From contig CAZWJX010000007.1 of the NCBI GenBank assembly GCA_964634695.1, positions 1 through 30,461 on the forward strand: a stretch of 30,461 nt of DNA, read 5' to 3'. Below the pieces are notes generated by a model that worked only from the letters and a program-made list of their open reading frames with translations, was not told the DNA's origin and did not search any database. Position numbers and translations under genes: made by a program. Positions 1 through 30,461 of the stretch are shown here, one piece after another. Numbering within the stretch: position 1 is the stretch's first letter; each line of letters opens with the position of its first letter. The stretch is from an uncultured Syntrophobacterales bacterium. Lineage in GTDB: Bacteria; Desulfobacterota; Syntrophobacteria; Syntrophobacterales; Thermodesulforhabdaceae.

Positions 1-2
1 TC

Positions 3-170
3 CGCCGCTGGACGTGTCCATCATGCAAGACAGAACACGATCGTGATGTGAATGCGGCTTTGAATATCCAGCGTTTATCGCTGACTACCGTGAGTTGCAC
101 GGGAAGTTACGCCTGTGGAGAGGATGGTAACGTCCTCAACGAAGCAGGAATCAGACCATGTCATATTTGA
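3..170 (+). CDS. tnpB: TnpB (RNA-guided endonuclease, IS200/IS605/IS607 families), C-terminal fragment truncated by window edge
   Basis: Frame 3 (absent from the ORF track) reads RRWTCPSCKTEHDRDVNAALNIQRLSLTTVSCTGSYACGEDGNVLNEAGIRPCHI*. This is the second CxxC of the Zn ribbon followed by the HDRDxNAAxNI RuvC-III motif typical of TnpB. Confidence 0.9.
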   Translation, partial: RRWTCPSCKTEHDRDVNAALNIQRLSLTTVSCTGSYACGEDGNVLNEAGIRPCHI

Positions 171-188
171 ACATGGTTTGAGCAACGG
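84..188 (+). ncRNA. Probable TnpB omega-RNA (reRNA) scaffold overlapping the tnpB 3' end; boundaries approximate
   Basis: omega-RNAs are encoded over the tnpB 3' end and the IS right end. Visible hairpin TCAGACCATGT(151-161)/ACATGGTTTGA(171-181) with one G-T pair, followed by GCAACGG (182-188). Confidence 0.55.
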
Positions 189-516
189 TCGATCTTACAA
201 ATCTCACAGAGCTTGAATAGGCGTCTCTGGATGCCTGGAAACTATGGAAAACCTACAACCTGATGTTGTAAAATTCAATTTGGTAAGTGGAGGAATTTAT
301 TTCCGCTTTAGTTAACTGATTTTTGGTTATATAATTTGTTAGCCAGAGTTTGACCTAAGGTCCATACTATATGATCCATCTCCCTGAATCAATTTTCTGC
401 CAGCTTATCAGAAAGATGAAAAATTTTGTTTGCGTACCGGTTAATGCCGCAAGCCAGAATATTTTGAAGAGGGCGGGAAAAATTACTTTTGAATAACTAC
501 AGGGGAGAGAGAGAAA

Positions 517-1428
517 ATGGCTAGATCAGTTCTTGGTGGGCTTGGTGCAGCTATTGTGTGGTATTTTCTGGTCCTGTATGTGTTACCTTTTCCCAGGATG
601 GAACAGATATTCTGGGAAAGAGGCTTGACCAGTGTGATAATATCATTGGTGGGATTTTGTGGCATCTCTTCCGCTCTCAATGTTCTGATTAAAAGGAGAG
701 CTCTGGAGAAAAAGGTTATACAAACACTTTCCGCTATCGAACACAACCGGAGAGGAATAGAATTGATCGAACACTTCAAGAAGTCGATGACGGATAAGGT
801 GCTCAGGGAGTATGAATATTTGTCTCTTTTTCCAACCCTCTGTGTGTCCCTCGGATTTCTTGGCACGGTCATAGGCATAGCTGGAGGAATAGAAGGGCTT
901 TCATCGGTTTTTGTTAATACCGGCGATATGATAGTGGTCAGAGAGGGTATTTTTAAGCTGGTAACATCTCTGGGATTAGCCTTTGATTCTACTCTACTGG
1001 GTTTAATCTTTAGCATTATCATTGTCATGATGATCACGATCGGGAAAAAATGGTCACTTAAAACCATATCAGAGCGTTGCAACGCAAAAACCGACGAGAT
1101 TATTTTGTCCGATAAGGGCGAGATTGCTATGGCTCCTCAATCAGGCGTTTCTGCTTTGGCGGCGTCTGCCATCAGAGTTGAGGATGTTCAGCCTGAAAAA
1201 ATCGAGAAGTATATTGAAGTGATGACCAGGGTAGGAGAAAATCTTGCTTCTTTGATGGAAATGGAAAAGAAACTGGCAAATTATGCCGATCAATCTTCTG
1301 TGTTTTCAACTCTAAACGAACACTTGCGTGAATCGAACATGGTTTTCAAAGCTATACTGAAGTTTCTTAAAGACTATACAACCCACAAAGCTTATCGAAG
1401 CCAGGAGGAATTAAGGGAGGAGCAATAA
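517..1428 (+). CDS. MotA/TolQ/ExbB proton-channel family membrane protein (303 aa)
   Basis: Two N-terminal hydrophobic segments, then the family-like pair LGFLGTVIGI and SLGLAFDSTLLGLIFSIIIV, then a ~120-aa helical C-terminal tail. Confidence 0.85.
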   Translation: MARSVLGGLGAAIVWYFLVLYVLPFPRMEQIFWERGLTSVIISLVGFCGISSALNVLIKRRALEKKVIQTLSAIEHNRRGIELIEHFKKSMTDKVLREYEYLSLFPTLCVSLGFLGTVIGIAGGIEGLSSVFVNTGDMIVVREGIFKLVTSLGLAFDSTLLGLIFSIIIVMMITIGKKWSLKTISERCNAKTDEIILSDKGEIAMAPQSGVSALAASAIRVEDVQPEKIEKYIEVMTRVGENLASLMEMEKKLANYADQSSVFSTLNEHLRESNMVFKAILKFLKDYTTHKAYRSQEELREEQ

Positions 1429-1433
1429 AACTT

Positions 1434-1925
1434 ATGATGGACAACAATCTCGAACAATCCTCTATGAACTTTGCAACCGTCATATTGGGGTTGGTGGCTG
1501 TATTTGTCGTTGTTATCGTTATTACTGCAGTGAGCAATGCAAAAATCACTCTGGACGTCAAGGCGAGAAAAATAAATGGCAGATATCCTTTATTTGTTAT
1601 TTTTGAAAAAGATAGGGCTATGGTCCTGTGTACGGACTCTTACTCTTTATCAGATGAAGCAAAAGGATCATTACAAAATATATGCGGCTTTTTAGATTCT
1701 ATGAATTTATCGTCTGCATCACCTGAAGAAAGCTTGAATGCACTGAAAGCACTTCTATCCTCTCCAACATTTGATAAAAACCAATTCTATATTTTTGGTC
1801 TTATGAAACCGAGTGGAGTAAGGGCTTTCTATAAACTGGAGTCAGTATTGACAGCAGAGGACCTTAACGGAAGGTTTGCTCCCATACCTGAAAATTGGAA
1901 TTTTAGAATTGGACTCGAAAGGTAA
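1434..1925 (+). CDS. Single-pass membrane protein, divergent ExbD/TolR-like (paralog 1)
   Basis: N-terminal TM FATVILGLVAVFVVVIVITAV; 5 nt after the MotA-like gene; C-terminal LMKPSG..F..P motif shared with the next gene. Confidence 0.6.
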   Translation: MMDNNLEQSSMNFATVILGLVAVFVVVIVITAVSNAKITLDVKARKINGRYPLFVIFEKDRAMVLCTDSYSLSDEAKGSLQNICGFLDSMNLSSASPEESLNALKALLSSPTFDKNQFYIFGLMKPSGVRAFYKLESVLTAEDLNGRFAPIPENWNFRIGLER

Positions 1926-1929
1926 GGCT

Positions 1930-2451
1930 ATGAATCGAGCTTTTCACGGTATTTTTTTGATGAATATACTCGCAGTCTTCGTTTTGATTATTCTTTGTCT
2001 GGCGCTCACTCTTTTAAGACAGCCAGTTCTGAGCGTAAAAGGGTTGTTTATGCCTGTCGAGAGCAAAATCGAAAAAAACTTCTTTTATATGGAACTGGAT
2101 AGAAACTTTGTTATACCTGTGGGATTTGGTGGAGAGTGCGATAAAAGATTCTATAGAAAGATAAACTACGGCTCAGATTTGCTCCTATGTGTTCCATCTA
2201 AAGACTTTCCGGAGAAGCAAAAAAATTTTCTAAATTACCATGAAGAACGATCCGTTTTTAAAGAAGAGCTTGGCCGTCTCCATCCTTCCAGTAATTATGT
2301 AGTGTTGTTGGTTCGCCCATCTGCATTTGGCTTTTACCACGAAGTCGCTGAAAAAATCCTTTCAATGGGATTTGAAGTTGGGTGGTTTCCTCTGGATTCT
2401 CAACGCCCTGTCGCTTTTAGCTCAAAGGGTAAACTTATAGGAAGACAATAA
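1930..2451 (+). CDS. Single-pass membrane protein, divergent ExbD/TolR-like (paralog 2), 173 aa from ATG 1930
   Basis: N-terminal TM FLMNILAVFVLIILCLALTLL; C-terminal LVRPSA..F..P motif. ATG 1930 lies 4 nt after the upstream stop, so the ORF-track start at 1876 is probably too early. Confidence 0.6.
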   Translation: MNRAFHGIFLMNILAVFVLIILCLALTLLRQPVLSVKGLFMPVESKIEKNFFYMELDRNFVIPVGFGGECDKRFYRKINYGSDLLLCVPSKDFPEKQKNFLNYHEERSVFKEELGRLHPSSNYVVLLVRPSAFGFYHEVAEKILSMGFEVGWFPLDSQRPVAFSSKGKLIGRQ

Positions 2452-3377
2452 TGGGCTCAAACATTATTAAGTACTTAAGCACTTTTGTTGTCATCTTGGC
2501 ATTTTTACTTTCCGGATGCTGGGAAAGAAAACCTATAAACTACAGTGAACTTAACGCAGAAGAACTTGAGATACTTTACCAAAACGGCAGAGAACAACTT
2601 CTTCAAGATGTATGTGAAGCTTATGCCAGATGGTACCTCGAAAGACCGGAAACAGAATGGTGGATAGAGGGCGTTGAATATAAAAAGAAAGATGGAGAAA
2701 AACTTCTGCACTATTGCTCCAAGTCCTTCAAGATACATAAGAACAAACATTCCGCCTGTTACTTAAAGTCATATTATCAGTCGCTTGCTGAGTCAGGCGA
2801 AATATATCTTGCAGAATTTATCTTTTATCTGAAATACTGCGGAAACGATAATGCCTATCGTGCTTTTATTGAAAAGGATTCCCGAGTCAGCGCAATAGCC
2901 GATCATTCTCTCGGGTCTCTAAAATACCTTGCCGGCTCCAAGGATCCCAATGAGTTCCTTAGTCGGATCAAGAAAGTTTCTGCTCTATTTCGACAATATA
3001 TAAATGACTTCAAACAAATCGAAAACGAGGTTGCCCTTTTTTCTGGACAAATTAACGATCTTATTATCGTCTTCGAAGGAATATCAAAAACTCTGGAAAA
3101 TATGGACAGGGTTTTAACTCAAATTAAGGTGACCTCAAAAGATGTATCGACAGCTAAATCTTATTTTGAAGAAGTCCTCTGGCATATCAACACTCTGGAA
3201 GGTGATTTAACTAAGTTTCTTGACATTGTTGTTAAAGTAAACAGTAGCCTTTCCAGCACTGAAAGTCTTAACAAAGATCTCATTCTGGACGTTAAGGATA
3301 CGATTGAAGAATTCAAAAAGCGGAGAGACACATGGATCAGTAATTACGATGGCTATTTAGAAGGCTCAAAAGGATAA
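2451..3377 (+). CDS. Lipoprotein of unknown function with C-terminal coiled-coil region (308 aa)
   Basis: Signal peptide II with lipobox LSG/C (Cys23); heptad-rich helical C-terminal third; TAATG stop/start overlap at 2449-2453. Confidence 0.75.
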   Translation: MGSNIIKYLSTFVVILAFLLSGCWERKPINYSELNAEELEILYQNGREQLLQDVCEAYARWYLERPETEWWIEGVEYKKKDGEKLLHYCSKSFKIHKNKHSACYLKSYYQSLAESGEIYLAEFIFYLKYCGNDNAYRAFIEKDSRVSAIADHSLGSLKYLAGSKDPNEFLSRIKKVSALFRQYINDFKQIENEVALFSGQINDLIIVFEGISKTLENMDRVLTQIKVTSKDVSTAKSYFEEVLWHINTLEGDLTKFLDIVVKVNSSLSSTESLNKDLILDVKDTIEEFKKRRDTWISNYDGYLEGSKG

Positions 3378-3383
3378 TTTCTT

Positions 3384-5384
3384 ATGGGAGAATATAAGAC
3401 CAGCGAATTTTTTCATCTTTTAAGGCCCAAAATAATTATCTTGGTGGTCTTAATTGCCGTTGTGGGGGGTATTCTTTTGTTGGAGATGATGAACATTAAA
3501 GCCTCACAGACCGTGCGGCAAGAATACATCATTATTGCTTCGGGGTTAAAAAAACAGGCTGAAGAAGCCTTAAAGGAACGTGCCTACGTTCGGGCTCGGC
3601 GGTATCTTGATCGAGCTCTTTATTTTGCCGAAAAAGGCGGCACAATATTTCATAAAAACCCGTTGGAGCTTGAAATTAAAGCTCTCATTGCAGGTAATGA
3701 AGAGCTTAAAAAGGTGGCGAAAGGATACGCACCCCTTGGCGAAAGATGGGTAAGCCGTGAAGAATTTATAGAGCTTTACACAAAGTCTCAACAGATCAAA
3801 AAAGAATTAAGAGCAAATCTTACCAGAGCCGCTATAGCTTTTGCCGGTGAAGACTACGACGAAGCCATAAAGTATTACGAGCAGGTTCTAACTGAGCTTA
3901 ATCAAGCATCTATCCAGGGATTCAGTGAACTTGATCGGGAGAAAATAGAAAAAAGTTATAAAAAGGCTCTGTTACTTCGTTCCAATAAAAGAGCAGACAA
4001 CTTTTACAGAAACGGTGAATACGAACTTGCAGTCGTGGAATATGAAAAGGTTCTGAATATTATTGAAAGTATGAATGATAAAGATTCAATTTTTGCTCAG
4101 AAAGTCCAAAAAACGGTGGTTGAGGCGCTACTATTGTCAGCCGAAAAATGGCTTAAAAATGACAATTTTAACCCCGTAAATGCCCGTGAATTCATCGAAA
4201 AAGCCAGAACCATGTTGTATTCTCACCCATTTTTATCCACGGAGGCAGTTTCGTCACTTGAAGATCGTATAAAAATGACAACGAAGAAGATGGAAATACT
4301 GAGAGCCAGAAAAATCCATGAATTAGCCCAGGATCTTGTCAAGGCTAAAGAAGCTCGCTTTATGGATCACATTAATAACGAGATGGCAAGGTTACTTCAT
4401 GGCTCCAATAATAAACCTGAAAAGGATACGGAAAAAACCGATCTTACAGTTAACGAAAAGAATATGCCCCCGGATTATCAGGCTGATGCAAACGTTATTA
4501 TGTATGAGAGAGCCAGATCAATCTTGAAAGATTCGGTTGCAATGCTTCAAAAGAGTGGGTTCGGGAACGATACCGATGTTCGTGCCGTTGTAATGGAGCT
4601 CCAGAAAGACATTGATAACTTGAGGAAAATTGAGGAAGCTCAAAAGTTCGAAAAAGCTCAACTGTGGGAGCATTTAACAGCCGCTATGAGGCTGGCAAAG
4701 GCAAAAGAAGAAAGCGAGAAATATGACGAGGCCATAGATACTTACAGAGAAGTACAGAATACGATTAACAAAAGTAAGTTTCGAAGCGAAGCTGCCTTTG
4801 CGTCGATGCTTGATGAAATTAATGAGAATCTCAAGCGGTTAAGTGCGAAAAAAAGAAGCGCTGGATTAAGGCAAATAGTCGCTTCGGCAGAAGAAAAAAT
4901 TGCTTCAGGAAAGCTAGATGAGGTGATCCTGCTTGCTCAAGGCGTTGATTTTCGCTCAGATGATCCCGCTATTAAAAACGATCAAAAAATAGAAACACTT
5001 GCTCGCAGATTGTCCTGGCTCGGCACTTTAGCGAAGGAAATGCGTCAGAATTTTGCTTTAGCTGTCGAACAGGAGGCACTAATATTCTTCCAGCAACACG
5101 GTATCAAAAACGTCTCGGTTCGAAAGGATGAAACTACCATCGAATACTGCTCCCTTATGGATAATAACTCCAGAGGGCGCTGTCTCACTTTTAACTTGAA
5201 AGGTCGCACAATTGTGTACACCGAGGCTCAACAACGATATGCTTCCTACCCTGTAATTTGCGATGTTAGACTTCGATTTTGTGAAGACAGTGTTGTTTAT
5301 CAGCATAGAGAGCTGAAGTGTCGAGAAGCGAAAATAAAAAGTTCCCTGGGCCCAGAGCCTTTATCATTCGGACAACTCAGATAA
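3384..5384 (+). CDS. Membrane-anchored TPR-like helical-repeat protein (666 aa)
   Basis: N-terminal TM IIILVVLIAVVGGILLL; TPR-like segments AGEDYDEAIKYYEQVL, NGEYELAVVEYEKVL and EKYDEAIDTYREV; Cys-containing alpha/beta C-terminal domain. Confidence 0.7.
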   Translation: MGEYKTSEFFHLLRPKIIILVVLIAVVGGILLLEMMNIKASQTVRQEYIIIASGLKKQAEEALKERAYVRARRYLDRALYFAEKGGTIFHKNPLELEIKALIAGNEELKKVAKGYAPLGERWVSREEFIELYTKSQQIKKELRANLTRAAIAFAGEDYDEAIKYYEQVLTELNQASIQGFSELDREKIEKSYKKALLLRSNKRADNFYRNGEYELAVVEYEKVLNIIESMNDKDSIFAQKVQKTVVEALLLSAEKWLKNDNFNPVNAREFIEKARTMLYSHPFLSTEAVSSLEDRIKMTTKKMEILRARKIHELAQDLVKAKEARFMDHINNEMARLLHGSNNKPEKDTEKTDLTVNEKNMPPDYQADANVIMYERARSILKDSVAMLQKSGFGNDTDVRAVVMELQKDIDNLRKIEEAQKFEKAQLWEHLTAAMRLAKAKEESEKYDEAIDTYREVQNTINKSKFRSEAAFASMLDEINENLKRLSAKKRSAGLRQIVASAEEKIASGKLDEVILLAQGVDFRSDDPAIKNDQKIETLARRLSWLGTLAKEMRQNFALAVEQEALIFFQQHGIKNVSVRKDETTIEYCSLMDNNSRGRCLTFNLKGRTIVYTEAQQRYASYPVICDVRLRFCEDSVVYQHRELKCREAKIKSSLGPEPLSFGQLR

Positions 5385-5470
5385 CGTTTTTCTAGTTCCG
5401 TAAGGCAAGACATATCCGCCATTCAGAAGTCACTTTGAGCCGGTAGAATTCTACAAAAAGACGGCAAACT

Positions 5471-6442
5471 TTACCCCAGAGATTGCTTCGTCGCTTCGCT
5501 CCTCGCAATGAAATTTATAACGATTTCTCTGGTCTCTTCGGCCGATTTGAATCTGGTCAGCCGCCACAGTTTCTCGCAATCATCAAAGTTAAGATTTCTG
5601 GTTAGAAGATAGGCTTTTGTTTCGTCCTCCAGATGCGGATAGAGGTTTTCCCGAGGCAGCATTTCAACTTTTTGTAAAAGCTTCACGTATATCAGACTTC
5701 TAGCTGCCAGCAGATCAATTTCAGGATTGTTTGCATTCGGGTGAAACATGAAAATCAGTGTTAGTATGTCGCCCGGGCCGAATATCTGCTTTGTTCCTAC
5801 ACGACACCTCGTTTGTTCTTGCAGAAGAAAACGCACTCTAAGACGTATTCGGGGATACACAAGTCGTCGGAGATAATGCTGTAATGTCCAGTGGATGTAT
5901 CCGGCTTCTATGTAAAGCCTGAGAGTGCGACGTGCTTCAACTGCTAGGGATCTGGCTCTCATCTGGTCACGAAGAGCTATTCGTCTTGCATCGGCTCTGG
6001 CAAAATTTTTAACCGATTTGACCACATCTTCAAAACTTCCGGATAGGGAAACTTTATAAAAGCTCAGCAAAGCGGCTGTGGCTGACTTCTCCGCATCATA
6101 GACAGAACGGGCAGGACCTTCCGGAGAAAGATCATTTATCGAACCACCAGCGGCAAACAGCTCATGGAGATTTCTTAAGTGCTCCATATAAGGATCAATC
6201 TGCAATACAGCCTTACCCTGAGAATAAATCCTGCGGTACAATTCACAGGATGCTCTAGCAAATTCTGGAAATTCGTATTCGGATGCTTCTACGTAATCTT
6301 CAATTGAAATATCACCTCTGAGCATTTTCTCAAACAATGGATCAGGCGGCTCTTCGAGAACAATTACGTCGTGGTTTGTCATTATCCTTTCGGCTTCAGG
6401 CAGAACTTCCGGTCTGTGAGAGGAAAAACCAATCGTAATCAT
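5471..6442 (-). CDS. Hypothetical protein (323 aa); last residues encoded by a palindromic repeat
   Basis: Long ORF with natural composition. The C-terminal IARSEATKQS is the translation of the repeat at 5479-5511. Confidence 0.75.
   Translation of the reverse strand: MITIGFSSHRPEVLPEAERIMTNHDVIVLEEPPDPLFEKMLRGDISIEDYVEASEYEFPEFARASCELYRRIYSQGKAVLQIDPYMEHLRNLHELFAAGGSINDLSPEGPARSVYDAEKSATAALLSFYKVSLSGSFEDVVKSVKNFARADARRIALRDQMRARSLAVEARRTLRLYIEAGYIHWTLQHYLRRLVYPRIRLRVRFLLQEQTRCRVGTKQIFGPGDILTLIFMFHPNANNPEIDLLAARSLIYVKLLQKVEMLPRENLYPHLEDETKAYLLTRNLNFDDCEKLWRLTRFKSAEETREIVINFIARSEATKQSLG
5479..5511 (-). repeat. Solitary REP-like palindromic unit (type A) inside the 3' end of a CDS
   Basis: GAGATTGCTTCGTCGCTTCGCTCCTCGCAATGA is the exact reverse complement of the unit at 7681-7713. 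Confidence 0.95.
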
Positions 6443-6594
6443 AAATTATTATCCAATTGTTCCTGAAATTACGAGAGAAGCTGAATGTGTTCCCGGAATG
6501 ATAAAAAACAAGAGATTTGAAACGTCAAGATAACAAAACTTCGAAGATGAACTTTTTATTAACCCTAACATCTTACAAAAAATAATCAGAAAGC

Positions 6595-7590
6595 CTACCG
6601 TATTCCACCGGAGGTTGATGGCTTGTACTCTCTGATAAAAACGCTATGATATTCTAATGCCATCTGGAAAACGTTCCCATTTGCTGAGATCCTTACGGAA
6701 TGAAAAATTTCGTGGGGAACTCTCTGGACAAAAAGGTTAAAGCTGAAGACCTTTTTTGCTTCTGGATTTACAATCACTAGCTTACTGGACAGTTTGTTAT
6801 CATCGGCTAGGGTAACTGCTAGGTAAAGTCTGCCGTTATTGTCGTCATCAACGCAGTCAACAGAATCAATTTTGCCAGGAAGGTTTATCGGGAATTCTAA
6901 TTCCCATTCCGAGATACTGCCAACCTTTGAACGATATACAGTGGCATTCGTGTTTCCATAAATTCTTAGACTGATAAGCTGCAAACCATTGACGGAGATT
7001 CTTCCCGGGACAGAGATCCTTTCACCCGGTACAACTCCTTGATCTAACGAAGCTATACGGACGGATCTATCTCCCACATTCAGCCATAACCCTTTCCATC
7101 TACCCCTCGTTCGGGCATAGATTCCTGTTACATCTTCAGATGAAGGAACCAGCCTGCCTTCGACAGCAATCGACCTGATAATCTCTCCATGGTTACTAAT
7201 AATAATGACGTTTTTCTCGGTTAACAGAGCTATTTCCCCATGTGGCAATAATTCCAGATCCTTTGGTTGAATATCCCCTATTGGAATCGATCTTTGTCGC
7301 TTTCCGCCTGCAAAAACCTGGATTCTGGAATTAACTTGATCAAGGATGAAAAATTCTTGGTTATCCTCTGAAATAGCGAAACTCATGGGCCCTTCTGGAT
7401 TTGCCTCTGAAGGATTAGTTATTCCAACATCATTGGGTCCCGAACCGATTGGAACTCTGAGTATATCCAGCTGGCCGACCTGTTGAACAGGCAAAATTCT
7501 AATGTCGTCCGTATTCTGTGACATGGATTTGGCAACAGACAATTGCAAAACCATGCAGAAAAACACGGCTACCACAAGCCGGTTACACAT
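6595..7590 (-). CDS. Secreted NHL-repeat/beta-propeller-like protein; start probably ATG 7590 (alternatives 7596, 7620)
   Basis: Signal peptide MCNRLVVAVFFCMVLQLSVAKS; NHL-like blade GPMSFAISEDNQEFFILDQVNSRIQVF; beta-rich sequence; GAAGGG SD 6 nt before 7590. Confidence 0.65.
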   Translation of the reverse strand: MCNRLVVAVFFCMVLQLSVAKSMSQNTDDIRILPVQQVGQLDILRVPIGSGPNDVGITNPSEANPEGPMSFAISEDNQEFFILDQVNSRIQVFAGGKRQRSIPIGDIQPKDLELLPHGEIALLTEKNVIIISNHGEIIRSIAVEGRLVPSSEDVTGIYARTRGRWKGLWLNVGDRSVRIASLDQGVVPGERISVPGRISVNGLQLISLRIYGNTNATVYRSKVGSISEWELEFPINLPGKIDSVDCVDDDNNGRLYLAVTLADDNKLSSKLVIVNPEAKKVFSFNLFVQRVPHEIFHSVRISANGNVFQMALEYHSVFIREYKPSTSGGIR

Positions 7591-7643
7591 AGGCATCCCT
7601 TCAGGGCTGGGTTTAATCAACGCTAGGGCTTAAATAAACCAAA

Positions 7644-7894
7644 TGATTGTTTCGCTAAGTCCGCAATGATATTTTTTGTGTCATTGCGAGGAGCGAAGCG
7701 ACGAAGCAATCTCTTTGTTGTGACAAAAGAGAGATTGCCACGGCTGCTTCGCAGCCTCGCAATGACGGATTCGGTGGAGATTGCCACGCGCCCTTCGGGC
7801 GCTCGCAATGACACTTCGAGATTGTCACGGCTGCCTTACGGCAGCCTTGCAATGGCACCCACACTTGTCATTGCGAACGAAGCGAAGCAATCAC
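7644..7894. repeat. REP/BIME-like array 1 (5 full units + 1 degenerate)
   Basis: A 7680-7713, B 7731-7766, B 7777-7812, B 7818-7856, A 7867-7894; degenerate reversed A at ~7644-7669. Confidence 0.95.
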
Positions 7895-7936
7895 CACGGC
7901 CGATGGATAGTCTAGTCCGTCATCCCGGTGATTAAC

Positions 7937-8371
7937 TTATTTCTGACATTCTCCTATCCATCTCCCTTTGACTTTGTAAGTCACCTCCACTTTGTCTTCG
8001 CCCGACGATGTAGCTCTGGAGGATCCTTCAAATGAATCGCCTCTGTACGTTATCTCGCCTTCATTTGTCATTATTTCATTACCTTCTTTGCATACGATTT
8101 TGAAATGAACGGTATTCCCTTCAATTTTCTCTTCTACCTTACAGTCCTGCTTGCTCTCACTTCCTACAAAGATATTTCTTGAGTAATTCGCATTCTTATC
8201 TTTTATACACTGGGTAATTTTTTGAGGCGGCATTTGATATGGGACATTGGATGCTGTCATTTCAGTAGTAATTTCCCATAAGCCCTCCTTGAAGTTTAAC
8301 TCTCCACAAAAACTATTGTGCGACATAAAAAATGAACAAATCAGTATCAGGTAAAAAAACATTCTCCGCAT
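7937..8371 (-). CDS. DUF3617-family secreted protein (144 aa)
   Basis: Signal peptide followed by GLWEIT...QCI...DCKV...VC...GEITYRGDSFEG...GRWIGEC, the pattern I associate with DUF3617. Confidence 0.8.
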   Translation of the reverse strand: MRRMFFYLILICSFFMSHNSFCGELNFKEGLWEITTEMTASNVPYQMPPQKITQCIKDKNANYSRNIFVGSESKQDCKVEEKIEGNTVHFKIVCKEGNEIMTNEGEITYRGDSFEGSSRATSSGEDKVEVTYKVKGRWIGECQK

Positions 8372-8609
8372 TTTTCTCTCCTTTTACAGAAGTTATCCAT
8401 GAAGTCTCCAACCATTCGTTGATGCTACATTTTTGACATCAAAGAACTATATTCGAACTCTATAGTAGCCATCTATCTCTGTCAACGAATTTTGCTTTTT
8501 CAGAAACAAAACTCATAATAGATTGACCCCCTGAATTATTTTGTGCTAAAAAGTTCTTGATATAAAGCTGGATTTATCCCTTTAACCGAACTGTTTGGAG
8601 GATAGACTT

Positions 8610-8779
8610 ATGAGAGAGATGAAATTCTGGAAAAACTCAGGGAAAAGGGACTTACTGTTGAAGCTCTGGCTGAAAAGATGGGGTTTGATGCCAACATTTT
8701 GAAACTTTATCTTGCCCCTGATGATTATCCCATTCCGGATAGAATCATCAAAAAAATTGAGGAATCACTAGCAGCTTAA
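8610..8779 (+). pseudogene. Small HTH (XRE/Cro-like) DNA-binding protein, frameshifted directly after the start codon
   Basis: GGAGG SD (8597-8601) and ATG 8610. Frame 8618-8779 reads DEILEKLREKGLTVEALAEKMGFDANILKLYLAPDDYPIPDRIIKKIEESLAA* but is out of frame with the ATG across a GAGAGAGA run, and TAG 8603-8605 blocks that frame upstream. Confidence 0.65.
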
Positions 8780-8865
8780 ATTGGAAATCATGTAGAAATA
8801 CGCAAAAAAAATCCGCATCCCATTATGAACTTCTCTCTGATTTAACTTAAGTAACTATCAAAAAT

Positions 8866-8888
8866 GGGGTGGATTTAAACTCCGCCCC
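8866..8888. terminator. GC-rich stem-loop (possible terminator or degenerate GTAG-type REP)
   Basis: GGGGTGGA-TTTAAAC-TCCGCCCC, an 8-bp stem with one G-T pair, in intergenic position. Confidence 0.35.
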
Positions 8889-8938
8889 GGACAAGATCTA
8901 GGTTTACCGCAAGCACTTTTAATATCCAGGATTCAAAA

Positions 8939-9878
8939 ATGGAAATTACAGAATTGCAGAAGAAAACTTCTCAGGCGATAGTAAATATTTTTGAAACTGG
9001 TACTCCTCATGGTCATTATGGAAAAGTAACTCTTATACCCGGTGATCCCGGACATCTCACTTATGGAAGATCGCAGACCACGCTGAGCAGTGGAAATCTT
9101 TACCTTCTTATTAAGGATTACTGCAGCAGAGAAGGAGCTGTCTTAAAAGATAAACTTTCAGCTTACCTTGACCGTCTTTCAGCTAGGGATACGTCTCTTG
9201 ACAATGACATGTCGTTTCGGCGCCTTCTCAATGAAGCGGGAGACGATCCGGTGATGCAGGAAACTCAGGATAAGTTTTTTGATCGCATTTACTGGAATCC
9301 GGCAGTAAGCATCGCAGAAAAAAATGGGCATGACGAAGGTTCTTAGTGTCTGTGTGGTCTATGACAGCAAAATCCATGGTTCATGGAAACTTGTTCGTGA
9401 TCTTACAGAGCAAAAAGTGGGAACTTTTACTCAAGAACTGGAAGACAAATGGATTACCTGCTACGTTGAAACTCGCCGAAACTGGCTGGCAAATCACCCA
9501 ATTAAAATTCTCAGGAAAACCGTTTATAGGATGGATGCTTTTATTCAACTTATAAAGGAAAACAACTGGGATCTAGATCTTCCTTTATGGGTTTGCGGAA
9601 TAAGGCTTGATGAAGCTACTATAACCGGGCATTTTCTCAGAGCTTCAGCAACAGTTACCGAAGTGAGACTTTTAATGTTGACGCTACCCTACCAGAAAGG
9701 CGAGGATGTTCGTGAAGTACAAAAGGCTTTGCAACGTCATGGCTACGATGTCGAAGCAGATGGAGTCTTCGGTCCAGAAACGGATCTCGCCGTGAAAAAC
9801 TTTCAAAAACGATATGGCCTTGTGGTCGATGGTATTGTTGGGCCTGCGACTCTTGCAAAACTTGGTATTGAAGATTAA
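8939..9878 (+). pseudogene. Chitosanase (GH46)/lysozyme-like hydrolase with C-terminal peptidoglycan-binding domain, split by a frameshift (ORFs 8939-9346 and 9324-9878)
   Basis: N-part AIVNIFETG...GDPGHLTYGRSQTT...MQETQDKFFDRIYW; C-part VVYDSKIHGSW...YRMDAF plus a PG_binding_1 domain (GEDVREVQKALQRHGY...DGVFGPETDLAVKNFQKRYGLVVDGIVGPATLAKL). Deleting one A from the A7 run at 9318-9324 gives one 312-aa ORF (...AEKMGMTKVLSVCVVYDS...). Confidence 0.8.
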
Positions 9879-9892
9879 CCGGGGAGGTTGAG

Positions 9893-10435
9893 ATGGCGGA
9901 TATACACGTACCGTCGATTCCGTATCGAAATGTAAGGCCTCACGTATCCACAGGCGATGCAATTTTATGGAAAGGACGTAACTTGCTGGCAAGGATGATA
10001 AGACTATGGACGCCTTTTAACCATGCTTCGCTGGTTGTACGGCTCCAGAGGTACGACACCCTTGAACAGAGAGTTTTTCTGGTAGAAGCTATGGCTACCG
10101 GGCTGGAACTTCGCCTGCTTTCCAAACGGTTAGAAAACTATGACGGTGAAGCTTTCTGGTTTCATGTGGAAATGACGGAAGATCAACGATCACAAATACT
10201 GGATTTTGCCCTTACAAATTGTGCATCAGGCATTCCTTATGACTATGAATCTTTATTCAAAAATATGCTTGGAAGAGTATCTGCAGACGCAACAAGATAC
10301 TTCTGTTCAGAATTTGTATTCGATGCATGGGTTCACGCCGGCGTAACTTCATACCCCCCATCGGGTTCGGCTCCCAGACCTGGTGACATTCCAAAATGGG
10401 CTAAAGGAATATTAACCCAAATTACTGCTGAATAG
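9893..10435 (+). CDS. Circularly permuted NlpC/P60 (YiiX/YaeF-like) papain-fold hydrolase
   Basis: TGDAILW...FNHASL...YDY...YFCSEFV, with His before Cys as in permuted members; GGGGAGG SD. Confidence 0.8.
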   Translation: MADIHVPSIPYRNVRPHVSTGDAILWKGRNLLARMIRLWTPFNHASLVVRLQRYDTLEQRVFLVEAMATGLELRLLSKRLENYDGEAFWFHVEMTEDQRSQILDFALTNCASGIPYDYESLFKNMLGRVSADATRYFCSEFVFDAWVHAGVTSYPPSGSAPRPGDIPKWAKGILTQITAE

Positions 10436-10450
10436 AAAGCCATCAACGCT

Positions 10451-11149
10451 ATGACCGTTCAAGAGGCAATTGAACTTACCCCAATTTTTTCGGCCCTCAG
10501 TCCCGAATCAAAAAAAGAACTGGCGAATTTCTGCATTATAAAACATTACACCAAGGGTGAAACTTTATTCAGGGAAGGGACTAAAGCAAAAGGGTTTTTC
10601 GTTGTCCTTTCTGGGCTGGTTAAAGTTTTTAAAACGTCGTGGGAAGGAAAGGAACAGATACTTCACGTATTTGGCCCTTATGAAATATTTGCCGAAGTTC
10701 CCGTGTTTCACGGCACCACATACCCTGCTTCCGCGGAAGCCCTTGCCGAAACGGACGTGTTGTTTATTCCCAAAGAGGATTTCTTAACTTTTCTAAGTAA
10801 TCACGGCTCAGCAGCCATAGAGCTTCTCGCGGTGCTTTCGGAACGGCTCCGTCTGTTCACAAAACTTATTGAGGATCTTTCCCTTAAAGAAGTGCCTGCC
10901 CGTCTGGCTTCCTATATTCTTTATCGCCAGACTCAGGAAAAAGGAAATCGATCAATAACTCTTGACATTCCCAAAAACCTTCTAGCAGGACTTCTTGGAA
11001 CAACCCCGGAATCACTATCTCGAGCCTTTGCCAGAATGAAACAGATCGGATGTATAGACACATCGGGGCGAAATATAATAATCAATAACAGAGAACTTCT
11101 GGAACGAATCGCTCTGGAGGGAAGATGGACTGAAGATGATGAGATTTGA
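10451..11149 (+). CDS. Crp/Fnr family transcriptional regulator (HcpR/Dnr-like)
   Basis: cNMP-binding-like domain (LFREG...FFVVLSGLVKVFK...GKEQIL...FAEVPVF...YPASAEA) and C-terminal HTH (LAGLLGTTPESLSRAF); no Fnr-type Cys cluster. Confidence 0.9.
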   Translation: MTVQEAIELTPIFSALSPESKKELANFCIIKHYTKGETLFREGTKAKGFFVVLSGLVKVFKTSWEGKEQILHVFGPYEIFAEVPVFHGTTYPASAEALAETDVLFIPKEDFLTFLSNHGSAAIELLAVLSERLRLFTKLIEDLSLKEVPARLASYILYRQTQEKGNRSITLDIPKNLLAGLLGTTPESLSRAFARMKQIGCIDTSGRNIIINNRELLERIALEGRWTEDDEI

Positions 11150-11188
11150 TCACGGAGACCGCTAAAATCTAACCTTTGGGGGGAAATT

Positions 11189-11794
11189 TTGAATATACGT
11201 ATAGTCGCCATTTACGGAAGTCCACGTAAGGAAGGAAACACATCGAGGCTTCTTCGCGAAGCCGTGAGAGGTATGAAAGATGCCGGGGGAAAGATAGAAG
11301 AATTTTTCCTTCGTGATATGCAGATAAAGCCCTGCATGGAAATTTACGGATGCAAGGAAACCGGACGATGTGTCATACAGGATGACTTTCATATCATTGC
11401 CGATGCTATAGATAAGGCGGACGGTATTGCTCTGGCATCGCCCGTTTTCTTCTACACCGTAAGCGCCCACACTAAGGCGTTCATGGATCGATGCCAGTCC
11501 TTTTGGGTCAGGAAATACTGGATAGACCGGGTACCTTTCGGTAGCAGAAACGACAGTAGATTTGGACTTTTCATTTCGGTCGGGGCAACCAGAGGACAGA
11601 AGCTCTTCGACGGAGTGCTTTTAACCGTTCGTTATTTCCTGGACGCCGTTGATGCTACTCTATGGAAAAGCCTTCTCTATCGTGGATTGGACGGGCCTGA
11701 TGATGTCTTAAAAGTGCCGGCCTATCTGGAAGAAGCTTACGAAACGGGAAAAGAGTTTGTAGAATTCATTAGATCAAGAAAAGAGTCACCGTGA
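11189..11794 (+). CDS. Flavodoxin-fold NADPH-dependent FMN reductase / iron-sulfur flavoprotein-like protein
   Basis: GSPRKEGNT phosphate loop, LASPVFFYTVSAHTKAFMDR, Cys cluster CMEIYGCKETGRC; TTG start with GGGGG SD. Confidence 0.85.
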   Translation: MNIRIVAIYGSPRKEGNTSRLLREAVRGMKDAGGKIEEFFLRDMQIKPCMEIYGCKETGRCVIQDDFHIIADAIDKADGIALASPVFFYTVSAHTKAFMDRCQSFWVRKYWIDRVPFGSRNDSRFGLFISVGATRGQKLFDGVLLTVRYFLDAVDATLWKSLLYRGLDGPDDVLKVPAYLEEAYETGKEFVEFIRSRKESP

Positions 11795-12612
11795 AGCCGG
11801 ATACATCCTTTAGCAACCTGATGGACCGGATTTATGAGAAATACCACCGGCGCGAATTTATCGGATATGACCCGGTTGGCTTCTTACATTTCTATCCAGA
11901 AAAGGAAGATAGAGAAATCGCTGCTCTCGTTGCAGCTTCACTTGCCTTCGGGCGAGTAGAACAAATTCATCGTAATGTGAAAACGGTACTTTCCTGGATG
12001 CAGCCCGGTCCCCGGGTGTGGATAGAATCTTTTGAAAGATCCACGCTAGAACAAATTCATTTTAAGCACAGGTTTGTGTCCAAGGAGGATCTGCTGGATC
12101 TTATTGAAGGTATTCAGATAGTAATTCACCGCTGGGGAAGTCTGGAAAACTGCTTCAAAAAAGCATGGGAAAAAAGCGATAACGATATTCTTAAAGCTGT
12201 CGCTATATTCCGGCTCAGTCTTATGCAAAACGGTGGATTCAGGTGCCAGATGCTTCTTCCCGATCCGGGACATAAAAGCCCCTGCAAGAGATGGATGCTT
12301 TTTCTGAGATGGATGGTAAGACACGATGAAATAGATCCCGGCGGATGGGAATCGTTCATGAGTCCAGAAGATCTGGTTGTGCCGGTGGATGTGCATATGC
12401 AAAAAATTGCCCGGAGGCTTGGCTTTTCTTTGCGACGAAGCGTTGATTGGCGAATGGCTATTGAAATCACCGAAGCTCTCAAAACATTCGATCCCTGCGA
12501 CCCCGTAAAGTACGACTTTTCCCTGACCAGATGGAGTATGGACGGCTTTCCCGAACCGGAAAATGAAACGAGAGCGACCGGTGACAGCAAGATTCAAGCG
12601 ACTTATTTTTGA
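11791..12612 (+). CDS. TIGR02757 family (DUF2400) protein
   Basis: DPV...DREIAALVAASLAFGRVEQI...CKRWMLFLRWMVR...PVDVH...DPCDPVKYDFSL; GTGA overlap with the upstream stop. Confidence 0.85.
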   Translation: MKPDTSFSNLMDRIYEKYHRREFIGYDPVGFLHFYPEKEDREIAALVAASLAFGRVEQIHRNVKTVLSWMQPGPRVWIESFERSTLEQIHFKHRFVSKEDLLDLIEGIQIVIHRWGSLENCFKKAWEKSDNDILKAVAIFRLSLMQNGGFRCQMLLPDPGHKSPCKRWMLFLRWMVRHDEIDPGGWESFMSPEDLVVPVDVHMQKIARRLGFSLRRSVDWRMAIEITEALKTFDPCDPVKYDFSLTRWSMDGFPEPENETRATGDSKIQATYF

Positions 12613-12654
12613 ATAACACAGGCGAGAAACACAAAATGAGCAGGAGGACGGAAA

Positions 12655-12906
12655 ATGGCAAAAAAAGTAATGCTCTATGCACTCAGCACCTGCATTCACT
12701 GCAAAAACACAAAGGAATTTCTCAAGGGGTGTGGAGTCGATTATGACTGTATTGACGTGGACATGTTGACAGGGGAAGAAAGAGAGAAAGTCATAGAAGA
12801 GGTTCGTAAGTTAAATCCGAACCTTACTTTTCCAACTCTGGTGGTAGGGGACGAAGTAATAGTGGGCTTCAGGAAAGATAAGATTGAGGAGGCCTTGAAC
12901 AAATGA
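12655..12906 (+). CDS. Glutaredoxin-like (NrdH-type) redoxin
   Basis: LYALSTCIHCKNTK (CxxC), TFPTLVVGDEVIVGF. Confidence 0.9.
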   Translation: MAKKVMLYALSTCIHCKNTKEFLKGCGVDYDCIDVDMLTGEEREKVIEEVRKLNPNLTFPTLVVGDEVIVGFRKDKIEEALNK

Positions 12907-13226
12907 CTCCGCAGGAACTATACGAAAAGCTTAAACCCATTCAGGAAGCAAAGGGCTATTTTTTTAACAAAGACAAAGAAATGGTCATGCAGCTTCTGGA
13001 AGGCCTTTTGATCAACAAAGAACGATACGGATACATGAGCTGTCCATGTCGGCTGGCGAGCGGCGATAGAGAAAAAGACAAGGACATAATTTGCCCCTGC
13101 GTCTATCGTGAGCCCGACGTTAAAGAATACGGAAGTTGTTACTGCGGACTCTACGTATCAAAAGAATGGAACGAGGGTTTGATCCCGCATGTTTATGTTC
13201 CGGAACGGCGAAAAATCACTCAGTAG
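12903..13226 (+). CDS. Ferredoxin:thioredoxin reductase, catalytic subunit
   Basis: YGYMSCPCRL...ICPCVY...YGSCYCGLY (CPC/CPC/CxC); ATGA overlap with the glutaredoxin gene. Confidence 0.9.
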   Translation: MTPQELYEKLKPIQEAKGYFFNKDKEMVMQLLEGLLINKERYGYMSCPCRLASGDREKDKDIICPCVYREPDVKEYGSCYCGLYVSKEWNEGLIPHVYVPERRKITQ

Positions 13227-13293
13227 ATTGGAGATTTTACGGCAGTATTGCCGGCGAATAAAAAGGCAAAAAAACAATCGGGAGACAACAGGC

Positions 13294-13770
13294 ATGTACA
13301 GTCCGGGAGAGATTCTTAATCTCGCAATGATAATTGAAGAAAACGGTGAAGAATTCTATTACGAGCTTGCAGATCTTGCCAAGGATAGCTGTACAAGAGA
13401 GCTTCTGAAAAAGCTTGCAGAAGAGGAGAATAAACACAGACAACGGTTTCTGGAACTCAAAAGACACATTGACAGAATTTATAAACCGGATGCGCTGGAA
13501 AAGGTCTCCCGATTTCTAACTTCCGAAGCTTTTGGTGCGAGGCTATTTTCTCTGGACAGGGAAAAATTGAAAAGCATTGGAAGCTTCGAAGATGCCCTCC
13601 AGCTTGCTATAACACTCGAAGAGGATTCTATTATTTTTTACGAACTACTTAAATCTCTCTCCGACAGGGAAGAAACTCTAAAGGTTTTGGAGTTTATCAT
13701 CAAAGAAGAAAGGTCCCACGTAAATACCTTGAAAGAAATAGCCCTTTCGCTTGAAAAATCCTGTGCCTAG
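13294..13770 (+). CDS. Rubrerythrin/ferritin-like diiron protein (158 aa from ATG 13294)
   Basis: IEENGEEFY, LAEEENKH, LEEDSIIFY, IIKEERSH: duplicated ExxxxxxY/ExxH motifs; GGAG SD before 13294. Confidence 0.85.
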   Translation: MYSPGEILNLAMIIEENGEEFYYELADLAKDSCTRELLKKLAEEENKHRQRFLELKRHIDRIYKPDALEKVSRFLTSEAFGARLFSLDREKLKSIGSFEDALQLAITLEEDSIIFYELLKSLSDREETLKVLEFIIKEERSHVNTLKEIALSLEKSCA

Positions 13771-14353
13771 CCCGAGTTTGTCAAGGCATTTTGTAAAATT
13801 ATTGAAGTCATTGGACGTGGGGCCCCAGATTCTACACTAATGCGTCGTAAAGATTTCAGTGAACTCCCCAGTGAGAGATTGCCACGGCCACTTCGTGGCC
13901 TCGCAATGACGGTTTCGGTAGGGATTGCCGCGCGCCCTCCGGGCGCTCGCAATGACTCTTCTTCGTGTCATTGCGAGCGAAGCGAAGCAATCTCGTCAGT
14001 GTGTCATTGCGAGGAGCGAAGCGACGAAGCAATCTCTTATTGTTGTGCTCTGTGTCATTGCGAGCGAAGCGAATCAATCTCTCCTTGTTTTACCCTGCGT
14101 CATTGCGAGCCCGAACGAAGTGAGGGCGAAGCAATCCCTTTTTGTCCGTCTTTGGAAGATTGCCACGGCCACTTCGTGGCCTTGCAATGACGGTTTCGGT
14201 AGGGATTGCCACGCGCCCTCCGGGCGCTCGCAATGACTCTTCTTTGTGTCATTGCGAGCGAAGCGAATCAATCTCTCCTTGTTTTCCCCTGCGTCATTGC
14301 GAGCCCGAACGAAGTGAGGGCGAAGCAATCCCTTTGTTGTGGTAAGTTCGGCT
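13770..14353. mobile_element. MITE-like non-autonomous element carrying REP array 2, flanked by TA at a reconstructed CCTAGG site
   Basis: Left ~105 bp and right 25 bp are homologous to the ends of 27831-28136; TA at 13768-13769 and 14354-14355; excision restores overlapping TAG stops of both flanking genes. Confidence 0.6.
13875..14332. repeat. REP/BIME-like array 2 (10 units, internal tandem duplication)
   Basis: B 13875-13910, B 13921-13956, A 13967-13994, A 14003-14036, A 14054-14081, A 14099-14138, B 14156-14191, B 14202-14237, A 14248-14275, A 14293-14332. Confidence 0.95.
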
Positions 14354-14994
14354 TAGGTCACGGGGTTTTTCTCACGCCGCATGCTGAGAGCCTTTATAAC
14401 GGTCGGAAGAAAAGAAACTACAATGATTCCGACGATTACTAGCGAGAAATTCTTCTTGACAAAAGACAGATTCCCGAAGTGGTAACCTATCCATGTAAGC
14501 GACGATGTCCACAAAACACTGCCCAGAGCATTATAAAACATGAACTTACCATAGTTCATTCGACCAATACCGGCAACAAAAGGGACGAACGTCCTGAAAA
14601 TCGGAAGAAACCTTGCTATTACAACGGCCTTTGACCCGTGTTTTTCATAGAACGCGTGAGTCGTTTCAAGATGTTTTTTGTTGAAAAAAATAGACTTTTC
14701 TTTTGAAAATACTTTTGGACCAACATACCTTCCTATGTGGTAATTTACAACATTTCCCAAAACGGCGGCAATGCTCATGGTGCCGAAAGCTACCCACGGA
14801 TCGAGAAGTTCTCTAGCCGCAAGCGCACCTACGGCAAACAGCAGTGAATCCCCCGGCAAAAACGGAGTTACCACAAAGCCGGTTTCAGAAAAAATGATGA
14901 AAAACAGCACTACATATGTCCAGGAGCCGACAAACTCCAGTAGCCTTTCAAGATAAATATCAACGTGCAAAATAAAATCGACGAATTCAGACAC
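14353..14994 (-). CDS. dedA: DedA family membrane protein (213 aa from GTG 14994)
   Basis: IIFSETGFVVTPFLPGDSLLFAVGAL...ARFLPIFRTFVPFVAG...GYHFGN; GGGGGT SD 6 nt before GTG. Confidence 0.9.
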   Translation of the reverse strand: MSEFVDFILHVDIYLERLLEFVGSWTYVVLFFIIFSETGFVVTPFLPGDSLLFAVGALAARELLDPWVAFGTMSIAAVLGNVVNYHIGRYVGPKVFSKEKSIFFNKKHLETTHAFYEKHGSKAVVIARFLPIFRTFVPFVAGIGRMNYGKFMFYNALGSVLWTSSLTWIGYHFGNLSFVKKNFSLVIVGIIVVSFLPTVIKALSMRREKNPVT

Positions 14995-15170
14995 GTTCAC
15001 ACCCCCATTTCTGAATTTCCCAACACATGAGCAACATAAAATCCCTTGATTGTCCAGTCTTTTCAAGAATCAAGAACCAAAAAAGTGCTTACTGTCGAGA
15101 TGATCCCTCTCCTCACTCCTACCCACAGAAAGCTCATCACTTCCTGAAATTGAATAAGTCCAGTCTATAA

Positions 15171-15200
15171 TTGACAAACTGAAGTTTGTTCTGGTTTACT
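15171..15200 (+). promoter_or_regulatory. Putative sigma70 promoter of the liv operon with overlapping palindrome
   Basis: TTGACA (15171-15176), 18-nt spacer, TG-n-TTTACT (15195-15200); inverted repeat ACAAAC-TGAA-GTTTGT at 15174-15189. Confidence 0.5.
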
Positions 15201-15269
15201 AGGTCGGCAATATCTCTGGAATCGGGGCACTACATTTGAGAAAACCAGAAAAAGGAGGAGAATGGCATC

Positions 15270-16406
15270 ATGAAGAAAAGCTTATCTTGCCTGATTGTAG
15301 GAATTTGCGGACTCTTGTTATTTTGCCAGGGCGCCATAGCCGCAGACACCATAAAAATCGGCCTTATGGGCCCTATGACGGGAAAGTGGGCGAGCGAAGG
15401 ACAGGAAATGAAACAGGTGCTTGACCTTCTTCTGGAAGATGTTAACTCAAAAGGTGGTATCAACGGAGCAAAAGTAGAATTGATCACAGAAGACGATGGC
15501 GGCGACCCACGCACCGCAGCTCTCGCTGCACAGAGGCTTGTCACCCAGAAAGTGGTTGCAGTCATAGGGACATACGGTTCATCGGTCACAGAAGCTTCTC
15601 AGGGAATTTTTAACGAAGCAAAGATCATCCAGATAGCAAACGGTTCAACGGCTATAAGGCTTACGGAGAAGAAACTTCCTTACTTTTTCCGCACCTGCCC
15701 CCGAGATGATGAACAGGCCAAGGTAGCCGTCCAGACCATTAAGAAGCTTGGTGCTAAAAACGTTGCTATACTCCACGACAACACAACGTACGCGAAAGGG
15801 CTAGCCGAAGAAGCTAAAGGGCTTCTTGAAAAAGAAGGTGGAGCCGTAAAGGTCGTCTTTTTTGATGCTCTAACTCCAGGTGAACAAGATTACACGGCAA
15901 TTCTTACCAAACTCAAAGGCGCATCCCCCGATCTGGTATTTTTCACCGGTTATTATCCCGAAGCAGGCCTCCTTCTCAAGCAGAAGAAGGAAATGAAGTG
16001 GGACGTTCCTTTCATCGGCGGTGATGCTACCAATAATCCCGATCTTGTGAAGATAGCCGGGAAAGAAGCGGCTGCAGGTTTCTATTTTCTCAGCGCTCCC
16101 CTTCCAAAAGACCTTCCCGGCGGTGAAGCTAAAACTCTTCTTGAGGCTTTCTCCAAAAAATACGGACACCTTCCCAACTCCATTTATGCAGTTCTTGCGG
16201 GCGATGGTTTTCGCGTAATCGTAAAGGCCATAGAGGCTACAAAATCTACGGATCCAGACAAACTGGCAAATTATCTCCATAAAGAGCTTAAAGACTTCCC
16301 CGGTTTTACCGGTCCAATAGCCTTCGATGAAAAAGGTGATCGCGTGGGCGAAGTTTATAAAGTTTATAAGGTTGACGAAAACGGTCAATTTGTTTTACAG
16401 CCTTAG
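15270..16406 (+). CDS. livK: Branched-chain amino acid ABC transporter substrate-binding protein
   Basis: Signal peptide, IKIGLMGPMTG, DDGGDP, FFRTCPRDDEQ, HDNTTYAKGLA; AGGAGG SD. Confidence 0.9.
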   Translation: MKKSLSCLIVGICGLLLFCQGAIAADTIKIGLMGPMTGKWASEGQEMKQVLDLLLEDVNSKGGINGAKVELITEDDGGDPRTAALAAQRLVTQKVVAVIGTYGSSVTEASQGIFNEAKIIQIANGSTAIRLTEKKLPYFFRTCPRDDEQAKVAVQTIKKLGAKNVAILHDNTTYAKGLAEEAKGLLEKEGGAVKVVFFDALTPGEQDYTAILTKLKGASPDLVFFTGYYPEAGLLLKQKKEMKWDVPFIGGDATNNPDLVKIAGKEAAAGFYFLSAPLPKDLPGGEAKTLLEAFSKKYGHLPNSIYAVLAGDGFRVIVKAIEATKSTDPDKLANYLHKELKDFPGFTGPIAFDEKGDRVGEVYKVYKVDENGQFVLQP

Positions 16407-16421
16407 CGCTTTGTGAAATTG

Positions 16422-16438
16422 AACCGGGGTGCCCGGTT
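16422..16438 (+). other. Intercistronic stem-loop between livK and livH
   Basis: AACCGGG-GTG-CCCGGTT, a perfect 7-bp stem with no U-tract. Confidence 0.55.
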
Positions 16439-16491
16439 GTCGTCATATGGCACTCCGGTAAAAAACTCCTTAAGGCAAAAGAAGAAAGGAA

Positions 16492-17397
16492 ATGGAAAAT
16501 TTTCTTCAACAACTGTTGAACGGGTTATCTCTTGGCGGAATCTACGCTCTGATCGCTCTCGGCTACACCATGGTTTACGGTGTGCTGAAGCTGATAAACT
16601 TCGCCCACGGCGATCTGTTCACCATAGGTGCATATATTGGTTTTACTCTGCTCGTCTCCTGCGGAATATCGAATTTAGTGGGTCCTTTCGGCGCCATTGT
16701 AATTCTTGCGGCTACGGTTATGCTGCTCGTAGCAATCATTGGCGTGTGTCTTGAGCGAACCGCATATCGCCCATTGCGTAATTCTCCCCGTCTTTCTGCC
16801 GTTGTGTCTGCACTCGGAGCATCTATATTCCTGCAGAATGCCGTTATGCTCATTTACGGCGCAAGGTTTCACGTTTATCCACAGGGATTATTTACAAAAT
16901 CCAGCATTTATGTCTTCGGCCTTTATCTTCCGCTGGTAAAGGTTTTTGTTCTTGCTGTATCTCTGGCCGTAATGGCATTCCTCTACATTTTCATCCAGAA
17001 AACTCTTACCGGCGCTGCAATACGTGCGGTAGCTCTTGATCACAATGCGGCTCGACTTGTCGGAATAAACGTGGATCGAGTTGTAACGCTCGTGTTCGTT
17101 ATCGGTCCTGCTCTGGGAGGACTTGCCGGGCTGATGGTGGGGTTACTCTACGGGCAGATTAACTTCACAATGGGATGGCTCTACGGTTTAAAAGCCTTTA
17201 CGGCCGCTATCCTCGGCGGAATTGGAAACATTCCCGGAGCGATGCTCGGCGGTATAATTCTCGGAGTTATTGAATCTATGGCCTCAGGGTATCTTTCTCT
17301 GGCGTGGAAAGACGCTGTAACCTTTTTCGCGCTAATTCTTATTCTCACAGTTAGACCGACCGGAATTCTCGGAGAACGAATAGCAGAAAAGGTATGA
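16492..17397 (+). CDS. livH: Branched-chain amino acid ABC transporter permease
   Basis: QQLLNGLSLGGIYALIALGYTMVYGVLKLINFAHG...KAFTAAILGGIGNIPGA. Confidence 0.92.
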   Translation: MENFLQQLLNGLSLGGIYALIALGYTMVYGVLKLINFAHGDLFTIGAYIGFTLLVSCGISNLVGPFGAIVILAATVMLLVAIIGVCLERTAYRPLRNSPRLSAVVSALGASIFLQNAVMLIYGARFHVYPQGLFTKSSIYVFGLYLPLVKVFVLAVSLAVMAFLYIFIQKTLTGAAIRAVALDHNAARLVGINVDRVVTLVFVIGPALGGLAGLMVGLLYGQINFTMGWLYGLKAFTAAILGGIGNIPGAMLGGIILGVIESMASGYLSLAWKDAVTFFALILILTVRPTGILGERIAEKV

Positions 17398-18356
17398 AAA
17401 AACCCGGACGCATTCCACCTCTGATAATTTTTTTTGCCGTTTTATTCGTGTTGCCGCCCTTTCTTGATCCCTACTGGATCGATGTGCTTAACAGCGTCGG
17501 ACTTTATGCCGCGCTGGGTATCAGCTTGAATCTTATCGTTGGACATACGGGACTTTTCAATCTGGGTCACGCCGCTTTTTATGCCATTGGAGCCTACACG
17601 GCGGCGATATTAAACACAAAGTTCCAGATCCCTATGCTCCCATTGATACCCCTTTCGGGACTTGCCGCAGGGCTTTTTGCCTTTATTGTTATGCGTCCTA
17701 TTATTCACCTTCGAGGCGACTATCTCTGCATCGTGACCATAGGCATCGGTGAAATTGTAAGAATAGCTCTGGTGAATAACGTTTTCGGCATAACAGGTGG
17801 AGCCAATGGAATATTTGGCATATCAAGGCCTGATCTATTGGGCTACACGATCAGAACGCCCCATCAATTTTTCTACCTTATATGGATCTTTTTGCTCATC
17901 ACGATATTTCTTTTTAAAAATCTGGAAAACTCACGGGTTGGCAGAGCATTCAACTACGTGAGAGACGACGAAGTGGCCGCTCAGGGCTGCGGTGTTAATG
18001 TGCCTCTTTATAAACTCACTGCCTTTGTCATAGGCGCCGTCTGGGCAGGAATGACGGGAAATATCTTTGCAGCCAAGATGAGCATAATATCGCCCGAATC
18101 CTTCAGCTTCTGGGAATCGGTCATCATGTTCGCGATAGTGATACTCGGAGGCGCCGGAAGCATTGAAGGAGTTCTGGTCGGAGCCTTCCTGATCATCGGA
18201 CTTCCGGAAATATTCCGCGATCTATCAAGCGCTCGTATGCTGGTCTTCGGAATTGCCATGATCGTCATGATGATACTCAGGCCTAAAGGGCTTATTCCAC
18301 CGAAGCTGAGACGCTTTGAAGTAAAGGAACTCACTGAAAGGAACTATTCGGCATGA
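17394..18356 (+). CDS. livM: Branched-chain amino acid ABC transporter permease
   Basis: LNLIVGHTGLFNLGHAAFYAIGAY, LRGDYLCIVTIGIGEI, SRVGRAF, VILGG. Confidence 0.92.
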   Translation: MKKPGRIPPLIIFFAVLFVLPPFLDPYWIDVLNSVGLYAALGISLNLIVGHTGLFNLGHAAFYAIGAYTAAILNTKFQIPMLPLIPLSGLAAGLFAFIVMRPIIHLRGDYLCIVTIGIGEIVRIALVNNVFGITGGANGIFGISRPDLLGYTIRTPHQFFYLIWIFLLITIFLFKNLENSRVGRAFNYVRDDEVAAQGCGVNVPLYKLTAFVIGAVWAGMTGNIFAAKMSIISPESFSFWESVIMFAIVILGGAGSIEGVLVGAFLIIGLPEIFRDLSSARMLVFGIAMIVMMILRPKGLIPPKLRRFEVKELTERNYSA

Positions 18357-19123
18357 TACTCCTTGCTGTCCAGCGAATCACCAAAAGCTTCGGCGGACTT
18401 GTAGCTGTTAACAATGTCTCTTTCGAAGTAGAATCTGGATCAATCGTCGGACTTATCGGACCAAACGGCGCCGGAAAAACCACTGTATTTAACGTCATAA
18501 CGGGCATATACCGGCCTGATAAAGGTGAGGTGATCTTCGGTGGTGAATCGATCACGCTGAAAAAATCGTACGAGATCGTAAAGCTCGGCATAGCAAGAAC
18601 CTTTCAGACCATTCGTCTCTTTTCCCAGCTCAGCGTTCTTGAAAACGTGCTTGCCGGCTTTCACTGCCGCACCAAGTCATGGATCTTCAGCGCCATGTTT
18701 CGATTGCCCGGCGCACAGCGGGAGGAAAGGCAAAAAATTGAAGAATCCCTTCGACTCCTCGAGTTCGTAGGAATCGAACAATACTACAATTTACCTGCAG
18801 GAAGCCTTTCTTACGGCAATCAGAGGCTTCTGGAAATTGCCCGAGCTCTGGCTACTTCGCCCAAGCTTCTCATCCTCGATGAGCCGGCGGGGGGCATGAA
18901 TGAAAAGGAAACAGCAGAGCTTATTCAGCTCATCCGCAAGATTCGCGATCGTGGAATTACAGTTCTTCTAATCGAACACGACATGAATGTGGTGATGGAC
19001 GTTTGCGAAAAGGTCGTCGTGCTCGAATACGGCTCAAAAATAGCCGAAGGGACGCCGGAAGAGATCAGGCGAAATCCCAGAGTAATCGAAGCCTATCTTG
19101 GAACGGGCGAAAACGAGGTTTAG
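18353..19123 (+). CDS. livG: Branched-chain amino acid ABC transporter ATP-binding protein
   Basis: Walker A GPNGAGKT, GIARTFQ, LSYGNQR, LILDEPAGG, LLIEHDM, VIEAYLG. Confidence 0.93.
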   Translation: MILLAVQRITKSFGGLVAVNNVSFEVESGSIVGLIGPNGAGKTTVFNVITGIYRPDKGEVIFGGESITLKKSYEIVKLGIARTFQTIRLFSQLSVLENVLAGFHCRTKSWIFSAMFRLPGAQREERQKIEESLRLLEFVGIEQYYNLPAGSLSYGNQRLLEIARALATSPKLLILDEPAGGMNEKETAELIQLIRKIRDRGITVLLIEHDMNVVMDVCEKVVVLEYGSKIAEGTPEEIRRNPRVIEAYLGTGENEV

Positions 19124-19126
19124 GCG

Positions 19127-19837
19127 ATGCTTCTGAAAGTGGAAGGGCTCGTGGTTAAATATGGAAATATCGAAGCACTGCACGGAATAGACCTTCAGGT
19201 TGACGAAGGCGAAATCGTGACAATCCTCGGAGCAAACGGAGCCGGCAAATCCACGACTCTTCTCACCATAAGCGGCTTAACCCGTCCGGCAAGCGGAAGT
19301 ATTTTCTTTGACAATCAGCCAATACATAAGCTTCCGCCCCACCAGATTGTAAAACTGGGGATAGCGCAGGTTCCCGAAGGCCGGCGACTCTTTGCAACTC
19401 TCACCGTGAGGGAAAATCTTCTTCTCGGGTCCATAACCCAGAATGACCGTTCGAAAGTAGCAGAGATGGAAGAACGGATATATGAGATGTTTCCGATACT
19501 CAAAGAGCGTCGCTCTCAGCTTGCCGGAACGCTAAGCGGTGGCGAACAGCAGATGCTTGCCATCGGAAGAGCTCTCATGAGCCGCCCGCGACTGCTTCTT
19601 CTCGATGAGCCAAGTCTCGGGCTTGCACCCCTGCTGGTAAAAAGCATCTTTCAGACCATTCAGGAAATAAACCAGAAAGAGGGGGTGACCGTCCTCCTTG
19701 TGGAGCAGAACGCCCGGGCTGCTCTTACGATAGCCCATCGTGGCTACGTGATGGAAACGGGACGTATAGCCCTGACCGATAGTGCAGCTGCGCTTCTTAA
19801 CAATCCGGACGTAAAAAGAGCTTATTTAGGCGGTTAA
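19127..19837 (+). CDS. livF: Branched-chain amino acid ABC transporter ATP-binding protein
   Basis: GANGAGKS, VPEGRR, LSGGEQQ, LLLDEPSLGLAP, LLVEQN, VKRAYLG. Confidence 0.93.
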   Translation: MLLKVEGLVVKYGNIEALHGIDLQVDEGEIVTILGANGAGKSTTLLTISGLTRPASGSIFFDNQPIHKLPPHQIVKLGIAQVPEGRRLFATLTVRENLLLGSITQNDRSKVAEMEERIYEMFPILKERRSQLAGTLSGGEQQMLAIGRALMSRPRLLLLDEPSLGLAPLLVKSIFQTIQEINQKEGVTVLLVEQNARAALTIAHRGYVMETGRIALTDSAAALLNNPDVKRAYLGG

Positions 19838-21007
19838 TTATCCAAATTGCCGTCTGAACCTGTAGGCCCCGATCACGAAAGCTGCGGTTCCCAGAAGTGA
19901 AAGTCCCAGGAACAACTTCCAGAGCACTTTAAACCCGGCGCCTCGAAGCAGGATCCCATAGCTCATCTCGATGAAATAATAGAGGGGAGAAAGATGGATG
20001 GCTCGACGAAGCCACAGAGGCATAGCTTCCGGTGGTGTCCACGTGCCGGAAAGCAGCACCACAGGCATGGCAACAACGAGAACCATCATTGTGACCTGGG
20101 CAAGATTCCTCGCAAAGGTTGCTATAAAAAGTCCCATGCCTGAAACTGCCACAGTGTAGAGTGCGACGGTAACAAAAAACAGAACAAGACTTCCTTTTAT
20201 GGGAATATCAAACACGCCTTTAATCACTCCGAAGAGAGCCGCTGCCGTTCCGATAAGAACCACCAGCGTCATAGATACCACCTTCGGGATCATGACCTGA
20301 GCTGGCGTAAGAGGAGAAACCAAAAGTTGCTCAATTGTCCCTCGTTCTTTCTCTCTCACGGCAGCCGCTGCAGGAAGGATTAACCCGCAGATAGTTATCA
20401 CGGTAAGAAGTTCGGAAATAGGCAAAAACCAGGCGTCCTGCTGGTTAGGGTTATACCAGACACGAACCCGAAGATCTACTCGTGGAATAGTTTCCAGCCT
20501 GTCTGGATGGATTTTCATCACATCAAGCGCCATATCAAGGGCATAGTCGCCAATGATCCGGGCGCCGTAGGTTGAAGCCAGCGTCCCCAGAGCGGTATTG
20601 CTCCCATCTATCATCATCTGAACATCAACAGCCCTGCCGTCGTGTAAATTCCGCCAGAAATGCTCAGGAATGTCGAGAAAAACCATTGCCCTGCCGCGAT
20701 CGAGCATTTCGATCCCCTCGCGATCGCTCAATACCTCACCTTCCAGCCGGAAATAGGGCGGTCGGAATCTGGCGATCAGTTCTCGAGATGCCTCACTGTG
20801 ATCAAGGTCTCGAACGATGAGCCCTACCCGATGAAGCTCCAGAGGCACATTACTGCTCAACCAGATATCGAGTGTAAACATGTAGGCTATCGCTATCAGA
20901 AGAATCCTGTCTCGAGAAAGTTGAAGTAGCTCTTTTACCGTAAGAGCCCAGATGCGAATCAACCACAAATGCAAACTTTGAAAGGTAGAAGACGCACGCA
21001 CGTTCAT
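19838..21007 (-). CDS. ABC-2 type exporter permease (YhhJ/YbhR-like)
   Basis: KELLQLSRD, VWYNPN, AVREKERGTIEQLLVSP; multiple TM segments. Confidence 0.88.
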   Translation of the reverse strand: MNVRASSTFQSLHLWLIRIWALTVKELLQLSRDRILLIAIAYMFTLDIWLSSNVPLELHRVGLIVRDLDHSEASRELIARFRPPYFRLEGEVLSDREGIEMLDRGRAMVFLDIPEHFWRNLHDGRAVDVQMMIDGSNTALGTLASTYGARIIGDYALDMALDVMKIHPDRLETIPRVDLRVRVWYNPNQQDAWFLPISELLTVITICGLILPAAAAVREKERGTIEQLLVSPLTPAQVMIPKVVSMTLVVLIGTAAALFGVIKGVFDIPIKGSLVLFFVTVALYTVAVSGMGLFIATFARNLAQVTMMVLVVAMPVVLLSGTWTPPEAMPLWLRRAIHLSPLYYFIEMSYGILLRGAGFKVLWKLFLGLSLLGTAAFVIGAYRFRRQFG

Positions 21008-21021
21008 ACCGAATATCCTCT

Positions 21022-22176
21022 TCAGGATTTTGGACGCTTGGAAAACATCATAAAACTAATAACCCACAATACTGCGGCGTATATTGCAAGAGCGAGTACT
21101 CTATCCCACAGATCAGCTACACCGACGTTTTTTAGAAAACTGCCGAGAACGATGTCAGTAAAATACATGGCCGGGAAGAGATGAGCCTGGAACTGACCAA
21201 CGGTCTCCATGGAAGACACCGGAATAAACAGCCCGGAATAAAGCATCGAAGGAACCACCGTTAAAACAACCGTAACCATCATGGCTGCTACCTGAGTCCT
21301 GACTATTAGTGACACCAGAAGTCCTATACCGGTTGTGCAGATAACGTAAACGGCGGAAGAGCAAAAGAAAAAGAGCGGGTCGCCTTTGAACGGCGTGCCG
21401 AACAGAAAGACCGTCCATACCCAGAGGATTACGCTGTTGAGTATGGAAATGAAAACATAGGGCGCAAGCTTCCCGAGAATGAATTCACCACGAGTCACGG
21501 TAGAACAGTAAATGTTATAAATCGACCCGAACTCTTTTTCTCTCACCACGCCAAGAGCCGTTAAAAACGGCGGGGATACCATGAGAACAAACATGATCAT
21601 CGCCGCGGAAATAGACCACGTGCTCTTGAGTTCCTGATTATAAAGATACCTGATCTGGACTCGCACAGGCTGGGCTCGATCTTCTGCCCGATCTCGAGGA
21701 ATCCCCATCTGCTTCGACAGATGATCGGCAAGAAGCTCCGTATTGAAGGCCGCGTTCATGGCAAGCACGTATCCTTTGCTTGTCATTGATCTAAATGGAA
21801 ACACACCATCGATAATGCTCTGTACTGTAGTTGCCCGGCCAGAGCGAATGTCCCGTTCAAAATGCTCGGGAATTATCAGCGCAAAACGGATACGGCTCGC
21901 TTCAAACAGGGGCTTTAAGAGGGCCTCATCTTCAACATCGCCTTTGTAGTCGAAATATCGTGAACCGATAAATCTATAGATATAGTCACGGCTCGTAGGG
22001 GTTCTGTCGTAGTCCACAACGCAAAAGGGAATGTTCTCGACGTCAAGAATCAGGCCATAACCGAAGACAAGGAGCATGAAGCTTGGAACAAAAAAAGCCA
22101 GCACCAGAAAGAGTCTGTCCCGGACAATTTCTCGCCATTCTTTGTAAGCTATTGCAATCACCCGTTCCAGATTCAT
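21022..22176 (-). CDS. ABC-2 type exporter permease (YbhS-like)
   Basis: KEWREIVRD, VVDYDRT, YLYNQEL, VVREKEFGSI, FILGKLAPY. Confidence 0.88.
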   Translation of the reverse strand: MNLERVIAIAYKEWREIVRDRLFLVLAFFVPSFMLLVFGYGLILDVENIPFCVVDYDRTPTSRDYIYRFIGSRYFDYKGDVEDEALLKPLFEASRIRFALIIPEHFERDIRSGRATTVQSIIDGVFPFRSMTSKGYVLAMNAAFNTELLADHLSKQMGIPRDRAEDRAQPVRVQIRYLYNQELKSTWSISAAMIMFVLMVSPPFLTALGVVREKEFGSIYNIYCSTVTRGEFILGKLAPYVFISILNSVILWVWTVFLFGTPFKGDPLFFFCSSAVYVICTTGIGLLVSLIVRTQVAAMMVTVVLTVVPSMLYSGLFIPVSSMETVGQFQAHLFPAMYFTDIVLGSFLKNVGVADLWDRVLALAIYAAVLWVISFMMFSKRPKS

Positions 22177-22198
22177 GGAGACTGATCCTTTCTACGAG

Positions 22199-22535
22199 TC
22201 TTACACCGTCATTGCGAGCCCGAGCGAAGCGAAGGGTGAAGCAATCTCGTTAGTGTGTCATTGCGAAGAGCGAAGCGACGAAGCAATCTCGTCATTGTCT
22301 TTTTATGAGATTGCCACGGCTGCCTTGCGGCAGCCTCGCAATGACTCTCACGCCCGTCGTTGCAATGACTCTCACGCCCGTCGTTGCAATGACCCTCAGG
22401 CCCGTCATTGCGAGCGAAGCGAAGCAATCTCTCTGTTGTTCTTCTTTTATGAGATTGCCACGGCCACTTCGTGGCCTCGCAATGACGGAAAAGAAAACGT
22501 GGTCTCGCAATGACAGTATAAGAGGCCTCGCAATG
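22199..22535. repeat. REP/BIME-like array 3 inside the ABC exporter operon, bounded by 20-bp inverted repeats and containing a 24-bp tandem repeat
   Basis: IR 22199-22218/22504-22523 (18/20); A 22208-22248, A 22257-22290, B 22307-22345, 3x24 bp 22338-22409, A 22404-22431, B 22451-22486, two partial B. Confidence 0.95.
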
Positions 22536-22558
22536 CTTCATTTTCGCTGCATTCATCC

Positions 22559-24526
22559 TCACGATGACACAAATCGCTCAAGCTTTGTAATGCGATAAAT
22601 AAACACATCCTCAAGAGTGGGCTCCTGAAGAACAATATCGACAGGAGTGCCGTCTTTTAAAGTCTCTCTAATGTGGCGCATTGCCTCTTCCACATTGCGA
22701 GCAAAAACGTGAATCCTGTCTCCGAAAAAGGAGGCTTCCGGATATGTCGGTCGCAGCTTCCCCAGGGCTGAAAAAGGATCTTTTGTTCTAATGGCAAGAA
22801 GTTCTCCAACTTCGGCCTTCAGTTGAGCCTTCAGCGAGGATGGAGAGTCATAGGCAACAATACGACCTGCGTGCATAATAGCCAGACGATCGCAGTGTTC
22901 CGCTTCGCTCATGTAGTGAGTCGTTATAAGTATGGCAACGCCTTCAGCCCGGGCGAGGTGAGTGAGTATGTCCCAGAAACGGCGTCTTCCCAGAGGATCT
23001 ACGCCGGAAGTAGGTTCATCGAGAAAAAGTATATGGGGCGAATGAATGATGGCACAGGCCAGAGCAAGACGCTGACGGATGCCCATGGGAAGTCTTCCGG
23101 CAAGGCTCTCTTCGTATCCACCAAGACCTGTCAAATCGATCACTTCAGCAATCCGCTCTGAAGCTTTTTTACCGGAAACTCCGTAAATACCGGCAAATAG
23201 GCGTAGATTTTCCATAACGGTAAGATCCTGATAGAGCGAAAAAGCCTGTGACATATAACCTATGCGTTCCTTGATCGCCTTGCCAGCCCGACGCATATCA
23301 ACGCCTGCAATTCTGCCTTCTCCGCTGGTAGGAGGAAGAATCCCCGTGAGCATTTTAATGAGAGTCGTCTTTCCTGCACCGTTAGCCCCGAGAAGGCCGA
23401 AGATTTCGCCTCGTCTAACCTCAAAACTTGCTCTGTCAACGGCGCGAAAAGAACCGAAGTCCCGCGTCAATTCACAGGCTTCAATGACGACCTCGCCGGA
23501 GGAAAAACCGCGAATATCTTCCCTTGCACTTTCAGGAATTTTTTCTGTTTCCGCCGGATAGCCACTCCCGATAATTGACGATGCTCCTTGACGATCACGG
23601 CGAAGCAGAGCAACGAAGACATCTTCAAGCGTGGGATCAGTTTCTTCCACGCGGGTTATAGTTATCCCTTTGAGAAGTTCCGTGACCGGTTCCCCGGGAG
23701 ATTCGTTATCCACAAGAACCCGGATATACCCACCAAGGTTATCAACATGAGAAAATATCGACCGAAGTCTAGTGATTGCACCTATTTGATCGGGGGTTAC
23801 AATCTCAAAAACATTCCCCGGCAGTTCTCTTCGTAACCCTGCAGGATCCCCGCTCGCAAGAACTCGTCCGTCGAACATGAAAGCCAGCCGGTGGAATCGC
23901 TCAGCTTCGTCCAGATAAGCCGTAGAAACAATCGCCGTTATGCCCTGAGTGTAGAGAAGCTCTGTCAGAATCTCCCAGAAGTCCCGTCTTGAGACGGGAT
24001 CAACGCCCGTTGTGGGTTCATCAAGGATAATTAGTTCCGGCTGGTGTATGAGTGTGCAGATCAGTCCCAGTTTCTGTTTCATGCCACCGGAAAGATGCTT
24101 CATCGCACGGTCGGTGAAGCGATCAAGGCGGGTCATGGCAAGGAGTTTTTTCTTTCGCTCCTCCAGTTCCCGACCTTTAACGCCTCTAAGTCTGGCGAAA
24201 AAATCTATGTTTTCTTCTACCGAAAGCTCAGCATAAAGGTTAAGCCCCAGCCCCTGTGGCATGAACCCTATGCGATGTTTAACAAGTTCGGCAGACTCTT
24301 CCGAATCGAGACTCACACCGAAAACTTCAACAATACCTTTGTCGAAGGAGAGCACTCCTGCGATAGCCTTCATCAGGGTGCTCTTCCCTGCCCCGTCGGG
24401 TCCTATCAATCCGAAAATTTCGCCCCGGTTTATTTCGAGACTGACTTTCTCCACAGCCCGACGTTTGTTATAGCTTTTGGCAAAATCTATTACCCTGACA
24501 ACAGGAGAAACTGCATGGTTTACCAT
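22559..24526 (-). CDS. ABC transporter ATP-binding protein with two ATPase domains (YbhF/RbbA-like), 655 aa from ATG 24526
   Basis: GPDGAGKS/LSGGMKQ/LDEPTTGVDP and GANGAGKT/LPMGIRQ/LDEPTSGVDP; ATG 24526 overlaps the upstream stop (ATGGTAA). Confidence 0.9.
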   Translation of the reverse strand: MVNHAVSPVVRVIDFAKSYNKRRAVEKVSLEINRGEIFGLIGPDGAGKSTLMKAIAGVLSFDKGIVEVFGVSLDSEESAELVKHRIGFMPQGLGLNLYAELSVEENIDFFARLRGVKGRELEERKKKLLAMTRLDRFTDRAMKHLSGGMKQKLGLICTLIHQPELIILDEPTTGVDPVSRRDFWEILTELLYTQGITAIVSTAYLDEAERFHRLAFMFDGRVLASGDPAGLRRELPGNVFEIVTPDQIGAITRLRSIFSHVDNLGGYIRVLVDNESPGEPVTELLKGITITRVEETDPTLEDVFVALLRRDRQGASSIIGSGYPAETEKIPESAREDIRGFSSGEVVIEACELTRDFGSFRAVDRASFEVRRGEIFGLLGANGAGKTTLIKMLTGILPPTSGEGRIAGVDMRRAGKAIKERIGYMSQAFSLYQDLTVMENLRLFAGIYGVSGKKASERIAEVIDLTGLGGYEESLAGRLPMGIRQRLALACAIIHSPHILFLDEPTSGVDPLGRRRFWDILTHLARAEGVAILITTHYMSEAEHCDRLAIMHAGRIVAYDSPSSLKAQLKAEVGELLAIRTKDPFSALGKLRPTYPEASFFGDRIHVFARNVEEAMRHIRETLKDGTPVDIVLQEPTLEDVFIYRITKLERFVSS

Positions 24527-25635
24527 CGCGGTTTCACCCAGGGAGCATCTTCTTTCCATTTTATGACGGCGTCTGCAGGCAGACCGGGCGTCAAGCGATG
24601 ATCGGGATTTTCATCCAGGTAGAGCCTCACGGCAAACACGAGCTTTACGCGTTCATCGGGAGTCTGAACCTCCTTTGGTGTGAATTGAGCTCTGGATGCG
24701 ATGTATTTAACGGTAGCAGGGAAAAACGCTTCGGGGAAGGCATCTACATATATACGGGCAGGAAGGCCAAGTCGGACCTTACCTATATCTTTCTCGGGAA
24801 CGTAAACTTGAAGGTAGAGCCGATCCAGATTCACAATATCAAAAAGGGGCGTTCCTGCCGTTATAACTTCTCCCATATCAACCATGCGGTTGGTCACCAC
24901 ACCGGAGGTAGGGGCACAGATGGTGAGATCGTTCAGAGTGGCTTCGGCCTCCCGGAGAGCGGCCCGAGCCTGCTCAAGTTGAGCGGAGATAGCTTCCACT
25001 TCAGCTTCTTTTGTTTTAATGCGATCGTAGCCGAGAAGAGCCTGAGCAAGCTGTTTTTCTGCTGTCTTTACAGCTTCCTGAGCTGAACGCAACTGGTTCA
25101 TAGCCACTTTACGAGAGAGATCGGCCTGTTCAAAACGGCGTTTATCAATTGCGCCTGATGAAAAAAGCTTCTCATAACGCATGGCGTCACGTTCGGCCTG
25201 TTCGGCCTGAATCTGGGCAGAGGCATGAGCCGCTCGAGCCTGAGACAGCGCAGCTCTGGCCGTTTCCACCGCTAGCGGCACGTCTTTTCGGAGTAAGTCT
25301 AAGGTAAACTGTGAGGCTTTAAGCTGTGCTTCCAGTGTGGAAACTGCCTGCCTAGCCTGATCGACTCTGGCAGAAATCTGAGCATCATCAAGCCGGGCAA
25401 CTATTTGACCTTCCTGAACGGTATCGCCTTCACGAACAAACATTTCAACGATCTTTCCCGGGACCTTGCTAGATACGGTAAATCGATCGCCTTCAATACG
25501 ACCGTTTGCTTGTATGAGTCCTTCGGGTAGGGAAGGTTTACGGAAAAAGCTTAAAGCGATAAGTGTGGCTATGGACGCTGCGATGACCACTATTACGACA
25601 AAAGCCCTTGAGCCTGAGAAAATCCGCTTAATCAT
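24520..25635 (-). CDS. HlyD family membrane-fusion/periplasmic adaptor protein (YbhG/YhiI-like), 371 aa from ATG 25635
   Basis: N-terminal TM, ANGRIEG, VREGDTVQEGQIVARLD, coiled hairpin, AQFTPKEVQTPDERVKLVF, PGLPAD; GAGGGG SD. Confidence 0.9.
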   Translation of the reverse strand: MIKRIFSGSRAFVVIVVIAASIATLIALSFFRKPSLPEGLIQANGRIEGDRFTVSSKVPGKIVEMFVREGDTVQEGQIVARLDDAQISARVDQARQAVSTLEAQLKASQFTLDLLRKDVPLAVETARAALSQARAAHASAQIQAEQAERDAMRYEKLFSSGAIDKRRFEQADLSRKVAMNQLRSAQEAVKTAEKQLAQALLGYDRIKTKEAEVEAISAQLEQARAALREAEATLNDLTICAPTSGVVTNRMVDMGEVITAGTPLFDIVNLDRLYLQVYVPEKDIGKVRLGLPARIYVDAFPEAFFPATVKYIASRAQFTPKEVQTPDERVKLVFAVRLYLDENPDHRLTPGLPADAVIKWKEDAPWVKPRW

Positions 25636-25758
25636 TGTCCGATCCCCTCGCATTTGAGACTGTTTCGAATCAGACTAGCATCCGGGGAAATATATCACGG
25701 GACAGCAGACGGTTGAATACAATTAAATGACAAGCGATGGATATTTTTTCAGACTGAA

Positions 25759-26099
25759 GAGATTGCCACGGCTACTTCGCAGCCTCGAAATGACACCAGC
25801 ATGCGTCATTGCGAGGAGCGAAGCGACGAAGCAATCTCTGAGATTGCCACGCGCCCTTCGGGCGCTCGCAATGACGTAACGCATGTGTCATTGCGAGGAG
25901 CGAAGCGACGAAGCAATCTCGCCGTTGCGAGGGCTTTTTCCTGTCATTGCGAGCGAAGCGAAGCAATCTCATAATTGCTTTTTTGTGAGATTGCCACGAC
26001 CACTTCGTGGTCTCGCAATGACGGATTCGGTAGAGATTGCCACGACCGCCTTACGGCGGCCTCGCAATGACGAAATAGGGAACGCAGCCTCGCAATGGC
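25759..26099. repeat. REP/BIME-like array 4 (7 units + 1 partial) between the divergent ABC operon and tRNA-Gly
   Basis: B 25759-25794, A 25805-25838, B 25840-25875, A 25887-25920, A 25943-25970, B 25987-26022, B 26033-26071, partial B 26084-26099. Confidence 0.95.
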
Positions 26100-26190
26100 T
26101 TTCCTTTACCCGTCTAGGTTCTACATGAAATACAATACACCTTGTTGCCATTCCACTAAATCCCTTCTTTCGAACAGGCTCTCAATCCTC

Positions 26191-26219
26191 TTGACTAGAA
26201 AACTTTTTTGGGTTATTAA
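26191..26219 (+). promoter_or_regulatory. Putative sigma70 promoter of tRNA-Gly
   Basis: TTGACT (26191-26196), 17-nt spacer, TATTAA (26214-26219), ending 17 nt before the tRNA. Confidence 0.4.
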
Positions 26220-26236
26220 ATTTCTGGTTCAAACGA

Positions 26237-26311
<75 letters not shown>

Positions 26312-26333
26312 TCTCAAAAAAGAAAAAATCAGG

Positions 26334-27344
26334 ATGCTCAGCAGAAAAGAGTGCCTTCGCAGATTCTACCACCAGTTCCAGCCAGAAGACAATGTTTTAA
26401 TAACCATAGATCCGGATCCCGATGCAATAGCGTCGGCTTTAGCTGTGAAAAGGCTATTGTGGCATCATGTTAAAGAAGTTCATATAGCCACAATCAGACC
26501 CATAAGACGCTGGAACAACATAACAATGGTAAAATTACTCAAAATACAGATGGAGGATTTTAACTCCATCTCTCTCGACAAGTATTCAAAGTTTGTTCTT
26601 GTGGACGGTCAGGCTCATCATAACGATGTTTTTAAGTCCTTATCTTACAACGTCATCATAGATCACCACCCCTTACCTGAACCTACCTACCCGTGTTATC
26701 CAACAGAGTGTAACATCGAAAAAAAGCCTTTTGTTGATATACGCCCGACATACGGCTCCACATCAACAATTCTCACGGAATATCTGAAGGCTAAAGGCAT
26801 AAAACCATCCAGAACACTTGCCACAGCTCTTGCCTACGGCATTAAAACCGACACAAGAAACTTTGAAAGACAAACCATAGAAGAAGATATAAGATCTTTT
26901 TTGTTCCTCTATCCCTACGTCAATCGCCATGTTCTGAACAAAATTGAAATATCCGATCTATCCGTCGAAGATCTCAAATATTTCGATGATGCGCTGAAAC
27001 ATTACACAGTAACCAAACACCGGATACTGGTATGCCTGGATGAAGTGCCGTCGCATGATATTCTCGTAATACTTTCCGAATTCTTCCTTAAACTTCACGA
27101 AATTTCCTTCAGTATTGTTGCTGGCATAGTGGATAGCTCTCTTATCGTAGTGGGAAGAAGTGACGGCAGAAAACACGTGGGAGAATTTCTAAAAAAAGCC
27201 TTTGGCAATGCAGGATCTGCTGGAGGCCATGCCGCCATGGGAAAGGCCGAAATTCCTCTGGAATATCTAAGAAAAAAATATTCGGTTCCCAGATGCGGAC
27301 GCACCATCATCCAGAAGTTTCTTAATGAAGCAATGGCGTATTGA
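26334..27344 (+). CDS. DHH family phosphoesterase (NrnA-like)
   Basis: DPDPDAIASA, VLVDG, IIDHH, GSTSTI, GIKTDT, GSAGGH. Confidence 0.88.
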   Translation: MLSRKECLRRFYHQFQPEDNVLITIDPDPDAIASALAVKRLLWHHVKEVHIATIRPIRRWNNITMVKLLKIQMEDFNSISLDKYSKFVLVDGQAHHNDVFKSLSYNVIIDHHPLPEPTYPCYPTECNIEKKPFVDIRPTYGSTSTILTEYLKAKGIKPSRTLATALAYGIKTDTRNFERQTIEEDIRSFLFLYPYVNRHVLNKIEISDLSVEDLKYFDDALKHYTVTKHRILVCLDEVPSHDILVILSEFFLKLHEISFSIVAGIVDSSLIVVGRSDGRKHVGEFLKKAFGNAGSAGGHAAMGKAEIPLEYLRKKYSVPRCGRTIIQKFLNEAMAY

Positions 27345-27347
27345 CTT

Positions 27348-27803
27348 ATGAAAAATAATCCCCTGAAAGAAGTTGAAATTTACACCGACGGAGCCTGTAG
27401 TGGAAATCCAGGGCCCGGCGGTTGGGCAGCAATAATAAAGCGTGAAAACGAAACAGAGGAAATCTGGGGCTTTGATCCCAAAACCACTAACAATCGCATG
27501 GAACTCATATCCGTCATAGAAGCGCTTAAGAAAATCAAAGAGGCCAGCAAGATTCGGATATATACTGATTCCCGCTACCTTAAGGAAGGCATCACTTCCT
27601 GGATAGAAAAATGGCAAAGAAATGGTTGGAAAACCTCTTCAGGAACGCCTGTAAAAAATAGGGACCTCTGGGAACTTCTTCTTAAGCTGGCCAGTCCTCA
27701 CCAGATTGAATGGCACTGGATTCCCGGACACAGCAATCATCCAGAAAATACAAGATGTGACGCACTTGCTCGCCAGGCCATAAAGAAATGCCAGAGTGCT
27801 TGA
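27348..27803 (+). CDS. rnhA: Ribonuclease HI
   Basis: IYTDGACSGNPGPGGW, TTNNRMEL, YTDSRY, WQRNGWKT, VKNRDLW, WIPGHS, NTRCDALA. Confidence 0.96.
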   Translation: MKNNPLKEVEIYTDGACSGNPGPGGWAAIIKRENETEEIWGFDPKTTNNRMELISVIEALKKIKEASKIRIYTDSRYLKEGITSWIEKWQRNGWKTSSGTPVKNRDLWELLLKLASPHQIEWHWIPGHSNHPENTRCDALARQAIKKCQSA

Positions 27804-27830
27804 AAGCCTATCAGGCTGACTTCGATACTA

Positions 27831-28136
27831 ACCCGAGTTTGTCAAAGCATTTTTAAGCTGTTGAAATCATTGGATGTTGGTCAAAGATTTATAGTGCCTC
27901 GCAAGGACTTTAGTGAGAGCTTTAGTAAAAGATTGCCACGGCTGCTTCGCAGCCTCGCAATGACGGTTAGTAACTGTCATTGCGAGCCGGAGCGTAGCGA
28001 AGGCGAAGCAATCTCGTCATTATAATAAAATGATGAGATTGCCACGCGCCCTTCGGGCGCTCGCAATGACGTAATGCATGTGTCATTGCTAGGAGCGAAG
28101 CGACGAAGCAACCTCTTTGTTGCAACAATCTCGGGT
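27831..28136. mobile_element. MITE-like element carrying REP array 5, with 12-bp terminal inverted repeats
   Basis: ACCCGAGTTTGT (27831-27842) / ACAATCTCGGGT (28125-28136), 11/12 inverted match; ends homologous to 13770-14353; flanks TA and CA; reconstructed site contains CTAG. Confidence 0.6.
27929..28115. repeat. REP/BIME-like array 5 (4 units)
   Basis: B 27929-27964, A 27976-28015, B 28035-28070, A 28082-28115. Confidence 0.95.
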
Positions 28137-28163
28137 CAGGGCACGGTGTGCCGTGCCCCTGCC
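28136..28163 (-). repeat. Second palindrome type, degenerate GTAG-like REP
   Basis: Minus strand GCAG-GGGCACGG-CACA-CCGTGCCC-TGA; perfect 8-bp stem 28139-28146/28151-28158. Confidence 0.5.
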
Positions 28164-28197
28164 AGTTAGCCTGTTTCCAGCTTCCAGAATCGCTATA

Positions 28198-30273
28198 TTA
28201 AGCCGTAGCGGCAATAGGTTCTACAGTTTCGTCCTCTACTTTCGACACTCTTATTGCACAAACCTTTAATTCAGGAATTTTAGCTATGGGATCAAGAGCT
28301 GTATTTGTTAGCCGATTTGCTGCCGCCTCGGCAAAATGAAATGGCATAAAGATAACTCCTCGCTTTATCGATTTTGTGACAAATGCCCGAGTTGTTATAG
28401 CACCCCGGCGGCTTTCGAGTTTCACCATATCGCCATCTCTAATTCCAAGATTTGCAGCATCTTCCGGATGAATTTCCATATAGGGCTCGTTAAGTTCCCT
28501 TACCAGATGGAAAGACCGGCGTGTCATCGTTCCCGTATGGTAGTGCACATAAACCCGTCCTGTGGTCAGCCAGAAAGGATACTCTTCGTCGGGCTCTTCA
28601 GCAGGCTCTTTGTATTCGACAGGATGAAACAGTCCCTTACCTCTGGCGAACTGTCCTCTATGAAGGATAGGAGTCCCTGGATGATCCGGTGTAGGACATG
28701 GCCAGATCAATCCACCGGGTTCTCTGTCGAGCCTCTCATAGGAAATTCCCGCATAGGATGGCGTAAGAGAGGCAAGCTCTCGGAATATTTCTTCGGCCGA
28801 GGCATAATTCATCTGGTATCCGAGCCTGACAGCCAGATCCTGAAATATTGCCCACTCTACACGACTTGAACCTACCGGTTCTATGGCTTTCCTGACGCGC
28901 TGAACACGGCGTTCTGAATTAGTGAAGGTGCCGTCTTTTTCGGCAAAAGACACGCCCGGAAGCACAACGTGAGCAAGCTCCGTAGTTTGAGTTGGGAAAA
29001 TATCGATTACTACAATCAGTTCCAGCTTCTTCAAGGCTTCTTCTACATGATGTGTATCGGGATCGCTTACCATAGGATTTTCGCCCATTATCACCAGTGC
29101 CTTAAGCTTTCCTTCCAGAGCAGCATTTGTCATTTCGACGATGGTAAGTCCAACTTCGGAAGAAAGGTTAACTCCCCACGCTTTTTCGAATTTTTCCTTA
29201 TTAGCCGGAACACTTACGACCTGATAGCCAGGATAAACATTCGGCAAGCCTCCAACATCACAGGCCCCCTGAACGTTGTTCTGCCCGCGAAGAGGATTAA
29301 CCCCTGTGGATGGCCTCCCAACGTGTCCGCAAAGCATAGCTAAATTTGCAAGACTCTTTACGTTGTCGACTCCCGTTGTGTGTTGAGTTATCCCCATGCA
29401 GTAAATAATCGAGCTGCTTTCGGACTTTGCATAGTATTCGGCAATCTTTACGATGTCATCTTCCGGAACTTCTGTTATTTTCGAAACCAGCGACGGTGGA
29501 TATTTTTCGATAACTTCAACCAGTGCCTCAAAGTTTTCCGTGCGCTCTTCAACGAATTCTCGATTGTACCACCCTTCTTTGTAAATGACATGCATTATAC
29601 CATTTATCAAGGCAACGTCCGTTCCCAGTCGATGCTGCACGTAAATGTCGGCAAAACTTCCCAGATGAATCTTTCTTGGATCTGCCACGATGAGCCTGGC
29701 GCCTTTTGCTTTCGCTGTGTAAATCCTGGTTGCAACAAGAGGATGTGCAACCGTAGTGTTGGATCCTATCACAAAAATGCACCTGGCGTCCTCAGTCTCG
29801 GGAAAAGAGTTTGTCATAGCTCCGCTTCCAAGAGATGCGGCAAGACCTGCCACGGTAGAAGAATGTCAGAGGCGGGCGCAATGGTCCACGTTGTTTGTGC
29901 CGATCACGGCACGAGCAAACTTCTGGGCTACATAATTGTCTTCATTGGTGCACTTTGCGCTAACGAAAAAGCCTACACTATCCGGCCCATAATTGCTCTT
30001 GATGCGAGCAAGCTCTTTTGCCACATAATCAAGAGCCTCATCCCACGAGACCGGTTCAAGCCCTCCATTCTTCCTGAGTAGCGGATCAGTAAGACGTGCC
30101 GGATGATGTATAAATTCGTGGACATTCCATCCCTTAATGCAAAGCTTGCCTTCATTTACAGGATTTGACTTAACCGGAATGGTTCTAACAACCTTCCCCC
30201 CCAGAACTTCTAACGCTACTCCACATCCGCAACCACAATATGTGCAAACAGTTGGCACAATACGATAATCCAT
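28198..30273 (-). CDS. fdhF: Selenocysteine-containing formate dehydrogenase alpha subunit (FdhF-type, Mo/W-bis-PGD), 691 aa; joins track ORFs 29866-30297 and 28198-29853
   Basis: CTYCGCGC...LCIKG [4Fe-4S] motif; NNVDHCARL-TGA(29868-29866)-HSSTVAGLAASLGSGAMTNS; PLRGQNNVQGACD; molybdopterin dinucleotide-binding C-terminus; AGGAGG SD before ATG 30273; no Tat signal. Confidence 0.93.
29837..29865 (-). promoter_or_regulatory. Bacterial SECIS element
   Basis: After UGA: CAUUCUUCUACC, then stem GUGGCA / loop GGUCU / UGCCGC. Spacing and the apical GCAGGUCU sequence resemble the E. coli fdhF SECIS. Confidence 0.85.
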
Positions 30274-30372
30274 TCCTATCCCCCTCCTGATAGGCAAATT
30301 ATACGATTACCTGTACGGAAAATGTATATCACAAAAATTTAAACCGTGACTAGAGTTTTGGTTTAATTTTTT

Positions 30373-30461
30373 GAAGGCCGGGGAGGCGAAGCGGTCTCGT
30401 TATTTTATGAGATTGCCACGGCCACTTCGTGGCCTCGCAATGACACCTACACTCGTCATTG
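30373..30461. repeat. REP/BIME-like array 6 (truncated by window edge)
   Basis: Degenerate A ~30373-30398, B 30409-30444, start of A (GTCATTG) at 30455-30461. Confidence 0.9.

Follow-up and report, generated by a model that had tools for sequence, protein, structure and literature searches.

A five-gene operon that is real, conserved, and very rare was characterised in a 30,461-nt stretch of DNA (hereafter, the window), and its products probably form a stator-type complex of the 5:2 motor kind in the inner membrane. The best overall explanation of its architecture and role is that it is an undescribed relative of the stator-type 5:2 motors, a reading to which we give about even chances. No description of the five-gene family was found in literature searches, and these searches, together with the family scans, supported the claim of an earlier, sequence-only reading that the operon fits no characterised system. 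All five genes lie on the + strand at positions 517–5384 (Table 1), and the ORF coordinates reproduce the co-orientation and the intergenic distances of 5, 4, −1, and 6 nt given in that reading. The start of B2 was set at the ATG at 1930 because all homologs begin at this ATG position; the mechanical ORF opens earlier, at a TTG at 1876. Shine–Dalgarno-like purine-rich stretches were found upstream of all five starts, and simple scans for a promoter and a terminator gave no signal above chance. The GC content of the operon is 0.39–0.40, versus 0.44–0.52 across most of the remaining window.

Table 1. Positions of the five genes and of selected features of A, B1, and B2 in the window.
Feature	Position	Strand	Length or residues	Remark
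Gene A	517..1428	+	303 aa	
Gene B1	1434..1925	+	163 aa	
Gene B2	1930..2451	+	173 aa	
Gene C	2451..3377	+	308 aa	
Gene D	3384..5384	+	666 aa	
A helix 3 motif SLGFLGTVIGIAGGI	847..891	+	residues 111–125	Counterpart of G-x-x-G-T-V in TolQ/ExbB helix 2
A helix 4 motif AFDSTLLGL	979..1005	+	residues 155–163	Acidic D157 and pore-type T159, invariant in alignment A1
A cytoplasmic helical tail (predicted)	1048..1425	+	residues 178–303, about 125 aa	Alignment A1
B1 Asn12 codon	1467..1469	+	residue 12	Conserved helix Asp position; FMDIITG in homologs, SMNFATV in the window
B2 Gly7 codon	1948..1950	+	residue 7	Conserved helix Asp position; RSFLDIITN in homologs, RAFHGIFLMN in the window (one-residue insertion)

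The order A, B1, B2, lipoprotein, and membrane-anchored repeat protein recurs in at least eight independent lineages at 35–66% protein identity (contigs L001, L002, L003-5, L006, L007, L008/9, L010, and L021), so the arrangement is not due to chance, and the synteny in other genomes on which the earlier proposal hinged was established. One of these contigs, L006, is a 97% identical twin of the window. The A family comprised 10 clusters among 5.8 billion proteins, and 185,579 species genomes yielded two clear loci and one weak match. The five-gene family has a rare, patchy spread over Thermodesulfobacteriota, “Deltaproteobacteria,” and Spirochaetia.

Judged from its sequence, A is a divergent protein of the MotA/TolQ/ExbB family. 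It matched Pfam PF01618 at residues 85–180 with 24.6 bits (gathering score, 22.9), and all nine A family members matched the same model (best E = 6e-8), in agreement with the earlier description of the first gene as MotA/ExbB-like. Its nearest named relatives are ZorA models, far below their membership cut-offs: PADLOC ZorA2 matched at E = 2e-10, the ZorA match reached residue 285, and NCBIfam ZorA_4 gave 35.4 bits (cut-off, 500; E = 5.5e-9). The PDB contained no sequence match to A, though it holds many ExbB, TolQ, and MotA structures. Hydropathy and charge distribution predict four membrane helices in A, at about residues 8–26, 40–58, 104–125, and 158–176. In helix 3, S111, L112, G113, L115, G116, T117, V118, G120, and G124 are invariant in alignment A1, and hhalign pairs the motif with the TolQ/ExbB sequence GLFGTVWGI. 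In helix 4, T159 corresponds in the alignment to a Thr that is conserved in TolQ/ExbB, and distant A proteins carry the motif as AFDTTL or AFETTL. The tail ends in a motif with the consensus KPKxYRIxEE (HKAYRSQEE in the window copy), which is common to long-tailed relatives of A (RPRTVRLIQE, RPKKISLVEE, KPRRILLLE, and KPRRITLVE).

Hydropathy predicts B1 to be an N-in, single-pass protein, with an invariant Cys pair in its periplasmic domain (C66 and C84; alignment A2). The predicted form of B2 is also single-pass and N-in, with a periplasmic alpha/beta domain at about residues 44–173 that carries the motif VRPSAF...GFEVGW (alignments A3, A4, and A7). The sequence-only reading had called these proteins two ExbD-like paralogs; the paralogy held (hhalign probability, 96.4%; E = 1.3e-9), but no statistical test supported a likeness to ExbD. 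B1 had no match in Pfam, NCBIfam, PADLOC, or the PDB, and the B superfamily, which is unannotated and absent from Pfam, comprised 2169 related clusters in a B2 profile search. Membership of B1 and B2 in the ExbD/TolR family was rejected: PF02472 matched neither the B proteins of the window nor 70 superfamily members, profile searches of the PDB with the B proteins recovered neither ExbD nor TolR, and hhalign against E. coli TolR/ExbD gave E = 0.2. An AlphaFold2 model of the B2 domain (pLDDT, 91.4; pTM, 0.84) had no Foldseek match in the PDB at E < 0.07, and its matches to ExbD/TolR folds were non-significant (E = 0.37–1.1; TM-score, 0.43–0.56). The fold and profile comparisons that had been proposed as a check produced for the B proteins no significant ExbD/TolR match. 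Weak matches to the ZorB/MotB helix occurred in L019 b1 (E = 0.004) and in 4 of the 70 superfamily members, and the B proteins resemble MotB, ExbD, and ZorB only in the N-terminal helix motif. Most of the superfamily relatives examined adjoin MotA-like genes as A+B1+B2 triads, and distant triads of this kind conserve a B1-type and a B2-type copy separately. A B-like relative in Thermosynechococcus has no MotA neighbour.

The helix motif, F-L-D-I-I-T, lies at the cytoplasmic end of the B helix, and its Asp is conserved in at least 90% of the 70 superfamily members. B1 keeps the Asp in L001, L002, L003, L007, L008/9, and L010; Asn replaces it in the window and L006. In L021, which independently lacks the Asp in both B proteins, both positions hold Ala. 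An ortholog operon that keeps the Asp is that of Thermodesulforhabdus norvegica. The exceptions in the superfamily cluster in the window's subclade (window/P0012, P0011, P0019, and P0029). Because the 97% identical L006 shows the same Asn and Gly, these residues are not sequencing errors, and despite the loss none of the five ORFs is disrupted in the window, L006, or L021. In cyanobacterial triads, the Asp is missing from b1 and kept in b2, which fits a B1:B2 heterodimer. The literature describes the helix Asp of 5:2 motors as essential and conserved throughout, and ZorB D26N abolishes defence (PMC11946911); D-to-N in MotB is a protonation mimic (PMC9389320). Since both B proteins lack the Asp, canonical ion-driven rotation is doubtful for the window copy, and the term “ion-driven,” chosen when this absence had been overlooked, is weakened for it.

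The predictions of a lipoprotein for the fourth gene and of a TPR-like protein for the fifth both stood. C has a signal peptide and a lipobox, LLSG-C23, and C23, C55, and C89 are invariant among its homologs. Its Cys-rich, helical N-domain (residues about 24–135) is family-specific, and a profile of this domain found only one further protein among 5.8 billion; the L008/9 homologs consist of the N-domain alone (127 aa). The C-terminal half is coiled-coil, and gave only coiled-coil matches. D has a membrane helix at residues 17–35 and is predicted by hydropathy and the positive-inside rule to be a bitopic inner-membrane protein with a periplasmic bulk. Pfam TPR_6 and TPR_2 scored above cut-off. 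Its conserved N-module (about 40–200) combines TPR-like repeats with a G-x5-G-x-W motif, and a variable TPR region precedes a Cys-containing C-terminal alpha+beta domain (about 560–666). Beyond the N-module, alignment A6 shows TPR in the window, L001, L007, L010, and L021, ankyrin in L002 and L008, and nothing in L003 (202 aa). Neither a conserved His nor an SHLS motif was found in the membrane helix of D, which is itself not conserved.

In the proposed complex, A would form the outer ring, into which the N-terminal helices of B1 and B2 would be inserted, most likely as a B1:B2 heterodimer. The assignment of B1 and B2 as B subunits is supported by the position of their genes directly downstream of A (4–5 nt gaps), their predicted N-in, single-pass form, the F-L-D-I-I-T motif, the weak ZorB/MotB helix matches, their paralogy, and the separate conservation of the two types in distant triads, and it has precedent in TolQ-like genes with heterologous, non-ExbD helix-bearing pairs (PMC12204202). 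The B alpha/beta domains, lipoprotein C, and the membrane-anchored D would make up a periplasmic assembly, as suggested by the lipobox of C, the positive-inside rule for D, and the conserved Cys pairs in B1, B2, C, and D; the cytoplasmic side would be taken up by the tail of A, which ends in the conserved motif. In the window copy, either ions may pass via another site, for which the invariant Asp157 of A helix 4 is a candidate, or the assembly may no longer turn and may be static or gated. The lack of a significant fold match for the B periplasmic domain counts against the best explanation.

As to role, we tentatively favour, at somewhat less than even chances, an accessory, horizontally mobile device that would sense or transduce the envelope state in the manner of Zorya ZorAB, and we rank this above a housekeeping energy transducer of the Ton/Tol type. 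This view is based on the rare, patchy family, the GC content of the operon, a TnpB remnant upstream of it, a ParE toxin gene that, with two small unannotated genes, lies upstream of the operon in L008, the swapping of the D C-terminal part, and the defence islands of distant triads. These islands contain type III-B CRISPR and viperin; methylase/SLATT/HNH/GIY-YIG; MazE-PIN (toxin-antitoxin) and Schlafen; and GAP1-N2 systems, and they were observed for distant three-gene relatives with long tails rather than for the five-gene family itself. Because such relatives occupy defence islands, phage defence is a more serious option than the analogy with AglRQS had implied. Co-location with defence islands, which the earlier reading had proposed to check, was found for several distant triads, but the operon's own surroundings in the window are mostly housekeeping (a Crp-type regulator, a Liv-type ABC transporter, and rubrerythrin). 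No Zorya effector gene and no nuclease, protease, or similar effector gene is present in the operon. Scans with Pfam, NCBIfam, and PADLOC also upheld the earlier statement that TonB_C, TolA, TolB, Pal/OmpA, flagellar, and receptor domains are absent from the five proteins, and they are absent from the neighbouring genes as well. The effector-free operon, the housekeeping neighbourhood, the loss of both Asp residues, the restriction of the defence-island evidence to distant triads, and the Thermosynechococcus relative without a MotA neighbour were counted against the best explanation.

Between the accessory envelope sensor and a force transducer of the Tol/Agl type, we lean slightly toward the former; the transducer seems rather unlikely. 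In the transducer reading, an A5:B1B2 motor powered by the proton-motive force would pull on or displace partners in the periplasm and outer membrane; D would serve as a spanning arm in the manner of TolA/TonB, and C would be a lipoprotein of the Pal/CpoB kind. The purpose would be to maintain the envelope or to support surface motility or secretion. With its single A, pair of B paralogs, lipoprotein, and TPR protein, the operon does parallel AglRQS with its Glt partners and exbB-exbD-exbD operons, every non-A domain is predicted to be periplasmic, and the topology of D is TolA/TonB-like (N-terminal membrane helix, long helical region, and small C-terminal domain); in Tol-Pal, the TPR protein CpoB is often lipoprotein in nature (PMC12204202). 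However, the membrane helix of D is unconserved and lacks the SHLS/His motor-coupling motif, its C-terminal part is exchanged between loci (TPR or ankyrin) or dispensed with altogether, and TonB_C, TolA_C, OmpA-like, TolB, and receptor domains are all missing. The rare, patchy distribution is unlike that of a core envelope machine, the nearest named relatives of A are ZorA rather than TolQ/ExbB, and the motor Asp is lost in the window's lineage.

It is improbable that the window copy is a degenerate or repurposed remnant, neither conducting ions nor rotating after the Asp loss, and now a static periplasmic scaffold or decaying. The Asn and Gly shared with the twin contig, the independent double loss in L021, and the effects of D-to-N in ZorB (PMC11946911) and MotB (PMC9389320) point in that direction. 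Against it, the five ORFs are intact in these three loci, dN/dS relative to L007 is 0.08–0.24 in every gene (with dS saturated), the pore-type residues T117, D157, and T159 of A stay invariant, and two independent losses with the genes retained suggest that an Asp-independent function is tolerated in the subclade. The key protonatable residue of GldLM lies on the pentamer subunit, which also argues against a remnant. An ordinary ExbB-ExbD-TonB or TolQRA system too divergent for recognition is highly improbable: the sole points in its favour are the general MotA/ExbB Pfam match and the appearance of ExbD/TolR among the non-significant fold matches, whereas no family member matches PF02472, TonB_C, or TolA, A finds no sequence match among the many ExbB, TolQ, and MotA entries of the PDB, A combines four membrane helices with a long C-terminal tail, and the partner proteins are family-specific.

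ZorA-ZorB, from the Zorya anti-phage system, is a sensor motor of the 5:2 type driven by protons. The operon resembles it in the proximity of A to ZorA models (PADLOC E = 2e-10; NCBIfam ZorA_4 E = 5.5e-9), the predicted cytoplasmic helical tail of A, the defence-island setting of long-tailed relatives (466–620 aa) that share the tail-end motif, and the ZorB/MotB-like B helix motif. It differs in that A scores 35 bits against the ZorA cut-off of 500, its tail is about 125 aa long, compared with a ZorA tail of roughly 70 nm, and there are two different B subunits whose periplasmic domain is novel, whereas the ZorB type is OmpA-like and peptidoglycan-binding. In addition, ZorC, ZorD, ZorE, ZorF, and ZorG are all missing, the extra components (lipoprotein and TPR protein) are predicted to be periplasmic, and the Asp is lost. 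Compared with ExbB-ExbD-TonB and TolQ-TolR-TolA-TolB-Pal, the operon lacks ExbD, TonB_C, TolA, TolB, and Pal domains, and D lacks the SHLS motif; in common with them, A belongs to the general MotA/TolQ/ExbB fold family, the B subunits cross the membrane once, one bitopic partner has an extended periplasmic part, and another partner is a lipoprotein. Myxococcus AglR-AglQ-AglS with Glt likewise combines one MotA/TolQ-like subunit with two different B-type subunits and periplasmic TPR and lipoprotein partners. AglQ and AglS are described as homologous to MotB, carrying the conserved Asp and peptidoglycan-binding domains of the TolR type (PMC9389320), whereas the B proteins of the window lack the Asp and gave no match to ExbD/TolR or MotB/OmpA profiles. 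No Glt-like gene was recognised, and the distribution of the operon is rare and patchy. Finally, TolQ-like genes are paired with heterologous helix-bearing vWA proteins, and PVC-group operons combine TPR, tolQ-like, two tolR-like, and vWA genes (PMC12204202, section 8). The window B domain is a small alpha/beta domain without a significant PDB match rather than a vWA domain, A has four helices and a tail, and a lipoprotein and an anchored TPR protein serve as partners; nevertheless, the operon shares with these systems the tight linkage of a TolQ-like gene to a heterologous single-pass pair with an Asp-bearing N-terminal helix and a non-ExbD periplasmic domain, as well as the co-occurrence of a TPR gene.

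The candidate machine is encoded near the left end of the window by five genes: A (MotA/TolQ/ExbB-type), B1 and B2 (paralogous single-pass partners), C (a lipoprotein), and D (a membrane-anchored TPR protein). The mechanical ORF of B2 opens at TTG 1876; every homolog begins at the position of ATG 1930, which is preceded by its own purine-rich ribosome-binding stretch. With ATG 1930 as the start of B2, the gaps within the operon are 5, 4, -1, and 6 nt, and the ORF coordinates bear out the five co-oriented genes with these gaps that the sequence-only reading had described. Upstream, ~350 gene-free nt separate A from the 3'-terminal part of a TnpB gene, and the next gene downstream of D is on the opposite strand; the unit therefore consists of these five genes. 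The GC content is 0.39-0.40 for the operon and 0.39-0.43 for its region (window 1-5400), compared with 0.44-0.52 in most of the remaining window, which together with the TnpB remnant fits horizontal acquisition. Promoter and terminator scans of the window gave results at chance level, and an Rfam scan detected a single tRNA and nothing else.

Features of the window and of the related loci discussed in the text
Feature	Sequence	Position	Strand	Remark
TnpB (IS200/IS605-type RNA-guided nuclease) gene, 3' end	window	3-167	+ (frame 3)	reads ...CPSCKTEHDRDVNAALNI... to the stop codon
A	window	517-1428	+	303 aa
B1	window	1434-1925	+	163 aa
B2	window	1930-2451	+	173 aa
C	window	2451-3377	+	308 aa
D	window	3384-5384	+	666 aa
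REP-like cluster	window	7660-7900		intergenic
Possible hydrolase ORF, first	window	8939-9346		N-terminal half of GH46-like domain
Possible hydrolase ORF, second	window	9324-9878		ends in PG_binding_1 domain
C92 papain-like amidase	window	9893-10435		
Extra upstream gene	L002	374-1174		266-aa low-complexity lipoprotein-like protein
Extra upstream gene	L003 (L003-5)	1925-2434		~170 aa, hydrophobic N-terminus
Loci with GAP1-N2 genes	L013	1-9871		
Loci with GAP1-N2 genes	L020	1-9706		
Solitary B-like gene (Thermosynechococcus)	L018	5330-5989		219 aa
Triad, Microcystis aeruginosa NIES-2481 p1	L022	6935-9535		defence island
Triad, Anabaena cylindrica PCC 7122 pANACY.03	L023	6491-9070		defence island

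The TnpB remnant forms the left edge of the window, directly upstream of the operon; its omega-RNA or right-end element, if any, would be expected in about 170-500, where Rfam detected nothing at the gathering threshold. Elsewhere in the window, a cluster of REP-like palindromic units (GAGATTGCCACG-stem-loop-CTCGCAATGAC; three direct copies and inverted partners) gives rise to overlapping ORFs on either strand that are spurious. A single cell-wall hydrolase gene interrupted by a frameshift could account for two ORFs that overlap in different frames and are followed by the amidase gene.

By the gathering score, A belongs to the MotA/TolQ/ExbB family: it matched PF01618 over residues 85-180 with 24.6 bits (gathering score, 22.9; E = 2.3e-5), as did all nine of the nine A family members (best E = 6.2e-8). 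The best named relatives of A were ZorA models (PADLOC, E = 2e-10; NCBIfam ZorA_4, E = 5.5e-9), at bit scores below the NCBIfam cut-offs (ZorA_4, 35.4 vs 500; ZorA_2, 21.3 vs 100). Hydropathy and charge predict four membrane helices with the N-terminus inside, a basic cytoplasmic loop joining helix 2 to helix 3, and a helical tail of ~125 aa, also cytoplasmic, that ends in a conserved motif with the consensus KPKxYRIxEE. The invariant motifs are SLGFLGTVIGIAGGI in helix 3 and AFDSTLLGL in helix 4, the latter containing the invariant Asp157 and Thr159. With hhalign, SLGFLGTV and AFDSTLLGL of A were aligned to GLFGTVWGI and ALIATAIGL of TolQ/ExbB, and Thr159 fell on the conserved TolQ/ExbB Thr; A thus has the G-x-x-G-T-V helix motif and the pore-lining Thr of this family, with weak statistics (E = 0.0047).

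B1 and B2 are paralogous to each other according to hhalign (probability 96.4%, E = 1.3e-9). In each, a short basic N-terminal stretch leads into a single membrane helix, which is followed by a periplasmic domain containing conserved Cys. The helix resembles that of MotB, ExbD, and ZorB in that its cytoplasmic end reads R-S-F-L-D-I-I-T-N in homologs of B2 and F-M-D-I-I-T-G in those of B1; hits of the ZorB helix in B relatives were weak. No model in Pfam, NCBIfam, or PADLOC matched B1 or B2, and these collections have none for C either. Neither B protein matched a PDB sequence, and sequence and profile searches of the PDB with all five proteins returned only coiled-coil, ankyrin, and TPR noise, with no solved structure matching A by sequence. 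Neither B1 nor B2, nor any of 70 members of their superfamily, was hit by PF02472 (ExbD/TolR) at E ≤ 1, and the B profile searches of the PDB found neither ExbD nor TolR. Direct hhalign comparison of the B profiles with Escherichia coli TolR and ExbD gave E = 0.2-0.3, which is not a strong negative because the two-sequence target profile is weak. A full-length B2 model (pLDDT 79) was set aside for Foldseek because the membrane helix spoiled the alignments, and the domain alone was used. This AlphaFold2 model (70-sequence alignment; pLDDT 91.4, pTM 0.84) has two beta-hairpins followed by alpha-beta-alpha-beta-beta, and Foldseek found nothing significant for it in the PDB or BFVD. ExbD (8pek, E = 0.37, TM-score 0.49; 8vgd, TM-score 0.56) and TolR (5by4, TM-score 0.43) appeared only among the non-significant matches (E = 0.37-1.1, TM-score 0.43-0.56), alongside ribosomal S11 and RNase H-like folds. 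The term "ExbD-like", applied to these proteins from the sequence, is therefore unproven for the periplasmic domain.

The features of C are a signal peptide, an invariant lipobox Cys23, and a Cys-rich helical N-domain (~24-135), which is the sole part retained in L008/9; the C-terminal half forms a coiled coil that varies. The N-domain is specific to the family, and a profile search with it found one further protein only, a search that the word index may have limited. In D, the N-terminal membrane helix is preceded by positive charges, so the bulk of the protein is predicted to be periplasmic. A conserved module of ~200 aa combines TPR-like repeats with a G-x5-G-x-W motif; beyond this module, L003 has nothing, L002 and L008 have ankyrin, and the window, L001, L007, L010, and L021 have TPRs and a small alpha+beta domain containing Cys. 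Because the membrane helix of D is unconserved and carries neither an SHLS/His motif nor a conserved His, docking of the TonB/TolA type is unsupported. NCBIfam matches of C and D to SpiroCoCo and Tgl were below the cut-off and were dismissed as coiled-coil and TPR noise.

With A as query, 5.8 billion proteins yielded only 10 clusters, and the contigs encoding these clusters keep the order A, B1, B2, lipoprotein, membrane-anchored repeat protein. Lack of synteny elsewhere was one of the conditions under which the sequence-only reading would fall, and the order is in fact present on L001 (same protein as the Thermodesulforhabdus norvegica entry at NCBI, 42% identity), L002, L003-5, L006 (the window's twin, 97% identical), L007 (66%), L008/9, and L010 (a Spirochaetia MAG), and from B1 onward on L021, a contig that begins at B1. 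A contig scan of 185,579 species, one genome each, found two clear loci and one weak locus. A 29% match in Latescibacterota (L012) was set aside since a comparable operon was absent. The dN/dS ratios between the window and L007 were 0.08-0.24 across all five genes, a rough indication, as dS is saturated, that these genes are under purifying selection. Genomic contexts were mixed, with the TnpB remnant in the window, a ParE toxin gene in L008, ClpP and DUF123 in L003-5, and metabolic genes in the others. Some orthologous operons have an extra upstream gene that the window lacks.

The B domain was far more widespread. In an exhaustive HMMER search, the B2 profile matched 2169 clusters at E ≤ 1e-3, of which 357 also reached E ≤ 1e-10. 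Phage genomes contained no relative of B2. Wherever a source named the members, all but one were called "hypothetical", the exception being a trypsin fusion named for its peptidase domain, and no Pfam family matched the shared domain. The helix Asp, the aspartate of the N-terminal membrane helix, was at least 90% conserved among 70 members. Five members (P0058, P0083, P0084, P0138, and P0163) have an apparently signal-peptide-like N-terminus in place of the Asp-bearing helix, so the domain may also exist in soluble periplasmic form. The PADLOC defence candidate PDC-S66 matched six of the 70 aligned proteins (best E = 2.9e-8), and PDC-S06 matched some of them; two rescans of 20 members did not locate the proteins matching PDC-S66.

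In six of the seven contexts examined outside the five-gene family, a PF01618 gene is followed immediately by a B-like gene, and a second B-like paralog is also present. These were L013 and L020, downstream of GAP1-N2 genes (A, 306-318 aa, with two B-like proteins); L014 and L019 (A, 500-620 aa, with b1 and b2); and the Microcystis and Anabaena plasmids (A, 466-470 aa; b1, 153 aa; b2, 231-236 aa), whose triad genes have no annotation beyond MotA/TolQ/ExbB family or hypothetical protein. In a local hmmsearch, b1 copies matched the B1 profile best and b2 copies the B2 profile best, which makes the A+B1+B2 triad an old one. The long-tailed A proteins share the terminal motif of the window's A. 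In the seventh context, from Thermosynechococcus, a B-like gene stands alone beside PBP2 and M23 peptidase genes, so the B domain is not always linked to a motor, or its motor is encoded elsewhere. This gene (L018) has no MotA-like neighbor, retains the helix Asp, and is divergently oriented from the two adjoining genes.

The contexts of the distant triads are defence-like. The Anabaena triad is flanked by type III-B cmr genes on one side and a viperin gene on the other; that of Microcystis has as neighbors an N6-methylase, a nucleotidyltransferase with a SLATT protein, a helicase, an integrase, and DUF559, HNH, and GIY-YIG nucleases; that of L019 adjoins MazE-PIN and a Schlafen/AlbA_2 gene; and those of L013 and L020 adjoin GAP1-N2 genes of the "GTPase-centric conflict system". 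The paper defining GAP1-N2 systems does not mention MotA-like partners. At L013 and L020, the MotA-like gene is directly downstream of the GAP1-N2 genes and a ~1000-aa protein and is accompanied by two B-like paralogs of ~300-590 aa, one of which is fused to a trypsin-like peptidase.

The B-helix Asp conserved in 5:2 motors is present in the five-gene family overall and absent from the window copy. Both B proteins have it in L001, L002, L003, L008/9, and L010. In L007, B1 has Asp and B2 has Asn; in L021, both have Ala; and the window and its twin L006 share Asn12 in B1 and Gly7, together with an insertion of one residue, in B2. Read from the sequences, this pattern implies that B2 would have lost the Asp once at the base of a subclade, followed by two independent losses in B1. 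The cyanobacterial b1 copies also have no Asp, and their partner b2 copies do, which fits a B1:B2 heterodimer able to work with a single Asp. The helix Asp has been described as universally conserved and essential, and ZorB D26N abolishes defence (PMC11946911); MotB D22N is a protonation mimic (PMC9389320). Because the Asp is absent from both B proteins of the window and essential elsewhere, either the window copy uses another ion site, the obvious candidate being the invariant Asp157 of A, or it no longer rotates. This is a natural experiment in which one or both helix Asp residues have been replaced in different lineages while the genes are still under purifying selection, and it bears directly on which residues ion conduction and rotation truly require in this class of motor. 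In GldLM, the key acidic residue sits on the pentamer subunit.

We consider that A probably forms a stator-type complex with a B1/B2 pair, and that the B domains, C, and D would make up a periplasmic assembly. The two pointers to an A5:B2 arrangement with the B helices within the A ring are gene linkage and the helix motif. As to function, we tentatively read the complex as an accessory envelope sensor/transducer that may work like ZorAB, because A is ZorA-like, the end of its tail is conserved, and relatives lie in defence islands, and because the distribution is rare, patchy, and mobile-looking and the repeat domains have been swapped. A force transducer resembling Tol or Agl would suit a periplasmic lipoprotein and an anchored TPR protein, and is possible if doubtful. 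The idea that the window genome holds a repurposed or decaying remnant appears distinctly unlikely; intact ORFs and the conserved pore residues of A argue against simple decay.

A broader proposal, which we regard as speculative and rather unlikely as a whole, is that the A+B1+B2 triad represents an undescribed 5:2-type class with a heterodimer axle, Zorya-like long-tailed branches, and an Asp-free window subclade. The axle would consist of two paralogs, paired as a heterodimer, that bear a new periplasmic domain (>2000 clusters, absent from Pfam); the long-tailed branches would be a new Zorya-like family of anti-phage sensors in defence islands; the five-gene branch would add a periplasmic lipoprotein/TPR sensing module; and the window subclade would work without the "universal" B Asp, its ion-binding site having moved to the invariant Asp of A helix 4. 

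The literature, as far as we found, contains no description of the five-gene family or the B-type domain, in agreement with the earlier suggestion of an undescribed system. We take the operon to be a new form of the known 5:2 stator-type machines and not something categorically new. The superfamily of B-type subunits that accompanies it is much larger and unannotated; it indicates further members with a heteromeric axle and a new periplasmic domain, and some of its branches are likely to be involved in phage defence.

Ion-driven 5:2 motor families are few (Mot, Exb/Tol, Agl, GldLM, and Zorya), and to our knowledge each new one has revealed a new coupling of membrane energy to work or signaling. 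That the operon is an ordinary Ton or Tol system is extremely improbable. PF03544 (TonB_C) is absent from all five proteins, and the helix of D lacks the features of TonB. Pfam and NCBIfam likewise gave no matches to a TolA C-domain, a TolB beta-propeller, or a Pal OmpA-like lipoprotein, which confirms the absences reported earlier; the tol_pal_ybgF model reached only E = 0.32 on a TPR stretch, and C has no OmpA-like domain. The tail of ZorA in Zorya is ~70 nm long, whereas that of A comprises ~125 aa, and A scores below the ZorA family cut-offs; moreover, B1, B2, C, and D have no PADLOC, Pfam, or NCBIfam match to the OmpA-like ZorB or to ZorC, ZorD, ZorE, or ZorF/G. The likeness to AglRQS noted from the sequence holds for the layout of one A and two B paralogs, but not for the B proteins, which match neither TolR nor MotB profiles. 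[quoted passage not shown]

Follow-up and report, generated by a model that had tools for sequence, protein, structure and literature searches.

What are the short inverted hairpin repeats that crowd the intergenic spacers of this DNA, and which protein might recognize them? The window (the whole stretch analysed, 30,461 nucleotides) comes from a Thermodesulforhabdaceae-like bacterium of a hot-spring sulfate-reducer lineage. Within it, the 11-mer head GTCATTGCGAG occurs 36 times when at most one mismatch is allowed, against 0.56 expected, and 0/100 shuffles reach 36. A strict regular expression retrieves 30 full units and a covariance model, trained on units mostly from other genomes, retrieves 32 (E ≤ 0.012), close to the ~33 counted in a first-pass annotation. 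Each unit reads Y-GTCATTGCGAG-[hairpin]-CG(AA/YG)-GCAATCTC, with a head of (C/T)GTC-ATTGC and a tail of GCAATC-YC that are nearly free of mutations over the 32 units; position -1 holds a pyrimidine (C or T) in 89% of window copies and in 91% of those elsewhere. An Rfam gathering scan matched tRNA-Gly only, which leaves the units outside every curated RNA family, and a literature search for the head as literal text returned unrelated primers only. The units occupy seven intergenic sites:

5479-5512, minus strand: solitary A-long unit (TTCATTGCGAG-GAGCGAAGCGAC-GAAGCAATCTC; covariance model, 33.8 bits), the sole minus-strand A, overlapping the final codons of ORF 5471-6442
7680-7894, mixed strands: array of five units (regular expression and covariance model)
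7680-7713, plus strand: first unit of this array, A-long
7731-7766, minus strand: second unit, B with GGCTGC stem
7777-7812, minus strand: third unit, B with GCGCCC stem
~7814-7850, minus strand: fourth unit, degenerate B
7867-7894, plus strand: fifth unit, A-short variant
13875-14332, mixed strands: array with 10 units, which run B-, B-, A+, A+, A+, A+, B-, B-, A+, A+, with a ~280 bp internal duplication and both GGA-loop B units (13921, 14202), enclosed by a MITE-like shell at 13767-14356
22207-22550, mixed strands: array within a DevBCA-like ABC operon
22208-22248, plus strand: A-xl unit of this array
22257-22290, plus strand: A-long unit
22307-22345, minus strand: B unit with 7-bp stem and GCAA loop
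22346-22403: truncated head in three 24-nt tandem copies
22404-22431, plus strand: A-short unit
22451-22486, minus strand: B unit, followed by truncated heads to ~22550
25759-26100, mixed strands: array upstream of tRNA-Gly, in the order B- (G.T wobble), A-long+, B-, A-long+, A-short+, B- (GACCAC/GTGGTC), B- (GTAA loop), truncated head
27898-28115, mixed strands: array between RNase H and FdhA-like genes, beginning with a truncated head and enclosed by a second copy of the MITE-like shell (27831-28136)
27931-27964, minus strand: B unit of this array
27976-28015, plus strand: A-xl unit
28035-28070, minus strand: B unit
28082-28115, plus strand: A-long variant
30380-30461: array cut by the window end, with a degenerate A tail, a minus-strand B unit (30409-30444) and the next head starting at 30456; it continues in strain L121 with six more units

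That the two core types lie in opposite orientation, as first proposed, holds within the window: all 16 plus-strand units are of A type, and 15 of the 16 on the minus strand are of B type, the exception being the solitary A unit at 5481-5512. A-type cores are GAGCGAAGCGAC, CGAAGC or CCC..GGG, followed by a CGAA junction. B-type units carry a GC-rich stem of 5-7 bp and a CGTG or CGCG junction. Every B stem listed earlier was recovered (GGCCAC/GTGGCC; GACCAC/GTGGTC at 25987-26023; GCGCCC/GGGCGC; GGCTGC/GCAGCC; GGCTGCC/GGCAGCC; GGCCGCC/GGCGGTC), as were the loops GAA, GCAA and GTAA, and GGA in its two copies. The uniform strand polarity does not generalize, however: in L121, which is 99.9% identical to the window, an array only 5 kb past the window end shows the opposite A/B polarity. 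As a replication-strand signal the polarity is unproven, with six arrays one way and two the other (p ~0.3, binomial estimate).

We examined whether structure or sequence is preserved in these cores. Both-sided changes occur in 4/5 and 5/6 pairs of the inner helix, and its covariation scores are 0.174 versus 0.056 and 0.263 versus 0.075, with 0/500 shuffles as high. Slid-partner controls pair in 15-55% of cells, versus 87-89% for the observed inner helix, and there are at least 69 distinct stems. The earlier suggestion that the inner helix is kept as structure rather than sequence is thus borne out by significant covariation, though intra-strand template switching can likewise produce compensatory changes in a DNA palindrome without selection. 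The covariation shows how each unit folds on one strand: an outer helix of 5 bp (ATTGC/GCAAT) is invariant, the inner hairpin is free in sequence apart from the conserved G-C pair that closes it, and between the two lies a small internal loop with GA facing GAA or GTG. The folds of B units are stable (z = -2.6 to -3.4). For A-type units, nearest-neighbour DNA parameters did not reveal significant stability (z = +0.7 to +1.7), and the case for their folding rests on the literature on sheared G.A pairs and GNA loops.

Hairpins of this stability, with several arrays lying downstream of genes and one inside an operon, are also what would be expected of terminators, mRNA stabilizers or processing sites that are under selection at the RNA level, with no part for a nuclease. 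E. coli REPs act as RNA-level elements of this sort. We nevertheless regard this explanation as improbable for the present units, which lie between genes of every arrangement (convergent, tandem and divergent) and belong to no Rfam family. Their head and tail are, moreover, invariant and non-palindromic, and are identical from Desulfobacterota to Patescibacteria, Nostoc and viral contigs, which argues for a sequence-specific protein partner. RNA recognition, which the first-pass annotation had allowed for, is unlikely because SsnA of Neisseria meningitidis, the studied nuclease of a related repeat, does not bind RNA (PMC11893778). A role in RNA could still be a secondary effect.

The ATTGC-type unit is not a lineage-specific BIME. 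It occurs in more than 12 phyla as well as in viral contigs, with at least 120 loci found in a scan of species-representative genomes; the matches listed include Alpha-, Gamma- and Deltaproteobacteria, Chloroflexota, Bacteroidota, Planctomycetota, Nitrospirota, Zixibacteria, Patescibacteria, Oscillospiraceae, Armatimonadota, Nostoc and Microcoleus. When the cores of the window were pooled with those of all loci fetched by then, 265 of the 300 distinct ones had a CGAA, CGTG or CGCG junction, a feature that the search pattern did not demand. Pairs elsewhere are arranged tail-to-tail in 153 cases, versus 61 head-to-head and 45 head-to-tail. Among the tail-to-tail pairs, unlike classes meet in 91 instances, against 67 expected (0/2000 shuffles as high), and identical cores in only 2/153; in the window, all tail-to-tail pairs are A+B. 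The notion of a two-subtype grammar peculiar to this lineage therefore fails: inverted unlike heterodimers are the rule in other phyla, and heterodimers were already described for CGTC repeats in 2013.

Which protein accompanies the unit became apparent from other genomes. At two loci, a gene for a 96-100 aa GIY-YIG protein (PF01541, E = 1e-16 to 1e-18) fills the gap between two inverted units. Conversely, in 80 metagenome loci picked solely because they encode a homologue of this ~95-aa single-domain protein, the head (at most one mismatch) is no more than 150 bp from the gene in 76; of the 75 loci with enough flank, 60 have it on both sides. The estimated chance expectation is ~0.005 per locus. 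The associated proteins are 93-100 aa long, contain PF01541 only and retain the motif residues (Y9, Y20-T-G22, R30, H34, E67). Searches of NCBIfam, which has no model for them, and of PDB sequences gave no specific family name; UPF0213 proteins are the nearest solved structures (E = 1.5e-6), a distant relation only. When ORFs within 400 bp of units were clustered across 120 genomes, the GIY-YIG gene was the only recurrent real protein among the matches listed, the other multi-locus clusters of real proteins being ordinary neighbouring genes at two or three loci each. Exact B-unit cores, searched for among 200 fetched loci, led to no Ssn locus from the same organism as the window.

These associations also bear on whether the arrays are REP/BIME elements moved by a RAYT-type HUH (Y1) transposase. 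The resemblance is considerable: alternating inverted palindromic units of at least two types in intergenic clusters, a mobile unit thought to be an inverted doublet, and a single small nuclease gene that is flanked by repeats and acts on ssDNA hairpins, as for the REPs and REPINs of E. coli and Pseudomonas. However, the tag is YGTC rather than the GTAG of those systems, which is absent from the window, and no Y1 gene recurs beside units in the 120 genomes among the matches listed. RAYTs are tyrosine transposases with a covalent intermediate, in contrast to hydrolytic GIY-YIG nucleases, and REP sequences are species-specific, unlike the cross-phylum head and tail. According to Di Nocera et al. 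(PMC3733652), CGTC repeats have no dedicated transposase, and RAYT genes are flanked by GTAG repeats or unrelated TIRs. We therefore consider a RAYT-driven origin highly improbable, and "BIME-like" is apt as an analogy only. Of the trans-acting partners first envisaged, the GIY-YIG nuclease stands and the HUH/RAYT protein falls away. The proposed link to CGTC-type REPs is sound: that paper, which divides the superfamily into four families, describes a CGTC/TGTC tag, an AT-initial stem, a short tail left unpaired, inverted dimers (in most cases heterodimers) and now and then a large cluster, all matched here, although the window tail is CTC and the consensus CCA.

The closest known system is that of the ~94-aa single-domain GIY-YIG proteins (Ssn, cd10448), which bind and cut CGTCATT...AATCY hairpin repeats; cleavage is confined to ssDNA and to one strand, upstream of the motif, and 71% of Ssn homologues have such motifs in their flanks (PMC11893778). 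Like the NTS and SRM repeats of that system, the window units are oriented 28-42 nt hairpins with a YGTCATT head and an AATC-Y tail, numerous, clustered between genes and spread across phyla. They fit the description of an SRM as a 20-50 nt oriented hairpin with non-palindromic flanks HGTC.. / ..RNCY, and in other genomes two inverted copies bracket the GIY-YIG gene. They differ in their outer ATTGC/GCAAT stem, internal loop and free inner hairpin, where the NTS has a continuous TTCCCGCG stem, and in their host, a thermophilic Desulfobacterota lineage rather than a symbiont. The published SRM pattern, HGTCWYN(0-2)YYVSBRHN(0-5)WNVSBRGN(0-2)RNCYNB, an operational search sequence rather than a biological definition, has 0 matches in the window and fails on five representative units while matching an NTS control. 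Membership consequently rests on the association test of GIY-YIG loci, and the published motif misses a very widespread subfamily.

Taken together, these data make it probable that the units are CGTC/TGTC-tagged hairpin repeats, known also as Ssn-related motifs, that serve as ssDNA sites of cognate small single-domain GIY-YIG nucleases and have recently expanded here. By analogy with its homologues, the Ssn protein would read the invariant head Y-GTCATTGCGAG and the tail GCAATC-YC in folded ssDNA and nick a few bases 5′ of the head, whenever replication, repair, transformation or conjugation exposes a single strand. The class itself is already known and very widespread; what the window adds is its dense recent multiplication in this lineage. 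With the covariance model, the window yields 32 units and L121 yields 24, and two relatives (~80% protein identity) yield none in 21 kb apiece, so the expansion in this Thermodesulforhabdaceae-like species is recent. The spacer between RNase H and fdhA is too diverged to align with the relatives for an empty site. Between the window and L121, the sole indel in 7.2 kb is exactly one unit plus spacer (53 bp at 25898-25950, missing in L121), which arose by recombination between adjacent A units. This recent, dense expansion in a thermophile thus comes with a near-identical strain and repeat-free relatives for comparison.

Such recombination, together with the internal segmental duplication, is also what would be seen if the arrays were relics, that is, Ssn-associated units in a genome that has lost or never had the cognate nuclease, persisting and changing through slippage, tandem duplication and recombination alone, or riding passively in a MITE-like shell. 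The 37 kb comprising the window and the 14.5-kb L121 contig contain no Ssn gene, so the arrays may be orphans; two arrays share a common non-repeat shell; and a homologue is missing from 19% of the genomes with >200 SRMs (Chenal et al. 2025, PMC11893778). Yet the near-absence of mutations in heads and tails, combined with the absence of the family from relatives, indicates recent efficient spread, which passive processes explain poorly, and we judge the relic explanation unlikely.

For arrays that do serve a nuclease, as we favour, a route of spread can be sketched. An autonomous form exists in other genomes as unit(+), ssn gene and unit(-) over ~400 bp, and the tail-to-tail pairs of the window, with their 17-20 nt T-rich spacers, look like gene-less derivatives of it. 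Local tandem duplication and recombination between units have enlarged the arrays as well, in part as observed here. The unlike cores of inverted neighbours may reflect the instability of the long perfect palindromes that two identical inverted units would make. More speculatively, the ATTGC-type unit might be the most cosmopolitan Ssn partner and its gene-less tail-to-tail heterodimers REPIN-like non-autonomous elements, copied via a hydrolytic ~95-aa GIY-YIG nuclease acting on ssDNA, with A (G.A-mismatched, foldable on one strand only) and B (Watson-Crick) as two unlike ends; we offer this extension as a doubtful one. If the nuclease does drive copying, the system would be informative on the spread of hairpin repeats in the absence of a classical transposase, and copying by a hydrolytic GIY-YIG enzyme would represent a mode of mobility that no recognised transposase class covers. 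In that case, the burst seen in this species would offer a natural system for catching mobility in action.

The repeat has also left a trace in annotation. ORFs over the arrays, such as 7666-7935, 13840-14190 and 22175-22513, are artefacts, a lesson for annotating such arrays generally, and the repeat that is widely annotated as junk ORFs (VIARSEATKQS, RLLRRFAPRND, DCFASLAMT) is now tied to a defined protein partner.

The dense family of two-type palindromes proposed in a first-pass annotation is confirmed by counts in the 30.5-kb window: the 11-mer GTCATTGCGAG, at no more than one mismatch, occurs 36 times against 0.56 expected from dinucleotide-preserving shuffles, and a covariance model recovers 32 units at E ≤ 0.012. 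Reading by eye, regular expression and covariance model agree on one unit definition, 28-42 nt overall, consisting of Y-GTCATTGCGAG (the head), a variable core, a CGAA, CGTG or CGCG junction, and GCAATC-TC (the tail). The units lie at seven sites, all intergenic and amid ordinary chromosomal genes, including a MotA-like operon, Crp, ferredoxin-thioredoxin reductase, Liv and DevBCA-like ABC transporters, tRNA-Gly, an NrnA-like DHH gene, RNase H and an FdhA-like gene.

Unit sites and a derived feature in the window
5479-5512: unit site (solitary unit)
7680-7894: unit site
13875-14332: unit site
22207-22550: unit site
22346-22403: truncated and mutated form of the head (CGTTGCAATGACTCTCACGCCCGT), repeated three times in tandem (24 nt each) within the array
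25759-26100: unit site
27898-28115: unit site
30380-30461: unit site

On the plus strand, all 16 units are of the A type: the core is GAGCGAAGCGAC, CGAAGC or CCC...GGG, and the junction is CGAA. On the minus strand, 15 of 16 are of the B type, in which a GC-rich Watson-Crick stem (5-7 bp) carries a GAA, GGA, GCAA or GTAA loop and the junction is CGTG or CGCG. Every B-stem variant and loop previously listed was found. Same-orientation runs of units and an internal duplication of ~280 bp within the arrays indicate that tandem duplication also contributes to array growth, and the 24-nt tandem head copies are slippage debris. The ORFs at 7666-7935, 13840-14190, 13925-14236, 14074-14328, 22175-22513, 22209-22562 and 25883-26128 are repeat-derived artefacts. 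Separately, within 5471-5512 the solitary minus-strand A unit encodes approximately the last 13 codons (..IARSEATKQS..) of ORF 5471-6442.

In our purely positional folding model, ATTGC pairs with GCAAT as the outer helix; beyond a small internal loop, the G of GAG pairs with the C of CGNN to close the inner helix. We scored covariation on distinct units from the window and many other genomes, sorted into two length classes that align without gaps. The inner helix changes on both sides in 4/5 pairs of one class and 5/6 of the other, with covariation scores of 0.174 (0.056 shuffled) and 0.263 (0.075 shuffled) that none of 500 shuffles reached. Paired cells make up 87-89% of this helix, falling to 15-55% when the 3′ partner is slid as a control, and the non-pairing cells mostly coincide with a tandem G.A/A.G motif (GAG-GA-stem-GA-CGAA) recurrent in many units. 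Nesting counted from the junction is many-fold above that of shuffled cores, with at least 69 distinct stems in use. Covariation thus supports the predicted fold. The earlier proposal that structure rather than sequence is conserved holds for the inner helix; the outer helix, however, is invariant in sequence in both length classes. Nor does strong covariation in this larger alignment alone prove selection on structure, since intra-strand template switching can also yield compensatory changes in DNA palindromes. Folded as single-stranded DNA, B units are significantly superior to shuffled sequences (z = -2.6 to -3.4), and A units show no significant gain under nearest-neighbour parameters. The d(GCGAAGC) mini-hairpin and sheared G.A pairs are established as stable, and it is on these that the stability of A units would rest.

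A scan for the unit pattern with one genome per species returned at least 120 loci; those listed include Alpha-, Gamma- and Deltaproteobacteria, Chloroflexota, Bacteroidota, Planctomycetota, Nitrospirota, Zixibacteria, Patescibacteria, Oscillospiraceae, Armatimonadota, Nostoc and Microcoleus. Many loci hold inverted unit pairs. Although ~2000 chance matches to the 17-base search pattern are estimated across 596 Gb, the matches are genuine, because 265 of 300 distinct cores (from all loci fetched by then and the window) bear the CGAA/CGTG/CGCG junction, which the pattern does not contain.

A and B units stand in opposite orientation within every window array, and all tail-to-tail pairs read A(+), a usually T-rich spacer of 1-20 nt, then B(-). 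Uniform A/B polarity genome-wide is contradicted by an array 5 kb beyond the window end, on the contig of a nearly identical strain (L121), which carries B on the plus and A on the minus strand; with the solitary unit at 5479 included, the polarity count is a non-significant six arrays versus two. Among unit pairs in other genomes, 153 are tail-to-tail, 61 head-to-head and 45 head-to-tail. Unlike-class pairs number 91 against 67 expected (0/2000 shuffles as high), and identical cores occur in only 2 of the 153 tail-to-tail pairs, making unlike inverted partners a family-wide rule. The two-type grammar therefore stands for the window arrays but not as a speciality of this lineage. Perfect palindromes longer than 30 bp are not known to be tolerated by bacteria; the simplest reason for unlike partners would be that two identical inverted units would form such a palindrome.

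To find a partner protein, we grouped into clusters every ORF lying no more than 400 bp from a unit at the 120 genome loci. The majority of recurrent clusters consisted of junk peptides translated from the repeat itself (HCEERSDEAI, DCFASLAMT, LLRFARNDG), and a few were ordinary neighbour genes at two or three loci each; the sole real protein tied to units was a GIY-YIG domain protein of ~96-100 aa. Its gene exactly occupies the gap between two inverted units at two loci (L082 and L098). In a reverse test on 80 metagenome loci, chosen solely for encoding a homologue of this protein (56-72% identity), 76 have a head no more than 150 bp from the gene, and heads flank it on both sides in 60 of the 75 with enough flank. 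Exact GCAATC, outside the selection criteria, follows 263 of 334 heads within 52 nt. Typically, a unit(+) ends 4-25 nt 5′ of the start codon and a unit(-) lies 2-18 nt 3′ of the stop; alternatively, a complete dimer stands on each side of the gene. The association of repeat and gene crosses phyla. The protein family is very large (at least 7,989 clusters at E ≤ 1e-10), its named members including proteins of Zixibacteria, Dehalococcoidia, Nitrospirota, Deltaproteobacteria and the cyanobacterium Mastigocoleus. Of the trans-acting partners first suggested, the GIY-YIG nuclease is thus borne out, whereas an HUH/RAYT protein is rejected, GIY-YIG alone among real proteins being tied to units in the 120 genome loci.

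The window repeats belong to a known kind of hairpin repeat with a GIY-YIG partner. Ssn proteins are ~94-aa single-domain GIY-YIG proteins (CDD cd10448; Chenal et al. 2025, PMC11893778). Binding to hairpin repeats (NTS, CGTCATTCCCGCGMAVGCGGGAATCYRG), with cleavage upstream of the repeat, has been shown for N. meningitidis SsnA and three homologues, which act on only one strand, as ssDNA, and not on dsDNA or RNA; SRM-related motifs occur in the flanks of 71% of Ssn homologues, in both flanks in 42%, and the authors liken NTS-ssnA-NTS to an insertion sequence (PMC11893778). The CGTC/TGTC-tagged REP superfamily, reported from five phyla with "no dedicated transposase", has stems starting with AT, short unpaired tails, and inverted dimers that are mostly heterodimers (Di Nocera et al. 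2013, PMC3733652). Both the NTS/SRM and these REPs share the YGTCATT head and AATC-Y tail with the window unit, but their stems differ from its stem. The published degenerate SRM pattern has no match in the window, and the NTS control matched.

On this analogy, an Ssn of an ATTGC-type subfamily would recognise the head and tail, both invariant, that enclose a free hairpin, and would nick 5′ of the head, ssDNA- and strand-specific cutting being known from homologues (PMC11893778). Gene-less dimers would descend from unit-ssn-unit elements, their spread promoted by the nuclease. No Ssn gene was found in the window or the L121 contig. IMG/VR viral or proviral contigs hold 202 units in 120 loci, 88% of them with a CGAA/CGTG/CGCG junction, and an Ssn homologue is encoded in only one of these loci; phages may carry the units from one phylum to another. 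Occurrence in many phyla and on viral contigs means that the repeat is not a lineage-specific REP.

Among named homologues, those closest to the window DHH protein (79-80% identity) belong to MAGs of Thermodesulforhabdaceae and Syntrophobacterales, and sequencing runs containing the window sequence derive from hot-spring, oil-field and subsurface metagenomes. In this host the family has expanded and turns over. The 14.5-kb L121 contig (GCA_049968115.1), from a 99.9% identical strain, shows a single indel in 7.2 kb, where the 53 bp missing correspond exactly to one unit and its spacer. This loss fits recombination between adjacent A units, although, L121 being a MAG, collapse during assembly is a possible alternative source. 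Two partly syntenic contigs from relatives at ~80% protein identity (L205 and L207) contain no units in 21 kb each by regular expression or covariance model, indicating that expansion in the window's species is recent.

A common non-repeat shell encloses two arrays (13767-14356 and 27831-28136). Its left ends are nearly identical (cccgagtttgtcaa[g/a]gcatttt...), and at 27831-28136 the right end mirrors the left as a terminal inverted repeat; the shell looks like a MITE carrying unit arrays as cargo. At 19770-26225, a 6.4-kb stretch comprising a DevBCA-like exporter operon and two repeat arrays separates liv from tRNA-Gly/DHH, which lie 244 bp apart in L207 (9649-9893). This difference is an insertion or deletion beside the tRNA gene. 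A GH46-like N-terminal ORF (8939-9346) overlaps a peptidoglycan-binding ORF (9324-9878) in a different frame, and 8939-9878 is possibly a frameshifted cell-wall hydrolase gene. Finally, two molybdopterin oxidoreductase ORFs (551 and 143 aa; 28198-30297, minus strand) are parts of one gene, which contains a lone in-frame TGA within CARL-U-HSSTVAG, the motif where formate dehydrogenase alpha subunits classically carry selenocysteine; in both L121 and L205 the gene is called as one 691-aa product.

Follow-up and report, generated by a model that had tools for sequence, protein, structure and literature searches.

Two loci in the window (the whole stretch of DNA analysed here, 30,461 nt) carry a real, old, probably TA-targeting MITE-like composite: at each, an array of intact REP units is enclosed by the same pair of arms with inverted-repeat ends, and at one of them the whole forms a discrete insertion flanked on both sides by TA. 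Our favoured reading, to which we assign a probability of about 0.5, is that a single non-autonomous MITE-like composite, moved by a TA-targeting DDE enzyme, gave rise to both loci, which have since diverged. With lengths of 584 bp (copy 1) and 306 bp (copy 2), both elements are small and non-coding: their open reading frames are only read-throughs of REP units, and when a coding role was considered for the left arm, or leader, the frame open in copy 1 was found closed in copy 2. An Rfam search with both elements returned no match. The parts of the elements and the neighbouring genes are collected in Table 1.

Table 1. Parts of the two element copies and their gene neighbours, in window coordinates
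Feature	Position	Strand	Remarks
Rubrerythrin-family gene, 158 aa	13294..13770	+	Left neighbour of copy 1; Pfam PF02915; limits from P0001, L007
TA, left flank of copy 1	13768..13769	.	Rubrerythrin stop codon = TA + G of the element
Left arm ('leader'), copy 1	13770..13874	+	First ~20 nt = left inverted repeat GCCCGAGTTTGTCAAGGCAT
REP array, copy 1 (array 2)	13877..14330	+	10 units, both orientations (unit parse)
Right arm, copy 1, 23 nt	14331..14353	+	Ends in degenerate right inverted repeat (reverse complement AGCCGAACTTACCACAACAA)
TA, right flank of copy 1	14354..14355	.	Belongs to minus-strand dedA stop codon
DedA/VTT-domain gene, 213 aa, GTG start	14353..14994	-	Right neighbour of copy 1; Pfam PF09335
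RNase HI gene	27348..27803	+	Left neighbour of copy 2; Pfam PF00075
TA, left flank of copy 2	27829..27830	.	
Left arm, copy 2	27831..27928	+	Left inverted repeat ACCCGAGTTTGTCAAAGCAT
REP array, copy 2 (array 5)	27931..28113	+	4 units (unit parse)
Right arm, copy 2, 23 nt	28114..28136	+	Right inverted repeat (reverse complement ACCCGAGATTGTTGCAACAA)
CA, right flank of copy 2	28137..28138	.	In place of the expected second TA
GC-rich hairpin GGGGCACGG-TGTG-CCGTGCCCC	28139..28160	.	Immediately outside copy 2
Formate dehydrogenase alpha-like molybdopterin oxidoreductase gene	28198..30273	-	Right neighbour of copy 2; Pfam PF00384, PF01568; limits from L001

A preliminary description of this DNA had proposed that arrays 2 and 5 are wrapped in one and the same non-REP shell. 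The common shell stands, with a left arm of about 100 nt and a right arm of 23 nt shared by the two; the label 'non-REP' does not, since the arms are largely decayed REP sequence, as seen at their termini and in a decayed unit, GCCTCGCAAGGAC, within the left arm of copy 2 (12/13 against the unit consensus, p<0.001). The left arms align over their full length with 74 of 98 ungapped columns identical (75.5%; z = 10.8 against shuffles and 6.9 when the first 23 nt are left out). The match of 21/23 at the left ends was reproduced, and the 14-mer CCCGAGTTTGTCAA occurs exactly at 13771 and 27832 only. The alignment of the right ends, 17/25, was recovered as well. The spacer that normally follows a REP unit, also found in arrays 1 and 3, accounts for the first eight matches of this alignment (CTTTGTTG); of the last 14 element bases only 7 agree between the copies, and the similarity runs on for 10/14 beyond the claimed boundary into ancestral flank, the dedA coding sequence. 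In both copies the left arm joins the first REP unit without a gap in the same register, and the last REP unit is followed by 23 nt to the element end. Because the first and last units join the arms in the same register, REP units were aboard at copying, in agreement with the proposal that they were carried as cargo, for which the counts of 10 and 4 units are correct.

Evidence for a discrete insertion comes from copy 1. Removing 13770-14353 together with one TA gives TGTGCCTAGGTCAC, in which both stop codons are retained, and this predicted empty site was found in a sister species (loci L010 and L011), where the rubrerythrin, 77% identical in amino acid sequence to that of the window, and dedA have overlapping stop codons with no spacer between them (TGTGCCTAAGCC). 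Both loci read ...AAATCCTGTGCC-TA-AGCCGCCGGGTTC..., the overlap of the two genes being 4 nt, and both are colinear with the window on either side, the 32 nt past the TA being colinear from 14356. Since the sister-species stops overlap and both sides are colinear, 13770-14353 is a clean insertion between two TA. The single TA of the empty site, TGTGCC-TA-AGCC, aligns with the left flanking TA of copy 1; the pre-insertion site would have been CCTAGG, and the sister species has CCTAAG there. The termini start with a purine, so that TA plus the first element base stays a stop codon on either strand; insertion into overlapping stops therefore left both genes intact.

At site 2 the relatives examined gave no alignable empty site that would fix the boundary of copy 2. 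In species B, contigs L029 and L034 share only a 26-nt hairpin and cannot be joined; in L012, L013 and L036 the neighbouring genes differ; in L158 the leader is absent. The relative L037 keeps synteny around the site, and its orthologous RNase H/formate dehydrogenase spacer, 117 nt long, contains neither leader nor REP and is not alignable to the window. Species B has CTAG and an analogous hairpin after RNase H, where the window reads CTA-element-CAG and the hairpin. The hairpin outside copy 2 is probably an ancestral terminator that served both convergent genes. IS630 makes a 2-bp duplication and targets CTAG (PMC2577343, Table 1, citing Tenzen and Ohtsubo 1991); insertion into CTAG is found at site 1 and, by analogy with species B, at site 2. 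The formate dehydrogenase alpha-like gene beside copy 2 contains an in-frame TGA.

The ends are, as proposed, imperfect inverted repeats of some 15-20 nt (consensus ACCCGAGTTTGTCAA), and the best register is the same in both copies, exactly 23 nt past the last REP unit; in copy 1 it coincides with the boundary that the empty site sets independently. The right end of copy 2 matches its left end at 7/7, 9/10 and 14/20 positions, the best of 41 registers (p about 0.004). At the empty-site boundary, the right end of copy 1 matches its own left end weakly (10/20, p 0.015) and the left end of copy 2 at 12/20 (p 0.0015). A TA duplication at CTAG had also been claimed: copy 1 has TA on both sides and its empty site a single TA, and copy 2 is flanked by TA on the left and CA on the right. 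Such flanks, reading CTA on the left in both copies, are compatible both with a 2-bp TA duplication and with an element that itself ends in TA; on our favoured reading the second TA would be a duplication.

All four termini consist of 4 nt followed by a 14-mer that agrees with the start of the REP unit, GAGATTGCCACGGC, in 9-11 of its 14 bases (p <= 0.003 for each; bases 5-18 of the copy 1 left arm at 11/14). The left end departs from the REP consensus in the same way in both copies (GAGTTTGTCAA), and in neither does it have the GC-rich hairpin. These shared departures and the lost hairpin indicate that the end had decayed before the copies separated, which favours recognition of the outer ends over recognition of a terminal REP hairpin.

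Both insertions are old, being fixed in all strains seen, with arms 24% diverged. The left arm of copy 1 recurs in other strains (L007, L009) with 3-10 substitutions and its right arm is identical in three other strains; the exact DedA/VTT product of the window is recorded in three other samples, and the left arm of copy 2 is identical in L001-L003. The element family is probably no longer active.

The enclosed units belong to an abundant REP family. Its core, GTCATTGCGAG, is found at 36 places in the window, where 0.56 would be expected, and the full unit has the form GTCATTGCGAG-GC-rich stem-loop-GGCAATCTC. There are 42 units in 37.8 kb of genome, and their tag is YGTC, the base before GTC being C in 19, T in 19 and A in 4. 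They alternate in orientation and are clustered as in REP/BIME, forming 7 arrays, five of which have no shell; arrays 4 and 7 have a second end module in common. Shell-free units of the same family are abundant, and many other organisms have them as well. Three sister species have no REP units in about 40 kb, against about one array per 5 kb here. Recombination within arrays can be seen in place: array 2 contains internal duplications (13876-13994 vs 14157-14275, 97%; 14048-14141 vs 14242-14335, 98%), and among strains with 99.9% identity the length of array 4 varies by one 53-nt unit. Much of the difference in size between the two element arrays arose in place, by tandem duplication.

Arrays 1, 4 and 6 also have a CTAG at or close to their outer edges. 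CTAG lies within ~110 nt in 7-8 of the 14 array flanks, which is not significant after allowing for intergenic CTAG density, a density itself dominated by array flanks. With nearby CTAGs taken as their borders, arrays 1 and 4 have no inverted-repeat ends (by eye 6/15 and 3/15), and the left edge of array 6 is not significantly similar to its own right flank (p 0.16) or to the leader (p 0.06). Around the same REP family in 120 IMG/VR contigs CTAG is not enriched (33 of 439 flanks), from which it follows that the REP family as such does not target CTAG. Flanking inverted repeats of at least 13/14 accompany 5 of 212 REP clusters of the family elsewhere, against 4 of 624 controls, and so are in no general excess.

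Searches for further copies and for an enzyme covered the genome at hand and large collections. A leader profile (nhmmer) gave no third copy in the window and 7.3 kb of further genome (L001), leaving two copies in 37.8 kb; genome, metagenome and viral collections yielded nothing beyond chance. Among 185,579 species genomes CCCGAGTTTGTCAANNCATTT, the exact end with 7 further leader bases, has two matches, in Terrimonas and Luteolibacter, which we reject as chance, there being no inverted partner and no REPs. The pattern CCCGNGTTTNTCAAN{18,30}TCATTGGA has 15 matches in JGI metagenomes, about the chance number, with no REP cores and nothing alike past the pattern, and these too were rejected; in IMG/VR it has no match. 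The autonomous IS with the same ends that had been anticipated was not found, nor was any transposase, among the genes of the window or L001 (Pfam), and we know of no partner IS with ends matching this element. REP spread is poorly understood, the accepted route being mobilisation of REPINs by a single-copy RAYT, whose gene is usually flanked by REPs. No RAYT (Y1 transposase) was seen among the genes of ~38 kb of genome.

We propose the following course of events. An element with imperfect terminal inverted repeats, a left arm of ~100 nt made largely of decayed REP units, an intact REP array and a 23-nt right arm would have been copied whole, its outer ends setting its limits, into the TA of a CTAG where convergent genes meet at their 3' ends. 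The agent would most likely have been a TA-specific DDE transposase of the IS630/Tc1-mariner type acting in trans, and at least the first and last REP units would have been aboard during the move. After insertion the arrays grew and shrank in place by recombination between units, which explains the present 10 and 4 units. That the copies arose by transposition rather than by another kind of copying is, like the enzyme class, inferred.

The explanation that competes best with this one, and which we still consider unlikely, is that each locus is a macro-REPIN or BIME moved by the REP system's own single-strand enzyme of HUH/RAYT type, the left CTA serving as target and the right TA coming with the element, so that nothing was duplicated. 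The fixed register in which all four termini match the REP-unit start fits it: the 'TIRs' could simply reflect terminal REP units whose ends face outward, as they do in every REPIN or BIME, the array units alternate as in BIMEs with GGCAATCTC ends outward, both left flanks read CTA, and the data do not distinguish an element-borne TA from a duplicated one. However, the outer boundary has been exactly kept although the hairpin of the left terminal unit was lost in the common ancestor, which is unexpected of a hairpin-dependent enzyme. The absence of CTAG enrichment in same-family flanks elsewhere, of a RAYT from the 37.8 kb and of these termini from the five other arrays also counts against it. 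TA/CTAG flanks are, to our knowledge, not a described feature of REPIN insertion.

Quite unlikely, in our judgement, is a plain MITE that moved first, with REP units invading each copy separately afterwards, so that the shell attracts arrays rather than ferrying them. Decayed REP-like sequence in the left arm could have seeded the growth of an array, the order of unit types differs between arrays 2 and 5, and REPs have been described as hot spots of insertion and recombination (Tobes and Pareja 2006, as cited in PMC3733652). The same-register left junction and the 23-nt right spacing would nevertheless require two independent invasions to have hit the same two points.

We regard as very unlikely that no transposase was involved, the copying being due to template switching or to ectopic recombination between REP arrays with an illegitimate outer junction, and the TA flanks and similarity of the ends being coincidental. 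The copies number only two, REP arrays are prone to recombination, and the likeness of the right flanks past the boundary (10/14) is something that a transposon model does not predict. That 14-nt right flank, however, is ancestral at site 1, where the dedA codons are conserved in the sister species, and hence was not carried along; the empty site shows both outer junctions of copy 1 to be precise to the base, both left junctions start at the same base beside CTA, and the inverted-repeat ends stand in the same register. Scarcely credible is the idea that there is no common element, the arrays having grown in place and the partly REP-derived arms having come to resemble each other by convergent decay, contradicted as it already is by the 14-mer exact at these two places only and by an arm identity of this length and score with long stretches unlike any REP unit.

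The transposed composite that we favour represents no new class but a local variant among the composite repeats already known from bacteria, and the statement in the preliminary description that no such arrangement had been described was too strong in view of the plan of BOX elements (PMC3049150) and of REP dimers in long palindromes (PMC3733652, section 7). BOX elements of Streptococcus pneumoniae and S. suis are built as boxA-boxB(n)-boxC, the module number varying between strains, and similarity of their TIRs to ISSpn2 has been reported (PMC3049150). The present element resembles them in plan only, as a MITE-like composite in which fixed end modules enclose variable internal modules (here 10 or 4 units). 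S. suis BOX has differing pairs of end modules around the same internal module (PMC3049150); similarly, the same REP units occur here with this shell, with the other end module shared by arrays 4 and 7, or with none. Unlike BOX, to which it is unrelated in sequence, the element has REP hairpins as its internal modules, placed in both orientations and also found in large numbers shell-free, and the empty site of copy 1 is base-precise; the part of the BOX account drawn on here (PMC3049150) contains none such.

One end of a REP bears a conserved tetranucleotide, GTAG or CGTC (PMC3733652), and REP dimers lie regularly within long palindromes in Anabaena variabilis (GTAG-15) and Halothiobacillus neapolitanus (CGTC-1) (Di Nocera et al. 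2013, PMC3733652, section 7). As in those cases, REPs are situated here between inverted flanking sequences not found without REPs; theirs are dimers, whereas here there are 4-10 units of another REP family (tag YGTC). Those cases are mentioned in passing, without empty sites, target or mechanism (PMC3733652), in contrast to the base-precise insertion into the TA of a CTAG described here. With MITEs derived from IS630/Tc1-mariner elements the composite shares small size, lack of coding capacity, terminal inverted repeats, TA flanks and a position in CTAG, the target that IS630 prefers (PMC2577343, Table 1); unlike them it has imperfect, REP-like inverted repeats, was seen in two copies and has TA/CA at copy 2. 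E. coli BIMEs and REPINs, mobilised by RAYT (TnpA-REP), are clusters of alternating hairpin REPs at gene 3' ends (PMC3333891, PMC3116915, PMC2817692). They are similar in having a non-REP linker with edge motifs and outward-facing REP-unit ends as borders, and differ from the case here, in which no RAYT gene was seen in ~38 kb and the left terminal hairpin was lost before the copies diverged.

The reach of the finding is limited to two old copies in one uncultured Desulfobacterota-like lineage, and its general plan had already been described. Within that compass it is a documented case in which the arms were copied together with decayed and intact REP units, as a single block delimited by its ends, into the TA of CTAG, a concrete example with known ends, target and empty site. 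It suggests that another kind of mobile unit can carry REP arrays along, whole arrays being copied to new sites together. That DDE-moved shells targeting TA/CTAG are a general, RAYT-independent vehicle of REP arrays in this lineage seems to us improbable, though the CTAG beside arrays 1, 4 and 6 and the end module common to arrays 4 and 7 hint at it; if true, it would help to explain the rise of REP arrays from none in ~40 kb of the sister species to about one per 5 kb in the present genome.

The rubrerythrin-family gene to the left of copy 1 (the element at 13770-14353) encodes a protein of 158 aa (P0001), a 77%-identical homologue of which (P0002) is found on contigs from two samples of a sister species (L010 and L011). 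There the convergent dedA gene directly follows the P0002 gene with a 4-nt overlap, ...AAATCCTGTGCC-TA-AGCCGCCGGGTTCTTTTCTCG..., and the 32 nt past the TA match the window from 14356 onward, codon for codon; at its C-terminus dedA has ...N P A A in the sister species, and ...N P V T in the window. The single TA in the overlapping stops, together with the colinear flank, identifies 13770-14353 as a base-precise insertion with TA on both sides. This is the empty site predicted in the preliminary description, and before the insertion the sequence at the site must have read CCTAGG, as proposed there. The element termini begin with a purine, so that on either strand the first element base completes TA to TAG or TAA; this is why both genes remained closed after the element entered their overlapping stops. 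All strains of the species seen (L007, L008, L009 and L031-L033) carry the insertion, with flanking DNA 98.3-99.9% identical.

Copy 2 (27831-28136) has a TA to its left and a CA to its right. In the compared locus L037 the convergent RNase H / formate-dehydrogenase pair is retained with a 117-nt spacer that carries neither leader nor REP, which indicates that copy 2 is also an insertion; divergence of this spacer is too high to place the junction. In species B, CTAG followed by a GC-rich hairpin lies 25 nt after RNase H, and the window has CTA-element-CAG, again followed by a GC-rich hairpin, 27 nt after RNase H. The site fits the same kind of target as that of copy 1 with one later T-to-C change. 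The neighboring formate dehydrogenase alpha-like gene contains an in-frame TGA at 29866-29868 (minus strand; context NVDHCARL*HSSTVAGL) that probably encodes selenocysteine; the NCBI annotation of the MAG has a single 691-aa product spanning it.

Positions in the window of the two enclosed REP arrays and of the left arms
Feature	Position	Units	Location
Array 2	13877-14330	10	inside copy 1
Array 5	27931-28113	4	inside copy 2
Leader 1 (left arm)	13770-13874		copy 1
Leader 2 (left arm)	27831-27928		copy 2

All earlier counts for left ends, right ends and units were reproduced. The left ends are identical at 21/23 positions, the 14-mer CCCGAGTTTGTCAA occurring exactly at these two places only in the window, and the left arms can be aligned over their full length, 74 of the 98 ungapped columns being identical (75.5%; z-score against shuffles 10.8, or 6.9 without the first 23 nt). 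The 17/25 match of the right ends was borne out, but is less strong than it appears: its first eight matches, CTTTGTTG, are a common spacer that follows such REP units in other arrays too, and the similarity extends for 10/14 bases past the proposed border, into sequence that undoubtedly belongs to the flank. These flanks (14354-14367, TAGGTCACGGGGTT, and 28137-28150, CAGGGCACGGTGTG; 10/14) are both ancestral, and their likeness is either coincidental or due to an extended target preference. Leader 1 differs from its L007 counterpart at 10/105 positions, and the upstream 3.5 kb of the same strains differ by 1.35%; at several of the leader differences L007 agrees with leader 2, and L009 is a mix of both haplotypes.

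To locate the element ends, we slid a candidate right end along the 60 nt beyond the last unit (41 registers) and scored it against the left end. In both copies the best inverted match lies 23 nt after the last unit, a register that in copy 1 coincides with the border defined by the empty site. The ends of copy 2 match at 14/20 inverted positions, including 7/7 of the tip bases (p about 0.004 among the 41 registers), while the right end of copy 1 matches its own left end at 10/20 (p 0.015) and that of copy 2 at 12/20 (p 0.0015). All four termini carry four bases (R-C/G-C-C) and a 14-mer matching the REP-unit start GAGATTGCCACGGC at 9-11/14 (each p <= 0.003), and leader 2 contains a decayed REP unit, GCCTCGCAAGGAC. 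The shell, initially taken to be non-REP, is thus largely old REP sequence, its inverted repeats being outward-facing REP-unit ends. Both left ends deviate from the REP consensus in the same way (GAGTTTGTCAA) and miss the hairpin, so the left end had decayed before the copies separated; despite this decay, the outer border beside the TA is identical in both.

The left arm joins the first unit without a gap and in one register in both copies, and in both 23 nt separate the last unit from the element end. These matching junctions imply that the common ancestor carried, as a minimum, the first and the last unit. The difference between 10 and 4 units is largely secondary. Array 2 has undergone recent internal duplication (13876-13994 versus 14157-14275, 97%; 14048-14141 versus 14242-14335, 98%), and array 4 has exactly one more 53-nt unit (25897-25949) than the 99.9%-identical MAG contig L001, through a clean unit-to-unit gain in one strain or loss in the other.

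The window comprises an entire contig (30,461 nt), and the closest named relatives of its uncultured source bacterium are Thermodesulforhabdaceae/Syntrophobacterales MAGs. One hairpin-repeat family, in which GTCATTGCGAG and GGCAATCTC enclose a variable GC-rich stem-loop, crowds the window: its 11-nt core occurs 36 times versus 0.56 expected, in six arrays and one solo unit. The nearly identical L001 (GCA_049968115.1) adds 7.3 kb and a seventh array, bringing the genome surveyed to ~38 kb. The core is absent from ~40 kb of three sister species, and the REP expansion is accordingly specific to the lineage of the window. The REP type itself is very widespread: the same family, with variable inner stem-loops, is found in at least 120 IMG/VR contigs from many metagenomes, with single units in 173 of the 227 clusters among the matches listed (loci L038-L157). 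The solo unit GATTGCTTCGTCGCTTCGCTCCTCGCAATGAA (5481-5512) overlaps the 3' end of an ORF at 5471-6442 (minus strand). Species B is without this family; its own repeated hairpin, ATCGGAGGGACGCACTCTGTGCGTCC, ends two or more distinct contigs, and a further contig has a variant of it (L029, L034 and L035 ends).

The most economical and most likely reading of these sequences has a non-autonomous element, delimited by its outer ends, moved as a block by a DDE transposase supplied in trans. A TA-specific enzyme of the IS630/Tc1-mariner kind would have copied the block into the TA of CTAG where convergent genes meet at their 3' ends; Table 1 of PMC2577343, citing Tenzen and Ohtsubo 1991, lists a 2-bp duplication for IS630, with CTAG as the target. 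Of the earlier proposal that a DDE-mobilised shell ferries REP arrays, the bounded insertion with REP units aboard stands, while enzyme class, TA duplication and transposition itself are what we infer. Several observations count against this reading: there are only two copies and no transposase within the ~38 kb of genome in view, the inverted repeat of copy 1 is weak, copy 2 has TA/CA flanks, and a search for the leader in genome, metagenome and viral collections found no trace. If a REP-specific single-strand enzyme of the RAYT type acted on terminal REP units, the REP-like termini and the CTA common to both left flanks would be accounted for. However, this rival agrees poorly with a terminal unit whose hairpin was already lost before the copies diverged, and with the IMG/VR contigs as a control, where CTAG is not enriched (33/439 flanks) and, among the matches listed, flanking inverted repeats are in no general excess. 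That a MITE came first and acquired its REPs later is unlikely given the junction registers conserved in both copies, as is copying without a transposase given base-precise borders bounded by inverted repeats. Independent growth of two arrays in place is excluded by the similarity of the arms.

Other arrays end differently. At the outer edge of array 4 (26100-26115) lies a second non-REP end module, TTTCCTTTACCCGTCT, which adjoins TAG (CCCGTC then TAG) and is shared at 16/16, inverted, with the outer edge of array 7 (L001 12193-12208), where it adjoins CA; arrays 3, 4 and 7 terminate in truncated half-units (GTCATTGCGAGGCCACGTTTTTCAC...). These features point to array ends of more than one kind in the genome. 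Arrays 1, 4 and 6 likewise have CTAG on or close to their outer borders (7623, 7912, 25675, 26114 and 30350), and at array 6 homology to species B restarts at CTAG; enrichment at array edges is not significant after allowing for intergenic CTAG density, and we found no inverted repeats at the CTAG borders of these three arrays. To the right of array 6, past the window end, GGCATTTTGTAACAT (L001 7477-7491) shares 14/15 bases with positions 16-30 of leader 1 in the direct orientation (p<0.0005 for the 155-nt flank) and may be the remnant of a third leader. Elsewhere in the window, Glyco_hydro_46 and peptidoglycan-binding domains are split over two overlapping ORFs (8939-9346 and 9324-9878), possibly a frameshift or pseudogene; species B has both in a single 312-aa gene.

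As described in PMC3049150, pneumococcal BOX elements follow the same plan of fixed end modules and a variable number of inner modules, and in S. suis the same boxB lies within different end modules, much as REP units here also occur with TTTCCTTTACCCGTCT. The preliminary description knew of no comparable arrangement. However, REP dimers regularly found in long palindromes never seen REP-free are briefly mentioned in section 7 of PMC3733652 for Anabaena variabilis and Halothiobacillus neapolitanus, and a shell around REPs is therefore not undescribed. To those dimers the present case adds arrays of 4-10 units, a verified empty site, a TA/CTAG junction and evidence of block movement after the terminal unit was already degenerate.
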